This document shows positions 1 through 64,000 of a DNA stretch of 64,000 nucleotides, piece after piece. The DNA comes from a virus: positions 1 through 64,000 of the IMG/VR virus record IMGVR_UViG_3300020192_000010, one strand, 5' to 3'. Every line of letters starts with the position of its first letter. Positions within the stretch are counted from its first letter, which is position 1. The translations under genes and the position numbers were made by a program. The notes beneath the pieces are model-generated. The model had not been told where the DNA came from. It saw only the letters and a program-made list of their open reading frames with translations, and searched no databases.

Positions 1-23
1 CTATATTTATAGGATCTTCTCAT
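1..23 (-). CDS. tnpB: 5' end of tnpB (partial)
   Basis: The ATG at 23 reads MRRSYKY(R), a typical TnpB N-terminus, and lies just inside the IS left end. Confidence 0.75.
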
Positions 24-107
24 TGCTACTCTATATAACGCATTATATTTTTCTGGAACAAAAATTCATCCCCTCCCTAAAGGGAGGGGTATTCTTTTTG
101 GAGAATG
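1..107 (-). mobile_element. Left end of an IS200/IS605-family (tnpB) element running off the window edge
   Basis: Subterminal hairpin CCCCTCCC-TAAA-GGGAGGGG at 70-89. About 100 bp nearly identical to 7846-7948. Both copies are preceded on the minus strand by TTAT (108-111). Confidence 0.85.
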
Positions 108-232
108 ATAAAAATCTTAAACCAAGGCGTCGAAATAACGCGGTACCGTTGAAAATGAACTACATCTTTGCGACTTACAATCTCACGAACGAGGAATAGT
201 TTCCGAAGCACCCATACCAATAACTCTATCAC
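108..232 (-). pseudogene. 5' part of a phage gene interrupted by the IS insertion
   Basis: A GTG at 232 overlaps the dnaB stop (GTGA). The frame reads MIELLVWVLRKLFLVREIVSRKDVVHFQRYRVISTPWFKIF, open exactly up to the TTAT insertion site. Not in the ORF track. Confidence 0.6.
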
Positions 233-1638
233 TGTGTTCCATCCTCTTGTAACTTACGAAGTCGTTCTTCTATGTCATCAGAGTTAGCCAACTCTGGGTT
301 TCCATCGCCGTAATCGTTAATTAGCGAGCAGTTAGCAAAGTTCTTCAACAGCCTTCCTTTGACCAACTCGCCATCACGGTTCTTGATGAAGTGCAAGATC
401 ATATCAGGATGCATTCCCTCATCGTCGCGTTTTTCAATTTGCATTGCAATATTAGCGTTCTGAATGATAAGAGCCGAGCGTCCAATGCGATGTTGTCCGA
501 TCTTATCTGCACTGGTTTGTTCCTTGGATTTGCCAGCTGTTCGGTTCAGCTGAACCGCGCTCAAGACCGCCACATTGAACATACGAGCAAACTCGTGAAG
601 CTTCTCAGAAATCTTTCCAAGCTTGAGCCAGTCATCCATCTCTCCCTCATATTCCATGAGGCCGAGATAATCGACGATGATAACATCTGGCTCGAACTTC
701 AGCTTAGCATCGTTGTATATAAGCTCTAGCTGTTCTGCCGTTGCTCCACGAGGGATGTCAACAATCTCAAATTCGTATGGATAGTTCTTTACAAACTTAA
801 TACCGTTCTGTAGCTTATCAGTATCTTCAGCAAGCAAGTTACCGTCACGAATGCCGCGATACGGGACGTCACTTACTCTAGAGAGTACGCGATTCAGACA
901 CTGCTCGTGTGGCATTTCAAGGGAGAAATATAGTACATTGTATCCCTTCTTGAAATCAGTAAACTGGTCCGTCTTATTGTTTTGAAGCCACATCTGAATC
1001 GCAAGATTCATCAGTAGCATCGACTTACCCGAGCCTGACTCGCCTGCTACGAGAAACAGCTCGGCTGGGCGCAAGCCGTTCGTTTGAAAATCAATGAAGT
1101 TGTAACCGGTCAGAATGCCACGGCCGAAATTAGGGTCCTTAGCCTTGGCAATGTACCGCTGACGAAAGTCGCCAATCGATTCTTTCAAAGTCTTTTGATC
1201 GTAAATCTTGCTCTTGTAAAGGCCGCGAACGCGCTCCGATACAGCCTGTAACGATTGGACCGTTTTCTGAATGTCTACGTCACCCTCTGCGGATATAGAG
1301 TCCTTGACAGAAACAAGTAGCTGAGCCGCGTATCGATCCTTCAGCTTCTTCAGGTTGTGCTTGAACTCTTTTTCATTCAAAACTTGCGGCAACAACGATT
1401 CATAAACTGTATCGATGTACTTGCTAAGTGTTGGGTTGTTATTAGCAAATGTCTCAGTCAATACGCGCTGTGTCGGTATCTCTTTGTAGATTTTTAGGTA
1501 ATCGATTACGATGCGTCCGAATCGCCAAAGGTCTGGTGAAAAGATTTTGTCCTCACACCCCGAAGCGAATTCAGAGGCGTACTTCTTGTTCTCTAGTACT
1601 ACTTTAAGTACGGATAAGTCTAATTCAGGTAAGTTCAT
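229..1638 (-). CDS. dnaB: Replicative DNA helicase (DnaB/SF4)
   Basis: Walker A GESGSGKS; motifs FSLEM, IIVDYL, AVQLNR and KNRDG. Confidence 0.93.
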   Translation of the reverse strand: MNLPELDLSVLKVVLENKKYASEFASGCEDKIFSPDLWRFGRIVIDYLKIYKEIPTQRVLTETFANNNPTLSKYIDTVYESLLPQVLNEKEFKHNLKKLKDRYAAQLLVSVKDSISAEGDVDIQKTVQSLQAVSERVRGLYKSKIYDQKTLKESIGDFRQRYIAKAKDPNFGRGILTGYNFIDFQTNGLRPAELFLVAGESGSGKSMLLMNLAIQMWLQNNKTDQFTDFKKGYNVLYFSLEMPHEQCLNRVLSRVSDVPYRGIRDGNLLAEDTDKLQNGIKFVKNYPYEFEIVDIPRGATAEQLELIYNDAKLKFEPDVIIVDYLGLMEYEGEMDDWLKLGKISEKLHEFARMFNVAVLSAVQLNRTAGKSKEQTSADKIGQHRIGRSALIIQNANIAMQIEKRDDEGMHPDMILHFIKNRDGELVKGRLLKNFANCSLINDYGDGNPELANSDDIEERLRKLQEDGTQ

Positions 1639-1650
1639 TCAGCCTCAAAG

Positions 1651-2403
1651 TCATTTTTTAATCGTTTTACGAAAATCATCTCCAACAACAATCACGTTCT
1701 TCACATAACCTTTCATAAGCGATTCAAGGCTCATTTTGATTGGTCCAGTAAACGCCTCAATGATGTTAGGAGAATTGGTACACAGAAACGTTGGAAGTCT
1801 ATTCTGAGACCGTGTACGAAATACATTTTCTAATGTTCGACCAAATAGGTCGGACGCCAGCTCGCTCTGCATGAAGCGGGTATCAAATTCATCAATTACT
1901 AAGAAGTCTACACTCATCAGCTCTCGACGCGCCGCGTAAGCATCTTCTGCATCTCGACTTAGAAGAACAGCCACGATATCGCTCAGAGTCGAGTAGAGGC
2001 ACGTGTAGCCCTTGAGCGACGCTGTTTTTATAATGTTCGTAACCGACATTGTTTTACCAATACCGTGACCGCCAGCAAAGCACAACGACATACCCTTGCG
2101 GTAGGTGCCGGGCAGGTCAGCGATTATTTCGTCAAACTTAGCCTTCAGCTTCGGTTCACCAACGAAATCGGCCATGCTAAGATCCCAATACTCGACCGGA
2201 ACGTTGGCGTCTGCAAACCGTCTAATCGCAACGGTTCTGACAGTACAATCTGAGCAGATACCATCTGATAAGTTATTCGTTATCTTCGTCTTTACGAGAG
2301 AACATTTCGTGCAAGCCTGGATAAGTTCGAACACCCTTTCCGTTATTTTCCTCGGAGGGACGTTTGATAGGCCTTGGCTTCTTTGAAAGGTTGGGGAATG
2401 CAT
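1651..2403 (-). CDS. DnaC/IstB-like AAA+ helicase loader
   Basis: GGHGIGKT Walker A, FLVIDEF Walker B, N-terminal CTKC...CSDC; adjacent to dnaB. Confidence 0.85.
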   Translation of the reverse strand: MHSPTFQRSQGLSNVPPRKITERVFELIQACTKCSLVKTKITNNLSDGICSDCTVRTVAIRRFADANVPVEYWDLSMADFVGEPKLKAKFDEIIADLPGTYRKGMSLCFAGGHGIGKTMSVTNIIKTASLKGYTCLYSTLSDIVAVLLSRDAEDAYAARRELMSVDFLVIDEFDTRFMQSELASDLFGRTLENVFRTRSQNRLPTFLCTNSPNIIEAFTGPIKMSLESLMKGYVKNVIVVGDDFRKTIKK

Positions 2404-2758
2404 AAGTTCCTACTGACCCTGTCTGGGTCATTTCGTGAGTGCGGAGTTTTCCGAAGAATTCTTCTCGTTCGTACCGATTGAGTTCTTTCTTCAACTCGGC
2501 AAGATCTTGAATCGTCTGTTTATCTTTTTTAGGTTCCTCGGCTAGCTTCTCAAACTCTTGAGTAGCCACACGCTTGGGTCGGTATTTAGCATGAATAATA
2601 ACTGTAAGAACATTGACTAACGTATTGTGAATAATACATATCGATTCGTTATCTGAAACCAATACTGATTTTTCATCCGACCACGATTGAACTGTGCCTT
2701 CGGCACTCGTTCCATTGACGAATAATACCTTTATGTATTGGCCAGCTTCCGGATTCAT
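2273..2758 (-). CDS. Hypothetical protein (possible Sm/SH3-like N-terminus plus coiled coil)
   Basis: 161-aa ORF whose start overlaps the upstream stop (ATGA); its 3' end overlaps the loader gene by 131 nt. Confidence 0.7.
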   Translation of the reverse strand: MNPEAGQYIKVLFVNGTSAEGTVQSWSDEKSVLVSDNESICIIHNTLVNVLTVIIHAKYRPKRVATQEFEKLAEEPKKDKQTIQDLAELKKELNRYEREEFFGKLRTHEMTQTGSVGTYAFPNLSKKPRPIKRPSEENNGKGVRTYPGLHEMFSRKDEDNE

Positions 2759-3363
2759 TTCACAGACTCAAGACAAGCGCTATCAAACCCGGCAGCATTG
2801 AGTTGTACGAATGCGTTTGTATAATTTTCATCACCATCGGCTGCCTGCTTCAAGAAAGCCAAATCTCCATAAGTATGAACGCTCTTGATATCTAGATCTT
2901 CCAGAATCTGTAAAATGCTAGGCGGAAGAATTGTCGTGCGCGTAATCTGCTTAGAACGTTTTTGCGTTACTTTAAATTCATGTATGAACTTCTCATTCAC
3001 CAAAAAACCAATAACTCTAAACGAATACTGATTAGAATTCAACTTGGTAGTAAATATCCAATCGATGTAGTCTTTGATTAGAGATGGTTCTTTGCTGCCA
3101 AGCGCCCCAACCAATCGGTTCAACTGATAGACTTCGTAACAACGTGAAGGCGGAGCATTGAACTTGAATGAATACTTTATCTTGAACTTCTCTTCGTACA
3201 GCTTCACGAAATGAGCAACCAAATGCACCGTCTTCCACTTTGAAGGTTCAACCTTCTCGGTCTCTTTGAACTTGGCAAAAAACGTTTCATAACGCTTGTT
3301 AGGGGCGTCACTCAGCTCGAAGTTTTCTTGCACTTTTGATTCTGCTTTCTTTTTCGGTGGCAT
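2755..3363 (-). CDS. Hypothetical protein in the replication module
   Basis: 202-aa ORF tightly packed in the operon. Confidence 0.8.
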   Translation of the reverse strand: MPPKKKAESKVQENFELSDAPNKRYETFFAKFKETEKVEPSKWKTVHLVAHFVKLYEEKFKIKYSFKFNAPPSRCYEVYQLNRLVGALGSKEPSLIKDYIDWIFTTKLNSNQYSFRVIGFLVNEKFIHEFKVTQKRSKQITRTTILPPSILQILEDLDIKSVHTYGDLAFLKQAADGDENYTNAFVQLNAAGFDSACLESVK

Positions 3364-3364
3364 G

Positions 3365-3730
3365 TTATCTTAGATGTAAAAGTTTTTGCATTTGACGACG
3401 ATTGAATTCAATCTGTTCCATTTCGTTCCACTCTTCGGGAACCGGCATCTCCGGAAGGCTTTTTTTGGCACCATTTTCCGCCCGCATATCGTCAAGCATC
3501 GTGACGAACCCGATGGATTGCATTAGACCTATAGAGTTGTTGAAATGATGAGAGTAAGCATAACCGTTCTTATATCTAAGATAGACCCGATACTTATTGT
3601 CATTCTTATATTGCAATTGTAAAAGAATATGAGCTTCTGGCGGCGGCTTCCTTCTAACATAGAAGACTATCGATTCAATCCTGTTGTTAGTGAACGCCTG
3701 AAGAGCTAGTTTTTTAAGATCGGTCCTCAT
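3365..3730 (-). CDS. Hypothetical protein
   Basis: 121-aa ORF with an ATGA overlap with the helicase stop. Confidence 0.7.
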   Translation of the reverse strand: MRTDLKKLALQAFTNNRIESIVFYVRRKPPPEAHILLQLQYKNDNKYRVYLRYKNGYAYSHHFNNSIGLMQSIGFVTMLDDMRAENGAKKSLPEMPVPEEWNEMEQIEFNRRQMQKLLHLR

Positions 3731-5226
3731 CGTTTTTTCTTTTTACTTGGCCAGTGAACTTCAAAACCATCTTCTGACTTGTAAACCTTGAACCTTATCT
3801 TGGAGTGCTTGTCTAAAAATTTACAATTATCGTTGAAGTCCACTATGCCAGCAATTTTCTTTCCAGGATATCGCCTAATTACTCGGCCAATTCTTTGGAT
3901 AGCCTTAACCGTAGACTTTCCACCGCACGCTACGATGAGCCCAGACAGGGAGGGGATATCGACACCGATGTCAAAAATCTTTGAGGCCAGAACGCAATTT
4001 AGACGACCTGCCATCAGGTCCTTCTTCACCTGCTCTCTCGTCTCCTTGTCGTCGGATCCGTCAAGAATGGCGCATGGAATCTCGTCCTTTATCAAATCGT
4101 AAAGTATCTTTCCATGAGCTAAGCTATTAAATAGAATTAATGTTTGATAGCCTTGGCCGGTCAGCATCTTTGCTGCCTTCAAAACCATCTCGTTTCTATC
4201 TTCGTTTTCTACTATGTACGCTTTGTAAATTGATTTGTAATTATTTGGAGGCTGTTCTCTAAGTTTTGGAACATCCATAAACCTAATTATTGGTTTGGCT
4301 AGAAATCCTCGTTGAATAAGGTAACTGGCCTGAATGTTTACTATGTATTTACCGAGCAGCGCCTCAATCAAAAGATCGGCATTGTCGTCGCGCCAAGGAG
4401 AACCGCTAAGACCGTATATGTACTCTGCGTTATCTAAACTTTTGTAGAGACGCTGTATTGTTGCACATGCAGCCATATGACACTCATCGATAATGTGCAC
4501 CTTAGCATCAGCAAGAAGATTGATTATCTCAGAACCCTTCTCTAGGTTGAACTTCTCGGAATCGTCGTCGCCATCTAAAAGAATATCGCTCTTCTTCAGG
4601 CCCATCGCTTGTCCGACTGTCCAAATTGATACAACATTGATTTGCGATATTCTACATAGACCGTCGCCAATGATACCGGCTTTGTCACCGAAAATATCTT
4701 TGAACAAATCGTAAAACTGATATAGCAAATCCTTTCCTATCACATACACGATAGTTGGTTTGCCGTACTCTGCCGCAATCATCGCAGCGATAAGACTCTT
4801 ACCGCCTCCTGTTGCTAGTTTGATAATTCCACGATCATGCTTCTTAGCTTCTTCAAGAGCCTGAACCTGATAGTCATGCGGAACCTTATCCATTCTCTTC
4901 AAAATGGCTTCGATATCCATCTTGTTATTTGGTGTCTTTGGCGGCCGCTGATCTACTACCTCGATCTGTTTGCTATACGATTTGAAAAACTCTTCTACTC
5001 GCGGAACAAGCCCTGATGGAAACTCCAAACGATCGGTCATGATACGTCTCGTACCATCCCATCGATCAAATCCGCCAGTCTTCTTATTTGCAAAACCTTT
5101 GAATGCTCTAGTATATTGAGCACCCGGTACCGTAAACGACAAGTGACTATCTAATGTAGTTAAGAATTGGAAATCTGTTTCGTCAACTATTTGAGAAAAG
5201 TTTCCTCTATTGATAATTTTAGCCAT
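3727..5226 (-). CDS. Superfamily 2 DExH helicase (UvsW-like)
   Basis: ATGGGKS, DECH, SGSP and QRIGRVIR helicase motifs. Confidence 0.92.
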   Translation of the reverse strand: MAKIINRGNFSQIVDETDFQFLTTLDSHLSFTVPGAQYTRAFKGFANKKTGGFDRWDGTRRIMTDRLEFPSGLVPRVEEFFKSYSKQIEVVDQRPPKTPNNKMDIEAILKRMDKVPHDYQVQALEEAKKHDRGIIKLATGGGKSLIAAMIAAEYGKPTIVYVIGKDLLYQFYDLFKDIFGDKAGIIGDGLCRISQINVVSIWTVGQAMGLKKSDILLDGDDDSEKFNLEKGSEIINLLADAKVHIIDECHMAACATIQRLYKSLDNAEYIYGLSGSPWRDDNADLLIEALLGKYIVNIQASYLIQRGFLAKPIIRFMDVPKLREQPPNNYKSIYKAYIVENEDRNEMVLKAAKMLTGQGYQTLILFNSLAHGKILYDLIKDEIPCAILDGSDDKETREQVKKDLMAGRLNCVLASKIFDIGVDIPSLSGLIVACGGKSTVKAIQRIGRVIRRYPGKKIAGIVDFNDNCKFLDKHSKIRFKVYKSEDGFEVHWPSKKKKR

Positions 5227-5253
5227 TCCTGTCCTTCGAGCATATTACTTAGC

Positions 5254-6048
5254 TCACTCGTCACTTGACGTATCTTCTGCTTTTGACATTTCATCTTGTT
5301 GATCTGCTGGTACGGTCGTGTCTGGTTCTTCTGCTACATCAAGTGTTATGAGGCCTTGCTCATTTAGCTTGGTTAGAAATGGAAATATGTTTTTATCAGC
5401 TCCTTGAACTTCTTCCCAAGAGTTCAAAGATATCGGCATTCCATCAAACGCATTCATGGCCTGTGACAGCTCGGCTGGGCCACGGGTTGATAAAACTGGA
5501 TACATCGGCTTGACTGCTCCCGGAGTTCTCTTACCAATTGCTGACGTTACTTTCGTCATCATATCTATGGATGTTTTTAGATCTCCACGAAGCACTGGGT
5601 AGAATCCATCCAGATCTGTTAGAAACTGATCTAACGGATATGAATTGGCATGCGCGGCATCGACAGAAAAACCAACAAAACCATCCACAACCTTTTTCTT
5701 TATCGCCTCAACGAACCGGGCGGCTTCCATACTTTGCCCTTGCCAAGCAACGCTTGGAACAACGATGTGCCCATTAGTTCCATCCTTAAATAGACTTTGA
5801 ATCAAATGAACTTCAGCAGTCCATGTCTGCGGACGAGACTTATGCCACGTAAGTACCTCAAGTCCCGACTTGTGAGCGTAATCAAGTTGTTTGACAAAGG
5901 TATCGCTTTGCAATTGATTGTTTCGGTAGGCGTCACCGGCCTTAATCGCAATCCAACTAATACCGCTTTTACAAGCTTGCTTAACAACACTTTCCCACGT
6001 TCCGCATTTATCTAACCTGTCAATCCAAATACCTAGTCTTCCAAGCAT
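5254..6048 (-). CDS. Putative glycoside-hydrolase-like TIM-barrel protein, possibly inactive
   Basis: N-terminus GIWI...GISWIAIKAGD...AHKSGLEVLTW resembles GH25-like muramidase barrels; acidic C-terminal tail. Confidence 0.45.
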   Translation of the reverse strand: MLGRLGIWIDRLDKCGTWESVVKQACKSGISWIAIKAGDAYRNNQLQSDTFVKQLDYAHKSGLEVLTWHKSRPQTWTAEVHLIQSLFKDGTNGHIVVPSVAWQGQSMEAARFVEAIKKKVVDGFVGFSVDAAHANSYPLDQFLTDLDGFYPVLRGDLKTSIDMMTKVTSAIGKRTPGAVKPMYPVLSTRGPAELSQAMNAFDGMPISLNSWEEVQGADKNIFPFLTKLNEQGLITLDVAEEPDTTVPADQQDEMSKAEDTSSDE

Positions 6049-6065
6049 TTTACCTCTTATTTTAT

Positions 6066-6072
6066 ATATAAC
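6066..6072 (-). promoter_or_regulatory. Candidate phage promoter motif GNTATAT (one of seven intergenic copies)
   Basis: The same motif occurs on the coding strand at 7951, 32271, 39171, 43382, 48296 and 61332, each shortly upstream of a gene start. Confidence 0.45.
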
Positions 6073-6077
6073 GAACG

Positions 6078-6114
6078 AAAAATGCCGCGTTAAGTTTTGA
6101 GGCCTAACGCGGCA
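6078..6114 (-). terminator. Rho-independent terminator after the tubulin gene
   Basis: 10-bp stem TGCCGCGTTA/TAACGCGGCA followed by TTTTT on the minus strand. Confidence 0.75.
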
Positions 6115-6195
6115 AATTCGTTCACTTCTATTACGCTGCGGCTCTTAATCTTGAGGCTACCCTCTTACACTCCGTCAACGATAATACTCAACATA

Positions 6196-7533
6196 TTACC
6201 CCTTACGCTTATCGACAACTCCGCCCATCAACTTACCAAAAGCCGAATGCTTCGCAGCAATCTTCTCTTTGATCTTTTGCGCTTCCGATACGGTCTCGTT
6301 TACACCAGTATCCAGATTCAGGTTAAGATTGCGCTGTACGTCCTTGGCCTTTACAGCTTCTAGATTTGCTTTGGCCTCAACCTTTAGTTGCTGCACTCTA
6401 GACTCGGGCAATCCAAGCCCAGAAAACATTGAGTATATCTTTACAGCATCGTCTGGGCCTTCAACTACATAGATGCCCTTGAAAACGCCCTTAGGAGCCC
6501 CGCACTGCTCGTTTACCAGTTCAAGGGCATAGTTGACGCTTACGTTTGGAATCTTGTCCCAGACGCGTTTAGGCGCCACAAACATTAGCCCTACATAACG
6601 TGATTGTTTCAAATCGAACCCGGCAGCCAAAAGGTTACCATTGAGGTTATTTACAACGGCACTTGCCATGGCCGTAGCGTCCTCGTAATCGGTGACGGTC
6701 ATTTCGCCGTATACCGAAAGCCCTTCACCGTCAGTGAATAGCTTGCCCCATTCCATCGGATCCAACGGCTTAACATCAGAGTCCATAGATGATAGCGTAT
6801 TGAAAATATCAATCGGCCCAACAATAGCCTGGTTAGCTGTTTTGAAGAAATCAAGCTGACCGACGTCACTATAGATTGCTTCGATCTTAGCGTTATCAAC
6901 AACAATAAGATTATTGATTTTCTTAGACTGAACCAGTTTAGCCAACTTGGAAAGCGTGGTCAAAGCGTTATTCTTTGTCTGAGAGTCCTCGGTAGCCATT
7001 GGAAGCACCGTAATGACACACAAAGGCTTTCCCGTGCTGCTAAGGATGTCTACCAACGTTTCACATGAGCCTGCTCCAGAGCCGCCTCCGAGCGACAAAC
7101 AAAGCAAATTAATCTGAGAGTCAGGAAGTTTCGTTTCAACTAACTGAACAATGGCATCTCGATGCTGTTCAGCTGCCGCCTTACCGATCTCCAGTTCCTT
7201 TGCCGCTCCGCCAAGACCAAACTCCAAATGAAGCTTGTTGTTTTCTGGGACATCAATAAACTTAAGGTCTTGCGTTGCTGTATTGATGACTACAGCGTCG
7301 TAGCCAACCTTGTAAAAGGCCTCTGCTAAACGAGAGCCTGCCTGGCCTGTTCCAATGACACCTAAATTGATACTGCGAATTTTCTTTTCTACGATCTTTG
7401 CTGCCATCTCATCCTTCGGTTTTGCCAACTTGGCTTTTAATTCTGCGAGCTTTGCTTGATCTATATTTTGATTAGATACGTCGTCCACTATTTCCTCACT
7501 CTGATTCTCTGTTGTGACTGATTTTGCTCCCAT
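6196..7533 (-). CDS. Tubulin/FtsZ-family GTPase (PhuZ/TubZ-like)
   Basis: GTGQAG, GGGSGAG tubulin signature, VVDN, and a T7-like loop LDPME. Confidence 0.92.
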   Translation of the reverse strand: MGAKSVTTENQSEEIVDDVSNQNIDQAKLAELKAKLAKPKDEMAAKIVEKKIRSINLGVIGTGQAGSRLAEAFYKVGYDAVVINTATQDLKFIDVPENNKLHLEFGLGGAAKELEIGKAAAEQHRDAIVQLVETKLPDSQINLLCLSLGGGSGAGSCETLVDILSSTGKPLCVITVLPMATEDSQTKNNALTTLSKLAKLVQSKKINNLIVVDNAKIEAIYSDVGQLDFFKTANQAIVGPIDIFNTLSSMDSDVKPLDPMEWGKLFTDGEGLSVYGEMTVTDYEDATAMASAVVNNLNGNLLAAGFDLKQSRYVGLMFVAPKRVWDKIPNVSVNYALELVNEQCGAPKGVFKGIYVVEGPDDAVKIYSMFSGLGLPESRVQQLKVEAKANLEAVKAKDVQRNLNLNLDTGVNETVSEAQKIKEKIAAKHSAFGKLMGGVVDKRKG

Positions 7534-7552
7534 AATATCTTCCTTTGGAGTA

Positions 7553-7700
7553 GTGAACTACCTCGCCCTAAAGGGCGAGGCTTCTGAAAGTATCCGGCGA
7601 ATTTATTTCTCCGGATATCGCAAGGCTCGTACCGAGCCTTCTAACATTTATTGCCGCATTAATATCTCTATCGATGGCGTTGCCGCAGGCATCGCAATCG
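7553..7700 (-). ncRNA. Probable omegaRNA (reRNA) scaffold of the tnpB element; 5' boundary uncertain
   Basis: TnpB guide-RNA scaffolds are known to overlap the tnpB 3' end and right end, and this region is intact here. Confidence 0.45.
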
Positions 7701-7861
7701 TAAACTCTATCCCGTAAGGTTAAGAGTTTATTAATATTCCCGCAACAAGAACACGTCTTCGACGTGTTCTTTGGATTCACCTTGATCAAGATCCTACCAG
7801 CACTTTCAGCCTTGTAGGTTAAGAGGGCAACAAAGTTGCCCCAAGTATAGGATCTTCTCAT
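7568..7861 (-). pseudogene. tnpB: Internally deleted tnpB (97 aa: MRRSY fused in frame to the C-terminal zinc ribbon/RuvC-III)
   Basis: YKAESAG...TSKTCSCCG...YDCDACG..DRDINAAINV. The first five codons are identical to the copy at 9-23. Confidence 0.85.
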
Positions 7862-7955
7862 TGCTACTCTATATAACGCATTATATTTTTCTGAACAAAA
7901 ATTCATCCCCTCCCTTTAGGGAGGGGTATTCTTTTTGGAGAATGATAATTATATA

Positions 7956-8915
7956 TCAAAGACTGAGAAAATACTTGTTATCTAAGTACCATTCGACAGC
8001 TTGTACAATACCGTTTTTGAACTTAATTCCAGGTGCCCAACCGAGGTTTTTAAGTTTTGATGAATCGATAGAATATCTGAAATCGTGACCCAATCGATCT
8101 GGTACAAACTTGATCAAGTCAGTACCCTTACCCATTACTTTGCAGATCTCGTAAATAACTTCCAAATTGGTGAATTCTTGATTGGCTGAGATGTTGTACG
8201 TCTCGTTGTTTCCGCCACACTCCAACACCTTCAATATACCTGCACAGTTGTCAAACACATGAGTCCAGTCACGCACCTGTTGCCCAGCCCCATAAACAGG
8301 AATTGGTTGATCTTCCAAAATGCTTTTGATAACCTTAGGAATCAGCTTTTCAGGCGTTTGTCTAGGGCCATAGTTGTTTGATGACCTAGTAATATTGTAA
8401 TTCATTCCGAATGTTTCGGAAGCCGCTTTTACAATTAATTCCCCAGAAGCTTTAGAGGCTGAGTACGGATTACGAGGGTTCATCGGAGACTCCTCTGTCC
8501 ATGAAGCATCCGTTTCCGATTTCAGCTGCCCATAAACTTCATCAGTGGATACGTAAAGCAAACGCTTAACTTCATGTTTACGACAAGCGTCTACGATAAC
8601 TTGTGTTCCAACAACATTAGAAGTAATGAACTTGTATGGATCTGTAATAGAATCATCAACGAACGTCTCGGCTGCACCGTGAACGACAATGTCTGGTTGT
8701 TCCAACTGAAACACGCAATCCATGAAATGCTTATCTGTAATATCTCCGATGTAGAATTGATGATTCTTGTTTGCGTACACAGAGTTCATGTACTGTTTGC
8801 GAACGATCTTATCTACGCTGGCAAATGTATACGGATGCTTTTCATACAGGGACTTCCGAATGAAGTTCGAAAAGATGAATCCGATACTTCCTGTGACTAA
8901 TACTTTTTGTTTCAT
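7956..8915 (-). CDS. rmlB: dTDP-glucose 4,6-dehydratase
   Basis: VTGSIGFI, AAETFVD, STDEVYG, YSASK, NNYGPRQ, RDWTHV and DRLGHDFRY motifs. Confidence 0.92.
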   Translation of the reverse strand: MKQKVLVTGSIGFIFSNFIRKSLYEKHPYTFASVDKIVRKQYMNSVYANKNHQFYIGDITDKHFMDCVFQLEQPDIVVHGAAETFVDDSITDPYKFITSNVVGTQVIVDACRKHEVKRLLYVSTDEVYGQLKSETDASWTEESPMNPRNPYSASKASGELIVKAASETFGMNYNITRSSNNYGPRQTPEKLIPKVIKSILEDQPIPVYGAGQQVRDWTHVFDNCAGILKVLECGGNNETYNISANQEFTNLEVIYEICKVMGKGTDLIKFVPDRLGHDFRYSIDSSKLKNLGWAPGIKFKNGIVQAVEWYLDNKYFLSL

Positions 8916-9730
8916 TTAATGAGTCCATAATCACGCTGAGTATTGTAGGTCTGATCGTCAACGGCATACTTGCCGTGCCACTTAGTTCTGAACCGTTGAA
9001 TGTTAGGTTGAAAGAAAAGCTTGTTAACCGGATTCTCTTTTAGAGTTGCACTTTCGCGGTGAGATATGTTTGTCTTTCCACAATAAACTATCTTCTTTCC
9101 CATGGCGCCGATTGCCAAACAAGCATCAATATCTTCGTACATCCAAATGTACTTTTCATCGAGTCCGCCGATGCCAGACTTATTGGTCGTACAAATGTTT
9201 TTGTAATACTTAGCTTTAGTCATTACTACAGCGCCGGTTACGGCCTGGAAGTAACGATTCTGTTCAGCAACGGCGTCGCTTTCCTGTCCGGCTCGGAAAT
9301 GAATCGGCAGCTGGTTGTTCTGATGAAAAATAACTCCAGCATGTTGAATCTTATTGGTACCGGTAAAGACCAATCGTGCTCCGACCATTCCAACGTCATC
9401 GGTCATGGCTGCAATCATATTCTTTATCGAGTCGGTGTCCTGTATTTCAACGTCGTTGTTTAGTAGCAGAATGTGATCGTCTGGTGCGGCCTGTGACTTA
9501 TCAAAAAGATAGTTCATCCCCTCAGCGAATGATTGCCTGTTGTTTGGGTAGGCATACGGAATGATGCCTGGCTCATTCCAGGCAGACATCTCATCTATTG
9601 TTCTATCTTCGGAACCGTTGTCCTTGACGTGCCAGCGCCAATCCAAACTCTCCAAAGCTGGCATCAGCGAGGCCTTGAGCGGTCGAAGAAGATGGATACC
9701 GTTCCATGTCAAAGTGAGTATGTGAAGCAT
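8912..9730 (-). CDS. Glycosyltransferase family 2 (rhamnosyltransferase-like)
   Basis: DNGSED, LLNNDV, AVTGA and YEDID motifs. Confidence 0.88.
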   Translation of the reverse strand: MLHILTLTWNGIHLLRPLKASLMPALESLDWRWHVKDNGSEDRTIDEMSAWNEPGIIPYAYPNNRQSFAEGMNYLFDKSQAAPDDHILLLNNDVEIQDTDSIKNMIAAMTDDVGMVGARLVFTGTNKIQHAGVIFHQNNQLPIHFRAGQESDAVAEQNRYFQAVTGAVVMTKAKYYKNICTTNKSGIGGLDEKYIWMYEDIDACLAIGAMGKKIVYCGKTNISHRESATLKENPVNKLFFQPNIQRFRTKWHGKYAVDDQTYNTQRDYGLIK

Positions 9731-9731
9731 T

Positions 9732-10730
9732 CTATAACCCTACGTTAAGTGTTCCAAGAAAATAAACGCCACCAAGAGTGTCGAATGCAATTGATGGCCC
9801 AACGTAAATATTACGTGTTAACGGAATGTGCTGCCCGACATTATAACTAACTGGCGTTACCAAGAAATTAATCTTTTGATTGTTCATAGCGTATCCGGCG
9901 CCGAGCCCCAAGAATGTCCAAGCCGGTTGAGCTTTGAATTGTCCATATGACATAAAAGCAAGGCTTAAAGAGGGTACCGCATCGGCATTGAGTTGCTGAG
10001 CATTCATGCCACCTGATATACCAAGGTAAAGTCTAGGGTTCCAAAATGAAAATGATGGAGTCGGATATTCTTGAAGAAAACGACTATTGTCTAGTTTAAC
10101 TTCGAACTTTTCACCATTCGATTCAATTTGCATTTTGTTGTAAGCATATTCTTTTCCGTTCTCGTCTTTACCAAGAACAGTGGTCGTCGTATACGTACGA
10201 GGGTAAACGGTCACATCCCATGGTTTATCTTTCCATGAGCTGAATCCTACCTGGCCCACCGGTACATTCACATTAGAGAACTTCTCATCAAGCTTCAACT
10301 GCTGGGTATTGTGTTGGTAGCCATATGGATCGGGACAAGGCAACTGGGCTCCATTGCAATCGACTGTCGGGCCAGTTCCTGGGTTGCCTGGGATTGTGCC
10401 GGTTGAAGATATATTAGTGAATTTTTGCTCTGCACTCTTAGCCACAACGACATTGATTCCGTCAACCTTGGCATTGAGTTTATCCAAATCGTTCTGCACA
10501 ACCTTCAAATCAACACCATTGCTTTTGGCAAAGTCTTCAATGTCCTTCTTGGTAGCCCACTCTTTCTGAGCCCTAAGGATATTGTCAGCCAACTGCTTCT
10601 GAAGCGTGATTTCAGATTCGATAGCTGTTTGTCGCTTGCCATTCTCTACTTGCTTCACGATGATGAAAATGAGAGCAGCAGCCACCAGGATGGCGCCGAG
10701 CCATATTAGAATTTTGGTACTTAGAGTCAT
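9732..10730 (-). CDS. Membrane-anchored protein with coiled coil and C-terminal amphipathic beta strands (spanin candidate)
   Basis: TM helix at about aa 6-25, a coiled coil, and C-terminal alternating hydrophobic strands. Confidence 0.6.
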   Translation of the reverse strand: MTLSTKILIWLGAILVAAALIFIIVKQVENGKRQTAIESEITLQKQLADNILRAQKEWATKKDIEDFAKSNGVDLKVVQNDLDKLNAKVDGINVVVAKSAEQKFTNISSTGTIPGNPGTGPTVDCNGAQLPCPDPYGYQHNTQQLKLDEKFSNVNVPVGQVGFSSWKDKPWDVTVYPRTYTTTTVLGKDENGKEYAYNKMQIESNGEKFEVKLDNSRFLQEYPTPSFSFWNPRLYLGISGGMNAQQLNADAVPSLSLAFMSYGQFKAQPAWTFLGLGAGYAMNNQKINFLVTPVSYNVGQHIPLTRNIYVGPSIAFDTLGGVYFLGTLNVGL

Positions 10731-10882
10731 TATTGTAGCCGTTTCTTAGTGGGGTTGAATAAGCGGTCAAATCCATCAGTCATCTTGAGCATAAGATCTC
10801 TGTCGTCTTTAGCTTCAACTTGAATCGTAACAGCCTGTTCGCGGCGATCTATATTATACGTAAGCGTTACATTATATTTCAT
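10730..10882 (-). CDS. 50-aa hypothetical protein (not in the ORF track)
   Basis: MKYNVTLTYNIDRREQAVTIQVEAKDDRDLMLKMTDGFDRLFNPTKKRLQ, coupled by an ATGA overlap upstream and a TAATG overlap downstream. Confidence 0.75.
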   Translation of the reverse strand: MKYNVTLTYNIDRREQAVTIQVEAKDDRDLMLKMTDGFDRLFNPTKKRLQ

Positions 10883-11589
10883 TTGCCCAGCCACTTCTTT
10901 TTGAATATCTGTTGGGCAGGACTGTACAGCCCAGATAGCCCGATTGATGTACTCGTAACCTTACCGAAATGAGTAACCGGTACCTTCATGATTTCGAAAT
11001 TGAAACCCTGAGCACGTGCCCGAAACGTCATATCGGTATCTTCAAAGTAAGCTAGACCGAACTCGGTTGAGAACGGCCCCATATCGCCAGGCAGAATAAG
11101 CTTCTCATAAGAGTCTCGGGTAGCGGTCAAATTCCAACCACCCATGTACCAATGATTGCCTTCAAATCGATCTGTCTCCTGAACGAAATTCAATTGTTCA
11201 TTCAAGATTCCGACTGTGGGACCGACCATATAATCTTTGTCACAGGCAAAGACATTTAAAAAATCTAGAATAGGCTTGGTCCAGGTTTCATGATCCTTTT
11301 GAACACGGATGTCGTTGTTCAAAAACATAACTGCGTCGCCGATAGACTCGGCAAATCCACGATTGCACGCTTTAGCAAAGCCTTCGTTTACATCATTGCG
11401 TATGTACTTGAAATTACTGCGTTTAATTTGTGCCAACGCATTCGTACCGTCAGAACTTCCGTTATCCACAACTACAATCTCGTGGCTGTCAGGAAGCCTG
11501 AACAGATCGTTTAAGCATGCGCTAGTAAAATTGTACTTATTAAATACCGGTACGACTATGGATAAAACTTTAGCTGAAGGTTCAGACAT
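10879..11589 (-). CDS. Glycosyltransferase family 2
   Basis: SIVVPVFN, VVDNGSSD, FLNNDI and YFEDTD motifs. Confidence 0.9.
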   Translation of the reverse strand: MSEPSAKVLSIVVPVFNKYNFTSACLNDLFRLPDSHEIVVVDNGSSDGTNALAQIKRSNFKYIRNDVNEGFAKACNRGFAESIGDAVMFLNNDIRVQKDHETWTKPILDFLNVFACDKDYMVGPTVGILNEQLNFVQETDRFEGNHWYMGGWNLTATRDSYEKLILPGDMGPFSTEFGLAYFEDTDMTFRARAQGFNFEIMKVPVTHFGKVTSTSIGLSGLYSPAQQIFKKKWLGK

Positions 11590-11593
11590 ATAA

Positions 11594-12670
11594 TCATATG
11601 GCTAGTGCAAGAATCTTATCGACAACTGCATTCCAAGTGTATTGTGGAATTATTTGACTGTTTATAGCATTGAATTGAGATTTTAACTCAACAACATTTG
11701 TAACGGCATGCCGAATCTTATCGACAGCATCATCAACATCAGCTCTGAATATCTTTGCGTATGGAGATTGAGTCCAGTATTGCATACGAGGAGGAGCCAT
11801 CTCTTCTTTACCTTCGATCAAAACAGAGTTGGTATCGTTTAAAAAATCTAGTTGGCCGCCATAACGAGGCGAAACGATTATGTTTTTACAAGCCATTGCT
11901 TCTAGGCCTGGCATCCAAAAACACTCCGCAAACGACATGGTCCACGTGATGTCACATGCATTATAAAGTGAATATATGTTTGGAATGAATCCACGAACAA
12001 TTTCTACTTCAGCGTGGTCACGAAACTCACTCTCGAACTGAGAGTAGATGTCTCTAAAAGAGTGCTCCCACTTCTGGGCTCCTACCGACTCAACGATTTT
12101 TAGTACAAGACAGACATCATCTTTCTTAGTGAAAGCAAGGCCGAATGCCCGCAGCAATCCGATAAAATTTTTTCTAATGTGTGGTTGCGCAATATTCGCG
12201 CAAATCTTTACAGTCTTCTTTGTCTTAAGACTAAGAGGAGGGGCCGCAGCATCAGACGGATCGATACCATGAGGCACAACCGTCATTTTAGATTCTGGAA
12301 TTCCATTGTTAGCAAATATGCGCTTAGAAAACTCAGACGATGGCAACATACGGTCACAGTAAACGTGACCCTTTGCAAAACCATTTGGAAGAACTGTTGT
12401 TTCATAGTTCCAAATTCCAAAACGATTCTTCTTTCCGTATCTGAGGTGTTCAACGAAATTCTTTAGCGTCGTATAGCTTAGCTGTAGATCGTATTCGGCT
12501 TCAGGTTTGTCTTTTAGAAAAGGTTTTAGGTCGTCGGGAAAGTATTGCGTACCATTCGTCGATATTAAATCAACGTCATGTCCCGCAGCAATCAGATTGC
12601 GAGAAATGTTTTGAGCCACTATAGCCCATGAATGATTAGTGCCCAGATATCCTTGCCATTTTATTTTCAT
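11594..12670 (-). CDS. Glycosyltransferase family 4 (GT-B)
   Basis: VVPHGID, RKN and ECFWMPGLEAMAC (EX7E) motifs. Confidence 0.88.
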   Translation of the reverse strand: MKIKWQGYLGTNHSWAIVAQNISRNLIAAGHDVDLISTNGTQYFPDDLKPFLKDKPEAEYDLQLSYTTLKNFVEHLRYGKKNRFGIWNYETTVLPNGFAKGHVYCDRMLPSSEFSKRIFANNGIPESKMTVVPHGIDPSDAAAPPLSLKTKKTVKICANIAQPHIRKNFIGLLRAFGLAFTKKDDVCLVLKIVESVGAQKWEHSFRDIYSQFESEFRDHAEVEIVRGFIPNIYSLYNACDITWTMSFAECFWMPGLEAMACKNIIVSPRYGGQLDFLNDTNSVLIEGKEEMAPPRMQYWTQSPYAKIFRADVDDAVDKIRHAVTNVVELKSQFNAINSQIIPQYTWNAVVDKILALAI

Positions 12671-13390
12671 TTAGTCCCAAAGGCCGCGTCTTATTTTCAT
12701 TAGTCTAATGAGCATTTCATCATCCTTAGCGGAAGATGCCTGGTCCGCCTGGAGCCATATTGCAGATGCAGCACGATAAACCTTTTCATCCGTTTTATCC
12801 CGGCTCGCATCGAAAAGAGCGTCGACGATATCGTGTTCCTCTTTACGTCCAGTTATCCACCAGTTGTAAAGCTCCATTGTCTCTACATAGGCATCGTGCT
12901 GAGGCCGCATTCCTCCAGCGTCAATCTGAGCGAGCGTGTAGGTGTCCAAAAGATTATGGGGTGAGCCCTCTTCTACAAACCTTTGTAGAATCACAAAGTT
13001 AGCTAAAAGAATTTGCTCACATGCATCAAGATAACCCCATTTGTATTTGTAAGAGGGGCTTTTATTTTTTCTTAAATCGACGATATGAAAAATGTGCGAT
13101 TTAAGCGTATGGGCTTTAATAAAATATATTACGCGATCAATCGGGCTAATGAATTTTATTTTGAACCAGTGCCAGCAGTCTGGAATCGTTTCTGATATGA
13201 AGTATCGGAAAGGATAGCGAATTTTCACTTCCTTCTCCCAATCTTCCCACGTGTAAGCGTCGGGTGAGAGAAAAGACTGAAACCTTCTGCTTTGAAGCGC
13301 ATTGTAACTGGAATGACCAAGATCCTTAGGACTTGGAACCTTGATGGTTACCCTGTACCACTCTCTGATGTTCTTCCAAAAATTCATCAT
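12671..13390 (-). CDS. Hypothetical protein
   Basis: 239-aa ORF abutting the GT4 gene. Confidence 0.8.
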   Translation of the reverse strand: MMNFWKNIREWYRVTIKVPSPKDLGHSSYNALQSRRFQSFLSPDAYTWEDWEKEVKIRYPFRYFISETIPDCWHWFKIKFISPIDRVIYFIKAHTLKSHIFHIVDLRKNKSPSYKYKWGYLDACEQILLANFVILQRFVEEGSPHNLLDTYTLAQIDAGGMRPQHDAYVETMELYNWWITGRKEEHDIVDALFDASRDKTDEKVYRAASAIWLQADQASSAKDDEMLIRLMKIRRGLWD

Positions 13391-13428
13391 ATGTAAATAT
13401 GACTAGCTAAACTTACTCACTCGTCAAA

Positions 13429-16400
13429 TCACAAACCAAGAATATTTCTCATCTTGGAAGAGTCTACGGTAATGAAATTGTTATTGAACCCAGCTTTTTT
13501 AAGGTGAACAGTTATCTGTACCTTTGTCGAAAGGGTCAATTTGGTATCTGTTTCTTTTAGATGGCTGAAGTTGAGTCGTAAAACTCCGGTAGACGGATCG
13601 ATATGTACACCCATCTTGTCGTCTACTAGAACGCCTTCATAGCCATCCGTAGATAAACCTTCTAGTTCTGGGTAGAACGATTGAATCGATACGGCGAAGC
13701 GCGCCTGATTCAGAAGAAGACCTTCAGGATTTGTAATGAATGAATTATCTGCGAAACGCATTGCCGTGTAACCCAAACGAGTTGTTCCGTTACCATTGTA
13801 ATCTGCTACGAAATCGGTGAACATATTCACTACTTTTTCGTCATCAAAATCAACTGTTGGTACGTTTAGGATAATGGTTCCGACTTCATAGTCTACCTTG
13901 TAAAGCGAACCGTTTGGCGATACCAGTTCACGAGCGACAACAAGATTACCAGGAACGAAGAAATCATTACGGCCCGGATCAACCTCTGTGGTGGCTGGAT
14001 ACGTAACAGATGTCGTACCTTCGCGAGCAGCAGCGAATGTCTCGACGTCTTCGTCTTCAGAGAATACGGCCGTGACCAGCTTTACATTTGGTGATGTAGC
14101 TACCAAATCTGAACGCCATGTCAAACGCTTAGTAATTGAAAACGGTATATCCACTGAGAAGTCGTGAGCCAAAAATGTATTGTCCAAATCAGAAATGTCT
14201 GGATCAGGATGAATTACATCTGCACGATTAGATAGATTGTTTGGATAATTATCGTTACGATCAATGAAGTCTTCAAGGGTCAGAAGAAGCGTGCGGAATG
14301 TAGTTCCGACACGATTGGCGGGACTCGTCACTGCTGGGATCGGCTGAACACCCAGTACATAGTTTCCGATGTAGGTTATGTCATTACTACCAACATAACC
14401 GTCTCCGTTAATATCTGATCTAAGAATTTCAAAAATCTTATCTGTATCTCTGAAAAACTTACGAATCTGTAATGTATCGGTGTTTACGAGAGCGATTATA
14501 TCAAATGTACCGTTATTCTCATCGGATGATCCACTTAAAACAATTTGACAAGTCAAATAATTAGGAATCAAAGAGAAATTGGTTGTAAGGTCCAGGAACG
14601 TTGCCACACGGCCATCGACAGGGTCGACCGTTACTTTACCAGTACCAGATGCCACGACCGTTACGCCCTGAACGATATCGTAAGTGACGGGCGTTGCTGT
14701 AGTGAAATAATTTGTACTACTCTGATAGTCTGCAAGTGTTGGTGATAACACTAGATCTTGATCTAATAGATCAGCAGCTAGCGATGCATCCGTGTCGTCT
14801 ACAAGCCCATCCCCATTAACGTCACCATAAATCATGGTTCGTACTTCAGCGCTGGCGATACGATAAAATGTATTGGGCAGCGCCGAATTAGGGATAAACT
14901 TTGCTTCGACGAGATCGCCGTTCAACAGAGCTGTTAGCAAATGAATATTGTTATCCGGATCGTCGTTCGATTCGTTAAGCTTTATTATAGCTTTGTTCTT
15001 GAACATGCCGAAATGATAGAAACTTGACGTTACCAAGCTTGTCCCGGCGTCGATGGACTTGATATTTCTATCTTGTATCGAGCCTAGAACGAGCGGATCT
15101 CCGGCCGATTGCAGCTGAGTCAATCCGGTAGCATTTACAATGCTTACATTTGGAACTAACTGTTGTCTTGAATCGACAGGGTTACCTGTTCGCTGATCTT
15201 GAACCTCTGCACTGAATTCAGTGGAAGCTTCAAGCACGCCATAGAATGGCAGGCTGGTAGAGAACGAAAGATTGCGCAAGTAGTTGTCGACAGTGGCGCC
15301 GGTCGTCTCATCTGGAGCGGTTCTTGGTAAGAAAACGCCTTGGCCAGCATCATAAGCTTGGCCATCAGATACCTTTGCCGAATCGGTCCAAACCTGAAAC
15401 CATAAATCTTCTTCTTGAATGTCAACCCACGTTGTTCCGTTGAATATAGTTACGCGTGAATCATCAACGCGGTCGTTACCTACTGGCATTAAAAGATTGC
15501 ACTTGTTTGCCGAACCAGAACGTTTAACCGTTACGGCATAGAAATTACCTACCGTAAGGCTTCCGCTCGCAACCGGAGTATTACTAAAAACGAAATCAAC
15601 TGGTTGCAAGTACCCGTCAAGAATGACTCCATTGCTTTCAAGCGTTGAATAGTTGAAGCTAACCTGTGCAAGCGGTAGGTTGGATGGTGAAAAGTCGATA
15701 GCCAATTCTGGCGTGATCTCTGACGGAGACGACACAGAAGATTGAAGAGCATAGATACTTACGACAAGGTCTCCGCTCCATGTCAAATCTGAAGGGGTAA
15801 CGGTGTTTTCTACGCCAAGGAGAAGAGATACCTTTTGAATGTTGGTCGTCTCTGCCTTGAACTTTTGCCCAAGCTGGGTCGTTACGTCGTTAACTAATAG
15901 CTTGCGAAGTTGCTTATAGCTTGTCGATACGCCAAGCGTGTCGATGTTGTAGCCAGATGCGGCAGCCTGAAGCATGGATGCGAGCGTGGCATAACCGCTA
16001 TCTAGAAAGAAATCTCTGAAAAATAGGTTTGGCTCTACATCTTGTGCCAACATGATCGTGTCACGTGATAGATAAAATGGTGACACTTCACGCACAACAA
16101 TACGACCACCAAGATTGAATGAGCGGCCCTCATCGCCTAACATATCGTTGAACAGTACAGACAAAATTTGAGTGTAGTGTTTAAACGTTACTTGTTTTTC
16201 ATTCTTGCTGAAATAGAAGGTGTCATATTGCAAATCGCCATTAAAATCCAAACCAATTACGGCTGCCTTGACTTGTTTACGGCCTGCGGCAAGCGAACCT
16301 GTTAACTCAAGTTCTAGTTGAACTCCGCTATCTTCATCTGTTGGCTGTAGCGTTGGAGCTATCGGCTTACCATCTAACGTTCCGGCTGTAAGCTGAGCTA

Positions 16401-16587
16401 CATCTGTATCAAGTAATATGCGTTGTGTTAACGACTCAGAGAGTACGCCTGTACCTATATGATTGTTAATCAAAGAGGAAGATATTTGGTCGTTATGCTC
16501 CTGCTCTGTGGTTAGATCCTCTTCACCGACTTGCTGAGAATCGAACCATACGTTTTTTAGTGCAGAAACTGGTTTTCTTTGGGTCAT
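13429..16587 (-). CDS. Large virion (baseplate-associated) protein with two dockerin-like Ca-binding loops
   Basis: 1052 aa at the end of the baseplate operon; GDVNGDGLVDDTD and SDINGDGYVGSND loops. Confidence 0.65.
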   Translation of the reverse strand: MTQRKPVSALKNVWFDSQQVGEEDLTTEQEHNDQISSSLINNHIGTGVLSESLTQRILLDTDVAQLTAGTLDGKPIAPTLQPTDEDSGVQLELELTGSLAAGRKQVKAAVIGLDFNGDLQYDTFYFSKNEKQVTFKHYTQILSVLFNDMLGDEGRSFNLGGRIVVREVSPFYLSRDTIMLAQDVEPNLFFRDFFLDSGYATLASMLQAAASGYNIDTLGVSTSYKQLRKLLVNDVTTQLGQKFKAETTNIQKVSLLLGVENTVTPSDLTWSGDLVVSIYALQSSVSSPSEITPELAIDFSPSNLPLAQVSFNYSTLESNGVILDGYLQPVDFVFSNTPVASGSLTVGNFYAVTVKRSGSANKCNLLMPVGNDRVDDSRVTIFNGTTWVDIQEEDLWFQVWTDSAKVSDGQAYDAGQGVFLPRTAPDETTGATVDNYLRNLSFSTSLPFYGVLEASTEFSAEVQDQRTGNPVDSRQQLVPNVSIVNATGLTQLQSAGDPLVLGSIQDRNIKSIDAGTSLVTSSFYHFGMFKNKAIIKLNESNDDPDNNIHLLTALLNGDLVEAKFIPNSALPNTFYRIASAEVRTMIYGDVNGDGLVDDTDASLAADLLDQDLVLSPTLADYQSSTNYFTTATPVTYDIVQGVTVVASGTGKVTVDPVDGRVATFLDLTTNFSLIPNYLTCQIVLSGSSDENNGTFDIIALVNTDTLQIRKFFRDTDKIFEILRSDINGDGYVGSNDITYIGNYVLGVQPIPAVTSPANRVGTTFRTLLLTLEDFIDRNDNYPNNLSNRADVIHPDPDISDLDNTFLAHDFSVDIPFSITKRLTWRSDLVATSPNVKLVTAVFSEDEDVETFAAAREGTTSVTYPATTEVDPGRNDFFVPGNLVVARELVSPNGSLYKVDYEVGTIILNVPTVDFDDEKVVNMFTDFVADYNGNGTTRLGYTAMRFADNSFITNPEGLLLNQARFAVSIQSFYPELEGLSTDGYEGVLVDDKMGVHIDPSTGVLRLNFSHLKETDTKLTLSTKVQITVHLKKAGFNNNFITVDSSKMRNILGL

Positions 16588-17237
16588 GTATCGGCTCTTT
16601 CACTTCTTTTATTACCATCTAATATGTTAGATTTAGAAGGATACGGTCTCAAATTTGAGAGGCTCCAGCATTTAGAAAAATTCTCATCATTAATTGATTT
16701 ATATTTCAATTTAGAATGAGGAATAATGTGGTCAACCTGCCATGTCCAAGTAGATTTGTCATTATCATTCCATTTGCTTTTTATATATTTCCCATGATTT
16801 TGCCATGTCATCCAAGGTTCAAATAATGTTTCCAAATGACACTTAAGCTCGCTCATTGTATATGGCAAAAGATTCGCTAATGTGGTGCTGATGCCTCCAC
16901 GTAATTCCTTATTTATTCTTTGGTAAAGATTGGTCTTCAATCTAAACGCGGGATCTTTTGCATAACGATTACGCACATACACTTTCTTTTTTTCATTCAA
17001 AATTTTTTTATTGTCTCTTTGGTATTTTGAATTATAATCATTACTTTGGCGGTACCTTTTGTTATTGATTTTAATTATATCTTTATTAGATTCACGATAC
17101 TTCGCATTACGTGCATTATATTTTTCTTTATTTAGAGCGTAATGCGTGCGGCTTTTTTCAAGGCAAATTTCGCATGAAGCACGATCATCACTAAAAATGC
17201 GATCAGTCCTTTTACATACACTGCACATTTTATTCAT
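16584..17237 (-). CDS. Freestanding HNH endonuclease
   Basis: CxxC N-terminus, WQVDHIIP...SNLRP...N motif; AT-rich and overlaps both neighbours. Confidence 0.82.
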   Translation of the reverse strand: MNKMCSVCKRTDRIFSDDRASCEICLEKSRTHYALNKEKYNARNAKYRESNKDIIKINNKRYRQSNDYNSKYQRDNKKILNEKKKVYVRNRYAKDPAFRLKTNLYQRINKELRGGISTTLANLLPYTMSELKCHLETLFEPWMTWQNHGKYIKSKWNDNDKSTWTWQVDHIIPHSKLKYKSINDENFSKCWSLSNLRPYPSKSNILDGNKRSERADT

Positions 17238-20200
17238 ACTCTATTGTTACCCTGCTGTTGGCCGGTTTAAGTGTTCTTATCAAAGTTTCTAGAACCTCTT
17301 TTACCTTAACAGATTGTAATATACCAAATGAATCTATTACATTGATGGAAAAATCAAATATGCCCGAGTTTTTGTTTTTAAGGAGGGCGAAATCAGTATT
17401 GAGTGTTCGCAATGAATCAAAGTCTAGTAAATATGTGGTATAAAGGTCCTCAGTGACCGGGTAAGCGGTTTCTGTGTTGGCATTGTAAGCTACGTCGATT
17501 GGCTCTCCAAATGCCGTATATGCCGGTCTAGACACGTCGCTGATGCGAAGGTTATCTATTAAACAATTAGCCAAATAGTTACCATTATAATCAGAACCGA
17601 TGTGCAATTCGTTAATCATATCAACAAACCTGATGGTCGTTATAATATTTCCCTCTCCAACGAAAGAGGAGCCGAATACAAGGTTTTGTCCGAAAAGAAG
17701 TCCAGAACCAAATAAAACGTTCCCTCGTTCAAATCCGTCGACGAACAAACGAATTTCGTCAAGTCGACGACCGCCGTTTATCTTATAAGTAACTTTAACA
17801 CGGTGCCAAGAATCTTTAGTCCAGAAGATTGGGCATCGAATCTGGTAATCAGTTCCATTGGCACGCATGTTAAATGTCAAGTATCCGTAAGGATCCTTGT
17901 AAATTGATACGCGGTCTCCGTTAAGGCCAGTAGGAATATAGCTTACGATGACGGGCGTGTTCTGGTAAGGAAGTGCGTATTGTAAATTTAGCGTTTTGCG
18001 ATCAGTATCGATCGTTCCGACTCCGAAATAGTTCTTGCCAAGGTCACCATTTGCCAATCGCACCGATACGACCTGCGATACGTTTCCAGATACTGATAGC
18101 ATTGAACGATTAGTGCTAGTTACCGTTTCTGATACATTACCTGACGCGTCGAAGTAGAATCGATACTTAGGATCGTTTGCTGTGTCTAGCAATGGAGATG
18201 CCCAGAACTCGATGCTACCCTCTTTGCGGGTATTCAATAGACCAAGGTTATCAAGTTTGATGCCACGATCTTTTATGATGACACTCTTGTCGAAATTGGT
18301 ATTAACGCTCTTGCCTGATTGCAGATAGGCGTGCTGTGCCGAGACGTAGAAATCAGCCGAATTTTCTACGTCGCCATCTTCAAGGTGCAACAGAACTAGC
18401 GACGTCGTCTTTGGGCTGATGCGTCTAAGAGCGTTATACTCGCTAGTGATCGATCCGGTGACCGTATCGGCAACTTCTCCAGTACGCGTATCAGTAAGCA
18501 TTTGTGATTCGATATGAACTTCATCGATAACGCTATTTGCCTGATTGATTAGATCGATGTCGGAGCCGAGATAAACGCTACCCTTGATTGGATCAAATTT
18601 AGCTGAAAGATATGTTGCGTAAACGATCTCGTAAAGACCGCTGGTAAGATTGTACACTTCGCCAGGTACATTTAGGTTCTCAAAATAGAACACTCCGTTT
18701 TGCAAACCGCTTCGGCTTGTCGTTGTGTTAAGCACTTCGTAGATTGTGTCGGTGAACGTCGGAACTGCTGTCGCTATCGTAACTGATAAGTGATCAGAGC
18801 TTACAGAGTCAATCTTATAATAACCAGCGCCTGGCCCAGAAAATACGTGAACGTAGTTTCCTACGTCGATAGACGAGAAATGTCCGTTTACATCGGTAAT
18901 GGTAAATCCGTTGCCGGTCAGGGTTGACCCCCACTTGACCTGATAGCTGAATTGAATCGTTGCTACCTGATCAGAATCTTCCGACTCAGTAATGATCTCT
19001 TTCTCTTTGATTCCAATGGTCATTCCGGTCTTGGCCGAATCTATCGGCTGAACTACCGCAATAATCGACGTAATTGTTTGATATCTTTGTGTAGTGTATT
19101 GTTTGCCTACAGCCGTGAAAGTCAGTGTTTCGCTAACGGCGCCGTATCCGTCCGTTCCGATGAACGATATTGTTGGTGATGTTGAAAAATCTATATTTAC
19201 ACCGCTGATATTTACTTCCAGCGTACGCCCCCAATCGCTTAGAACTGGTTGAGAAATATCTGTAGTTTTAGTGTATGTAAGAAGCGTTCCGTCGAATGCA
19301 GAATAACCATCGGTGGCTGGGTTTTGGCCAAGCGCAACGGTTGGTAGAATGACTTTTCTTATTCTTATTTCATCTAGGCTTACCGGTGCGGGAAGCCGAG
19401 TGTGCATGACGTTCGAAGCAGAGCCCCAAGCGTAGTAAGTCTGGTTGGTAGATTTGAAATTTGAGCCGAACGTTTTGATACGAACCAGATCTCCAACTTC
19501 TGCGCCGTTACGTAAAATGATAATATTGTTGTTGTTGTTATTATCCTTATCTATTTCATAGTAAGGAAGTAGTGCGCGTGTACCTGGGATTTCTGTTTCT
19601 TCGTCATTGTAAACGTAGAATGTCAGACCTGGTCCCGTTGCAGTTGGTGCCTGGTTTAGAGTTACGGACGAGCCAGATACAGCAGTTACGACGAAATGAA
19701 GCTCTGGTGACGTCTCGATTCTAACAAGGTTTCCTACAGCAACACCAAGTACATCAAAATCTGTCGATGCAGAGGTCAATACGTTTGAAGTTGCTACGAC
19801 GTTTCCGTCAGCTGCTGTGTAGATCGGATGTATCAGATACACGGCTGTGTTTGGAAAAATGTCGACGCGTGTCGATACTGGTAGTTCAGTTTTATTTACG
19901 CTGAAATTGCCTTCAGTAATGCTGAGTGGCATTGCAGTTGCTAACACTAAATCATTGCCCGATACACTCGAAACAGTATAGCCATTTTCATCAAATCCAG
20001 ATTCATCAATGAAGATGGTGTCACCTGCTAGGACTCCGGCTGCGCCGAAGTTCATGACAGCCGTGACGGTTGTGTCACCTGCTGTTGTTACGAGGTCGAT
20101 ACCCGCGACGATCGGTCTGGTGATGAGGGAAACGATTTCTTCTGGATTGATTGTTCGGAATTTTTGTCCGTAGAAGAGTGGGAAACCTTGTCCGTATCGA

Positions 20201-23200
20201 ACAATATTTGGAACTTCAAACCCGTCAATAAAGAGATGTAATTCATCTTGTTCTCCTTTACTATTTAATATCCAAGAAGCGGCTACATGATGCGTTTGGT
20301 TTGCTTTCCAATCGCTAACATCTGCGCTTATTCGATATTGTTGCTTGTTTTTATCTATGACTCGTAGATTGAAATACCCGGCCGCATCCTTAAATATAGA
20401 TACGCGGTTCTTGTTTGATTCTCCGAAGTCTAGAACGTAGTGGTTGTAATCAGAAAGGAATGTTATTCCTTGCTGTGTTTGGGTTGTGGAAAATGCAATT
20501 CTACTTAGACCGCTAGAGATTGAGTCATATCCATCAGTTGCGTAGAGCAATCGAGCATCGAAAAACTCTCCGTCTGATGTGACATTGACTCTGTAAGAAG
20601 ACGTTCCTGTAGTATCTACAATATCAAGATACCAACGATAAAAAGATCCTGTGCCGGTAGCGTATCCGTCTGTTCCGTACCCATCTCTTTCAAGGTACAC
20701 GTATACACCATCTTTATGTTTATTTGGCCTTCCCAGTGGGGAGTGGGTATCCTTTTTGGAAACTGTAAAATAAGAGTTGCCAGAGGAGTCTACTTCATAA
20801 ATAGGGTGGTATTCTCCAGCTCCGAGGAAAATCTTTTGATTTGAAATGAAACTACCGCTCTCTCTAATTATGAAAGTTAGAGTCGAATCATTATCTAAAC
20901 CGTTCCAGCGTGGTGACAACCAAGATGAGAATGTTCCTTCCTCAAGTCGCAGGTTTGATGAAAGCGGCATCGTAACCGCTTGGCCCGAGTCCTTGATAAG
21001 TAGTCCGTTGCCAAACTTACCCTTCGAAGTCGTTGGCATACCCAACGCCTTGATGCCCTGTGGATAAAGATAGCTGTTTCCCAATGACCAGTTCTCAAAG
21101 ATGCTCTCTGAAATTTCTGGATCAATATGCGTTATCGTACTTACGATTCTCGTCATCGATGCGATCGTAGGGCCTTCGACGAATGAGGAGAGCGCTGCCA
21201 GAATTGCTTCACGGTAACGTTCGCGTTCAAAGTTTTCGTCAAATACTGTAAGTAGAGGGATATCGATAAGAGAAGCGAAGTTTTTCAAAAGCGCATCACG
21301 TAACGCGCCTACACGATACGTAACAAAATATTCATCTCCTTCAGATAATGCGGAAGACTCGCGAAAATCAATTTGATTGTCGCCATATTCATAACTGACG
21401 ATTATCTCGTCAGCCAGGTAAGTATAATCAATGTAGTACTCGCCGCGATCATAATCGACCACGACTCTAGAACTAGAAGCTATGCTGAATGTAACGGTAA
21501 CGGTAACATTATCTCCATTAACTGGAGAGTTTACTCCTGGTAGTTGTAGCCGTAATGGCTCGCCTAATGTGTAAATTCCTGACCCGCTCCAAAGTGAAGC
21601 AGAGTCTGTGACACGAACGACTTCGAAAGAAATTGATATGTTCGGCGATAGATAAGTTAGATCGACTCCGGCATTGACAAAGAAATCAGGACCGTCTTGC
21701 TCTACAATCTGTAGACTGGTAACAACTTTATCAGCTACATCGAGAGACTTGTCGTCGATCGTTGTCGCGTCAAAGAAGTTAACTGGTGCTGGGTTGTTAA
21801 TAAGATCTGTGTACTCAAACAACGAGCGAACCGCTTTGATGTTGTTGGTTACACCTGGCGTAAAGACAGCGTCGATGTATGCTCCGACAGCTCCGGAAAT
21901 TATAAAATATGGCGAAGTCGGGTCGCCACCCAAATAGCGTTCATTGGCCAATTCAAATGCAGCAGGGATAACATATCCATCGGCATACGAAATGAAAGCA
22001 AATGTCTTATCTTTCGGCTGAAGAAGATTACGTCTAAAATAGATGTCGATTGGCGTAACGATGTGCGGATTCTCTAGAGAGATATACGAACGTTTATACG
22101 ACACTGTTCCGATATCGTAGTCTTGTGTAGAAGATACAGCGACGTAAATAACGCCATCAACATAATCTATTTGATAATCTCCAACAACCATTCGGTCAAT
22201 GTTGGCTTGTACCGATACGGTATCTTCAAAATACAGTTCAGTGCCAAAAATGTTGGCATTGGACAATATGGCGCTGGTGTTAAACGATGTACCGATACAG
22301 TCCTCTGTACCGCTTATGATGTTACTGCTCTCAAGTTCTATCTGGAAAACGCGCACTGAACTGGTGCTAGTAAGCTCTTGGCCAACGAAAAGAAGCTCAT
22401 TCAAAACTGATTCAAATGTAACGCGCTCTCCATTAAGCGTTTCGATATTAGGCTCTGTAGTGAACGTAAAATAAACCTTATCGTCTGACCACCTGGTTGG
22501 AGTGTATACCTGACCCTGTGTTTCGTTGTAGATTCGGAAAACGTTTGTGACGGGAGAATTTTGAACCCTTAGCGCGTTAAGGCTTGGAATGATTCCGTTA
22601 CCGATACGTTCGGTAAGAACTTCTTTGTGGATATCGGCCTTGTAATCGATTCCCGGTACCATTACATCTTGGTAGTCGAAACTGATCGTTGCAGAATTAT
22701 CGATCAACTCACGATTAGGAAGCGCGACGATATCTCCTTCATCCGAATCGTAAACGTAATCGATTAGGGGTTGGAAAGAGTGTTCGTACGTGTACGTTGC
22801 CAGAGCCGGATAGGCTCCGGTACCATCGTTCGCTGATGAGTCTCCGAAAACGTATACTGTGCCGGACTCGTAATCGATCGAGTACTCTCCGATTCGTGTT
22901 GGCAATGCCTCGAAAGAGAATGGTAATTCTGTGGCGAAAGCCTCGTGCGTTCCGGATAGAGCCGGACTTGAATTTGGATCTTGGAACTCTACGCCGCCGC
23001 TCGTTGCAAGTTCACCAGTGCTGTCGATGATAGGAAAATGTTTTAGGTTGAAAATGTTGTTAAGAGGAGCGATGACCTCTCTGGGAACATCCACACTCTT
23101 GGTTACGGTAACGCTGTTAGGACTCACTATTCGTCCAAGATTTTTGTACTTGTAAGTGATTAGCACGCTTGAGAGATTGTTGAGTGAGAATACAGGATCG

Positions 23201-24135
23201 GCCAGTACCTTCTCGCTAAGGCGCATCTGATTGTCTTCAAGCGTGAGATATTTGAATCCATAATCCAGGTCGTAACGCTCGTCCTTGATTTGGTATCCAT
23301 ACTGAGTGATGTCGTACTCAAAGTACGATAAGCCGTTTGACAACAGTGATGTATAGAAGAATACAACTTTGTCCAGTTCGATTGCGTTATTATTTGCTAC
23401 GTTTAACGTAAGGGAGTTTATGTTGAAATACCCAACCGTATCGGAAGATGATATGAGTAATCTTTCGTCAGCTTCTGTTATTTGACGCAAGCTTACAAGA
23501 TAAGACGGAAAGCTGCTAACTTCGATCGAAGTCGATGCAGAATAACCTGTTGTATTTTTTGCAACGCGAAGAACCTCGTAAACGCCCTCTTCGCGAAGCC
23601 GATCAAATGCTCCTGGCCCGCGTACCTTTGCTTCATCAACGATTGATTTTGAAAGATAGTTTTCGTTCTTTAGTTGGCGAACATCGTAAAGAGACTTTGC
23701 AATATACGCAGAGAAAAGTTTTACAGTATCGTTGACGAGCGTTCCGTCTTCCAAATCATAAACGTTGTCGTGAAGGAACTGCTTTAGATTTGTCAGCACC
23801 TTATTGGAAGAGTCTTCTGGCCCCAGAAGAAGATAGCTATTGATTCTTCCGTCCTCGATGAGGAAGCTTGTTGAGTTTAGATTTTTGAATCTAACTAAAT
23901 CCGAAGAAACGAATTCGATCGTGTACGCTGCTAATGGCGTAAGCGGCTGAGTAAACAACGTGAACACATTGTCTACAACCTTTACGGAAAGAACAACTGG
24001 CGCCGGAACATTCTGACCTTCAGATGTAATAGTAACGTTATCAATTGCTAGGTCAAGGACGAGGTCATCCGTAAATGTAGCAACTATTTCAGTGCTAGAT
24101 CTCGCCTTGACGGAAACAATTCTCAAATTCGCCAT
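17230..24135 (-). CDS. Giant baseplate wedge-associated protein with LamG/ConA-like domains
   Basis: 2301 aa following baseplate J; EGTFSSW...HHVAASW...LFIDG and EGSIEFW...WHRV...IDNLRIS LamG-type motifs. Confidence 0.7.
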   Translation of the reverse strand: MANLRIVSVKARSSTEIVATFTDDLVLDLAIDNVTITSEGQNVPAPVVLSVKVVDNVFTLFTQPLTPLAAYTIEFVSSDLVRFKNLNSTSFLIEDGRINSYLLLGPEDSSNKVLTNLKQFLHDNVYDLEDGTLVNDTVKLFSAYIAKSLYDVRQLKNENYLSKSIVDEAKVRGPGAFDRLREEGVYEVLRVAKNTTGYSASTSIEVSSFPSYLVSLRQITEADERLLISSSDTVGYFNINSLTLNVANNNAIELDKVVFFYTSLLSNGLSYFEYDITQYGYQIKDERYDLDYGFKYLTLEDNQMRLSEKVLADPVFSLNNLSSVLITYKYKNLGRIVSPNSVTVTKSVDVPREVIAPLNNIFNLKHFPIIDSTGELATSGGVEFQDPNSSPALSGTHEAFATELPFSFEALPTRIGEYSIDYESGTVYVFGDSSANDGTGAYPALATYTYEHSFQPLIDYVYDSDEGDIVALPNRELIDNSATISFDYQDVMVPGIDYKADIHKEVLTERIGNGIIPSLNALRVQNSPVTNVFRIYNETQGQVYTPTRWSDDKVYFTFTTEPNIETLNGERVTFESVLNELLFVGQELTSTSSVRVFQIELESSNIISGTEDCIGTSFNTSAILSNANIFGTELYFEDTVSVQANIDRMVVGDYQIDYVDGVIYVAVSSTQDYDIGTVSYKRSYISLENPHIVTPIDIYFRRNLLQPKDKTFAFISYADGYVIPAAFELANERYLGGDPTSPYFIISGAVGAYIDAVFTPGVTNNIKAVRSLFEYTDLINNPAPVNFFDATTIDDKSLDVADKVVTSLQIVEQDGPDFFVNAGVDLTYLSPNISISFEVVRVTDSASLWSGSGIYTLGEPLRLQLPGVNSPVNGDNVTVTVTFSIASSSRVVVDYDRGEYYIDYTYLADEIIVSYEYGDNQIDFRESSALSEGDEYFVTYRVGALRDALLKNFASLIDIPLLTVFDENFERERYREAILAALSSFVEGPTIASMTRIVSTITHIDPEISESIFENWSLGNSYLYPQGIKALGMPTTSKGKFGNGLLIKDSGQAVTMPLSSNLRLEEGTFSSWLSPRWNGLDNDSTLTFIIRESGSFISNQKIFLGAGEYHPIYEVDSSGNSYFTVSKKDTHSPLGRPNKHKDGVYVYLERDGYGTDGYATGTGSFYRWYLDIVDTTGTSSYRVNVTSDGEFFDARLLYATDGYDSISSGLSRIAFSTTQTQQGITFLSDYNHYVLDFGESNKNRVSIFKDAAGYFNLRVIDKNKQQYRISADVSDWKANQTHHVAASWILNSKGEQDELHLFIDGFEVPNIVRYGQGFPLFYGQKFRTINPEEIVSLITRPIVAGIDLVTTAGDTTVTAVMNFGAAGVLAGDTIFIDESGFDENGYTVSSVSGNDLVLATAMPLSITEGNFSVNKTELPVSTRVDIFPNTAVYLIHPIYTAADGNVVATSNVLTSASTDFDVLGVAVGNLVRIETSPELHFVVTAVSGSSVTLNQAPTATGPGLTFYVYNDEETEIPGTRALLPYYEIDKDNNNNNNIIILRNGAEVGDLVRIKTFGSNFKSTNQTYYAWGSASNVMHTRLPAPVSLDEIRIRKVILPTVALGQNPATDGYSAFDGTLLTYTKTTDISQPVLSDWGRTLEVNISGVNIDFSTSPTISFIGTDGYGAVSETLTFTAVGKQYTTQRYQTITSIIAVVQPIDSAKTGMTIGIKEKEIITESEDSDQVATIQFSYQVKWGSTLTGNGFTITDVNGHFSSIDVGNYVHVFSGPGAGYYKIDSVSSDHLSVTIATAVPTFTDTIYEVLNTTTSRSGLQNGVFYFENLNVPGEVYNLTSGLYEIVYATYLSAKFDPIKGSVYLGSDIDLINQANSVIDEVHIESQMLTDTRTGEVADTVTGSITSEYNALRRISPKTTSLVLLHLEDGDVENSADFYVSAQHAYLQSGKSVNTNFDKSVIIKDRGIKLDNLGLLNTRKEGSIEFWASPLLDTANDPKYRFYFDASGNVSETVTSTNRSMLSVSGNVSQVVSVRLANGDLGKNYFGVGTIDTDRKTLNLQYALPYQNTPVIVSYIPTGLNGDRVSIYKDPYGYLTFNMRANGTDYQIRCPIFWTKDSWHRVKVTYKINGGRRLDEIRLFVDGFERGNVLFGSGLLFGQNLVFGSSFVGEGNIITTIRFVDMINELHIGSDYNGNYLANCLIDNLRISDVSRPAYTAFGEPIDVAYNANTETAYPVTEDLYTTYLLDFDSLRTLNTDFALLKNKNSGIFDFSINVIDSFGILQSVKVKEVLETLIRTLKPANSRVTIEYE

Positions 24136-27100
24136 TATCTACCTTCAGGTGTAATCTCGATCGTGTTTGCAACAAAATACTCATTCTTTTGTGCAATGAT
24201 ACTTAGTACCTGTCCTAGTTCTTGATCTAGGTTGAATGCCAGAACACGAACGCGGTCTACTCCGGTAACACCCTGGGCTACAGCTGCAAGGTCAGATGAG
24301 TCGATCGTATCTCCAAGTATATTCGTATTTATCGCCGCTGTAACTCTGTCCTTAACGTTCTGTAGAACGACATTTGTTGATGCTGTAAATTCAGATTTAA
24401 CAACTATTGCAAGAGAGAAGTTAACCTTAAGTTGGGTTGCCTCTTTAAGAAGAACGTCAGCGCTTATTGGTCTGGTTGGCTCAAGCGTTAACGTTGCGTC
24501 AGATATCAGTTTATTGTAATTATATCTGATGATTATGCGTTCGTTAGGTTTTGGAGCTAGGTAATCGTAAAAAGTTTTATAACGTGAACCAGTTATAGGT
24601 TGATTTGTTGCCGCAAAAGCTATTCTTCCAGAAGACACCGTATTAAACCCACTGGAAACATAAATCTTATCGATTACTGAGAAAAACTTATTGCCGTAAA
24701 CGGTACCGTTACGTGAGAATATCATATCCTCTGTGTCAGATGGCGTTGCATAATAAAACGTAATGCGTAGTTGATCACCAATGTTTGGTTCTTCTGCGAT
24801 ATTATCTACCGTCGAAGGCATTGTAAAATCCAAATCGGTAAGACTCAAGTCTTCAATCATTTCGCTTGAAAAGAATTCTGCATTCTTAAGGCGCGTGCGC
24901 GATACATCGTATGTTGCGTCAACTGATACTACTTCTCCATCTGTAACCGATACTTTTTCCAGCTTTACAACTCGTATAAGCTGTAGGCCGGTAGGCAGGG
25001 TATCCGTTGATAGAAGTCCGCTTGACTTTCGAATTGCTTCAGAAACGTTCTGAACAAATCCAGTATTAATAGCCGTAAACACAATCGATGACGCCTTAGA
25101 GACGGATGTCCCCGCTACTGTGATGATGCCTTCATTCGCAGATTGATCTGTAAGCGTTGCTGCAATTCTGGTAAACGACTGACGAAGGCTCTCTGTCTTA
25201 TAGTAGATTACAAATACTTTTTCGCCTCCAGAAAGTAGATCTTCAAGATCGCTTGAGAACTCTATCGTTCCATCAGTGGCGCTGACAACCATGCTGTCGT
25301 CTGACAGCTCTAGACCGTCAGCAATTTTGAAAACCGCTATGTTATTCACGCTGATGTTTTCAGGAATGGTCAATCCAGTCAGAGAAAAATCACCATGGAC
25401 ATCCAATACAGTTGTACTTATTTCACTGTCTACTACGGTAGGCTTGAACGTCATCGGTTGAGTACGAACAATATCGTCTGAAAAATAAAAGATGATTACA
25501 TTATCGCCAGTAACTGGTGTGCCGGTACTCAGATTCAATAGGTATTGATTGTCGACATCGATCGTTACGGTTCCGTATCCGTCCCAAAGTGGCACCCCAT
25601 CAGATAGTCTAATGACGTTTACGACAGAGCTGGCTGTGACAACAAACTCTTGGCTCGAAATAGGAAGCTTAACAGACGTGGTTGCTACCGTTGCGAATTC
25701 CTTACGCAGAGTAAACGCCGGATTGTTTAGCTTGGTATTTACCAATGAACTTCTTGCATATCCGTTACCGCTACGAACCATAGGGATATCGGTAAGATTT
25801 ACAGAGAAGAAATTTTGAACGTTGGCGATGTAATCTACTCGGCTTGTGAAGCTTGTTGGCGCTCCGCTTACATTTCCAACCTGAATCGTTATTTGATTAG
25901 ACGTAAAGTTACCAGAAGTGCCAGAAATTGTGTAAACGTCGTCTTGGTCGAATATGACAGATACCGATTCTCCTTCAACGGCAGTTGTATCGGTTGGTAA
26001 TATGATTGTGCAAGTATAACGAAGTAGTATTCCAGCAATTACTTTGACGCTTACAAATACTCCATCAGCCTCGGCTGTATCGTATATTTCTTTGCTGGTA
26101 TTCTTAATCTTGATGCTGTCGATTGTGGTTGGCGGAGCCAGTAGGTCTTCAACCACTACGGCGAGACGACCAACGTAGACGCCGGTTGCATTCGTTACAG
26201 CGCTCTCTGCTTCTTCGAATACTTTGCACTTGATAACAGACGAGATTGGATGTATGACGGTTCCGTCATAATATGTAGACGCTACGTTTTTTGTAAACGT
26301 AATCGTTTCATTACGAATAGCATTGGAATATCCCCAATCGATACTGTCTTGTACAGTACGTGGGTTGTTATCCAGAAAACGTCCGTCATAATCTACGAAC
26401 GGATCGTAATCGATTATCCATGTGTAGTCTACTTGAAGTACATCACTAGGCGAAGGTAGCGTGTTTCCAGTAATTGATATACGCCCTGTCAGGTTTACAG
26501 TTCCGGTACCATCTGGATTCTGATTCGTAACAGTGTAACGTTCTCCTGTGGATAGATTGAAAATACGAGTAACGTTAGTTGCCGGAACATGATTCAATTG
26601 AATCGTAGACGGATCCAGAATTGGATTACCAGCAGCGTCTTCATCAACAACGCCAGCCGAAGTAAGCTTGCTTGCGATATTGCTGTTCTCATTTTGAATA
26701 GAAAGATTTTGCTCGTTTACAGAAATATCTATTACGTCTGTGAAAGCCGAGTTATCTTGGCCGTTGTAGCGTCCCTTGATCTTATCCTCTGGGAATTGAG
26801 AGATACGATCATTGACCCATCGGAAGGTATCGAATCCCCAAGGAGAGCCTGCGTATACCCCGGTGTCTTTTAACAGTTCGTAGTTTCCGGTTACGCGGCC
26901 TAGAGCGTCAACGCTCTTTGGTATGAAATTGCTTCCACTAAGCGAGCCGGTAACCTCTATGATTTCCTGTACCGGTTGAGCTGGCAGTACCTTCGCTTTC
27001 AAATTGTCTAAACGTTTACGGCTAACCGTTTTATTTTCATCACCAGCGATCTGACCTAATGTAAAGTTGTTCTTTACATCGGTTGGGTCGTTGTGATTGG

Positions 27101-27980
27101 AAGCATCTCGATAAATAAAGGTATCGATAAATTCAGATACGCGTGAGCCAAGGATGATGACGTCAACTTTGCCCCCATTGCCCTCTGAAATGACCGAGAA
27201 CGAACGATCAGGGTTCTGTATGACCTGAGTACCGTCGCGAGTCATGAGTGGGTCGCCCGGCTCGATAACTAACGCGTCGATAACTGAAGAGTCAGCCAGG
27301 ACGCCGTTTTTGTAGCCAAGGGCTGTGCCCACATTTGAACCGCTGAAGACTGCAAGCACACGGTTACGGAAGGCGTCGTCGTCTTCCTGATTAGAACCGC
27401 CTGAGAATGGGAATACGTTCGTGACGTTCGACACGCCAGCAATACTGGTTCGAGTAAGTCCGAATTTAGAGATGTTGCCAATAACGCCAGCAGTCGATGC
27501 TATTACGGCAACCTCTACTGCGTATTGATCTGTGATTCCTAAGAAGTCTAGGTCGCTACGATAGCGAGTAGCTACTGAACGATAAGAGTTTATCGATGCG
27601 GTGTTGACAGAAACTCCATTCATAACCGTGAACGTGAGCCCGTTCGAACCGATAATAGAAGAGTTCTTGTTAACCGCGATATTAGTTGGAATGGATGCGA
27701 ACGTAAGTAATGCTACACCGGTAGATTTACCGGCTGACTTGCGTATGATACCATAGTTTTGAGCATAGTTATCCAAATCTGATCCGACGCTAAAACGAAG
27801 GGATTGTAGATCCGATACCTTCGAAATCTCATCGTAAATAAGAGATAGCTGACTGGCTGGGGCCTCGACAAATAAATCTCTAGAGACAGTGCCATGCTTG
27901 GTGTCTAGGCCCGGTTGCTTGACTCGAAGGAAATCGATCAAGCTGAGAATTATTTCATTTGCTGAGCGTATTGTTACCAT
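24135..27980 (-). CDS. Baseplate J/gp6-like wedge protein with large insertion
   Basis: LDNYAQNYGI.R, GGSNQEDDDAFRNR and C-terminal GVTGVDRV. Confidence 0.85.
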   Translation of the reverse strand: MVTIRSANEIILSLIDFLRVKQPGLDTKHGTVSRDLFVEAPASQLSLIYDEISKVSDLQSLRFSVGSDLDNYAQNYGIIRKSAGKSTGVALLTFASIPTNIAVNKNSSIIGSNGLTFTVMNGVSVNTASINSYRSVATRYRSDLDFLGITDQYAVEVAVIASTAGVIGNISKFGLTRTSIAGVSNVTNVFPFSGGSNQEDDDAFRNRVLAVFSGSNVGTALGYKNGVLADSSVIDALVIEPGDPLMTRDGTQVIQNPDRSFSVISEGNGGKVDVIILGSRVSEFIDTFIYRDASNHNDPTDVKNNFTLGQIAGDENKTVSRKRLDNLKAKVLPAQPVQEIIEVTGSLSGSNFIPKSVDALGRVTGNYELLKDTGVYAGSPWGFDTFRWVNDRISQFPEDKIKGRYNGQDNSAFTDVIDISVNEQNLSIQNENSNIASKLTSAGVVDEDAAGNPILDPSTIQLNHVPATNVTRIFNLSTGERYTVTNQNPDGTGTVNLTGRISITGNTLPSPSDVLQVDYTWIIDYDPFVDYDGRFLDNNPRTVQDSIDWGYSNAIRNETITFTKNVASTYYDGTVIHPISSVIKCKVFEEAESAVTNATGVYVGRLAVVVEDLLAPPTTIDSIKIKNTSKEIYDTAEADGVFVSVKVIAGILLRYTCTIILPTDTTAVEGESVSVIFDQDDVYTISGTSGNFTSNQITIQVGNVSGAPTSFTSRVDYIANVQNFFSVNLTDIPMVRSGNGYARSSLVNTKLNNPAFTLRKEFATVATTSVKLPISSQEFVVTASSVVNVIRLSDGVPLWDGYGTVTIDVDNQYLLNLSTGTPVTGDNVIIFYFSDDIVRTQPMTFKPTVVDSEISTTVLDVHGDFSLTGLTIPENISVNNIAVFKIADGLELSDDSMVVSATDGTIEFSSDLEDLLSGGEKVFVIYYKTESLRQSFTRIAATLTDQSANEGIITVAGTSVSKASSIVFTAINTGFVQNVSEAIRKSSGLLSTDTLPTGLQLIRVVKLEKVSVTDGEVVSVDATYDVSRTRLKNAEFFSSEMIEDLSLTDLDFTMPSTVDNIAEEPNIGDQLRITFYYATPSDTEDMIFSRNGTVYGNKFFSVIDKIYVSSGFNTVSSGRIAFAATNQPITGSRYKTFYDYLAPKPNERIIIRYNYNKLISDATLTLEPTRPISADVLLKEATQLKVNFSLAIVVKSEFTASTNVVLQNVKDRVTAAINTNILGDTIDSSDLAAVAQGVTGVDRVRVLAFNLDQELGQVLSIIAQKNEYFVANTIEITPEGR

Positions 27981-27992
27981 AAGGGCTCCGCA

Positions 27993-28424
27993 TTAAAGCG
28001 TTGTTACCGTAAAAGACGTGTCCACTTTTTTGAAAGCCTTAGTAAGCACTTTAATCTTTACTTCAAAAAGCCTTGGATCTAAACCATTTCTTTGAACGGA
28101 TATATCGAGAATGGCTGCTAATTGCTCCGTCGCCACCATCGGCTGACGCAACTCCACTTGCTTAATTTGCAACTGCTGAAGCGTAGTAAGCGCTAACTGT
28201 AGTTGGCTTTCGGCGGCATTTATAATAATTCGATCCTCTAGGTATGCTCCAATGAGGGTTTTAGAAATGATCGAGCCATACCACGGGGCATATGGATTTG
28301 ACCCCGCGTTAGTAATGGCGATTTTAAGAATATCCTGAACTAGCTTTTCGCTACCCGTAATAGTCTCTAAGTCGCCATTCTTAATAGATAAATCGCCATT
28401 CTTGAGTCTTAAATCGAAAGACAT
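27993..28424 (-). CDS. Baseplate gp25/W-like protein
   Basis: 143 aa with KLVQDILK...GSNPYAPWYGS; directly upstream of baseplate J. Confidence 0.75.
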   Translation of the reverse strand: MSFDLRLKNGDLSIKNGDLETITGSEKLVQDILKIAITNAGSNPYAPWYGSIISKTLIGAYLEDRIIINAAESQLQLALTTLQQLQIKQVELRQPMVATEQLAAILDISVQRNGLDPRLFEVKIKVLTKAFKKVDTSFTVTTL

Positions 28425-28463
28425 CGATGCCCTTTTGTTTGTAGAACTACTCTACATGCCAGT

Positions 28464-30083
28464 TTAGCCGTTACTGGTCTTAGCCTTTATGAGCCCATCG
28501 ATTTTATTAAACATTTCCCTGACTTTAGTCTGAAATTTGGTGGCCGTGACGAGCGGGTCCTGGGAAAGGCCCTCTAATCTCAATACAACCTCTCCAGACT
28601 GGAGGGCAGGAATCTCTTTAATTCGTAACATGGCGTCGTCATCAAACATATTTACTAACGATGTTTTATCCAAAGTCCATAGCGCAGCATAAATGGCGTA
28701 CATATCTATAAGACCAAGGCCACTGGTGTCACCCAACAGCACGGCTATCGTACGCAAAGCTTTATTTGCCTTATTCGAAAGCTGTTCACGAGTTGTTTTT
28801 AATGTATTGATTCTTTCAGTGATGCCTGTCGGTACATTGTTCATAACTGAACCGAACGTTAAATCATTGATGAAATTGAAACCAGAAGACCCATCAGTAG
28901 CGCCTAGGTCATCCTTCAAAACGTTTATTTCATTTTCGGCTATTGCTTGTAGATCAGTAAGCCGGTCAATCTCTCTATCCATATCCATTCCAGCTTCATT
29001 TTGTGGAACAAATTCACTAGAGGTAACTCCTACTTCCATTCCTAATCGATTAGGTACCGGAGCCCAATATATCTTGGATTCAACGCTATCAATCACCTGA
29101 ATAGCATCAAACAGCGCATCCACCATTACTTTGAAGAATTTCTGAATGTTGGTAAAGATGAAAGCGTCAGATCGATAATACTTTGTAATATCGCCAGCGA
29201 GTTCGATCAATCGTTTATCTTTTGTATTTCCGTTATCTTTTTTGATCTGATCAACAATCTTTACTAGATCAGGGGCATCAGAATCTTTGTTACGTGCAGC
29301 CAGCCTGACTCTGGCCACCACCTCAAGCAACGGCACCTTATATGTCGTAGCTACGCCGTTACCTCTGGTAACTAATTTTCTATTCTTGATAGGTAAGAAC
29401 GGAACAGCAATCCTATTGCGAGCAGGAAAAATCAAAAAATCTGTCCGAGGGTCAGGCATGAATGGCTTCAAAATGTGTGCCATATTGGCGCCAGAGTATA
29501 TGAAATTTTCTGTTTGATGCTGATCATTGACTCGTTTTTTGAACGGAAACGATTGCGCTTCTACAGCCAACGGGTCATTTTCTTCGATAAGAGTAGAAAT
29601 TGGTCTGATGTATTTTACAGAATAAGCCAGTTTAGATGCGGCTTCATCCTGCTTTGCAAAGATTTCCAACTGAGACTTTGGAAATCTTTCGCGCTCGGTG
29701 AACTTCAATTGAAGCGGATTAATGCTAAGCAAAGCGTTTGCAACGCTGTAACGACGTTCAGTCACGACATCGCTTGACTGGTCGGGACGATAACCTGGGT
29801 TGTACATTCCTTTTGAAGAAAATATTGGTAGGCCCAGTCGTCTGTAAAAGGCATTACAACGACTCTCTTGCGGGATGTTATTTGAGTTTACCTTATTGTC
29901 TCCCTGAACGATTCCGTTTATAGTTTCGCTGTTCAGTATCGTTAGATTAACTTGATCTGGAGTTATGTAACGACTTCTAACTTCATCTATAGAGCTGATG
30001 AAATTGTTGTATACCTGTTCAATATCCACAACGACGTTGTCGGAAAATAAATCGAACTCATTGTCGTCGTTATCGCCAGCCAT
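28464..30083 (-). CDS. Hypothetical virion protein
   Basis: 539-aa helical protein in the tail/baseplate operon. Confidence 0.65.
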   Translation of the reverse strand: MAGDNDDNEFDLFSDNVVVDIEQVYNNFISSIDEVRSRYITPDQVNLTILNSETINGIVQGDNKVNSNNIPQESRCNAFYRRLGLPIFSSKGMYNPGYRPDQSSDVVTERRYSVANALLSINPLQLKFTERERFPKSQLEIFAKQDEAASKLAYSVKYIRPISTLIEENDPLAVEAQSFPFKKRVNDQHQTENFIYSGANMAHILKPFMPDPRTDFLIFPARNRIAVPFLPIKNRKLVTRGNGVATTYKVPLLEVVARVRLAARNKDSDAPDLVKIVDQIKKDNGNTKDKRLIELAGDITKYYRSDAFIFTNIQKFFKVMVDALFDAIQVIDSVESKIYWAPVPNRLGMEVGVTSSEFVPQNEAGMDMDREIDRLTDLQAIAENEINVLKDDLGATDGSSGFNFINDLTFGSVMNNVPTGITERINTLKTTREQLSNKANKALRTIAVLLGDTSGLGLIDMYAIYAALWTLDKTSLVNMFDDDAMLRIKEIPALQSGEVVLRLEGLSQDPLVTATKFQTKVREMFNKIDGLIKAKTSNG

Positions 30084-30086
30084 TGA

Positions 30087-32261
30087 TTACTCACCGTCTC
30101 CGCTGACGTCACCGTCATTGCGGCGTGGCTTACCATCCGAATCGATTCCACCACCAGCAGCAGCAGAAGATCCAACTGGGGTCTTGACGAATTCAAATGT
30201 AAGAGTTTGAATTCCGGTGGTTGGCGTAACGGTCAAGTCTGCCGGAATACTTAGCGTGCTGAAAAATGTATTGTTGTACATCAAACTGATTTCGCCAGAA
30301 CCTTCTTCTTCACTATTAATCTCGGCCGTGAAATTGGCCGCGCCATCATATGTGAATTTCGAAATAGCTCCAAAGGTAAGCTCTGCAACAAGCTTATCTG
30401 CAATCTCTTGTGCGGAAGCCGCTGGTAACGTAGGACAAAGGTTGTGGCCATTCTTATCATTCAACGTTGCCGTTACTACTATTGGTAGCGTTGTAAACTG
30501 AACAGTTGGCGTAAGCGAGAATGTACTTTTATCTGCTACGAATCCCAAATCAACAAGGTCGTCAATGATAGCTGAAAGCTGATCTCCAAAAGCATTCAAA
30601 CAGGTGGTCGTTTCAGCCTGAAAAGTAGCTGCGGATTCAGCCGTTACGCTCGCTCCAAACTTAGCAAGAGACACGGCAAGACACTCTTGTGTTGCTGCCG
30701 GATCTGGGATTGGCAGCGCGGCCAAAGCAGCGGCACCTTCGCGTAATCCTGCGCCTGCATTAGTGTTAACAAACGTACGATCGAACGCTACCTCAGGAAC
30801 ACAACCAAGCGTAATGATGTCCTCCCCAACAAGAACACTATGATTGATTTTGAATGTGTACTCTACATTGCTAAAGAAAATTGGATTTTCAATCAGGGTG
30901 TTTGAAATTTGTCCGGCTAGATGTACGAACGTCGTTAGCGTTCCTTGAGCGGCTCCTACCATTACAGCGGTCGAACCATCATCTTCGTATACAAGGCCTC
31001 CTAGCAAATCTAATGAACCGTTATCTACTACTTTAGTAACAAGAAGGTCTGCTTGCGATACAGGTGTTGTAAGAGGTTGATTTTGCCAATCAAGAGGGCT
31101 TATGATAGGCGTCTTCTTTACAATACAATCTTTGATTCTTATGTATCTAGAACCAAGTGGATCGGTCAAACCGAATGCAGCTGGATAGTAGAATACACGA
31201 AGGTCTACCGTATACGGAACCTTACGCACGTTAGATGTACCTTCGTATGTCTTTCCAACAGGGAAGAAGGTGAATCCCAATTCAGGATCAACATCGACAG
31301 CTGATGTGATGTTGTAGAACGCAAATGTGTTAGCTAGCTCGACATCATAGAACTGCCAGCTCTCCTGTCTTATGGCCCCGAGAGATGCGAAGATAGGGCC
31401 GAACGCAGCTGGAAGACCAGTAATGCCTGAGGCGTCTTGCCCGATCTCACGAAGATACTGTAGCGTTCCAGTCGATCTTGTGAAATCGGCTTGTTTGATG
31501 AATGCAGGACATACTTCTTCAGTACAGCAACCGTCGTCATCACCGTCAGCGTCATCACAAGGAGGTATGCGGAAAGACAAGCTTAGGATGTCTTTAATGA
31601 TTTGAATTATAAGCGCAACGATTTGAAGCACAGCAAATAGATTTTTCAAATAACATAGAAGTGCGCCAACCTTTCGAGCTGCTGTAAGAATGCCATTAGC
31701 ATCTTTACGTTTAGCTATACGGGCCAGCAATTTGATGTTCTTTAGAATCTGGTTAATGATTCTTATAATCTCTGCTATGATGTATTGGATAAGAGCAAGT
31801 ATTAACAATATCAATGATATGATCATTAATATGAACGCAAAATAAGGGAACAGTGCAAGGAAATCAGGTATGCACGTTCTAAACAATTTACGAAGAGCTT
31901 TGATAAGTTTAAATGGATTCTTTAATGCGCAGAGTACCTCTATGATACAAATGATCATATTAAGGATGGGCAAAATCATCTTATAGATAGCCAAGAACGG
32001 CGTGAGATAATCTAGAAGCTTAAGAATAGCGTCAAGTATCTTCTCATCTATATTTGGATTTAGATTAGGCTTTACCGGGCCGCCTGGAAGCAACAGCTTT
32101 AAGCTTTCAATAAGTTCTGCAATATCCGCTGGAATACCATCCAGAACAACGGGCATTCCGGGTATTTCTAATCCACTATCTATTGGCGAACCAAATCCAG
32201 GAATGGATGGCTCATCAAAATTCCCAGGCGGGATACTATAATCGGTAGGCTTACAAGGCAT
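30087..32261 (-). CDS. Hypothetical tail-associated protein with long hydrophobic helices
   Basis: 724 aa; I/L-rich segments at about aa 75-230, a Cys/Asp cluster, and an Ig-like C-terminus. Confidence 0.65.
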   Translation of the reverse strand: MPCKPTDYSIPPGNFDEPSIPGFGSPIDSGLEIPGMPVVLDGIPADIAELIESLKLLLPGGPVKPNLNPNIDEKILDAILKLLDYLTPFLAIYKMILPILNMIICIIEVLCALKNPFKLIKALRKLFRTCIPDFLALFPYFAFILMIISLILLILALIQYIIAEIIRIINQILKNIKLLARIAKRKDANGILTAARKVGALLCYLKNLFAVLQIVALIIQIIKDILSLSFRIPPCDDADGDDDGCCTEEVCPAFIKQADFTRSTGTLQYLREIGQDASGITGLPAAFGPIFASLGAIRQESWQFYDVELANTFAFYNITSAVDVDPELGFTFFPVGKTYEGTSNVRKVPYTVDLRVFYYPAAFGLTDPLGSRYIRIKDCIVKKTPIISPLDWQNQPLTTPVSQADLLVTKVVDNGSLDLLGGLVYEDDGSTAVMVGAAQGTLTTFVHLAGQISNTLIENPIFFSNVEYTFKINHSVLVGEDIITLGCVPEVAFDRTFVNTNAGAGLREGAAALAALPIPDPAATQECLAVSLAKFGASVTAESAATFQAETTTCLNAFGDQLSAIIDDLVDLGFVADKSTFSLTPTVQFTTLPIVVTATLNDKNGHNLCPTLPAASAQEIADKLVAELTFGAISKFTYDGAANFTAEINSEEEGSGEISLMYNNTFFSTLSIPADLTVTPTTGIQTLTFEFVKTPVGSSAAAGGGIDSDGKPRRNDGDVSGDGE

Positions 32262-32275
32262 TCGTTAGCAATATA

Positions 32276-34324
32276 TCACAGGATTGAGCCGCTACTACGA
32301 GCAACGACACGAGCGGCGCCTTCATCGTTAGAATATAGGATGATTTCCTCAGAATCGATGCAAACTTGGTTGCCTTTTAGAAGAAGGTTCTTGCCAGCTA
32401 CGAGTGACATGTTTCCAGGCGTAAGAACAGTTACGCCGAATTCATCAACTCGTACAACGTGAAATTCTCCTGCCGCGTTATAAACGCGTATATCGATTGC
32501 TCCGGCACGGTGAGCGAAGTTTTTACCGTTTTTGGTAAACCTGTTATCGCTAATGTCGCTCGTAAGAGGTCCTAGAGGACTCATACCAGTATCGATTCCA
32601 CCGACCTCGATAAGAATATCTCCAGTACAGCTTAATCCTACGCTTACATTGTTGTTATCGCGCCCGATCATTCCTAGAATGCTGCCCTGGGTATCGAGCC
32701 ATAGCGATTGCTTATCTACCGTATTGGCTCCGATGTTCCATTCTAACATTCCGTCAAAATTAAAACTGCCACTTCGACCACCTGCATTGGCGTCTCTGCC
32801 TGACACTTTTATCTCTTTCGTTACATAGTTATCAGGCGATTTTATCGTTGATATTAACGTGGCAGGAGGATCGTATTCGTATAAGACCTTGCTGCGATGA
32901 GCTGACAGTACCTCTGTAATGTCATGATACATGGTGCCATGCTTGATTGGTTTTTTAGATAGGCGATCCATTGGTGCAGCAAATCCGGCATCGTTATCTG
33001 GATCTGATATCGTTATTGATCCGCCATTAAATGCTACGCTATCAAGATAAATGTCACGACGCTGATCTCTGTTCTCGGTGCTTTGCTTATCTAGCGAAAA
33101 ATTAGCAGGATCTCCGTCATCAGCAGCGGCATCCAATGTCGATGCATTTTCTGTACGAGTAAGCAAAGCAATATTGCCCTTCTCAGAAGAGGCCGGAACG
33201 TTAAGCTTGAATTGTCCTTCTTTATCGATATCGAAAAAGAATCGGCTACGCATACGTGCCCAAGATTCATTTGAATCGGGATCAGGTAGTGGCGATACCG
33301 TTGGTTTCTTAGGTTGCAAGCCACTTAGATCTGGCGCATGACCTTTACGAGAGTTTACCTCAAAATGAAAGGCGATGCTCTTACGCTCAATCTCACGAAG
33401 ACGAATGAATGCATCCTCTTTGCTTTCATTTTTGATAAACGAAAGCTGTTTCTCTTTACCAGCAGGCAATACGTTTCTATTAAGATCTAATATGTTTCCG
33501 TAGATATCGATAACGGTTCCCTTAACCGTCTCCATCAAATAGTTAGGTGCTACCTGACTAAGGCTAAGTGTATCTGTTCTAGCCTCACGACGCTCATATG
33601 TACGGGCTTCATTGGGGACTCCGCCTTTGCTAACAAGCTGCGCTTCCTTGGCATCATTCGTATATCGCGAACCGTGAGCAAACTCGTAGACAATTTCTCT
33701 CTTCTCCACGAACTGAGGGTTTCTGGTTGTCTTTCCATTGGTCGTTCTGCTAGCCAGCGAAGATGGGTCTAAACATATCTCTTTAAGACTGTCGTTGAAG
33801 TTATGAAGCTCACGACGTGTAAAATTATCAGCAGGACCAGGAAACAAATCCCTAAGAACAATGCCTTCTACCGTTACGGCTCCATCAGAAACGGTAAGCT
33901 GTGAGCCGAAATTGTTGGAGATAAGGTTTCTGCTTGAGTCTATTCGTAATTGATTTAGTCTGTCGCCGATACTGATCCATTTATCTGGATTCAGTTCGAT
34001 GATGTTATCTTCATCGCTTTGAATGATCAGTGAATTGCCATCAATAGCTGGCATGTTACTCGTAATGGTAATGAGTGCCATTACGAAATATTGCCCAGAT
34101 TCGCCCTGTGTAATAACTACAGGCGTTCCTCGTTGTGGTTTTCCGCCAATGAAATGACCGCCAGCTCCGAAATAGCCTGGGTAATAAAGCGCCTCTACTT
34201 GTGTTCCTGTTGTATCTAACGATACACGTACTACGTTAGCAGATACGATATCTTGTATAGTTCCACGCGTAGCAAACCCAGCGGGTTTGTTAATGATTCT
34301 AGGAACTACGTGTGGGCCATTCAT
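32276..34324 (-). CDS. Central spike protein (gp5/gpV-like)
   Basis: N-terminal OB-fold-like segment (GTIQD...PQRGTPVVI), beta-rich C-terminus; follows the hub gene. Confidence 0.55.
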   Translation of the reverse strand: MNGPHVVPRIINKPAGFATRGTIQDIVSANVVRVSLDTTGTQVEALYYPGYFGAGGHFIGGKPQRGTPVVITQGESGQYFVMALITITSNMPAIDGNSLIIQSDEDNIIELNPDKWISIGDRLNQLRIDSSRNLISNNFGSQLTVSDGAVTVEGIVLRDLFPGPADNFTRRELHNFNDSLKEICLDPSSLASRTTNGKTTRNPQFVEKREIVYEFAHGSRYTNDAKEAQLVSKGGVPNEARTYERREARTDTLSLSQVAPNYLMETVKGTVIDIYGNILDLNRNVLPAGKEKQLSFIKNESKEDAFIRLREIERKSIAFHFEVNSRKGHAPDLSGLQPKKPTVSPLPDPDSNESWARMRSRFFFDIDKEGQFKLNVPASSEKGNIALLTRTENASTLDAAADDGDPANFSLDKQSTENRDQRRDIYLDSVAFNGGSITISDPDNDAGFAAPMDRLSKKPIKHGTMYHDITEVLSAHRSKVLYEYDPPATLISTIKSPDNYVTKEIKVSGRDANAGGRSGSFNFDGMLEWNIGANTVDKQSLWLDTQGSILGMIGRDNNNVSVGLSCTGDILIEVGGIDTGMSPLGPLTSDISDNRFTKNGKNFAHRAGAIDIRVYNAAGEFHVVRVDEFGVTVLTPGNMSLVAGKNLLLKGNQVCIDSEEIILYSNDEGAARVVARSSGSIL

Positions 34325-37300
34325 TTATTGCTCTCGAACGTTAGCCATATATCAATGACGCCATCTACAAGTCTTTCCTGAAGCGCCTTACCTTCAGCGG
34401 CCGAGCCTTTTTCAGCAGCCAAACTGCGCGCAAAACTCCATGCCTTTCCAGATGGGCTTTGAGATACGTCATCATCCGATAAATCCACAGTCACCAACTT
34501 AACAGACGTCTTAGGAAACACAGGGGGAGTATTATCTCCAAACAATTGAACTATAGCGGTCTTACTTGCTCCTCCAGTTATCAAACTGCTTATAAAGCTT
34601 GCGTATTGCTTAATGTTCGTATTGACACCCTTAACACTACTGGCCCCTTTGGAATAATGATAAAATCTTATCTCGATGAGAGGTTGCTCGGCCGATTCAT
34701 TCGAGGAATTCAATATTCCAACAAGTGCGTATTGCAAGTTTACCAATGTGTTAATGTTAACGTTGCCGTATGCATCCTTCTTAATTGCATCGATCGGCTC
34801 GTCCTTAACAAAGGACGTTTGGCTGAAAGCAAGGGCGCCGATTGGCTTCTCATTGTAAGCATTCTCTTCACGAATAACTACATTGTTTGAAACATCTCGA
34901 TTCTTATACAGAATCTTACCAACAATGTCAAAAGCTGTCGGAATATATTCGCCAGGATTGTGTCCGTGGGTCAGTTTAAGCGTAGTGGTGAATGCTGTTC
35001 CGAACGTAAGAGAGTGGCTTACGCTTTCAACGTACCAAAGCATGTTGGTTGGTTCTAGGTAAATAACTTCACCGGCTTGCATATATTCATTGCCTACTAT
35101 CGATGCGCTACCGGTAATGATTTGACCCCTAGCCCGATTAAGCAACGTAACTGCATACGGCGCCAGCTGAGTCTCAGGATCAGACAGGGACGGTATCTTG
35201 ATGGTGTTACCACCTCGATAGCCGTACATGCGCCACATATCATAGTCGACCGCATATGCAGTCGTTTGTGCGTTGCCACCGTTACCCAACTCTTGGCCCT
35301 CTGGCCCTTCTCCCATCTTGAAGAAACCGTCTGTGCCGTTGAATAGGCCGTTAACTTGTATTGAATTGAACTCTGGTGGCGTTTCGCTGTAATTGAAAGA
35401 TAGTAGCTGACCATCTCGTACAACATACCGCCCACCAGAACCGGGGCCATAATCGTCGTACGACTCGTCCTCAATCATGTGCTCCAGTATTTCTGGGACA
35501 CCCTCTTGTCCATACAGATTTGGAAAGGCCAGCTTGCTTATTGTAGAAGAGTTGATTTTATCTGCGTCGACCGTAGTGCGCAGAGCATCTCGTACGGCCG
35601 TAAGCGCGCTCGATGCAGTCTTTACCATACGTTGACGGTCTGAGATCAATGTTGCTATCTGCTTTGTAATCCTGAATACGTCTAAAGCACTGGCTCCGCC
35701 ACCAGCACTGGTAGGCAATGGTTTACCAAACAACTTGGATAACGAGGCTGGCCTTATGCTTGTTTGCCTTCTAAGGTTGTTAGAAATCGTTTCAACACGT
35801 GACGTAAGCGCTGAGTTTGAAGAGTCAAATATAGGTATTGGATTCTTAACCGAGTCTGCCGAAAAACGATTAACCAATATTGTAGAACGAGCTGCGGAAG
35901 AAAATGCAAAACGCACTTCTCTAGCTTGCTGGTTTACATCAACAGTAAATGTTTCTACTATGGCGATATTAGAGGCATCAGGTGCGGCAATAGCTGCAGC
36001 GATATTTAGATCTGCGATATCACCGGTAATTGGATCAGATAGAAATTGGAATTTTCTCGCCGTATCATCATCGATGATGAGGTCAGTCAAAATTTTATCG
36101 TCGCTATCGATCGATAGCGCGGCGGCCTGAAGACGAATCTGATTTTCAATGATCGCTATGTTCTTAAACATACCTTGCAGCTGGTTGCTATAAAGGTCTT
36201 GTAAGAATTGAGGAAAAATTTGAATTCCACGCTCTTCTTTGTTCTTCATTAGCTGTAAGAATACGCTGTTTGGAACTCTGTTAAATTGAGGCGGGCGAGC
36301 TTGAATATGTCCCTGAGAGTCAGCGAAGACTTCTAGGTCTAGTTTCTCAGCCAGCGAAGTGATTTGACTTGCAACGTTATCGTATTCGTTCAAAAAAGTA
36401 TTAAAACGACCGCCAATAGCTTTGCTAAACGCTTGAAGATCAAGATCCTTATCGTAAGTATCATCCACTATAAAAAGATTTCGATCTTCATTCGCTTTAA
36501 CTCTGTAGAACATGCGGCGAGTTAGGAAGTTTATCTTCCTGCGCATTTCTTTACGAATGGATGGGTTGTGTAAAGCTTTTTTCCCATCAACTGATTTATT
36601 GAACTCATCTACATCGAACGATATGTCATCGCCAAAAATCTGATAGAATTTGGCGCCACTACCGATGGCATTACCTATTGCCAACTGGGCTTCAGCTATC
36701 TTTCCATTAAGCTCTGTCAATCTTTGAACTTGAATCTGAGAGCTGTTCCGACGAAGCGCGCTGTCGACATCGAACCCGGCGCTAGACCTGGCTACCTTAT
36801 CAAATGTCTCGGCTCGTTGTTGCAACAAATCGTCTAGTTTAGAGTTGTTAGCTACAACGCTAAGTGTTCCTTGCATCATTTGTGCGAATGATTCCTCTGA
36901 CAAAATCAGCTTCTTGAATGGCTGGAAATCTCCCCACAACTTAGCATTCTTTTGAAGGTCTTTTTGTAGGTTTCGAAAATAAGAAGGATCGTTGAAATAG
37001 TCTTGTTTGAAATCCTGTAAGATTGTCTTATAGAACGTAGCAAAGTTATAAGGATCGCCAGTAATAAGCAACGAAATAACGTTCATCAAATCTTGTCCGG
37101 CAAAAGCTTCCTCAGTCGTTGCTCGTACAATGTTCTGTGCCGGTATTGAAGTGTTGAATGAATTACCGTACGTGTTACGCGACAACGTAAGAGTGCCGAT
37201 GCCTTCTTTCCACCGATAGACCGTTCCGTCTGGTGGGTAGAAAATGTTTTGAACTACATTTGGCTGGCTACCAGCAGGTAGCTGAAAACCAACATCGGAA

Positions 37301-39159
37301 TCTTGGTTGCCAAAATTTTTATCAGAAGCCGATACTCCGGAAAGTGGCCCGGCTACATAGCGTGGTAGCGCTTGAGAGAAAAACTGCTTGTTCTCATCAA
37401 GTAATTGCGGCGCGTCCTTCTGAGCACCAGTCACGCTGTCGATGTTGATATCAAATGGGGTAACTGGATCTAGTAACGGCCCATGTGAGTTATCAATAGA
37501 TGGAACGAAATTTACCTGGCCCATACTAAAATACTTTGTATTGTCATCAGCAGATACAGATATGCTGTAACCTCTTCCGGCTGCCCACGAGCATTCTGCC
37601 TGACTGATTAGTCCGGCGAAAACGTGAGTACCTGCCTTCTCAGTAACAAACTGATTTCGCATTATAGACCACAGGTAATTAGGAAAATCTTTTCCTACAA
37701 AAATTGATTTCTCAATGTCTGCCGATGCATTGGCCGGACTGAATAAAGTCTTGAATTGCGTTCCGAGATCGTTAACTTGTTTGCTGATATTTTGTAGCGC
37801 TCCGAAACCGGTAAATGAGCTTTGAAGTCCGCCCATGATCTTGGTGTCGTTTTTAGATTTAGAATCCATGTACACATGCACGACGTCCATCGCTTGAATG
37901 ATTGGCCTGTTACAGTAGTGTAACATCATCTTACGACGACAACGGTTTGTTGCTTTAGCGCTCTTCTTTGCTGCCGTGCGAGTATTTGTATCTAGAGAAA
38001 TAAGACTAGTGATGGAATCTAGAATAGTTGAGATAAGGCTTTTCTCATCATCGGTAATGCCATGAATTCCAAGTTCTTCACTTCCAAAATTAGATGATGG
38101 GTCGAATTCTGTTTTCAGATGCCCACTAAGCAAATCGCCTACGTCGCTCAACGATTCAAAATCAAGATTGGACGAGGCGTCGAAATTGATTTCGTAACCT
38201 AGACCGTCTACGACAACCCTTGTTTGTTTTCCAAGGAAGGTATCGGGATTAACGATGAAATTGATCGCATTAGCTCCACGGCGCGCTCGCTTGAGATTAA
38301 GAACACGTTTGTTCTTTTCAATCAATCCTTGAGAGCTTTCTCTGGCAAGCTTTACGAAACTACTTCTATTGAACGGATTTACTGCGTCAGAGATGGCCTG
38401 CTCAATGTCTTTCTCCGTGATTCTCATAAGTCCATATGGATCTTCTAAAGAGAACGTACAGCCGCCGCGGCCCCACTTGATCGAGCTGGTAACGTTGATC
38501 GTCGATACTGTTGTCAGCTCAACTACTCCGGTACCGGTACCAAAAGTCGACTTGAAAAGTCTATTTGGATCTTCCGTCCATGTAGTAAAGAAGCCCGGGC
38601 TACTATATTGAATAAGCTTACGTATCTGTTCCATAGCCTTAGAAAACTTTGTATTAGCTACAAGTTCCTTTAGGATAGGAATTTCCGACGCTGCTTCAAA
38701 CGTATTGAGCATAATTGGAAGCAATCCGTAATCAATGTTTTGCTGAAGCTTAGCAATTGTCTCAAGCTTAGTAAGACGTTCATACATTGCTATTTGATTA
38801 CATTTGTTTTTGAACAAAACAGATGCTGCTCGTAAGAACAGTTTATCTTCCTTGTCCTGGAACTGTGGTTGATTGTGAATCTTTAAAGATGAGAATTCCT
38901 TCTTTTTAATCACAATCGTTACATCGGGTGTTTGGCTCATGACCTGAAACACCTTAGGACTCATAGAATGCTTGGTAAAACCTTCTTCGAAATACCTTCT
39001 CTCTGCACTCTTATCAAATCTATTAGCAAAAGTACCTAACGCTCCGTAACGAACGTTATTACCATCGCCATCGTCACCGTCTAATGTTTTGCCTTTGTTT
39101 CCTGACAAATTAAACTGTTGATCGACGACCTGACCTAGACTGTACAAAAATTCAGACAT
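34321..39159 (-). CDS. Baseplate hub protein (gp27/gpD-like, enlarged)
   Basis: EVFADSQGHIQARPP and GSASIVGNEYMQAGEVI...WYVESVSHS...FTTTLKL. Confidence 0.7.
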   Translation of the reverse strand: MSEFLYSLGQVVDQQFNLSGNKGKTLDGDDGDGNNVRYGALGTFANRFDKSAERRYFEEGFTKHSMSPKVFQVMSQTPDVTIVIKKKEFSSLKIHNQPQFQDKEDKLFLRAASVLFKNKCNQIAMYERLTKLETIAKLQQNIDYGLLPIMLNTFEAASEIPILKELVANTKFSKAMEQIRKLIQYSSPGFFTTWTEDPNRLFKSTFGTGTGVVELTTVSTINVTSSIKWGRGGCTFSLEDPYGLMRITEKDIEQAISDAVNPFNRSSFVKLARESSQGLIEKNKRVLNLKRARRGANAINFIVNPDTFLGKQTRVVVDGLGYEINFDASSNLDFESLSDVGDLLSGHLKTEFDPSSNFGSEELGIHGITDDEKSLISTILDSITSLISLDTNTRTAAKKSAKATNRCRRKMMLHYCNRPIIQAMDVVHVYMDSKSKNDTKIMGGLQSSFTGFGALQNISKQVNDLGTQFKTLFSPANASADIEKSIFVGKDFPNYLWSIMRNQFVTEKAGTHVFAGLISQAECSWAAGRGYSISVSADDNTKYFSMGQVNFVPSIDNSHGPLLDPVTPFDINIDSVTGAQKDAPQLLDENKQFFSQALPRYVAGPLSGVSASDKNFGNQDSDVGFQLPAGSQPNVVQNIFYPPDGTVYRWKEGIGTLTLSRNTYGNSFNTSIPAQNIVRATTEEAFAGQDLMNVISLLITGDPYNFATFYKTILQDFKQDYFNDPSYFRNLQKDLQKNAKLWGDFQPFKKLILSEESFAQMMQGTLSVVANNSKLDDLLQQRAETFDKVARSSAGFDVDSALRRNSSQIQVQRLTELNGKIAEAQLAIGNAIGSGAKFYQIFGDDISFDVDEFNKSVDGKKALHNPSIRKEMRRKINFLTRRMFYRVKANEDRNLFIVDDTYDKDLDLQAFSKAIGGRFNTFLNEYDNVASQITSLAEKLDLEVFADSQGHIQARPPQFNRVPNSVFLQLMKNKEERGIQIFPQFLQDLYSNQLQGMFKNIAIIENQIRLQAAALSIDSDDKILTDLIIDDDTARKFQFLSDPITGDIADLNIAAAIAAPDASNIAIVETFTVDVNQQAREVRFAFSSAARSTILVNRFSADSVKNPIPIFDSSNSALTSRVETISNNLRRQTSIRPASLSKLFGKPLPTSAGGGASALDVFRITKQIATLISDRQRMVKTASSALTAVRDALRTTVDADKINSSTISKLAFPNLYGQEGVPEILEHMIEDESYDDYGPGSGGRYVVRDGQLLSFNYSETPPEFNSIQVNGLFNGTDGFFKMGEGPEGQELGNGGNAQTTAYAVDYDMWRMYGYRGGNTIKIPSLSDPETQLAPYAVTLLNRARGQIITGSASIVGNEYMQAGEVIYLEPTNMLWYVESVSHSLTFGTAFTTTLKLTHGHNPGEYIPTAFDIVGKILYKNRDVSNNVVIREENAYNEKPIGALAFSQTSFVKDEPIDAIKKDAYGNVNINTLVNLQYALVGILNSSNESAEQPLIEIRFYHYSKGASSVKGVNTNIKQYASFISSLITGGASKTAIVQLFGDNTPPVFPKTSVKLVTVDLSDDDVSQSPSGKAWSFARSLAAEKGSAAEGKALQERLVDGVIDIWLTFESNK

Positions 39160-39180
39160 CGTACCTTACGATATAACGAC

Positions 39181-40122
39181 TCATCTTCGAGAAATACTTT
39201 GTGTAGGGCTTCTTACTACCGCAGGCTTAGCAAGCGTAACGTTTTTATGTTGTAGCTTTTGAACCTCGCCGCGTCGGAATGTAAGAGGTATTCCTCCATC
39301 AATGCTATTGTTGCTTGGGCCATTAATTGCGCTGCGATGCCATGGCATAAAGTTTGTACGGGTTCCGCGACGTTGAGTTACCATAAACACCATGTTATAA
39401 TCGAAACTGCCTATATTATTTGCCGTTTCATTAAACGAAAAGGTCTTAAAGAATCCTCTAAATACCCATCCATCATGGTACAGTTCAACTCCCAACGCCA
39501 TCGAGCCTAGTGAAACTATATTTGTTGGAAGCATGTTTGCTGTAGGAGATGCTGCACCAACTAAAGTGCCCAACGCTCCGCCCAGGAGGTCCCCAGCATC
39601 GCCGATACCGGCAATCGAGGTAGCTACCGAGTCTAGCAAGTCAGAAAGCCCGCTTACTTGATTATTTGCAGCAAGCGAAAGTCCAAGAGCGTCGAAAGCC
39701 AGCTGTTCAGACCTATATACTTCTCGTAAAACGTTAATACCTTCAACGCCAGAGCTTCCTGTGGTTCCGCTGATGGTCATTTGCATCAAGGCCTCGCCCC
39801 AGTACTGTATAACGTATCCACCCTTGGTTAGTTGTTCATGAATAAGCTTACTCTCGCTGTATTGTACGCTTTGGGGATTAACGTACATCTTTACCACGCC
39901 AAATTCAGGCAAAAACCAATGCATCAGTTGACGTTTTTGTTTTGCTCCACGAATATTAGATTGAGTTTTTTGAGAAGGTAATCCTGTACCATCTGCCGAG
40001 GACGATTCAGATACAATGAATCCATCGTCTTCAAATTGACGCTTAAAACGCTGATCAGACAATCCAGAAATACTAGATGCCGCATCTCCAATATCATCTA
40101 TGAAGTCGCTAAATCCGCTCAT
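39181..40122 (-). CDS. Tail tube initiator/baseplate organiser-like protein
   Basis: MYVNPQS...TKGG...QYWGE...ISGTTG...FRGFF tube-like fold; immediately downstream of the tape measure gene. Confidence 0.6.
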   Translation of the reverse strand: MSGFSDFIDDIGDAASSISGLSDQRFKRQFEDDGFIVSESSSADGTGLPSQKTQSNIRGAKQKRQLMHWFLPEFGVVKMYVNPQSVQYSESKLIHEQLTKGGYVIQYWGEALMQMTISGTTGSSGVEGINVLREVYRSEQLAFDALGLSLAANNQVSGLSDLLDSVATSIAGIGDAGDLLGGALGTLVGAASPTANMLPTNIVSLGSMALGVELYHDGWVFRGFFKTFSFNETANNIGSFDYNMVFMVTQRRGTRTNFMPWHRSAINGPSNNSIDGGIPLTFRRGEVQKLQHKNVTLAKPAVVRSPTQSISRR

Positions 40123-40146
40123 AAATTATATGCCTTTTTATGGTGC

Positions 40147-42327
40147 TTATTGTCGAGCCGGGGAACCAACGCTATTTTGCTGATGTGACGCGGATGCGTC
40201 TGTTGCCGCTGCAACTGTTTTATGGAATGTGCCGATTTCAGAGGTGGTCTTGCAATGCGGGCAATGATTCTCTAGCTTAATAGTTAGATCGGTAGAAGTT
40301 GCGCTTTGCCCTGCTGTTTGTTTACCTGAAGAAGCCTCTTTCGCTGCATTGCTAAGTGCAGTTGTCGGAACAGAGCTACGAGTTTTTGTTTGCGCAATAT
40401 TCTGTTTAACAGCGTCGCGCATAGGTCCTGCTGATGGTGCCTCTTGTCCAGAAAGCTTGAATGCCATGGCCAGGCGAGCTTGTTCTTTAGGATTAGCTCC
40501 CGATGTCTGTTGAGGCGTAGATGGCATCACTCTTCCGCCATGAGGCGCAGGGACTTCGGGCTTTGTTACCACGTCCTTGCCGAACATGTCTTTTTCGCCC
40601 ATATATCCGGTCTTGATTTTACCGAACATACCAGCCAAGTGGAGCAGGACATCGATCGATGCATTTGCCGGGTCTTGATATTTGATATCACTAGAATTGG
40701 CTGTTTCGGCACGGCCTTCTACAGCATTACGTGCCAGTGCGTCTTCTACTGGTGAACCTGGAGCTGAGCCACCAAGTAATCTAATTATATCTGCGAGTTT
40801 ACGATCTTCGTTTGCAGCCATACGCTGCACGTCATTAGCCATCATGCTAACCACGGTCGTCATCCGGCGTTGCACAGAAGCGCCTTTTGTAGTAACTTTA
40901 TAGGTAGCGGCTTTGCCTGTAATTGCCTCTTTAGCATCTTTGGTAAGAGAGCCCTTCTTCATTGCCTCAAAAAACTTGGAAGCCTTATCATCTGTGTCTT
41001 TGTCGTTACCAAGCATACTACCGAACGCGCTGCTTTTTAGATACGAAAGCTGTCTCTGGTATTGGGATGCGGCTTGCGAACTTTCACTGGCCTGATCAAG
41101 CGTTACGACGTTACTTCCAATTTGACGCTGAAGATTCTTCTGCATCATATTCATGACTTCGTCTATCTTACCGTCCTTCACCATCTTATCGATCTTGAAA
41201 GCTCCCTGTAGACCGCTGCCTACGCCGCTACGTTGAGCCAGAAATGCTTTGGTTCCAACGTCGAGGCCTTTGATCGACTCTGCCATCTTATCGAACATTT
41301 GTGTGGCCTGTTGTGGACTGAGTCCGACGTCCTGCAAAGCAGGCACGAACTTACTAAATGCTTTAACAGCGCCATCGGTGTTGTTTGTCAAAAAAGCATA
41401 CGCAGTAGACAATTTATTGATGCTGTTGGTCGTTACGTCCAACGGAATGTGAAGTCCATCAGATGCAGTTGCTATCGTCGATAGATAGTTAATAGCCTCT
41501 TGACCCTTCAGGCCAAGATCCGAATAAGCCTTAGTCATCTCTCCTATTACAACTTTTAGATCTTTTCCTGTTGCTGCCGCTACCTGCGTAACGGCCACTA
41601 ACTCGGTGGCATTGCCTGAGCCTGTACCGACAACCGCATCTAGCGCACCTGGAATCTGACCAAGCTCTTTGACAGCCTGGCTCAGTTTACCAACGCCAAT
41701 ACCGGTAGCTTGCGTCGCGTCCATAATGTTCTTTGTGAACTGGGCCATATTGCCATCGAATTCATCAGACAGCTCACCAGTCTCTTCAAAGACCTGCCCC
41801 AAATTTCCGGTCACAGCTCCTAGAGATATAAATCCACGCTCCATATCCTGAACGCGCTCGGTCGCGGCGAATACTTCTTTAAAGTTGTTAGCAACCATAC
41901 TGGCAGCTTTACCAAGAGGCCCGCCGCTAGTGGCTAGCGATTTGAAAGCCGCTTCTAGCTTGCCTGTAAATTTTCCAAGTTCTCCAAGGCTATCTTGAAT
42001 CGATGCGCTGCCCTGACTAACATCATTTTTGAATGCCAAGAATGAAGCCGAGGCTCCGCCCATTTTGACAGTCAATGCCTCGCCGGTAGCTATCATGTTG
42101 ATGTTTGCTCTAGCAAACAGATTGGTTGTATCGGTCACTCGACCGATCGACGCATTGGTGCCTTCAAGATTTTTTTGTAGCGTAGTAAGTTTTTCTTCTA
42201 CGTTACCGGCACCTTCAGCAAATTCTCGAACACCAACAACCCAGTTCCTGATACTCTCAGTCACATCTTTACCACTAGCTAATAGCAGTTTGATTGGTTC
42301 AATATCTAGTGGATCGCCTTCAGCCAT
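40147..42327 (-). CDS. Tape measure protein
   Basis: 726 aa, Ala/Gly-rich and helical; directly follows the frameshifting chaperone pair. Confidence 0.75.
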   Translation of the reverse strand: MAEGDPLDIEPIKLLLASGKDVTESIRNWVVGVREFAEGAGNVEEKLTTLQKNLEGTNASIGRVTDTTNLFARANINMIATGEALTVKMGGASASFLAFKNDVSQGSASIQDSLGELGKFTGKLEAAFKSLATSGGPLGKAASMVANNFKEVFAATERVQDMERGFISLGAVTGNLGQVFEETGELSDEFDGNMAQFTKNIMDATQATGIGVGKLSQAVKELGQIPGALDAVVGTGSGNATELVAVTQVAAATGKDLKVVIGEMTKAYSDLGLKGQEAINYLSTIATASDGLHIPLDVTTNSINKLSTAYAFLTNNTDGAVKAFSKFVPALQDVGLSPQQATQMFDKMAESIKGLDVGTKAFLAQRSGVGSGLQGAFKIDKMVKDGKIDEVMNMMQKNLQRQIGSNVVTLDQASESSQAASQYQRQLSYLKSSAFGSMLGNDKDTDDKASKFFEAMKKGSLTKDAKEAITGKAATYKVTTKGASVQRRMTTVVSMMANDVQRMAANEDRKLADIIRLLGGSAPGSPVEDALARNAVEGRAETANSSDIKYQDPANASIDVLLHLAGMFGKIKTGYMGEKDMFGKDVVTKPEVPAPHGGRVMPSTPQQTSGANPKEQARLAMAFKLSGQEAPSAGPMRDAVKQNIAQTKTRSSVPTTALSNAAKEASSGKQTAGQSATSTDLTIKLENHCPHCKTTSEIGTFHKTVAAATDASASHQQNSVGSPARQ

Positions 42328-42350
42328 CTGTCCTCACACGCGCCGGGGCG

Positions 42351-42716
42351 CTATACAGTCACGCGTTTACGTCGTCTACGACGAGGAGCAAGCTCCGCCT
42401 TTTCTTTATCTTTACGACGGTTTTCCTCGATGATTTGCTTGGAAAGTTCTTCGAACTCTTCATCATTAGATACGAAAGTATTAGCCTCGGCCGCAACCAA
42501 CTTTCGAACCATTTCCGGATTCGTGAATGAACCGATGAGATAGCCTAAATTCTTGGCTTCTTCCGCGCGTTCGCGCTTGTCTTCAATCCAATTCTCAAAC
42601 ATTAAAAGTTTTTGGATCGGGTCCAAATTCTCTATCTTTGGATCGTCCCAACCGCAGTTGTAAAGCTGACACAAATGCCAGGTGAACCGGATATCCGATT
42701 CTTTTACGATTTTTTT
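42351..42716 (-). CDS. Tail assembly chaperone, -1 frame extension (gpT-like)
   Basis: The frame is open from the slippery site: IVKESDIRFTWHLCQLYNCGWDDP... Confidence 0.75.
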   Translation of the reverse strand, partial: KKIVKESDIRFTWHLCQLYNCGWDDPKIENLDPIQKLLMFENWIEDKRERAEEAKNLGYLIGSFTNPEMVRKLVAAEANTFVSNDEEFEELSKQIIEENRRKDKEKAELAPRRRRRKRVTV

Positions 42717-43342
42717 ACTTCGTCAACTACTTCTTTTACGTCTGCCTCGCTCTTGAGACCGTATTTTTTTACAGCCTCATCATTAAGCGCACCAAATTCA
42801 TCGTAAAGGAAATTAGCTACGTTTTCATCAAGCTCTTCTACATAATTAAGCTTGGCTTCAATGTCGCTTGTACCGAGAACGTAATCTATTTCAACATTAT
42901 CAATCTTATAAATTGATCTGGCTAGTTGTTGACGACGCCCTTCGAAAAGTGTTTCGACACGCGATACCTGTGCCGCTGCAAAGATAGATTCACGGTTTTC
43001 ACGAGCCTTTAGCGTACGAATGGAGAACGTCGTTCCTGCAACCAGAACGTCCTTAGTCATACGCCCTAAACCGGCAAGGAACTCAACTCGTTCTTTTGCC
43101 TCAGGCTGAATAGGAACATGCCCGGAGGCTTTCGCCTGTCGGGCAGCTCGCATACGTGCTTCTTGCTGGGCTTGGGTAAGTTGTGGGGGTCCTGATGGCC
43201 GTTGAGGTTGCGGCTCTTCATCATAACCCTCAGACTCGTCGGGAACTTCGAAAGTTCGCATTCCCTGGCCGGAACCTCCGGTCTCGCCTGAAGTAGCAGT
43301 AAATGTTCTTGAACCGATAGGACTCTTAATTCCTGGTGGCAT
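42704..43342 (-). CDS. Tail assembly chaperone (gpG-like)
   Basis: Lies between tube and tape measure and ends at a slippery sequence. Confidence 0.75.
   Translation of the reverse strand: MPPGIKSPIGSRTFTATSGETGGSGQGMRTFEVPDESEGYDEEPQPQRPSGPPQLTQAQQEARMRAARQAKASGHVPIQPEAKERVEFLAGLGRMTKDVLVAGTTFSIRTLKARENRESIFAAAQVSRVETLFEGRRQQLARSIYKIDNVEIDYVLGTSDIEAKLNYVEELDENVANFLYDEFGALNDEAVKKYGLKSEADVKEVVDEVKKS
42710..42716 (-). other. -1 programmed ribosomal frameshift site A AAA AAA
   Basis: GTA AAA AAA TCG TAA at the end of the chaperone gene; the -1 frame joins ORF 42351-42674. Confidence 0.8.
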
Positions 43343-43408
43343 ATATTCCTTAATGTATAGAAACGACTATAACTAAGGAGTATATATCAGCTTAGCTGAT
43401 AGAGTCTA

Positions 43409-44068
43409 TCAGAATGGTTTTGCGCCGCCTGTAAAGGCGTTGATAAGTCCTGGTGCATCAAGGGAACCACGACGTCCACCGCGATCTGCTTCAAGTTCGA
43501 TTGCATCCTGGAACCCTGCGATACCGCGAGTGCCACCACGAGCAATGTTCTTGTTACCACCAGCAAAGAAGCTGGCAATCGTTTCTGCTTGAAACGTCAT
43601 CTGATCCTGAACGACGAACTCGCTTGCTTGATATGTATAGTTAATATTTCCAATCCATACATTTCGAAGAACAGTTACGATAGTCGCCGGGTCATTTGAA
43701 GGATCGGCAGATAGTGATGGTGCATTCTGTACGTCGATGATTTCGATGTCGAACGGATAGCGTTGGGCATGAACGTGAGTGAACCCACGGCTAAATGCTT
43801 CTGCCATGCGAAGTCGATCGAACCTGACTCGTGTACAGGTTCCGGTAATGTTCGTTGAGCTCTTCGGGACGGAGTCTATATGACCGTCAGTTCCGACTTC
43901 ATCGACCATGTGGATGCCGCGCTCTTCAGTGATCTGAATAGACTGAATTGCACCGATCGTTTCGGTACCAACTTTGATAATAATGTTAGTTGATAGCGAC
44001 GTCTTGGTAATATTTTTACCATTTCCGTCGTATAACTGAGACCCTGTTTGTGGATATTTGCCAGCCAT
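43409..44068 (-). CDS. Tail tube protein
   Basis: 219 aa directly after the sheath gene; IGAIQSIQITE...EVG...TCTRVR...PFDIEI. Confidence 0.8.
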   Translation of the reverse strand: MAGKYPQTGSQLYDGNGKNITKTSLSTNIIIKVGTETIGAIQSIQITEERGIHMVDEVGTDGHIDSVPKSSTNITGTCTRVRFDRLRMAEAFSRGFTHVHAQRYPFDIEIIDVQNAPSLSADPSNDPATIVTVLRNVWIGNINYTYQASEFVVQDQMTFQAETIASFFAGGNKNIARGGTRGIAGFQDAIELEADRGGRRGSLDAPGLINAFTGGAKPF

Positions 44069-44087
44069 AGAATAACTCCCTCAAAAA

Positions 44088-46829
44088 TTAGATTAGACCA
44101 ACGTTTACTTTGATGTAGATCCAATTTACTGGATATGTTGGTTGGACCTTGACCTTGACGTTCCACTGACGCGGATCGACAGAGTCACGCGCGACCGAGA
44201 GGCTATCGTATGCGGTGATAAGTCCCTGGCTGATGAACGATTCCAAGAGGCCTACTGCTCTCGACGTTAGCGAGGAAAGCAATGTTGCATCTTCTGGGAG
44301 TCCGATGAATCCTGCGAAGCCTTGACGAAGTGACTTAGCGATTCTGTCGCGGATGAAGATGATCGAGATCTCTTCTTCCTCTGGGAAACCGCTTTGAGTT
44401 GTGGTCTTTCCTTGGATAACGATACCGCCACCAGATACTGGTTGTACAACCGTGATACCTGCTGCGATCAATCTCTCAATAACAGTAGGCGAGAAACGCT
44501 TGGTGTTAAGGATAGTGAATCCAGAAAGAACCTTATTCGTCAGTGGGACAGCGATGTTAGGAATGCCGCTGAGGTACCCTGCACCTGCTGCTGCCATATA
44601 GAATCCGTCAAGAGCAACGTTTGCTCCGCCAGCCGATACGACAATCTCATCTGGATAGAAGTATACACAGCGGAACGTAGTTCCGAACGCATCTACAACA
44701 GAGTAGTTAGCAAGGTCTTCGGTGTTGCCAGATAGAACTTCCGCTACGCTGTCACCCTGAATGCCCTCGAACAATCCGATGTCTTCAACTGCCGCTGTCT
44801 TATTACCGAGAACGAACTCAGGAAGAAGTCCAGCGATTGCTCCAGTAAACAATACACGCTCGCGTCTGTTACGGATATTGCTCATCGTACGGCAGTGAGA
44901 CAGCGTGTTCTGGAAGATTGCGCTGATCGTCTGCTTTGGAAGAGGAACTACGATGTCGACATCGACAGTTTCGAGAGCTGCAAGAGCCTCTAGCCAACCA
45001 ACGTCATAGAAGTCTGCATCTCGTGCGTCTACGAAGGACACACGAAGAGAGTTTAGGTCAGGAACGACCGCCTGGTTAACTACAACGAACGAACCGACCT
45101 CATCTGGGTCGACGACCTGGAAATCAAGTACGGTCTCGTCTACGAAGTATTTTTTCAAAACTGCCTGCGTATTACTTACACCGGCTGAGATAAGGAATGT
45201 TCCATCGTTAACTGCATTAACAGCAGTCGTGATCGAGACATAACGATTGGAGAGCACACCGTACGTGCTGAAGTTAGCAGATGCGCTGGTCAGCGTACAC
45301 TTCGTACCATCAATACCGTCAGGAGCAATAATTCCGTCAGCAGCTGTAAAAACAAGGTTATCTGTTCCGATGTCGCGGACTTCAAACGTTACGCCAGTTT
45401 CAGACGTAAACAGAGGGAAGCTAACGGTAAGTGCTCCGTTGACTGCGGCAGTAATATCGAAAGTTCCGATATTAACAGCGTTGGTCGCGTCAAACAGCTT
45501 AAGCTCTTTACCAATGTCATTCGCGGTAAACGTGAATGAAGAACTGCTGAAGGTACCGACACCTGGGATTGCAAGACCTGCATCCATCGCACCATTAGAG
45601 CCAGACTTCGTTACCTGCGCGCGCTGCATTACAGTATAGAAATAGCTGTATGTAGAGACGGAGAAGATAAATGTCGACAATGTTGGTGTAGTGCTGGTAT
45701 CCGTGATGGTATTGAATGCGTGCTTGTTAGGAATAATTTGCGTTTCGATTCCAGTCGTTGGGCTGGTTACGAAGAAATTAATAGAAGAATCTGCGTCTGG
45801 AGATACTCCGACCGGAAGAGGGAAGATGTAATCTTCAACGTCGTCAGACGTTGCCTTTACCTCATTATCCAAATCGTAAGATGTACGACGAGGAAGTGCT
45901 GGTTTCGTTTGAAGGCAAACGATTCCTGGTGGTTGGTTGGAGAAAGCAAGCTGTCCGCCCAACGAAAGGTTGTTATCAGTACTTGGAGATCCGAAACGAA
46001 TCGCAACGTCTTCCATGTTATCGAAGAAACCAGGATCGTTAAGATCCAGAGTGCCAATGTACGTTGCGGTTAACGTATCATTCTTTAGAAGAACTCCGCT
46101 TCGTACTTTTACAGTAAAGGAATCACCTTCACGAAGAGTCGTTGCTCCCATAAGAGGGTTTTGCAGAATGCTAAAGGAGATGACGCCGTTGGTCACGATC
46201 TCGTCGTCAGAAAGCCAAACTACCGGATTACCATAACCATCGAGTGGTGTACCCGATACAGAGCCGAAGCTAAGAAACTTCGCTGTATTTACGATTGGGA
46301 CACCATAACCGTCACGCTGCACTGACGAACACTTGATCGTCCACGTTTCTGACGGAGCATTAACATCGTCGATGGTAAGGTTTTCAATTGTACCGGAACC
46401 GTAGTTAGTCGTTGAAGCCGAATAGAACTTACCACCTTGATCAACAAGGTAAGCCGTTTGAAGTTCTATTTCGCCAGTACTGACATCGATACGGTAATCA
46501 TACGCGTTATCGAATGTATTGGAATCGATTGCCTCTTCCAATCCAACCAATGGAATGCCGTTACGGTAAACCGTGGTACGATTAGCTATGAGGGAAGTTA
46601 TTCCCAAAAGGAAATGTCGACCATCTGCGCCACTGGCAGAGGTATACCCGGCATTGAGTCCGTCAAGGCCACCACCAAGGGCGCCTGAGACAAGTACCTC
46701 GCTACGAGTTCCCTCGCCCATGATTACAGCCAAACGGGTGCCGCCTGGGATCGAAACTCCAGTAGTTAAGGTCTCTACGTCTGTGTATGCACCGGGCGCA
46801 GCCCCTGAAGCCCCTTTTATATTAGCCAT
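44088..46829 (-). CDS. Contractile tail sheath protein
   Basis: N-terminal APGAY; C-terminal EISIIFIRDRI...VQPTYPVNWIYIKV. Confidence 0.9.
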   Translation of the reverse strand: MANIKGASGAAPGAYTDVETLTTGVSIPGGTRLAVIMGEGTRSEVLVSGALGGGLDGLNAGYTSASGADGRHFLLGITSLIANRTTVYRNGIPLVGLEEAIDSNTFDNAYDYRIDVSTGEIELQTAYLVDQGGKFYSASTTNYGSGTIENLTIDDVNAPSETWTIKCSSVQRDGYGVPIVNTAKFLSFGSVSGTPLDGYGNPVVWLSDDEIVTNGVISFSILQNPLMGATTLREGDSFTVKVRSGVLLKNDTLTATYIGTLDLNDPGFFDNMEDVAIRFGSPSTDNNLSLGGQLAFSNQPPGIVCLQTKPALPRRTSYDLDNEVKATSDDVEDYIFPLPVGVSPDADSSINFFVTSPTTGIETQIIPNKHAFNTITDTSTTPTLSTFIFSVSTYSYFYTVMQRAQVTKSGSNGAMDAGLAIPGVGTFSSSSFTFTANDIGKELKLFDATNAVNIGTFDITAAVNGALTVSFPLFTSETGVTFEVRDIGTDNLVFTAADGIIAPDGIDGTKCTLTSASANFSTYGVLSNRYVSITTAVNAVNDGTFLISAGVSNTQAVLKKYFVDETVLDFQVVDPDEVGSFVVVNQAVVPDLNSLRVSFVDARDADFYDVGWLEALAALETVDVDIVVPLPKQTISAIFQNTLSHCRTMSNIRNRRERVLFTGAIAGLLPEFVLGNKTAAVEDIGLFEGIQGDSVAEVLSGNTEDLANYSVVDAFGTTFRCVYFYPDEIVVSAGGANVALDGFYMAAAGAGYLSGIPNIAVPLTNKVLSGFTILNTKRFSPTVIERLIAAGITVVQPVSGGGIVIQGKTTTQSGFPEEEEISIIFIRDRIAKSLRQGFAGFIGLPEDATLLSSLTSRAVGLLESFISQGLITAYDSLSVARDSVDPRQWNVKVKVQPTYPVNWIYIKVNVGLI

Positions 46830-46869
46830 ATTATTTTCCTCAGTTAGTCAAAAGAATATCTTATTATTA

Positions 46870-47511
46870 CTATTTGTGACGAATTCGAGTTGCTCCATCA
46901 CTACAATTTTGTTTAGCCTGCAATGGCCTAAGGTTACTTAGCGCCCATAATTTTATGAAATTTTCGTCTGTCATAGACTTGAAAGGTAAACAACTTTGCG
47001 GAATAATATGATCGATATGCCAAGTCGTAGTGTTATTAGATGCCAATCCCCAGTTTTGCCAATTCATCCATGGCTCAAACTCGCTTTCTAAGTGACATTT
47101 CAATTCCTCTATAGAGTATGGTAAATATTGCGTAATAGAGGAACCATTCTTGCTTGAATTGAATCTCTTAAGAGTGTTTCTAATCAAACAAGATATATTT
47201 TTTCGGAGGCGAAATGTTGCATCATTAGCGCGGCGCAATTTTTGATTATAATTTCTTTTCAACTTTACGTCTTGGCGGCGACTATATTCTTTAGAATTCT
47301 CTCTTTTACTAGCAAGTAATTTCTCTCTATGTTGCGCGCGATAACTAGCTACCCTGACTTTTGAGGCCTCTTTGTTTTTAAGATAGCTAATATGTTTTAG
47401 TTTTTTAACACAATCTAGGCATGTTGCTCTAAAACGCTTCGTATCTGATCTAGCTTCAAAATTCACCGAAGTTAGCTCTTTCCATAATTTGCAATTAATA
47501 CAAGCCTTCAT
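46870..47511 (-). CDS. Freestanding HNH endonuclease
   Basis: CINC...CLDC and WHIDHIIP...SNLRP; paralogue of 16584-17237. Confidence 0.82.
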   Translation of the reverse strand: MKACINCKLWKELTSVNFEARSDTKRFRATCLDCVKKLKHISYLKNKEASKVRVASYRAQHREKLLASKRENSKEYSRRQDVKLKRNYNQKLRRANDATFRLRKNISCLIRNTLKRFNSSKNGSSITQYLPYSIEELKCHLESEFEPWMNWQNWGLASNNTTTWHIDHIIPQSCLPFKSMTDENFIKLWALSNLRPLQAKQNCSDGATRIRHK

Positions 47512-48290
47512 AATTCTGCTAAAACTTCTATTAGAGTTTGCTCATTATTTATTTGCAAATTAGCCGCGTCTGGGCCACTAACGTCGCCAAAATCCATTAC
47601 TAAACTAATGATTTCAACTATGTTATTAATTGGTACGTGCCTTCGCCATTCAGAACGAAATTGTAGAGTAATTGATTGTTTGTAAAGCTTATCGTTACGA
47701 TCGTCGGTCTCGCTTACTCCGCTTGCCTGAACACCTTTGATAAAAAACCCTGCTTTTTCTAAATTGTTGTGTTGAATGTCAGCAAAAAGTATCGCTACTT
47801 CTTGTGCTAGATTATCCCGTGCTGGAAGGCTTCTTGTGAAAATTTCTATTGAAATACTTCCTTCCCATGCTCCTGCAAATATAAAATGAGCCGGTACCGG
47901 GAACTTTGTTATGTTGCCGTACCCATCTTGGTATACCTGATAGTCCCATTGAACAGTGCCGCGTTCTCTATTAAATGAGATCGGAACGTAGTTGGCTCCA
48001 CCATGCTTGACTATGATTGCTGGATAAAACACAACATCCTGGCGATATGTTTCACCAATAAATAACCTGGTAGTTTGATTGTCTTTCAAACCGGCCTCTT
48101 GAACCAAATCGGTATGGTCTGTAGTCTTTGGATATCCCCACTCATCAGCTACGTAGTGATAATAGGTATCTTGACTAAAATGATCTCGTAATGTTGCAAT
48201 GACAATTTCTTTAGGAAAAATGATCATGCTATTCTGCGCAACATGATGCAGAATCGGCAGATCAGACCTAAAGAAGTTGTTAGTAGACAT
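47508..48290 (-). CDS. Tail terminator/completion protein
   Basis: YPAIIV...ISIEIFTRS..ARDNLA pattern; located upstream of the sheath gene. Confidence 0.6.
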   Translation of the reverse strand: MSTNNFFRSDLPILHHVAQNSMIIFPKEIVIATLRDHFSQDTYYHYVADEWGYPKTTDHTDLVQEAGLKDNQTTRLFIGETYRQDVVFYPAIIVKHGGANYVPISFNRERGTVQWDYQVYQDGYGNITKFPVPAHFIFAGAWEGSISIEIFTRSLPARDNLAQEVAILFADIQHNNLEKAGFFIKGVQASGVSETDDRNDKLYKQSITLQFRSEWRRHVPINNIVEIISLVMDFGDVSGPDAANLQINNEQTLIEVLAEL

Positions 48291-48314
48291 TATAGATATA
48301 GCAAAAAACTACCA

Positions 48315-49337
48315 TCAAACAGTATACTTTACAACCATTGGGGATATTTCAAATTCACCAGAGCCGGAAGCAAGTAGTGCATTGATATGAAATTTAACAA
48401 TGACTGTATTATCTTGGCCAACAACATAGTTGTCGTTACTCGAAACGTCCAACGTAACGTATTGTGTACCGGCACTTATGACGCTGAGTGTAGTGTCAAG
48501 ATCAAACGAATATGATGCTGATTGAGAATCAGTAAACGTATTAGCTCTAAGTTTTGGATCCAATATAGATCCTGTACCGGCAGAATAATTAGCGCTCACA
48601 ATTGGCTGTGATTTTGCAATAATCTCTACTAGATTGCTGCCAGCATTAGTGGTAATGGTAGCGGTCCCGGCAAACCAAACTCCAGCTTTAATAGACATTA
48701 TTTGAGCGCCTCTTGGCAGATGCTTATCCATGGCTGCATAAAAAGAAAAATCACGCCCGCCAGTGCTTCCGATTATAAATGAAGTATTGGCGTAATAAGA
48801 ATAAACCGCTTTATTTGTTATTTCATGAATAGCATTATAGTAGGCTATACTGTTAACTGTCGCAAAGTTGCTTGCAGGATGATCAACTCCCATCGGCACA
48901 ACAGCATATTTGATGTGGTTCTTATTTTTATCGATAACGTCACCGGCAGTTATGCCTGAGATGGTCGTTTCTGATGTTCCATTAACAGTGGTACTATCAA
49001 AATTATTGTTATTTATTTGATGGCCAGAAGAACTAGAAATAGCTATGTATGCAGTAATTGAAACGGCGGCGCGCGCAAAAATATTGTTTGTAATGATACA
49101 ACTGTTACCCTCTAAACTAATAAACGTGGCTGAAGCTGCTGGGGCAGTGAAAAAATTACCATTTACAACGCAGTCATCTGTTAAATCTAGATACGACGAC
49201 GATGTGGCTGATAGGTTATTATTTACGATGGAGGACTTGGCCGCAGAATCGATAAGTGCGTCGTACGCATAAACTCCTGAATCATAAATTCCATTATCTA
49301 TGGAGTTTCCCTCAATTATAACATTTGAACTTGTCAT
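48315..49337 (-). CDS. Beta-helix plus C-terminal beta-sandwich receptor-binding module B
   Basis: Repeated I.NN.F motifs; paralogue of 49341-50354. Confidence 0.65.
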   Translation of the reverse strand: MTSSNVIIEGNSIDNGIYDSGVYAYDALIDSAAKSSIVNNNLSATSSSYLDLTDDCVVNGNFFTAPAASATFISLEGNSCIITNNIFARAAVSITAYIAISSSSGHQINNNNFDSTTVNGTSETTISGITAGDVIDKNKNHIKYAVVPMGVDHPASNFATVNSIAYYNAIHEITNKAVYSYYANTSFIIGSTGGRDFSFYAAMDKHLPRGAQIMSIKAGVWFAGTATITTNAGSNLVEIIAKSQPIVSANYSAGTGSILDPKLRANTFTDSQSASYSFDLDTTLSVISAGTQYVTLDVSSNDNYVVGQDNTVIVKFHINALLASGSGEFEISPMVVKYTV

Positions 49338-49340
49338 GAA

Positions 49341-50354
49341 TCACCCATATGTATACTTAACAAGTAGTGCATGAGAAAGGCTGGCGGTGGCTGAAGCAAG
49401 TACCTGTGGGCTAAGTGCAAGTTGTAAACAAACCTCATAATTTGGACTAATTTGGAAAATAGAGCTTGTACCTAGGTCAAGCTTCAAATGTTTTACAGTT
49501 CCATTAGCCAATGTCGCGACAGGGCCCGCGCCAATTATGAAGATTTGATCAAAAACAACATCTGCGGGAGCCATATAAGATCCAACATCTGTAATAATCG
49601 TCGCTATCGACCCAGTACCGGCGGTAATGTTGGCAGCCAAGTCCAGCGACCTGTAAAGCGCTAATGTAAAACCGCTATTGCTGATGGTACTCCATCCCGT
49701 CGTAGATGGCGCATTGTAACTCCAATCAACACCAATAACTCTTGCACCAATAGGTAACAAATCAGAGAGGTTCCAATTAGCATTAAGATCTGCTGTTACT
49801 GGAGACGCACTTAAATTGTAAAAAACAGAAGTGTATGCGCCAAGGCCTGTCGTCGTTGCCCGGTATCCCGTAGTTGTTGTTGCGAAAAAATTGGTAAGCT
49901 CCATGAGCTTATAGTATATTTGATTTCTATTACGATCCGTAACGTCAGCTGATAGGGCACCTACAATTGGTGTCTCTATAGTTCCATTTATCGTGGTGCT
50001 ATCGAAATAATTGTCGGTTATAGTATGACCGGATGTACCTGTAATATAAATATACGATTGAACTGTGCTTGAACCACGTACAAATTTATTGTTGTAAATG
50101 CTACATGTGCAACTTGTCAGTTTGATAAAATTGGACGATACTGACGAGTAGATATTGTGGAATGCGTTATCACTTACAACACTATCTGCCTGAATGTCCA
50201 GTCCAGTAACGGTGCTGGCTAAAAATGTATTGTTGTTGATTACCGCATCGCCTTTTATTAAGGCCAAAGTGGTATATCCATAAGTCTGAACGCCAGCGTT
50301 GTAATAATTACCATTATCGAAGGTATTCCCTTCTATAACTATGCTGCTATTCAT
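49341..50354 (-). CDS. Beta-helix plus C-terminal beta-sandwich receptor-binding module A
   Basis: IEGNTF, INNNTF, VSDNAF, IYNNKF and ITDNYF repeats. Confidence 0.65.
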   Translation of the reverse strand: MNSSIVIEGNTFDNGNYYNAGVQTYGYTTLALIKGDAVINNNTFLASTVTGLDIQADSVVSDNAFHNIYSSVSSNFIKLTSCTCSIYNNKFVRGSSTVQSYIYITGTSGHTITDNYFDSTTINGTIETPIVGALSADVTDRNRNQIYYKLMELTNFFATTTTGYRATTTGLGAYTSVFYNLSASPVTADLNANWNLSDLLPIGARVIGVDWSYNAPSTTGWSTISNSGFTLALYRSLDLAANITAGTGSIATIITDVGSYMAPADVVFDQIFIIGAGPVATLANGTVKHLKLDLGTSSIFQISPNYEVCLQLALSPQVLASATASLSHALLVKYTYG

Positions 50355-50357
50355 AAC

Positions 50358-53300
50358 TCACGCTCCGGCTACTGGATCTACTATGACCGCCGTATTTACT
50401 GTCGTGTACCCATAGTAATACTCAGTTAAAAACGTTGGATTAAATCCGGAAATTTTGTTATGCTTAATGATAAGTGTTGGGTTCTGTACAAGCAACGAGG
50501 ACGGTACGCGCATAGAAATATGAATCCAGCTTACTGTGTTTTCAGTAATGATTGCAGATCCTGAAAACATCGCCGTGCTAAACGTAGTGGCCGGACGAAC
50601 ACCGGGGACTGTTCCTATTAAGAATATTCCATTGTTCATTCCGGTAAATATGAAGCGGCACGTATTTCCTGATATGATCAAATTGTTATCTTTATCAGTA
50701 ATTGCTGTTGTATTATATACGTTACTTGGTGTAGCCTGACGCGTAAGGTAGTTGATGGCGCCGCATACGTTATTAGTAATTCTGCAGTTTATAGTAGTTA
50801 TAGCATTTCTAGTAGACGTCAGTCCTGTATTGTAATTAGAACTGATTGATATCATCTGGTTTTTATCACAGATGTTTCCATCGATCACGCAATTGGTAAG
50901 TCTGGCCGCAGTCGTGGAAGTAAGTATTGCTGCCGGAGCAGTAAACGCTATTACTGCACGTTTATCATCAGCCGCCCCTGTGTAAACAAATTTATTGTTT
51001 GATATGTTTACATTCTGTAGCGTTGACGTGTTATTTGAGTAATTGAAAACTAAGAATGGATGACGAGCCGCAACTGATGCTGTAAACTCACAATTTTTAA
51101 CTTCAATGTTCTCATTGGTATCAACTTCGCAGAACAAAGCGCCGCTTGTTGAGTTAACTAAGTTGTTGGTAGTGTATGACCCATCTGTCGATGCAACGTA
51201 TACGAATTTGATTCCATCAAACGATACATTGCTTCCTATGTTAAAAACAGTATCTCCTGACAAAGTAAACGTCGCACCGTCTCCGACAAACTTTACCAAA
51301 GTCTCGTAATCAAAAGTATATTCTTCGTCGAACGTAAAGTCGCCACGGACGCGTACCGTGTTGTTGTAGCTGGAGTTAAACTTCAGCCATGTATCAAGTG
51401 ACTCGAATGAGTCGAAGTTTCCAGAGTACTTCTCAGAAGTCCATGTAATAACTGGGGCCGATGAATCATCTTGGATGATTTTACGTGCGTCAGTAACGGT
51501 ATTGCTAAACGATACGCTGCTTATAACGTTAGAGCGCACCAACGCAATGATCGTTAGGTCTTTTCGTTTAACGGCCAAATCTGTAAACGTAGAACAATCA
51601 ATTCCATATGTAGCGGTTGTAATTGGATTGTAAACTGAGATTAAGCGCGTCGTACCAGTAGCAATATTAGAACCTAGTATGTCATAATCTGTAAGAGGTA
51701 TAATTTGAACATCGGACTTGGAGTTGATGCAAACTGCCCATGTTATTTTAGCAACTGGGGCTCCAGCATAGTATTCTTGAACAATCGGAATGCTTGCAAC
51801 GAAATTGTTTATTTCGCTAAACTTACCATTGACCAGAACGAGTCCGCCCTGAAATGTAAGCAGCATCGAGTCGGTCGTGTTGGTGCCGCTTACATAAGTA
51901 AGACCACGAACAACACCATTTTGGTGAGTGAATCGATCGCCAGCGGTAACGAAATCGATAGCCGAGTTAGAGAACTCATTCTCGCTTAGATTTCCAAACT
52001 GTCTTCCGTCACGTAGGTAAATAAGGCGATTAGATAATTCGTTATACAATACGGTGCCTAGAAAAAATACTTCTTGGTCATTCTGTAGAGATTCAAATAG
52101 ATCTATGCTAATGTCAACTGCGGCAAATGTTGCTACGGTATCGGCTAAGTCAAAAACGATGTCAATATAGTCTACGCCGGTTTCGTCGTAGAATCTGGTA
52201 ACCTGTCCTTTTTTACCAGTTACGACGGGACCTACATTAAGAACGCTACTCTTTCCTAGATAACCATCGTACACACCAGTCGTAGTGTTATACGATGTGA
52301 TTCTTAGATTAATAGATCGGATCCCACCGCTGAGGTAGCCGCGCAATTTTGTGGCGACTTTGATTAAATTTGTTTTTACAATCTGTGCGTTGCCGGTACT
52401 CAAATTGTACCGAGCGCGTTCGTGACTAAATGTATGACCGTCTGAGTCGACATAAACTTCAAACAATCGTTTGAATTTATCAGCGGAGGTTGAGTTAGCA
52501 ATGTTAAGTGCGTTGAAGCTGACCGAGTCGTCAGAGAAGTACAACTTAACTGCGATGGCTATTGTGGTGGTAGCGATGGCATTACCAGTCGCATGAACTC
52601 CGTTGTAAACCTCAATCGTTGTCTTGGTACATTCACCGCCGCATATGGTGTATGCGACATCGCTAATGATAAATCGTCCATAATCTACGTCGTTGTATTT
52701 GATATCTGTTTTGGCCAGAGTTGGTTGAACAACAATGGTTTTTCCTGGGCGCAGATCTGCCGTACGCAAATCCATCGGCACTTCATATTTAACCTTAACC
52801 GTCAACGTTGGAATAACTGTCTTAGATAACGTGGTCGCTTCCCAATAACGATCTCCGTACACGTCGGTGTACCCATCGCTAATTGCTCGTAGATTACTCC
52901 GCTCGTTACCATTAACATAATAGTTTTTGCTCTTTAGTGGAACGAAAACTCTTGTTGCCGCTTGAGACTGATTAATATTTACATACGATGTTTTGAACTG
53001 TGGGCTGGCTACGTTAGCACCAGCTACGCCGAAGCCAAACGGGTCAACCGCACCAGTCGTTGCGTCGCCAACTACGTTGTTCACAAAGATGTCTTCAATG
53101 ACATTTCCGCTTACATCGAGTGAGCCGCTTATGATTGAGAAACTTGCATTGCTGATAGAGTCAGCAAGCATGATTCCGATCTCTCCTTTATTTGAGAAGG
53201 CTACGAAACGATAGTTGTATCCCTCTCTACGGAAAGCTGAGTTGATTGACTCGACCACGCTGTCAAGAGTGTATTTGCTTGGAGTAACTCCAAGATTTCC

Positions 53301-54704
53301 CGTCACGTCAATAGCTGGTAGAATTAGTGACTTATCGAAAGGATTTCCAGTTGGGTAAAACTCAAGATACAAATTGTAGTGCTTGCGATTTAGCTTATCT
53401 GCATTGAATCCGATGCCAAGCGCTGCTGCGCCACGCGGATTAGATACCGTTACGCTTGGAATTTCTCCAAAAGAGTTGTTGGCGTGTGAAATGGCCAAAA
53501 CACCAAACTTGTTGTCACTGAATTTTGGTCTATCAATTCTCGCAACAGCGTTTGTGGTGTCGACGAGATTTCGTCCGTTAATACGTACAAGATATGAACG
53601 ATTAGGAGGATTACTTCCGTCGAATGTATAGCTTACAGAGTCGATGACGTATTGCGCTTCTACCGCACCGTAGTTGACAGTAATGATATCGCCGCTACGA
53701 ACTTGTGAGAACAAAGAATCGAAGTAGTAAGTAACGTCTGGTGTTGGAGTGAACTGAATGATATCATCTCCATTAACGTTGTTGTCTATCAGCGTCGATG
53801 CGCCTGCTGTCGCAAGGAAAGTCGTTACGCTTGTAAATGGTACAAGGCCTTGTCCGTACCCGTCGTTAGATAGGATCGTTCCACGACATGTACGAGAAAT
53901 TCCGTTTGTGTGATTGTTCTGCTGATGATTTGCATTAGCTGCGAAGCTGGCCTGGTCTACTGCATCAGCAAACCCTTGCATATCCGCAATCGTTCTTGAA
54001 AGAACAACGAATTCGTCACTGTTGACAGAAATTGCTGCGGCTGGGTGACCGTAGGTGTCACCGTTAGCGCTTGCTGTTCCGGTGGCGTTTTGGTGGTCAA
54101 CCAATTCGTCATTCATGCTGTACAAGAAGGCAGCTAAATTAGAACCACGCAAAGATCCAGTTTTGCTACGTGGGGCAACGCCACTAGGCCAAGAATATGC
54201 TCCGTCTCGGCTGTCGGTTGGCTCATCATTGATATCGATATGTGACACTACGTGACGAGCATTGGCCGAAGAAGATAAAGGATTCTGACCGTTGAGGTGC
54301 TTGAGGAAGTCCAAGCTAAGACTTGCCGTGATATCGATAATGTTATCAACGTCTGTCTGAACTGCCTGAATATCGTTGTACAGCGACTGCGTCGAATATG
54401 TAAGCGACAGCTTCGACTCAACAATACCTGCTGTAGGTGATACGTCAGCATTCGCTACGGGTCCGACTATGGCTCCAGCTGCGACAATGGCAGAGGATTT
54501 TAGTGCGCCGCTGGCCTCTATCGACACGCCAAGACGATCGAACAGTGTTCCGGCTGAACCAGATAGTGTTAGACCTAATTCTTGTTCGATGGCAAAAACA
54601 GCATCACGCAGCTGGTTAATGGCCAAGGCACCAATATCAGTAAGGTTATCATCTACTCTTATAATAGATGCGTCGTCGTCTAGTTGGTTTGGATAATTGC
54701 TCAT
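50358..54704 (-). CDS. Large tailspike/fibre with C-terminal right-handed beta-helix
   Basis: 1448 aa; SNYPNQLDD...INQLRDAVFAIEQELG attachment-type N-terminus; pectin-lyase-like repeats at the C-terminus. Confidence 0.7.
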   Translation of the reverse strand: MSNYPNQLDDDASIIRVDDNLTDIGALAINQLRDAVFAIEQELGLTLSGSAGTLFDRLGVSIEASGALKSSAIVAAGAIVGPVANADVSPTAGIVESKLSLTYSTQSLYNDIQAVQTDVDNIIDITASLSLDFLKHLNGQNPLSSSANARHVVSHIDINDEPTDSRDGAYSWPSGVAPRSKTGSLRGSNLAAFLYSMNDELVDHQNATGTASANGDTYGHPAAAISVNSDEFVVLSRTIADMQGFADAVDQASFAANANHQQNNHTNGISRTCRGTILSNDGYGQGLVPFTSVTTFLATAGASTLIDNNVNGDDIIQFTPTPDVTYYFDSLFSQVRSGDIITVNYGAVEAQYVIDSVSYTFDGSNPPNRSYLVRINGRNLVDTTNAVARIDRPKFSDNKFGVLAISHANNSFGEIPSVTVSNPRGAAALGIGFNADKLNRKHYNLYLEFYPTGNPFDKSLILPAIDVTGNLGVTPSKYTLDSVVESINSAFRREGYNYRFVAFSNKGEIGIMLADSISNASFSIISGSLDVSGNVIEDIFVNNVVGDATTGAVDPFGFGVAGANVASPQFKTSYVNINQSQAATRVFVPLKSKNYYVNGNERSNLRAISDGYTDVYGDRYWEATTLSKTVIPTLTVKVKYEVPMDLRTADLRPGKTIVVQPTLAKTDIKYNDVDYGRFIISDVAYTICGGECTKTTIEVYNGVHATGNAIATTTIAIAVKLYFSDDSVSFNALNIANSTSADKFKRLFEVYVDSDGHTFSHERARYNLSTGNAQIVKTNLIKVATKLRGYLSGGIRSINLRITSYNTTTGVYDGYLGKSSVLNVGPVVTGKKGQVTRFYDETGVDYIDIVFDLADTVATFAAVDISIDLFESLQNDQEVFFLGTVLYNELSNRLIYLRDGRQFGNLSENEFSNSAIDFVTAGDRFTHQNGVVRGLTYVSGTNTTDSMLLTFQGGLVLVNGKFSEINNFVASIPIVQEYYAGAPVAKITWAVCINSKSDVQIIPLTDYDILGSNIATGTTRLISVYNPITTATYGIDCSTFTDLAVKRKDLTIIALVRSNVISSVSFSNTVTDARKIIQDDSSAPVITWTSEKYSGNFDSFESLDTWLKFNSSYNNTVRVRGDFTFDEEYTFDYETLVKFVGDGATFTLSGDTVFNIGSNVSFDGIKFVYVASTDGSYTTNNLVNSTSGALFCEVDTNENIEVKNCEFTASVAARHPFLVFNYSNNTSTLQNVNISNNKFVYTGAADDKRAVIAFTAPAAILTSTTAARLTNCVIDGNICDKNQMISISSNYNTGLTSTRNAITTINCRITNNVCGAINYLTRQATPSNVYNTTAITDKDNNLIISGNTCRFIFTGMNNGIFLIGTVPGVRPATTFSTAMFSGSAIITENTVSWIHISMRVPSSLLVQNPTLIIKHNKISGFNPTFLTEYYYGYTTVNTAVIVDPVAGA

Positions 54705-54793
54705 ATCTCACCATGAAAGGGTTTACCAACAAATGCCGGAATACTCCCTATGCACTATAACGAAGACATTACTTTGCATAAAGTAAAATGGAT

Positions 54794-55231
54794 TTATTCA
54801 GGCAGATTATCTGGAGGAGACGGAGCCTTCGTTTGATCCGTTGTAGTTCTACGGTCTTCGCCTTCTACTGGTGTGCGCTTACGATATCCATCAAGCTTTT
54901 CTTTCAAAAAACTGCTGGCTACTCGATAAACAAGGCCACTGAGTAGTCCTGCAATGAATCCAATCATTATTCTTGAATCACGATGCTCTCCCCATCCTTC
55001 TGGATAAGGTAAACCTTTAGCAAAGGCTGTTATTAGGACGCCAGTAAATAGTGGTGAGATTGGAAGAAATAAATCGGTCCAAATTTTGGATGTCTTTGAC
55101 GCCGGAACCTTAGGGTTATCAAGAACAAATTCCGTAATTCTACGAAGAATTTCGTTGATGCCTGCGATAGCTAGGCAAAGACTAATAAATTGTAAACTGA
55201 AAAGCGCTGTTAATGATTGTTCTAGTTCCAT
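54794..55231 (-). CDS. Holin-like membrane protein
   Basis: 145 aa with three hydrophobic segments and a charged C-terminal tail. Confidence 0.55.
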   Translation of the reverse strand: MELEQSLTALFSLQFISLCLAIAGINEILRRITEFVLDNPKVPASKTSKIWTDLFLPISPLFTGVLITAFAKGLPYPEGWGEHRDSRIMIGFIAGLLSGLVYRVASSFLKEKLDGYRKRTPVEGEDRRTTTDQTKAPSPPDNLPE

Positions 55232-55275
55232 GTTAGTATCCTACCAGGATGGCCTACTAGTAGTAGTGCCGTAAA

Positions 55276-57339
55276 TTATGTCGTCTTTGCTACATGCCAT
55301 GGCCAATTTCCAGACTGCATAAATGAATTATATGCATTGGCGTTTCCGCTACCTAAACTTATAGCTGGAACAGCCTCGGTACTTTCTTTAACATCACCAA
55401 GAGTTTTAAGATAAGCTCTATTTACTGTTCTGTGAATTGATGTAACGGCCCCGGCGGTCACGGCCGTGCGGCCACCTAAAATATAAAAATCGTTTTCGCT
55501 GTACAAAGCGTTGGCACCAGCAATAGTGGTTGCTCCTGGAGAAAAATTACCTAATGATTTAAAATTAGATACACCTCCTGCCAATTCAGATATTAAACAT
55601 GCCTGTATAGTGCCGATATTTGTATATCCGGTAGATGTTCCACCTATAAGGTATAAATAATTATTGCTCATCACCATTACATGATCGGCTGACGCCGTTG
55701 CAAGAGCTGTAACTGAAATCCAATTCGTGCTTCCGCTTTCGTTAAGCTCTGTCAAAAGGCTTCGGTATACTACTGAGCTTGATGCCCCAGGAGTACCGCC
55801 AGAAATAGTCGTACATCCTCCAAACAAATAAACATAGTTACCAATCACTGCCAAACTATATCGTGACAGCGCGGTCGGGAGAGTGCTATTAGAGGTTTTC
55901 CACTGCGTAGGAGCTGTTATTGGTGCAAGAGCAACGCCATTGCCAATAACATTTCCATAATCATCGCCACCAACAACATAAATGTATCCATTATGGATGA
56001 AACATTTGTTGTGAGCTATTGAGGGACCGCCGCTTGCGGCGGCCTCTGTGATTGTGGTTGGGCTTGACACTGGTGCACTAAAAACTTTAGTCGTAAAAGT
56101 TGACGTAGCTGTAATGCCCCCAAAAAACCAAATAGTATCGTCTATGCGTACACAATTCCACCCACCAACCGGTGTTGCTAATGCGGTGGTAGTAGTGTTA
56201 AACTTTGCCGGGCCTCGACTAGAGGCGGTTGCTCCATGAAAAGAACAACTTTGTATAACGCCCGCAGTTGGTAATCCGCTAGCTACGTTATGTCCTCCGT
56301 ACATATAGTACGTATCACCTATACCTATTGAAGCGTAACCCCAACGGCCATTAGGAAGCGATCTGGTAGCAGTTGTGAATGGAGACCCAACAGCATTATC
56401 CAAATCGGCTACTGATACTTCGTATACCAATACGGAGGTTTGTCCGCCGTACACGTACAATATACCATTAATTTCTTGAACAGTTGTATTTGATCTGGCT
56501 CTCGAAGTGTTGTATGCCAAAGTGAATGTAACACCATCATTTATTGAGCTTTTGTAAATGTCATCGTTTGGTGTGCCTCCGCCATTGCCGCCGATAAGAT
56601 AAATATAGTTAGCGCTTACAAACGCGGTTCTTGATTGCGTATTGTTTGGCAAACTACCAGGATTCGTCCAAGTAAGCGGGGCGCCTATGCTTGCCTGAAA
56701 AATAAGTCCATTTTCAATGGCACCAGCTCTTCCGCCATACAAAAATAAATTGGTTGGCGTTACGGCCAATGTCATTTTTATGCATTCTGATGGAAGCACG
56801 GATCCAGAATCGGTAAATACTGTAGGCGTAGAGGTGCTGGCCGTAAGAATTTTGGCACCATTACCATCTTCCGCGCCTGATCCAAAAATGTAAATTGTGC
56901 TACCAACAACGCAAGCATTTGAGCCGCCTACCGCAAATGGCAGCGTATCAGACATCAAATTCCACGACTCTGGAAAATCTAAAGAAGCTCTCCAAATTTC
57001 AGTCGAAGTGTTTCCGTAAATATAAACGTAATTTCCAACTATTAATAGCGTCCCAGCAACGTGTGTTGTTGCGGCTTGATAATTTGCTCTGTTGCCGGTT
57101 TTTACAAGATTAGTCGGATCTGAAAGAGGTGCTTTATAAACAAGCCAACCACCGTTCGTTCCAGTATTACCTTCTAATACGTAAACATAGTCACCAGCTA
57201 TGTAACTTAAATGCTTAGTATTACTAGTTGACGCCGTTGTTAATAATTCAGTCGTAAGATTGACGTAACTAGTTTGGCCTGGAGCAGCAATCATGCTACC
57301 TTGATTTGTGTCTACAACATATTTTCCGTCATAAGTCAT
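55276..57339 (-). CDS. Kelch-repeat (probable double beta-propeller) virion protein
   Basis: About 12 repeats of YIYxxGG...W. Confidence 0.8.
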   Translation of the reverse strand: MTYDGKYVVDTNQGSMIAAPGQTSYVNLTTELLTTASTSNTKHLSYIAGDYVYVLEGNTGTNGGWLVYKAPLSDPTNLVKTGNRANYQAATTHVAGTLLIVGNYVYIYGNTSTEIWRASLDFPESWNLMSDTLPFAVGGSNACVVGSTIYIFGSGAEDGNGAKILTASTSTPTVFTDSGSVLPSECIKMTLAVTPTNLFLYGGRAGAIENGLIFQASIGAPLTWTNPGSLPNNTQSRTAFVSANYIYLIGGNGGGTPNDDIYKSSINDGVTFTLAYNTSRARSNTTVQEINGILYVYGGQTSVLVYEVSVADLDNAVGSPFTTATRSLPNGRWGYASIGIGDTYYMYGGHNVASGLPTAGVIQSCSFHGATASSRGPAKFNTTTTALATPVGGWNCVRIDDTIWFFGGITATSTFTTKVFSAPVSSPTTITEAAASGGPSIAHNKCFIHNGYIYVVGGDDYGNVIGNGVALAPITAPTQWKTSNSTLPTALSRYSLAVIGNYVYLFGGCTTISGGTPGASSSVVYRSLLTELNESGSTNWISVTALATASADHVMVMSNNYLYLIGGTSTGYTNIGTIQACLISELAGGVSNFKSLGNFSPGATTIAGANALYSENDFYILGGRTAVTAGAVTSIHRTVNRAYLKTLGDVKESTEAVPAISLGSGNANAYNSFMQSGNWPWHVAKTT

Positions 57340-57348
57340 AAAATTTCC

Positions 57349-59196
57349 TTAAATTAGAAGCCAATTAGATCCGTTACTTACAAGCGTCCAAGATGCCCAA
57401 TCAACAGAAATAGTTCTGTCACCTGCGTAATCATCTATATTACCAGTGGCGCCGTTTCTTACCAACGTAATGTTATTTACTGATGAGTTTCCACCAGAGT
57501 CTTTTATAATTACCATTCGCCCTGCTGAGTGTGCTGGTAGCGTTATCGAAATAGCTAACGCAGATGTGTCAACAAACAGTATAAATTGTGTAGTTATTAC
57601 TAAATCGCCAGAAACTGCTACAGTCGATACCGTTTGAGATCCTGTTAGCGTTAAATCGCTGCCAGCCAACGTTGCAGCTCCTGTAGACGTAATAGACGTA
57701 GCTCCTGTAGACGTAATAGACGTAGTTCCTGTAGACGTAACGGATGTATTACCAGTAACGGTAGCTGTTAATCCAGCTGCGGCCGTGACAGCTGCTGTAT
57801 CTGCCGTGATAGCAACTGCGCCGGTTGCAGTCATCGTAAGAGTGCTGGCCAATACTGTAGCGGCAGCTGTCGCTACGCCGAGGGCCGTAACCGACTCCGA
57901 AACTTCAAACAACGACACACCAGGTGTCACGCTTATTTTGTACCCATATGCGTCGTCGAATGTATTACCAACTGTCATCAGTACGCATTTTGAACTGATA
58001 GCCCCAGCAATACCGGCATTGAAATCAATAATAACAGGCGTATAGGCAGAGTTATCCGGTTTGTCGCTTGCCAATACGTTATTTGAAATTACAATCTTGC
58101 TTTTTCCTTGAACGGTGGTGGTATCGCTTGTGAAAGCGTCGATATACACAAGGGCTAATAGATCAGTGTCGGTTAAGATATAGTTTGAACTAATATCGAT
58201 GTTACATCCATTAGCAAAAATAACGTTGCTATTCTCAGCATCAACCGTTCCGCCAACAGGCCCGAAATTACGTACTCTATTGTTCTTAAACGAGAAGTAA
58301 TCGAGCGTGCCTTTCAAAACGGAGTAATCGATTGTGCGATTGAATCCATCAAACTGACATCCTTTGACATCGAGATTGGTTGAATAGTTGGAACCGGAAG
58401 AGTAATCGATCGAAATTGCAGAGTAAGTAGTTTGTGTTGGCGTTCCGCTTCCTGAACGTCCGAAGAACACTACTCCTTCGCACTCAAGGCCACCGCCGCG
58501 TTCCAAAGAAACAAGTGGAGACGCTAAATTCTGTACTGTACGATATGCGGTATCGCCTAGGAATGCTGGCTTCAGATAGTTGTCTGAGATGATCAGGTTG
58601 ATCATCTTGACGCCCTTGCTAGTTAAAAACGGGTCATACGTCGTGACAGAGCTGACAACCGCTTTGTCTTCTGATCTGTCGATGTCGCCTTTGACCAGGA
58701 ACATTGGCAATTCAGCTGCGACTCGTGGTGAAGTAGGATCCAATACAGTCGTGTTGACTAGCTTGGTACCGAAGCCTTCCCCCATAAGTATGATGCCTGC
58801 TGGGATTTCTACTGTTTTGCCGATCTTATGTGTTCCGGACTTGATAACGATAATACCACCGTTTTTGATACGATCATATTTTGGGTTGGAAACGTTTGTC
58901 AGAACATCTGTCAACTCGATATCCAGGTTGGCTACCGAATCATCAAATACTCCTGTTGACCAAACATCTGTATCGGCCCCTACAGTTACGAAGAAGTCGA
59001 AATTCAAAATATTATCATTAAGAGCTGCTAGCGCTTCGCTAACATACCCGGCAGTGATTCCGACGAGGGGCTCTGACAAAAGTATATCATTATCACTGTG
59101 ATGACGGTTGACGCCATTTACGTGATCCTCGAAATCATAGCGATTTGTAGCTAATTTGCCTACTCCGCTGTTTTTATTAAAGTTAGGACCAGTCAT
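57349..59196 (-). CDS. Tail fibre/spike protein with beta-helix and Thr-rich repeats
   Basis: GIILMGEGFGT pectin-lyase-like start, TSITSTGA repeats, and an ITLPA...IIKD...LVSNGSNW fibre tip. Confidence 0.7.
   Translation of the reverse strand: MTGPNFNKNSGVGKLATNRYDFEDHVNGVNRHHSDNDILLSEPLVGITAGYVSEALAALNDNILNFDFFVTVGADTDVWSTGVFDDSVANLDIELTDVLTNVSNPKYDRIKNGGIIVIKSGTHKIGKTVEIPAGIILMGEGFGTKLVNTTVLDPTSPRVAAELPMFLVKGDIDRSEDKAVVSSVTTYDPFLTSKGVKMINLIISDNYLKPAFLGDTAYRTVQNLASPLVSLERGGGLECEGVVFFGRSGSGTPTQTTYSAISIDYSSGSNYSTNLDVKGCQFDGFNRTIDYSVLKGTLDYFSFKNNRVRNFGPVGGTVDAENSNVIFANGCNIDISSNYILTDTDLLALVYIDAFTSDTTTVQGKSKIVISNNVLASDKPDNSAYTPVIIDFNAGIAGAISSKCVLMTVGNTFDDAYGYKISVTPGVSLFEVSESVTALGVATAAATVLASTLTMTATGAVAITADTAAVTAAAGLTATVTGNTSVTSTGTTSITSTGATSITSTGAATLAGSDLTLTGSQTVSTVAVSGDLVITTQFILFVDTSALAISITLPAHSAGRMVIIKDSGGNSSVNNITLVRNGATGNIDDYAGDRTISVDWASWTLVSNGSNWLLI
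57677..57740. repeat. 24-bp tandem repeat (about 2.7 copies) encoding TSITSTGA
   Basis: GCTCCTGTAGACGTAATAGACGTA twice, then GTTCCTGTAGACGTAA. Confidence 0.9.
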
Positions 59197-59226
59197 ACAA
59201 TCTCCGTAAATTATGCTTAAATATTG

Positions 59227-60789
59227 TCAAGGCAGGATCACTTCATGTGTATGGCCCAAAGCTTCCTGAACTATGCCATCCACGACGCTGTGCGAGTGGC
59301 CCTGTGCCATCCCTGTGATTTGGTTAACATCTTCTATTCCAAACGTATCCTCATTGATAACAATTACGTGACGATGTGGAAGAATACTTGGCGCCTGAGC
59401 CAATGTTGTAAAAATCTTTGAAGGAAGCAGCTCAGTATTACGGAAAGATCTGATCTGATAAGCCGGGTCTGTCTTGCGAATTCTCTGAACCCTAAACTTC
59501 TGACCACCCATTAGACTTTGAAGCAATCTATTTCTAGTTACGCTCAATACTTCATAGCGAAATTCTTCATTGCCATCTTGGTCAAATCTGATGATGATGT
59601 CTCTGTTTTTTATTGTCGGTACCGTTAGTGTCCATACATCAAAAATGGCCTCAGATTCAAATCCAGTCTCTGTCGATTTAACTGCGTCCTCTGCTGGAGA
59701 AAACTTCACGAAAATTCTACTATCAGAACGACGTGGATTGAAATACTGTTGCCATCCAACAACAAACCCGGTTCCAAAACACTTAGTGCATCGATCATCC
59801 GGACTTTCGTTTGAAGGCAAGAAACACTTGCAACGATAACCTGTACGCTGCTTAGTCAAAAGCACAACCGGCTCACCATCTATGTTGAGCAGCATCTCTT
59901 GACGTTGATTATTTTGCTCTTGGACACTCATTCCACGAAGAGTTTGACCTACTCCGTTGTATCCATCAGCACAATATTGTTCTCCACCTATGTAACTACC
60001 AACGCATTCTCCATTTAGAAGTTGAACCGGGTCGGTTCGATGCCATCCTGCATAGTCGTAAGGTTGAAATCCGACGTTGTACTGATCGCTTGAGGTCAAA
60101 TCTACTGTAAGTATATCTTTAACAACTTGTTTGTATCCGTCTGTGACGGTGTACGGATAATGATCGATATCGATTCGACACTGGGCGTGATATACGCGCG
60201 GGTTACGCTCTTCTTCACCGATGAAGAACGTCAATGTCGGGCTCCATGTCAGCTCGCCATTGTATCCGTCCGTATTATGGATCGTGGCGGTGGTACCGTT
60301 GTAACCGCGCTCAGCTAAAGTTAATGAATTTCCAGTTACAGAACCGTATCGGATCAACTCTGTACCAGCCAGCACAACTCCAAATGCTGGGAAGTCTGTC
60401 CCGTCAATGATAGGGATTGTAGTTTGTACTTCGTCAATATCTGATGATAGTATGGTGGTTGGCAGAAGGAGAAGATCATCTTGGTACGGCACTAAAGCAG
60501 ATGTGTCTAGCACATTTTCAATATACTCAACGGCACGCACTGCGAAATAATAAACGGTACCTGGCGTAAATCCAGTGATGGTTGCCTGGTTGGTATATGT
60601 AAGGACTACAAACTTAGGGCCTTCAGAAAAGATCGTTCGCTCTGTTTCGGAAAAATATATGTGGTAAGCTATTTTGTTTGTTCTGGTTGTCGGAAATGCT
60701 GTAGCCCAACGCACAGTTATACCGTCACCATCGTTTAAAGCGATCGTTTCGGTAATGCCTGCTATGTTTGGATTAAGATAATATGACAT
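59227..60789 (-). CDS. Neck/head-closure-like protein with FN3-like N-terminus and zinc motif
   Basis: FTPGTVYYFAVRA (FN3-like), CKC...CTKCFGTG, RYEVLSV and a His-rich C-terminus. Confidence 0.55.
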   Translation of the reverse strand: MSYYLNPNIAGITETIALNDGDGITVRWATAFPTTRTNKIAYHIYFSETERTIFSEGPKFVVLTYTNQATITGFTPGTVYYFAVRAVEYIENVLDTSALVPYQDDLLLLPTTILSSDIDEVQTTIPIIDGTDFPAFGVVLAGTELIRYGSVTGNSLTLAERGYNGTTATIHNTDGYNGELTWSPTLTFFIGEEERNPRVYHAQCRIDIDHYPYTVTDGYKQVVKDILTVDLTSSDQYNVGFQPYDYAGWHRTDPVQLLNGECVGSYIGGEQYCADGYNGVGQTLRGMSVQEQNNQRQEMLLNIDGEPVVLLTKQRTGYRCKCFLPSNESPDDRCTKCFGTGFVVGWQQYFNPRRSDSRIFVKFSPAEDAVKSTETGFESEAIFDVWTLTVPTIKNRDIIIRFDQDGNEEFRYEVLSVTRNRLLQSLMGGQKFRVQRIRKTDPAYQIRSFRNTELLPSKIFTTLAQAPSILPHRHVIVINEDTFGIEDVNQITGMAQGHSHSVVDGIVQEALGHTHEVILP

Positions 60790-60801
60790 CGGTACCTTCG
60801 A

Positions 60802-61308
60802 TCAAACTTTTTTCTTTAGTTCGTTAGCTTTCTCCTGCTTTTCTTTTCCTTCGAGCCCGTGATAATCAAGCATTCCGTCTACGTATTCGTTAGCTTCACC
60901 TTTTCCATATTGATCTGCAAGCCACTCTACCTGGTTCTGAAACCCTTCAACTTCAAATGGGTTATCGAGGTAATCGCCATCATCTGCGCCTTGCGTAGGC
61001 TCGGTGCCGGTAGTTTGCTGAAGCCAATGCGTAATCTCGTGAATACCGTAACCGAAGTCTTTAAAGAAGTCCCCGTCACATAGAAGTTTGTAATTAAAAT
61101 AGATAATCCCATGGTCTGTCTTAGCCGAAACATCTAAATCAGAAAAACTAATAGGAATGTAGTCTATCTCCTCGATATCCACTCCATATTCATTAAAAAT
61201 GCTTTGCATTTGCTTGTTCTTTTTAAGGTAAACCCTCAAATTTGTAATAAGCGTCAGCAAAAGCTTAGGAGAAAACCCTCTAACTTCTTCTAAAGTATAT
61301 TTCTTCAC
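60802..61308 (-). CDS. Putative zincin metallopeptidase
   Basis: HEITH motif followed by NPFEVEGF. Confidence 0.6.
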   Translation of the reverse strand: MKKYTLEEVRGFSPKLLLTLITNLRVYLKKNKQMQSIFNEYGVDIEEIDYIPISFSDLDVSAKTDHGIIYFNYKLLCDGDFFKDFGYGIHEITHWLQQTTGTEPTQGADDGDYLDNPFEVEGFQNQVEWLADQYGKGEANEYVDGMLDYHGLEGKEKQEKANELKKKV

Positions 61309-61366
61309 CTAACAGTCTCCTTCATTCTATTATATAGCGCTTTAGTGAGGGAAAGCTCAAATAAGG

Positions 61367-62266
61367 TTAGAAGAAGCGGCGGGCTCTCAGGTGGCGAAGG
61401 CGTTGCACGTTAGGGTTGGTCGTAGTGATCGTCATCGTGCCCAAACCCTTAGGAGCTGGGCGCATAGAGTTCTTAATGTACTTTAAATTCTCGTTATACG
61501 ACGAAAGAGCTGACGAATACTGTGTCATCAGCATTTCCGATACCGTTGGTGGAACGAACGAGATGCCATTGTCAGTAATATTGAACTCTCGACCTCGTTC
61601 AATCAGAGCCTGACTGGATAGAGCGTAAAGAGTAGCTCCTTGAACCAACATATTGATGAACTGGTCTATAATGGCAGTGTCTTCGTAAGTAAAATTAGTG
61701 AAATATGGAATTTCATTAAAATTACTCAACGACATAGCGCAAAACGTAACCAATAGATCTGTAGTAAAAATATCACAATCGATGTAAGTAACGTTTCCGT
61801 TAGCGTCAATCTTCTTTGCCTTACCGCTGCTCTTCAAACGAGCGCGAAGGCCTTTGATAACCTTATCGATGTTGAATATAGCATTCTGGCTGTAGTTGAA
61901 CCCGACATCGTCGCCCAAGTGGTAATAACCATCCGTATTGATGGCTGGCATTTGAGTATTATCAACAATGAATTGAAAATTGGCTTCAATGCTGGTACCC
62001 TGAAGTGTTCCGGTCCACTTGTCGATATAAACACCTACTGGTCCGCCGATACCTACTGCGTAATCGAAACCATATCGGCCCTCTTCGACTCGATAAATAC
62101 CGGCAGACGTAGGGCCGAACGACACGAGCCCGCTAGGCAAGATTATACTGATAGTGGGATAGGCATCCAAATCTATTGGAGTGCCGGTTCCATCTTTAAA
62201 TAGTGCGCGTAACTGTACAGTGTCGGTAACTTGTACTAGCTCAGAGCGTTGACGGATTTGTGACAT
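61367..62266 (-). CDS. Neck/head-tail adaptor-like protein with Ig-like N-terminus
   Basis: Helical C-terminal half (ITDNGISF) and position in the morphogenesis cluster. Confidence 0.55.
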   Translation of the reverse strand: MSQIRQRSELVQVTDTVQLRALFKDGTGTPIDLDAYPTISIILPSGLVSFGPTSAGIYRVEEGRYGFDYAVGIGGPVGVYIDKWTGTLQGTSIEANFQFIVDNTQMPAINTDGYYHLGDDVGFNYSQNAIFNIDKVIKGLRARLKSSGKAKKIDANGNVTYIDCDIFTTDLLVTFCAMSLSNFNEIPYFTNFTYEDTAIIDQFINMLVQGATLYALSSQALIERGREFNITDNGISFVPPTVSEMLMTQYSSALSSYNENLKYIKNSMRPAPKGLGTMTITTTNPNVQRLRHLRARRFF

Positions 62267-62290
62267 AGAAGGCCCCTTGGGGTTTCCCCA

Positions 62291-62629
62291 TTAGCCGGGC
62301 GATACACTAAAATTCGCAAACGGCGCGTTAACATTTAGTTCGACGACTTCATTTTTAACAGTAGCATCCGGTTCTGTATACTCTACTATTACCACGTAAC
62401 TGCCTACGGCGGAGGCTCCGGATGGCAATTGAAATTTATACTGATAGACGCCTGTGGAAACAACAGTCATGTCCTGTGGAAACCCGGCTGCTGACGCTAG
62501 GCTTGGCATTACGACCTTGGTGATAGAAGGAACGTCATAACCATCGGTAAGAATTCCCGTAGAGGGCTCAAAAACCGAGATGGTTATCGTTGCTATTTGA
62601 CCTGGGCTATAATGTAATATTGTGTGCAT
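62291..62629 (-). CDS. Small Ig-like virion protein
   Basis: Probable start at the ATG at 62629 (MHTILHY); resembles the N-terminal domain of 61367-62266. Confidence 0.6.
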   Translation of the reverse strand: MHTILHYSPGQIATITISVFEPSTGILTDGYDVPSITKVVMPSLASAAGFPQDMTVVSTGVYQYKFQLPSGASAVGSYVVIVEYTEPDATVKNEVVELNVNAPFANFSVSPG

Positions 62630-62681
62630 GCTCAACCTGTGAATATATTCAAATAAGCACATAGTACGGCATTAAAGTTGT

Positions 62682-63077
62682 ATGACTAGCAAGAATAAAG
62701 AATTGTGGATAACCAATCTATCTAAAGTAGACGTCAGCCTGGCTGATCTAAACGTTACGATACGTTCTTTTGCATCTGTCAATCTATTAGACTCAAGACA
62801 TTATAGCATTACCGAAACACAAGCAAATGCATCGATCAAATCTGGATCTATCTATAAGAAACGCGACAAAATCAGAGTAAGGGTTGCTGCGCCACCTCCG
62901 GCTCCAGCTATAACTATTTTACAACAAGAAACGTCTCTGCCTTCCAGGGCACGTTCCGGTATACCAAAACTTGTTCCATTGTATGAAGAATACAATGTCT
63001 CAGACGAACAGTACGCAGAAGAATTAGCTGAAACGGCTGAGCAGGACAGAAAACCACGTCATTCAAGAAATCAATGA
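62682..63077 (+). CDS. Hypothetical protein
   Basis: 131-aa ORF, first of the divergent plus-strand group. Confidence 0.75.
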   Translation: MTSKNKELWITNLSKVDVSLADLNVTIRSFASVNLLDSRHYSITETQANASIKSGSIYKKRDKIRVRVAAPPPAPAITILQQETSLPSRARSGIPKLVPLYEEYNVSDEQYAEELAETAEQDRKPRHSRNQ

Positions 63078-63083
63078 GGCCAC

Positions 63084-63290
63084 ATGGGACAGAAAAAATC
63101 AACAATCATCAATACCCCTCAAGTAGCCTTCTACCCAATGACAAATACTGTCATTTCTTATGACGAAGAAGACGGGGACGTTACGGAAGAAAAATTCGAT
63201 AGAATGCGGAAGATATTGAAGGAATACGAAGAGCTTAACAAATTATATGACCTTTGTATTAAGCGTATCCAGAGTCGCAACGAGAAATAA
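63084..63290 (+). CDS. Hypothetical protein
   Basis: 68 aa with a GAGG ribosome-binding site. Confidence 0.65.
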   Translation: MGQKKSTIINTPQVAFYPMTNTVISYDEEDGDVTEEKFDRMRKILKEYEELNKLYDLCIKRIQSRNEK

Positions 63291-63302
63291 TCGAGGAAAG
63301 CC

Positions 63303-63743
63303 ATGCCAGCAGAACTACCACCAAAGCGCGGGACTACATTGACGCCAACTAAACGAGTGTCTCAGACTAATGAAGCTGATTTATCCAATCAGGACATTGG
63401 TCTACTTACCGTTCAGGATTTGAACAACATTCTTGAAGTAAATCAGAAGGCACTCACTATCTACCTCGAAGTAGAACGTCAAAATGAACACGTCCTTGAA
63501 GTTCTTCAAGAAGAAGCCGATAAGCTTGATCGACTTGAAGTTATCGAAGACGAAGTTAAAGACGTGCGCCGTGACATCGCAACATTCAAAAAGTCGGTTG
63601 ATGAAGTTGGAGATACTGCTAAAGAGATTAAGAAAAAGCTAGAAGACATAGATAAAAATATGTTTCGTCTAGTACTTATCCTCGGCAGCGCTGGCATCGG
63701 TACGATCATTACGATTATCCAGGCGTTCCTTACTCACAAATAA
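63303..63743 (+). CDS. Coiled-coil protein with C-terminal TM helix
   Basis: Heptad region followed by LVLILGSAGIGTIITIIQAFL; GAGG ribosome-binding site. Confidence 0.7.
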   Translation: MPAELPPKRGTTLTPTKRVSQTNEADLSNQDIGLLTVQDLNNILEVNQKALTIYLEVERQNEHVLEVLQEEADKLDRLEVIEDEVKDVRRDIATFKKSVDEVGDTAKEIKKKLEDIDKNMFRLVLILGSAGIGTIITIIQAFLTHK

Positions 63744-63866
63744 CTTACCTTCACGACGTGCCGCTTTGCGGCGGCGCTTCTCGTGTGTTTCCCACGTAGT
63801 CCAGCAACACGGACAGCCGCAACGCTGCCATTTGATGTCTCGTCTGGTCATTCCGTATGGACGCAT
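63669..63866 (-). CDS. Small basic Cys-rich hypothetical protein
   Basis: MRPYG...CGCPCC...KRRRKAARREGK; starts 13 nt after the cold-shock gene and overlaps the convergent gene. Confidence 0.45.
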   Translation of the reverse strand: MRPYGMTRRDIKWQRCGCPCCWTTWETHEKRRRKAARREGKLFVSKERLDNRNDRTDASAAEDKY

Positions 63867-63878
63867 TGAGCGAAGCCT

Positions 63879-64000
63879 TTACTGAAGTACTTGTACGTCG
63901 GTAGCTTTAGGTTGCCCTTTGTTATTTGTTCCGAGCGTGAACGAGACCTTATGGTCTTTCTTCAGGGTCTTGAATCCCTGAACCGTTATATCGGAAAAAT
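63879..64000 (-). CDS. Cold-shock domain protein (3' half, partial; not in the ORF track)
   Basis: FSDITVQGFKTLKKDHKVSFTLGTNNKGQPKATDVQVLQ matches the CspA C-terminal pattern. Confidence 0.85.
   Translation of the reverse strand, partial: FSDITVQGFKTLKKDHKVSFTLGTNNKGQPKATDVQVLQ

Follow-up and report, generated by a model that had tools for sequence, protein, structure and literature searches.

Sequons described for bacterial protein glycosylation include that of Campylobacter PglB (D/E-X-N-X-S/T) and the general O-glycosylation motif of the Bacteroidota (D-(S/T)-(A/I/L/V/M/T)), and the cytoplasmic O-glycosylation of serine-rich-repeat (SRR) adhesins by GtfA/GtfB is primed by a GT4 enzyme. 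Tyrosine O-glycosylation with rhamnose-rich linkers has been described for the S-layers of Paenibacillus alvei (SpaA) and Thermoanaerobacter (PMC2943079). Amongst phages, virion glycosylation by phage-encoded glycosyltransferases is reported for the mycobacteriophages Che8, Corndog and Myrna (Freeman et al. 2023, cited in PMC12619734).

The locus described here comes from an uncultured huge phage, IMG/VR record IMGVR_UViG_3300020192_000010, whose contig is 94.9 kb and of which positions 1 to 64,000 form the window. Its tail, neck and fibre proteins carry a tripeptide, Asp-Gly-Tyr (DGY), that looks like an undescribed surface tag, the use of which is most plausibly that of a sugar-attachment site.

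DGY in the window and across the clade

An exact count finds 22 DGY in 10 ORFs of the window, all on the minus strand and all within 13429-62662. A sequence-only reading of the same DNA had counted about 21 in nine proteins, a 145-aa ORF at 54794-55231 having been overlooked; it was right in its nine TDGY and in placing RDGYGTDGY at 20662-20685 and a TDGY near 20527 (at 20527-20535) within the 2301-aa protein. Each protein's own composition predicts 2.87 DGY in total (Poisson P 6.7e-13) and a first-order Markov model 6.0 (P 4e-7), DGY ranks 1 among 8000 tripeptides for enrichment with the runner-up at P 5e-5, and within-protein shuffles (n=1000) gave a mean of 2.98 and a maximum of 11, so the comparison with shuffled proteins bears out the suspected enrichment. 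The control DGF occurs 6 times in the structural set. The codons are mixed (GAT/GAC, all four GGN, TAT/TAC), which places the signal at the level of the protein and not of a DNA motif. Our recount agrees with the sequence-only reading that DGY is missing from the 15 ORFs at 229-13390 (replication, tubulin and GT), from two HNH-like ORFs and from the tube, tape measure and hub-side proteins of the window, and the remainder of the contig, about 10,000 aa, holds a single DGY.

The excess is a trait of a clade, a large group of uncultured huge phages with genomes of 335-480 kb, and amongst its members, about a hundred relatives of this phage, DGY in tail, neck and fibre proteins is 8 to 14 times as frequent as chance predicts; with an enrichment of 7.7x the window is a comparatively weak member. 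In 80 IMG/VR relatives (471,335 aa) there are 1173 DGY against 86.3 expected, or 13.6x, with near neighbours (NGY 0.78x, EGY 0.95x, DGF 1.21x, DGW 1.09x) and permutations (DYG 0.9x, GDY 1.0x) all unenriched, as is DAY, which falls within the same 0.7-1.2x range. The claim of a tag therefore survives the control for the turn bias of DG, and a generic Asx-Gly beta-turn is rejected as the basis of the excess. A dockerin or EF-hand-like Ca2+ loop (DxNxDGxV...D) is likewise rejected as a general basis as it fits one site alone, and over 168 sites there is no enrichment of D/N at -2 or -4. At these sites the flanks are nearly unconstrained, and the proteins that bear DGY share no detectable family or flanking-sequence similarity. 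The motif had been proposed as (T)DGY, and T at -1 is indeed strong in the window (9 of the 22), but in the relatives it reaches no more than 2x, which makes DGY rather than TDGY the core.

The same orthologous proteins are tagged in four genomes of 29-44% GC; sites in the sheath, the neck and the protein at the adaptor position are strictly conserved, other sites have been gained independently, and relatives carry tandem runs such as DGYEDGYDDGY. Some conserved sites show conservative substitutions, to NGY or DGF. On the reading favoured here, DGY is a short, order-specific motif that selection maintains in the surface loops of tail, neck and fibre proteins. Non-virion proteins hold 18 DGY where 16.1 are expected, hence no depletion. 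In unrelated phages DGY stands at about 1.7x; T4 has a mild excess (7-10 against 2.7 expected), and we know of no virion protein glycosylation in T4.

The proteins that carry the motif

All genes described from here on lie on the minus strand. Directly upstream of the glycosyltransferase cassette is a 1052-aa fibre-type protein (13429-16587) with three DGY, at aa 324 (15610-15618), aa 729 (14395-14403) and aa 981 (13639-13647), the C-terminal one being kept in the relatives G001, G002 and G003 and that at aa 729 lying within a dockerin-like loop, DINGDGYVGSND (aa 725-736). The 2301-aa fibre-type protein (17230-24135) has six, at aa 719 (21973-21981), aa 1151 (20677-20685), aa 1156 (20662-20670), aa 1201 (20527-20535), aa 1609 (19303-19311) and aa 1662 (19144-19152); most are lineage-specific, only aa 1151 and aa 1156 being shared, each with a single relative (G003 and G001 respectively), and in its orthologues DGY turns up at many further places, in part as tandem runs. 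The single DGY of the 1281-aa baseplate wedge (J-like) protein (24135-27980; phrog_6 match), at aa 800 (25575-25583), is not conserved in orthologues.

The 913-aa tail sheath (44088-46829) is matched by sheath families over just residues 710-910, and its two DGYG sites, aa 173 (46305-46313) and aa 197 (46233-46241), both kept in G001 and G002, fall in additional N-terminal sequence that is not part of the conserved core of sheath proteins. Upstream of the sheath, a 260-aa protein (47508-48290) has one DGYGN at aa 122 (47919-47927) that is kept in 4/4 genomes aligned. The 1448-aa spike or fibre protein (50358-54704) has three, of which aa 281 (53856-53864) is kept in four genomes and aa 610 (52869-52877) and aa 813 (52260-52268) turn over; its orthologues (n=71) carry 0-9 DGY each, with a mode of 5-6. 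The 145-aa ORF has one, at aa 114 (54884-54892), and with DGY in 0/60 of its orthologues this sequence match is probably a chance occurrence.

The 520-aa neck or collar-fibre protein (59227-60789), with an N-terminal FN3 domain, Cys4 and C-terminal HxH repeats, has three sites, aa 174 (60262-60270), aa 217 (60133-60141) and aa 275 (59959-59967). Its homologues (n=120) have five consensus DGY sites, 78-93% conserved, with a mean of 4.75 per protein, and the window's copy has lost two of the five. There is a weak fold match to the neck proteins of phage 812, and the identity as a neck protein is weakly supported. The 299-aa protein (61367-62266) has one site, aa 112 (61925-61933), kept in G001 and G002, and 56/68 of its orthologues have at least one DGY. 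Finally, the 123-aa Ig-like protein (62291-62662) has one at aa 40 (62537-62545), which its AF2 model (pLDDT 85.6, seven strands, Ig V/I-set fold matches) places in the loop connecting the second and third strands; relatives have tandem DGY insertions in this loop and in two others. Mapping onto structures, which the sequence-only reading had proposed, thus yields a predicted loop position from one good model, that of the Ig-like protein, and leaves two conserved neck sites in segments that the AF2 monomer cannot place.

Whilst there is support for the assignments as sheath and baseplate wedge and for the Ig-like fold, the labels "terminator" (260 aa), "adaptor" (299 aa) and "spike" are given by position in the gene order alone. 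Neither the major capsid (head) protein (phrog_2522) nor the tube-position protein contains DGY. The description of a tag on unrelated, outward-facing virion proteins therefore holds for tail, neck and fibres and is too broad as worded, the major capsid protein being untagged.

A glycosyltransferase cassette beside the fibre genes

The cassette (7956-12670) adjoins the fibre gene at 13429, an adjacency kept in 20 genomes. The candidate reader or writer of DGY within it is a 358-aa GT4/GT1-type glycosyltransferase (11594-12670; Pfam Glyco_transf_4 and Glycos_transf_1), for which PF13439, PF00534 and PF13692 score at or slightly over their cut-offs, as they do for a clade-B orthologue. Its GT-B-type domains and an EX7E motif in the C-terminal domain place it in the retaining family GT4, and the EX7E glutamates (E249, E257) do not vary amongst five orthologues, drawn from two clades and 34-53% identical. 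It is present in 15/15 clade-A and 5/5 clade-B large genomes (two sister clades). Its place is constant, the fibre end of the tail module, at a distance of 42-54 kb from the neck gene. Because the GT4 is universal its presence discriminates nothing, and since no DGY-poor relative with a testable genome was found amongst the relatives, the test of co-occurrence suggested by the sequence-only reading is one-sided, with GT4 in 20/20 large genomes. A TGA interrupts the GT4 match of G012, where DGY nevertheless stands at 17x; no DGY excess is seen in Streptomyces phages whose GT4 homologue is remote (23% identity).

That reading had linked the motif to a whole GT4/GT2/GT2/RmlB cassette, of which the GT4 proves conserved and syntenic. 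The 236-aa GT2 (10879-11589; PF00535) and a 272-aa, remotely GT2-like protein (8912-9730; G002's GT2 orthologue is a weak match) are kept or lost together, the latter occurring in 12/15 genomes, and both are absent from the same three complete DGY-rich genomes; they are therefore dispensable and are ruled out as readers of DGY. The 319-aa dTDP-glucose 4,6-dehydratase RmlB (7956-8915), which scores 366.9 bits with TIGR01181 (cut-off 365.1), is matched in 15/15 genomes. A 332-aa protein (9732-10730) with one N-terminal membrane helix (Kyte-Doolittle 3.12 over residues 7-25) and no family match is found in 14/15 genomes, elsewhere in several of them, and is probably no obligate member.

With no membrane helix in the glycosyltransferases or RmlB, a cytoplasmic acceptor is to be expected. 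As far as the cassette is concerned, a sequon read by a membrane oligosaccharyltransferase with a lipid-linked glycan pathway (PglB, PglL/WsfB or that of Bacteroidota) is rejected, no multi-span membrane protein being encoded within it. Clade B has six further GT1/GT4-type genes after the GT4, an order that fits a conserved primer enzyme followed by variable extenders. Genes for Sulfotransfer_3, Fic or Pkinase were found in none of five complete genomes, and thymidylate-synthase/hydroxymethylase genes in only 2 of 5 genomes, which argues against glycosylation of hydroxymethylated bases in DNA as the universal role of the GT4.

Readings of the motif and comparison with known systems

We propose, with a probability of roughly 0.38, that DGY is the site at which an enzyme of the phage modifies the tail during assembly, the soluble GT4 being the leading candidate and the product a sugar on tyrosine. 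The GT4, encoded beside the fibre genes, would put the first sugar, possibly a 6-deoxyhexose made via the phage RmlB, on the tyrosine of DGY, and lineage-variable transferases nearby would then extend it. That DGY is a full cytoplasmic tyrosine O-glycosylation sequon, by which the conserved GT4 coats the tails and fibres of the clade with lineage-variable glycans, is a more tentative and rather doubtful proposition. A reader of DGY, the GT4 as that reader, tyrosine as acceptor and a glycan as product are what we infer, and glycosylation is consistent with the data but unproven.

A modification tag is supported by the enrichment, order specificity, independent gains, tandem runs, expansion in Ig loops and free flanks, and the candidacy of the GT4 by its conservation, synteny and invariant EX7E, by the solubility of the enzymes, by the further GT genes of clade B, by the scarcity of hydroxymethylase genes and by the lack of Sulfotransfer_3, Fic and Pkinase. 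Phage virion glycosylation (Freeman et al. 2023, cited in PMC12619734) and Tyr O-glycosylation of S-layers (PMC2943079) serve as precedents. Several observations speak against such a tag: non-virion proteins show none of the depletion that a promiscuous tripeptide-reading enzyme might cause, the major capsid protein is likewise exposed and has no DGY, many sites in core proteins are as strictly conserved as structural residues would be, some with conservative exchanges (NGY, DGF), and T4, G012 and the Streptomyces phages fit poorly.

Such strict conservation, seen in sheath, terminator, neck and adaptor sites of orthologues at 43-65% identity and often as strand-DGYG-strand, would also be expected if DGY were an unmodified element of structure or assembly that the lineage reuses, either a specific tight turn (Asp cap, Gly, aromatic anchor) or a contact between subunits, with the cassette serving, for example, host envelope or DNA glycans. 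The two neck sites that AF2 cannot place resemble interface elements, one site lies in a dockerin-like Ca2+ loop, and the mild excess in T4 and the undepleted proteome would follow. We nevertheless consider such a motif rather unlikely, as its turn equivalents are unenriched (NGY 0.78x, DGF 1.2x, DGW 1.1x and EGY 0.95x against 13.6x), copies that recur every 3-6 residues in tandem runs leave no room for a hairpin apiece, flanking residues are almost free, and there have been dozens of independent gains at non-homologous positions in variable fibres. An artefact of composition, paralogous repeats or a DNA-level signal might be suspected from fibre proteins rich in D, G, T and Y and from DGY that is in part tandem, but it is refuted by counts far above the per-protein composition and Markov expectations, by flanks with no common domain, by varied codons and by the recurrence of the excess at 29-44% GC.

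It would seem improbable, too, that the DGY loops are paratope-like, Tyr/Asp/Gly-rich binding elements on Ig-like, FN3 and fibre domains, directed at host surface glycans, mucus, mineral particles or metal ions and selected in copy number for avidity. The motif does expand in Ig-like loops as CDR-like loops do, it is concentrated on fibres and on neck/collar proteins with FN3, and its copy number varies strongly between lineages as receptor-binding features do; adhesion, however, depends on composition and not on order, yet only the ordered DGY is enriched (DYG 0.9x, GDY 1.0x), and conserved sites occur in the sheath and the terminator-position protein, which are no adhesins. More improbable still is a docking site at which another phage protein, for instance a decoration or cement protein or a chaperone of fibre assembly, recognises the tripeptide on many parts of the tail. 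Such a site would be common to non-homologous tail proteins and missing from the internal tube and tape measure, as is observed, and a short linear binding motif could show the multiplicity and turnover seen here; against this, no candidate partner was identified, three residues with free flanks offer little binding energy, and four or five copies in one loop fit stoichiometric docking poorly.

Should DGY be a modification tag, a whole environmental clade of huge phages decorates its tail surface by a rule that can be read from sequence, with a bearing on host recognition, evasion of host defences or grazers and particle stability, and with a minimal tag-and-enzyme pair for glycoengineering. 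As a tyrosine sequon it would be the first defined for phage glycosylation, in a globally distributed clade, and a three-residue tag transferable to other proteins. If DGY is unmodified, a 14-fold, order-specific excess on non-homologous proteins would suggest that phage tails use a code, structural or for binding, that has gone unrecognised.

The sequons of PglB and the Bacteroidota resemble DGY in being very short, in setting an acidic residue by a hydroxyl or amide acceptor and in being scattered over unrelated surface proteins. They are served by membrane oligosaccharyltransferases, outside the cytoplasm and on Asn or Ser/Thr, whereas the phage has soluble candidate enzymes, assembles in the cytoplasm and has Tyr as the residue that sets its motif apart. 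The mycobacteriophage system also has soluble phage-encoded transferases beside structural genes, with virion proteins as proposed acceptors, and the adjacency of glycosyltransferase and virion genes recurs in our 20 genomes. There, glycans on C-terminal extensions of capsid and tail-tube subunits were demonstrated experimentally (Freeman et al. 2023, cited in PMC12619734); here capsid and tube are untagged, and DGY, known from sequence alone, is a loop tripeptide internal to tail, neck and fibre proteins. The S-layer system has in common with our proposal a Tyr acceptor on a self-assembling surface protein, linkers that need the dTDP-sugar pathway (RmlB) and the use of GT4-family enzymes (PMC2943079). 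There the glycan is assembled on a lipid carrier, and a membrane O-oligosaccharyltransferase, of which the cassette has none, transfers it with no defined sequon. GtfA/GtfB act on Ser/Thr in long SRR tracts of bacterial adhesins, and no sequence relationship to the phage GT4 beyond the GT4 family was detected; like the mechanism proposed here, they employ a soluble GT4 that adds the first sugar to a repetitive cytoplasmic acceptor, which co-encoded, variable transferases then extend.

Gene layout and DGY count in the window

The window covers the opening 64 kb of a 94.9-kb IMG/VR contig, whose CheckV completeness of 22% means that it belongs to a huge phage. Almost all window genes lie on the minus strand. 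First comes a replication block with genes for DnaB, for a UvsW-like helicase and for a TubZ-like tubulin; RmlB, a 272-aa protein, a 332-aa protein with a membrane anchor, GT2 and GT4 then make up a sugar cassette, and a long myovirus tail-neck module follows, which encodes giant fibre-type proteins, wedge proteins of the baseplate, the tape measure, the tube and the sheath. The gene for the major head protein (contig 74893-75897) falls outside the window. The phage has no cultured relative; its sheath matches those of Eggerthella phage LE2-3 and Bacillus phage G at 30% identity, in the C-terminus only.

Several ORFs within this layout are of separate interest. Between the tubulin and RmlB genes a 112-aa ORF (7568-7906, minus strand) matches RNA-guided TnpB endonucleases at their C-terminal end only (NF040570, E 1.6e-23) and is a TnpB remnant; it has no counterpart in G001-G003, the relatives aligned to the window proteins. 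The tail module also contains a paralogous pair of HNH/endonuclease-VII-like ORFs (phrog_1035; 16584-17237 and 46870-47511, both minus), one separating the two fibre giants and the other adjoining the sheath gene. Neither is matched in G001, which suggests that both are mobile homing endonucleases. Three further ORFs of 340, 337 and 687 aa, at 48315-50354 and 55276-57339 (minus) within the conserved tail-neck module, carry no DGY, match no protein family and lack homologues in all three of G001, G002 and G003; they look like lineage-specific insertions.

An exact count gives 22 copies of the tripeptide Asp-Gly-Tyr (DGY) in ten ORFs, all within 13429-62662, with none in the 15 ORFs upstream of 13429 and one in the 31 kb of contig outside the window. 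The sequence-only reading, which had reported about 21 copies in nine proteins, overlooked a single one in a 145-aa ORF (54794-55231); all its other counts were right, including the nine occurrences of TDGY. It had also proposed a comparison with shuffled proteins, and in 1000 shuffles within each protein the count averages 2.98 and does not exceed 11. The expectation from per-protein composition is 2.87 (P 6.7e-13) and DGY ranks first of 8000 tripeptides, the second having a P of 5e-5. A per-protein first-order Markov model gives an expectation of 6.0 (P 4e-7), a conservative figure because the DGY sites themselves raise the DG and GY counts. Composition, dipeptide bias and paralogous domains are ruled out as the source of the excess by the composition, Markov and flank tests. 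Each of the three residues is encoded by differing codons from site to site, which rules out a DNA-level motif and places the signal at the level of protein.

DGY as a clade trait and its carriers

Three relatives compared as whole records, with sheaths 53-65% identical and a GC content of 29-42%, contain 21, 34 and 94 copies of DGY against 5.6, 5.1 and 17.6 expected, and in all three it ranks first or near-first among tripeptides. The 520-aa neck protein (59227-60789, minus) has more than 800 homologues, and in 80 IMG/VR loci around it, every one of them DGY-rich, there are 1173 copies against 86.3 expected (13.6x). The 7.7x enrichment of the window is thus comparatively weak for the clade, and its neck protein retains three of five consensus DGY sites. 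Over the 471,335 aa of these loci, the five remaining permutations of D, G and Y, together with EGY, NGY, DAY, DGF, DGW and DGH, stand at 0.7-1.4x, except for YDG and GYD, which are elevated because they overlap tandem DGYDGY. Unrelated phages overall have 18 copies against 10.6 expected, the highest being the T4 tail-head region (7-10 against 2.7, across unrelated proteins including UvsW), so there may be a general DGY bias of about 1.7x, far below the clade value. Outside virion proteins DGY is not avoided (18 observed, 16.1 expected). The motif is genuine, highly specific and under selection, and it is a trait of the clade; a literature search found no paper describing it in phages. In one relative, G003 (loci L024-L029; 29% GC), the top-enriched tripeptides come from collagen-like GPT/PTG repeats and several structural genes are apparently split by TGA/TAA stops.

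In every genome DGY is found on one orthologous set of proteins, which comprises both fibre giants (1052 aa, 13429-16587; 2301 aa, 17230-24135), the sheath and the protein upstream of it, and the 1448-aa, neck, 299-aa and 123-aa proteins. No copies occur in the tube, the tape measure, the hub-side proteins, the major capsid protein or any replication protein. Beyond the window, a 221-aa DGY carrier (contig 76139-76804, minus; locus L206:12139-12804) adjoins the major head protein gene; its DGY is also present in G001 and G002, and it may be the sole head-associated carrier.

The sites fall into two classes, those that are strictly conserved between changing flanks and those that are mostly lineage-specific. 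To the former belong the sites in the sheath, neck and the proteins at the terminator and adaptor positions, with a single site in the 1448-aa protein and another in the 1052-aa protein; to the latter belong most sites in the big fibres, where orthologues have unrelated residues and new copies are frequently tandem (for example DGYEDGYDDGY and DGYDGYVDGY). The residues flanking DGY, compared over 168 sites, are almost unconstrained, with T at -1 2.0x, G at +1 2.1x and P at +3 2.7x. Calcium-binding loops fail as a general explanation, as only one site fits. Dockerin-type Ca2+-binding loop motifs are found in the 1052-aa protein (minus strand, beside the cassette) at aa 587-603 and 725-736 (PF00404; DINGDGYVGSND).

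Conservation of the sugar cassette

The RmlB ORF (7956-8915) clears the equivalog cut-off for dTDP-glucose 4,6-dehydratase. The ORF at 11594-12670 encodes a GT4/GT1 enzyme of divergent sequence; its EX7E motif does not vary even in orthologues that are only 34% identical. The 332-aa protein (9732-10730, minus) has a single strong N-terminal membrane helix, of a kind that the cassette transferases lack; it has no family match and an atlas search returned only unnamed viral clusters.

The cassette was surveyed in fifteen large clade genomes, 13 of them at least 92% complete. GT4 and RmlB each have a match in all fifteen; in every case GT4 lies 42-54 kb away from the neck gene, at that end of the tail module where the fibre genes are. 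The 332-aa protein occurs in 14, often elsewhere in the genome, and several relatives encode it far from the cassette. GT2 and the 272-aa protein are each found in 12 and are missing from the same three complete genomes, where DGY still stands at 8-12x. In the sister clade, with genomes of about 335 kb, a sheath 38% identical and the same gene order, the GT4 orthologue directly follows the last fibre gene and precedes six GT1/GT4-type genes, one of them methyltransferase-fused; the DGY excess there is weaker, about 4x per 80 kb, and concentrated on two fibre proteins adjoining GT4. The sequence-only reading proposed to test the co-occurrence of DGY with the GT cassette: GT4 and RmlB accompany DGY in all fifteen genomes, and GT4 also in the sister clade, but GT2 is missing from three.

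Possible roles of DGY and its structural setting

We favour the view, with a probability of about 0.6, that something reads DGY, be it an enzyme or a binding partner. Glycosylation primed by GT4 is one tentative form of this, to which we would give somewhat less than an even chance. The combination of one conserved first enzyme and changing neighbours is consistent with a glycan locus of the primer-plus-extender type. The universal presence of GT4 is a necessary condition for such glycosylation but discriminates nothing. The reading is limited by the exposed capsid protein being untagged and by the unchanged DGY frequency in non-virion proteins. No relative free of DGY turned up among the genomes inspected; all five consensus sites are missing from the neck homologue P0017. 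In G012, a further DGY-rich genome, the GT4 match is broken by a TGA and DGY is abundant nonetheless, although the stop may be a sequencing error. The alternative that DGY is an unmodified structural or assembly motif seems unlikely, though worth keeping in mind. Of the other tyrosine-modifying enzyme families, Sulfotransfer_3, Fic and Pkinase are absent from five complete genomes. Glycosylation of hydroxymethylated DNA bases as the universal task of GT4 is argued against by thymidylate-synthase/hydroxymethylase genes occurring in only two of five genomes. Remote GT4 homologues (23% identity) are found in 115 Streptomyces phages, which are uninformative as a model because one of them, Mildred21, has no DGY excess (2 against 2.0 expected).

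The clearest case is the 123-aa protein, for which the confident AF2 model (pLDDT 85.6) is a seven-strand Ig-like sandwich with DGY predicted to lie in the loop that joins strands 2 and 3. Relatives have as many as five copies of DGY inserted in this loop and in two others, as in TDGYYTDGYY-DGYPIDGY. That DGY loops are themselves binding loops we think quite improbable. The loop placement expected by the sequence-only reading is thus seen in the 123-aa model and at one neck site, within a confident region, but the other two neck sites fall in segments with pLDDT below 50. The neck protein family also has an invariant Cys4 cluster (C320, C322, C334 and C337) and, near the C-terminus, three invariant HxH pairs (H472/474, H498/500 and H513/515), features that are similar to metal sites in the trimeric fibres of phages.
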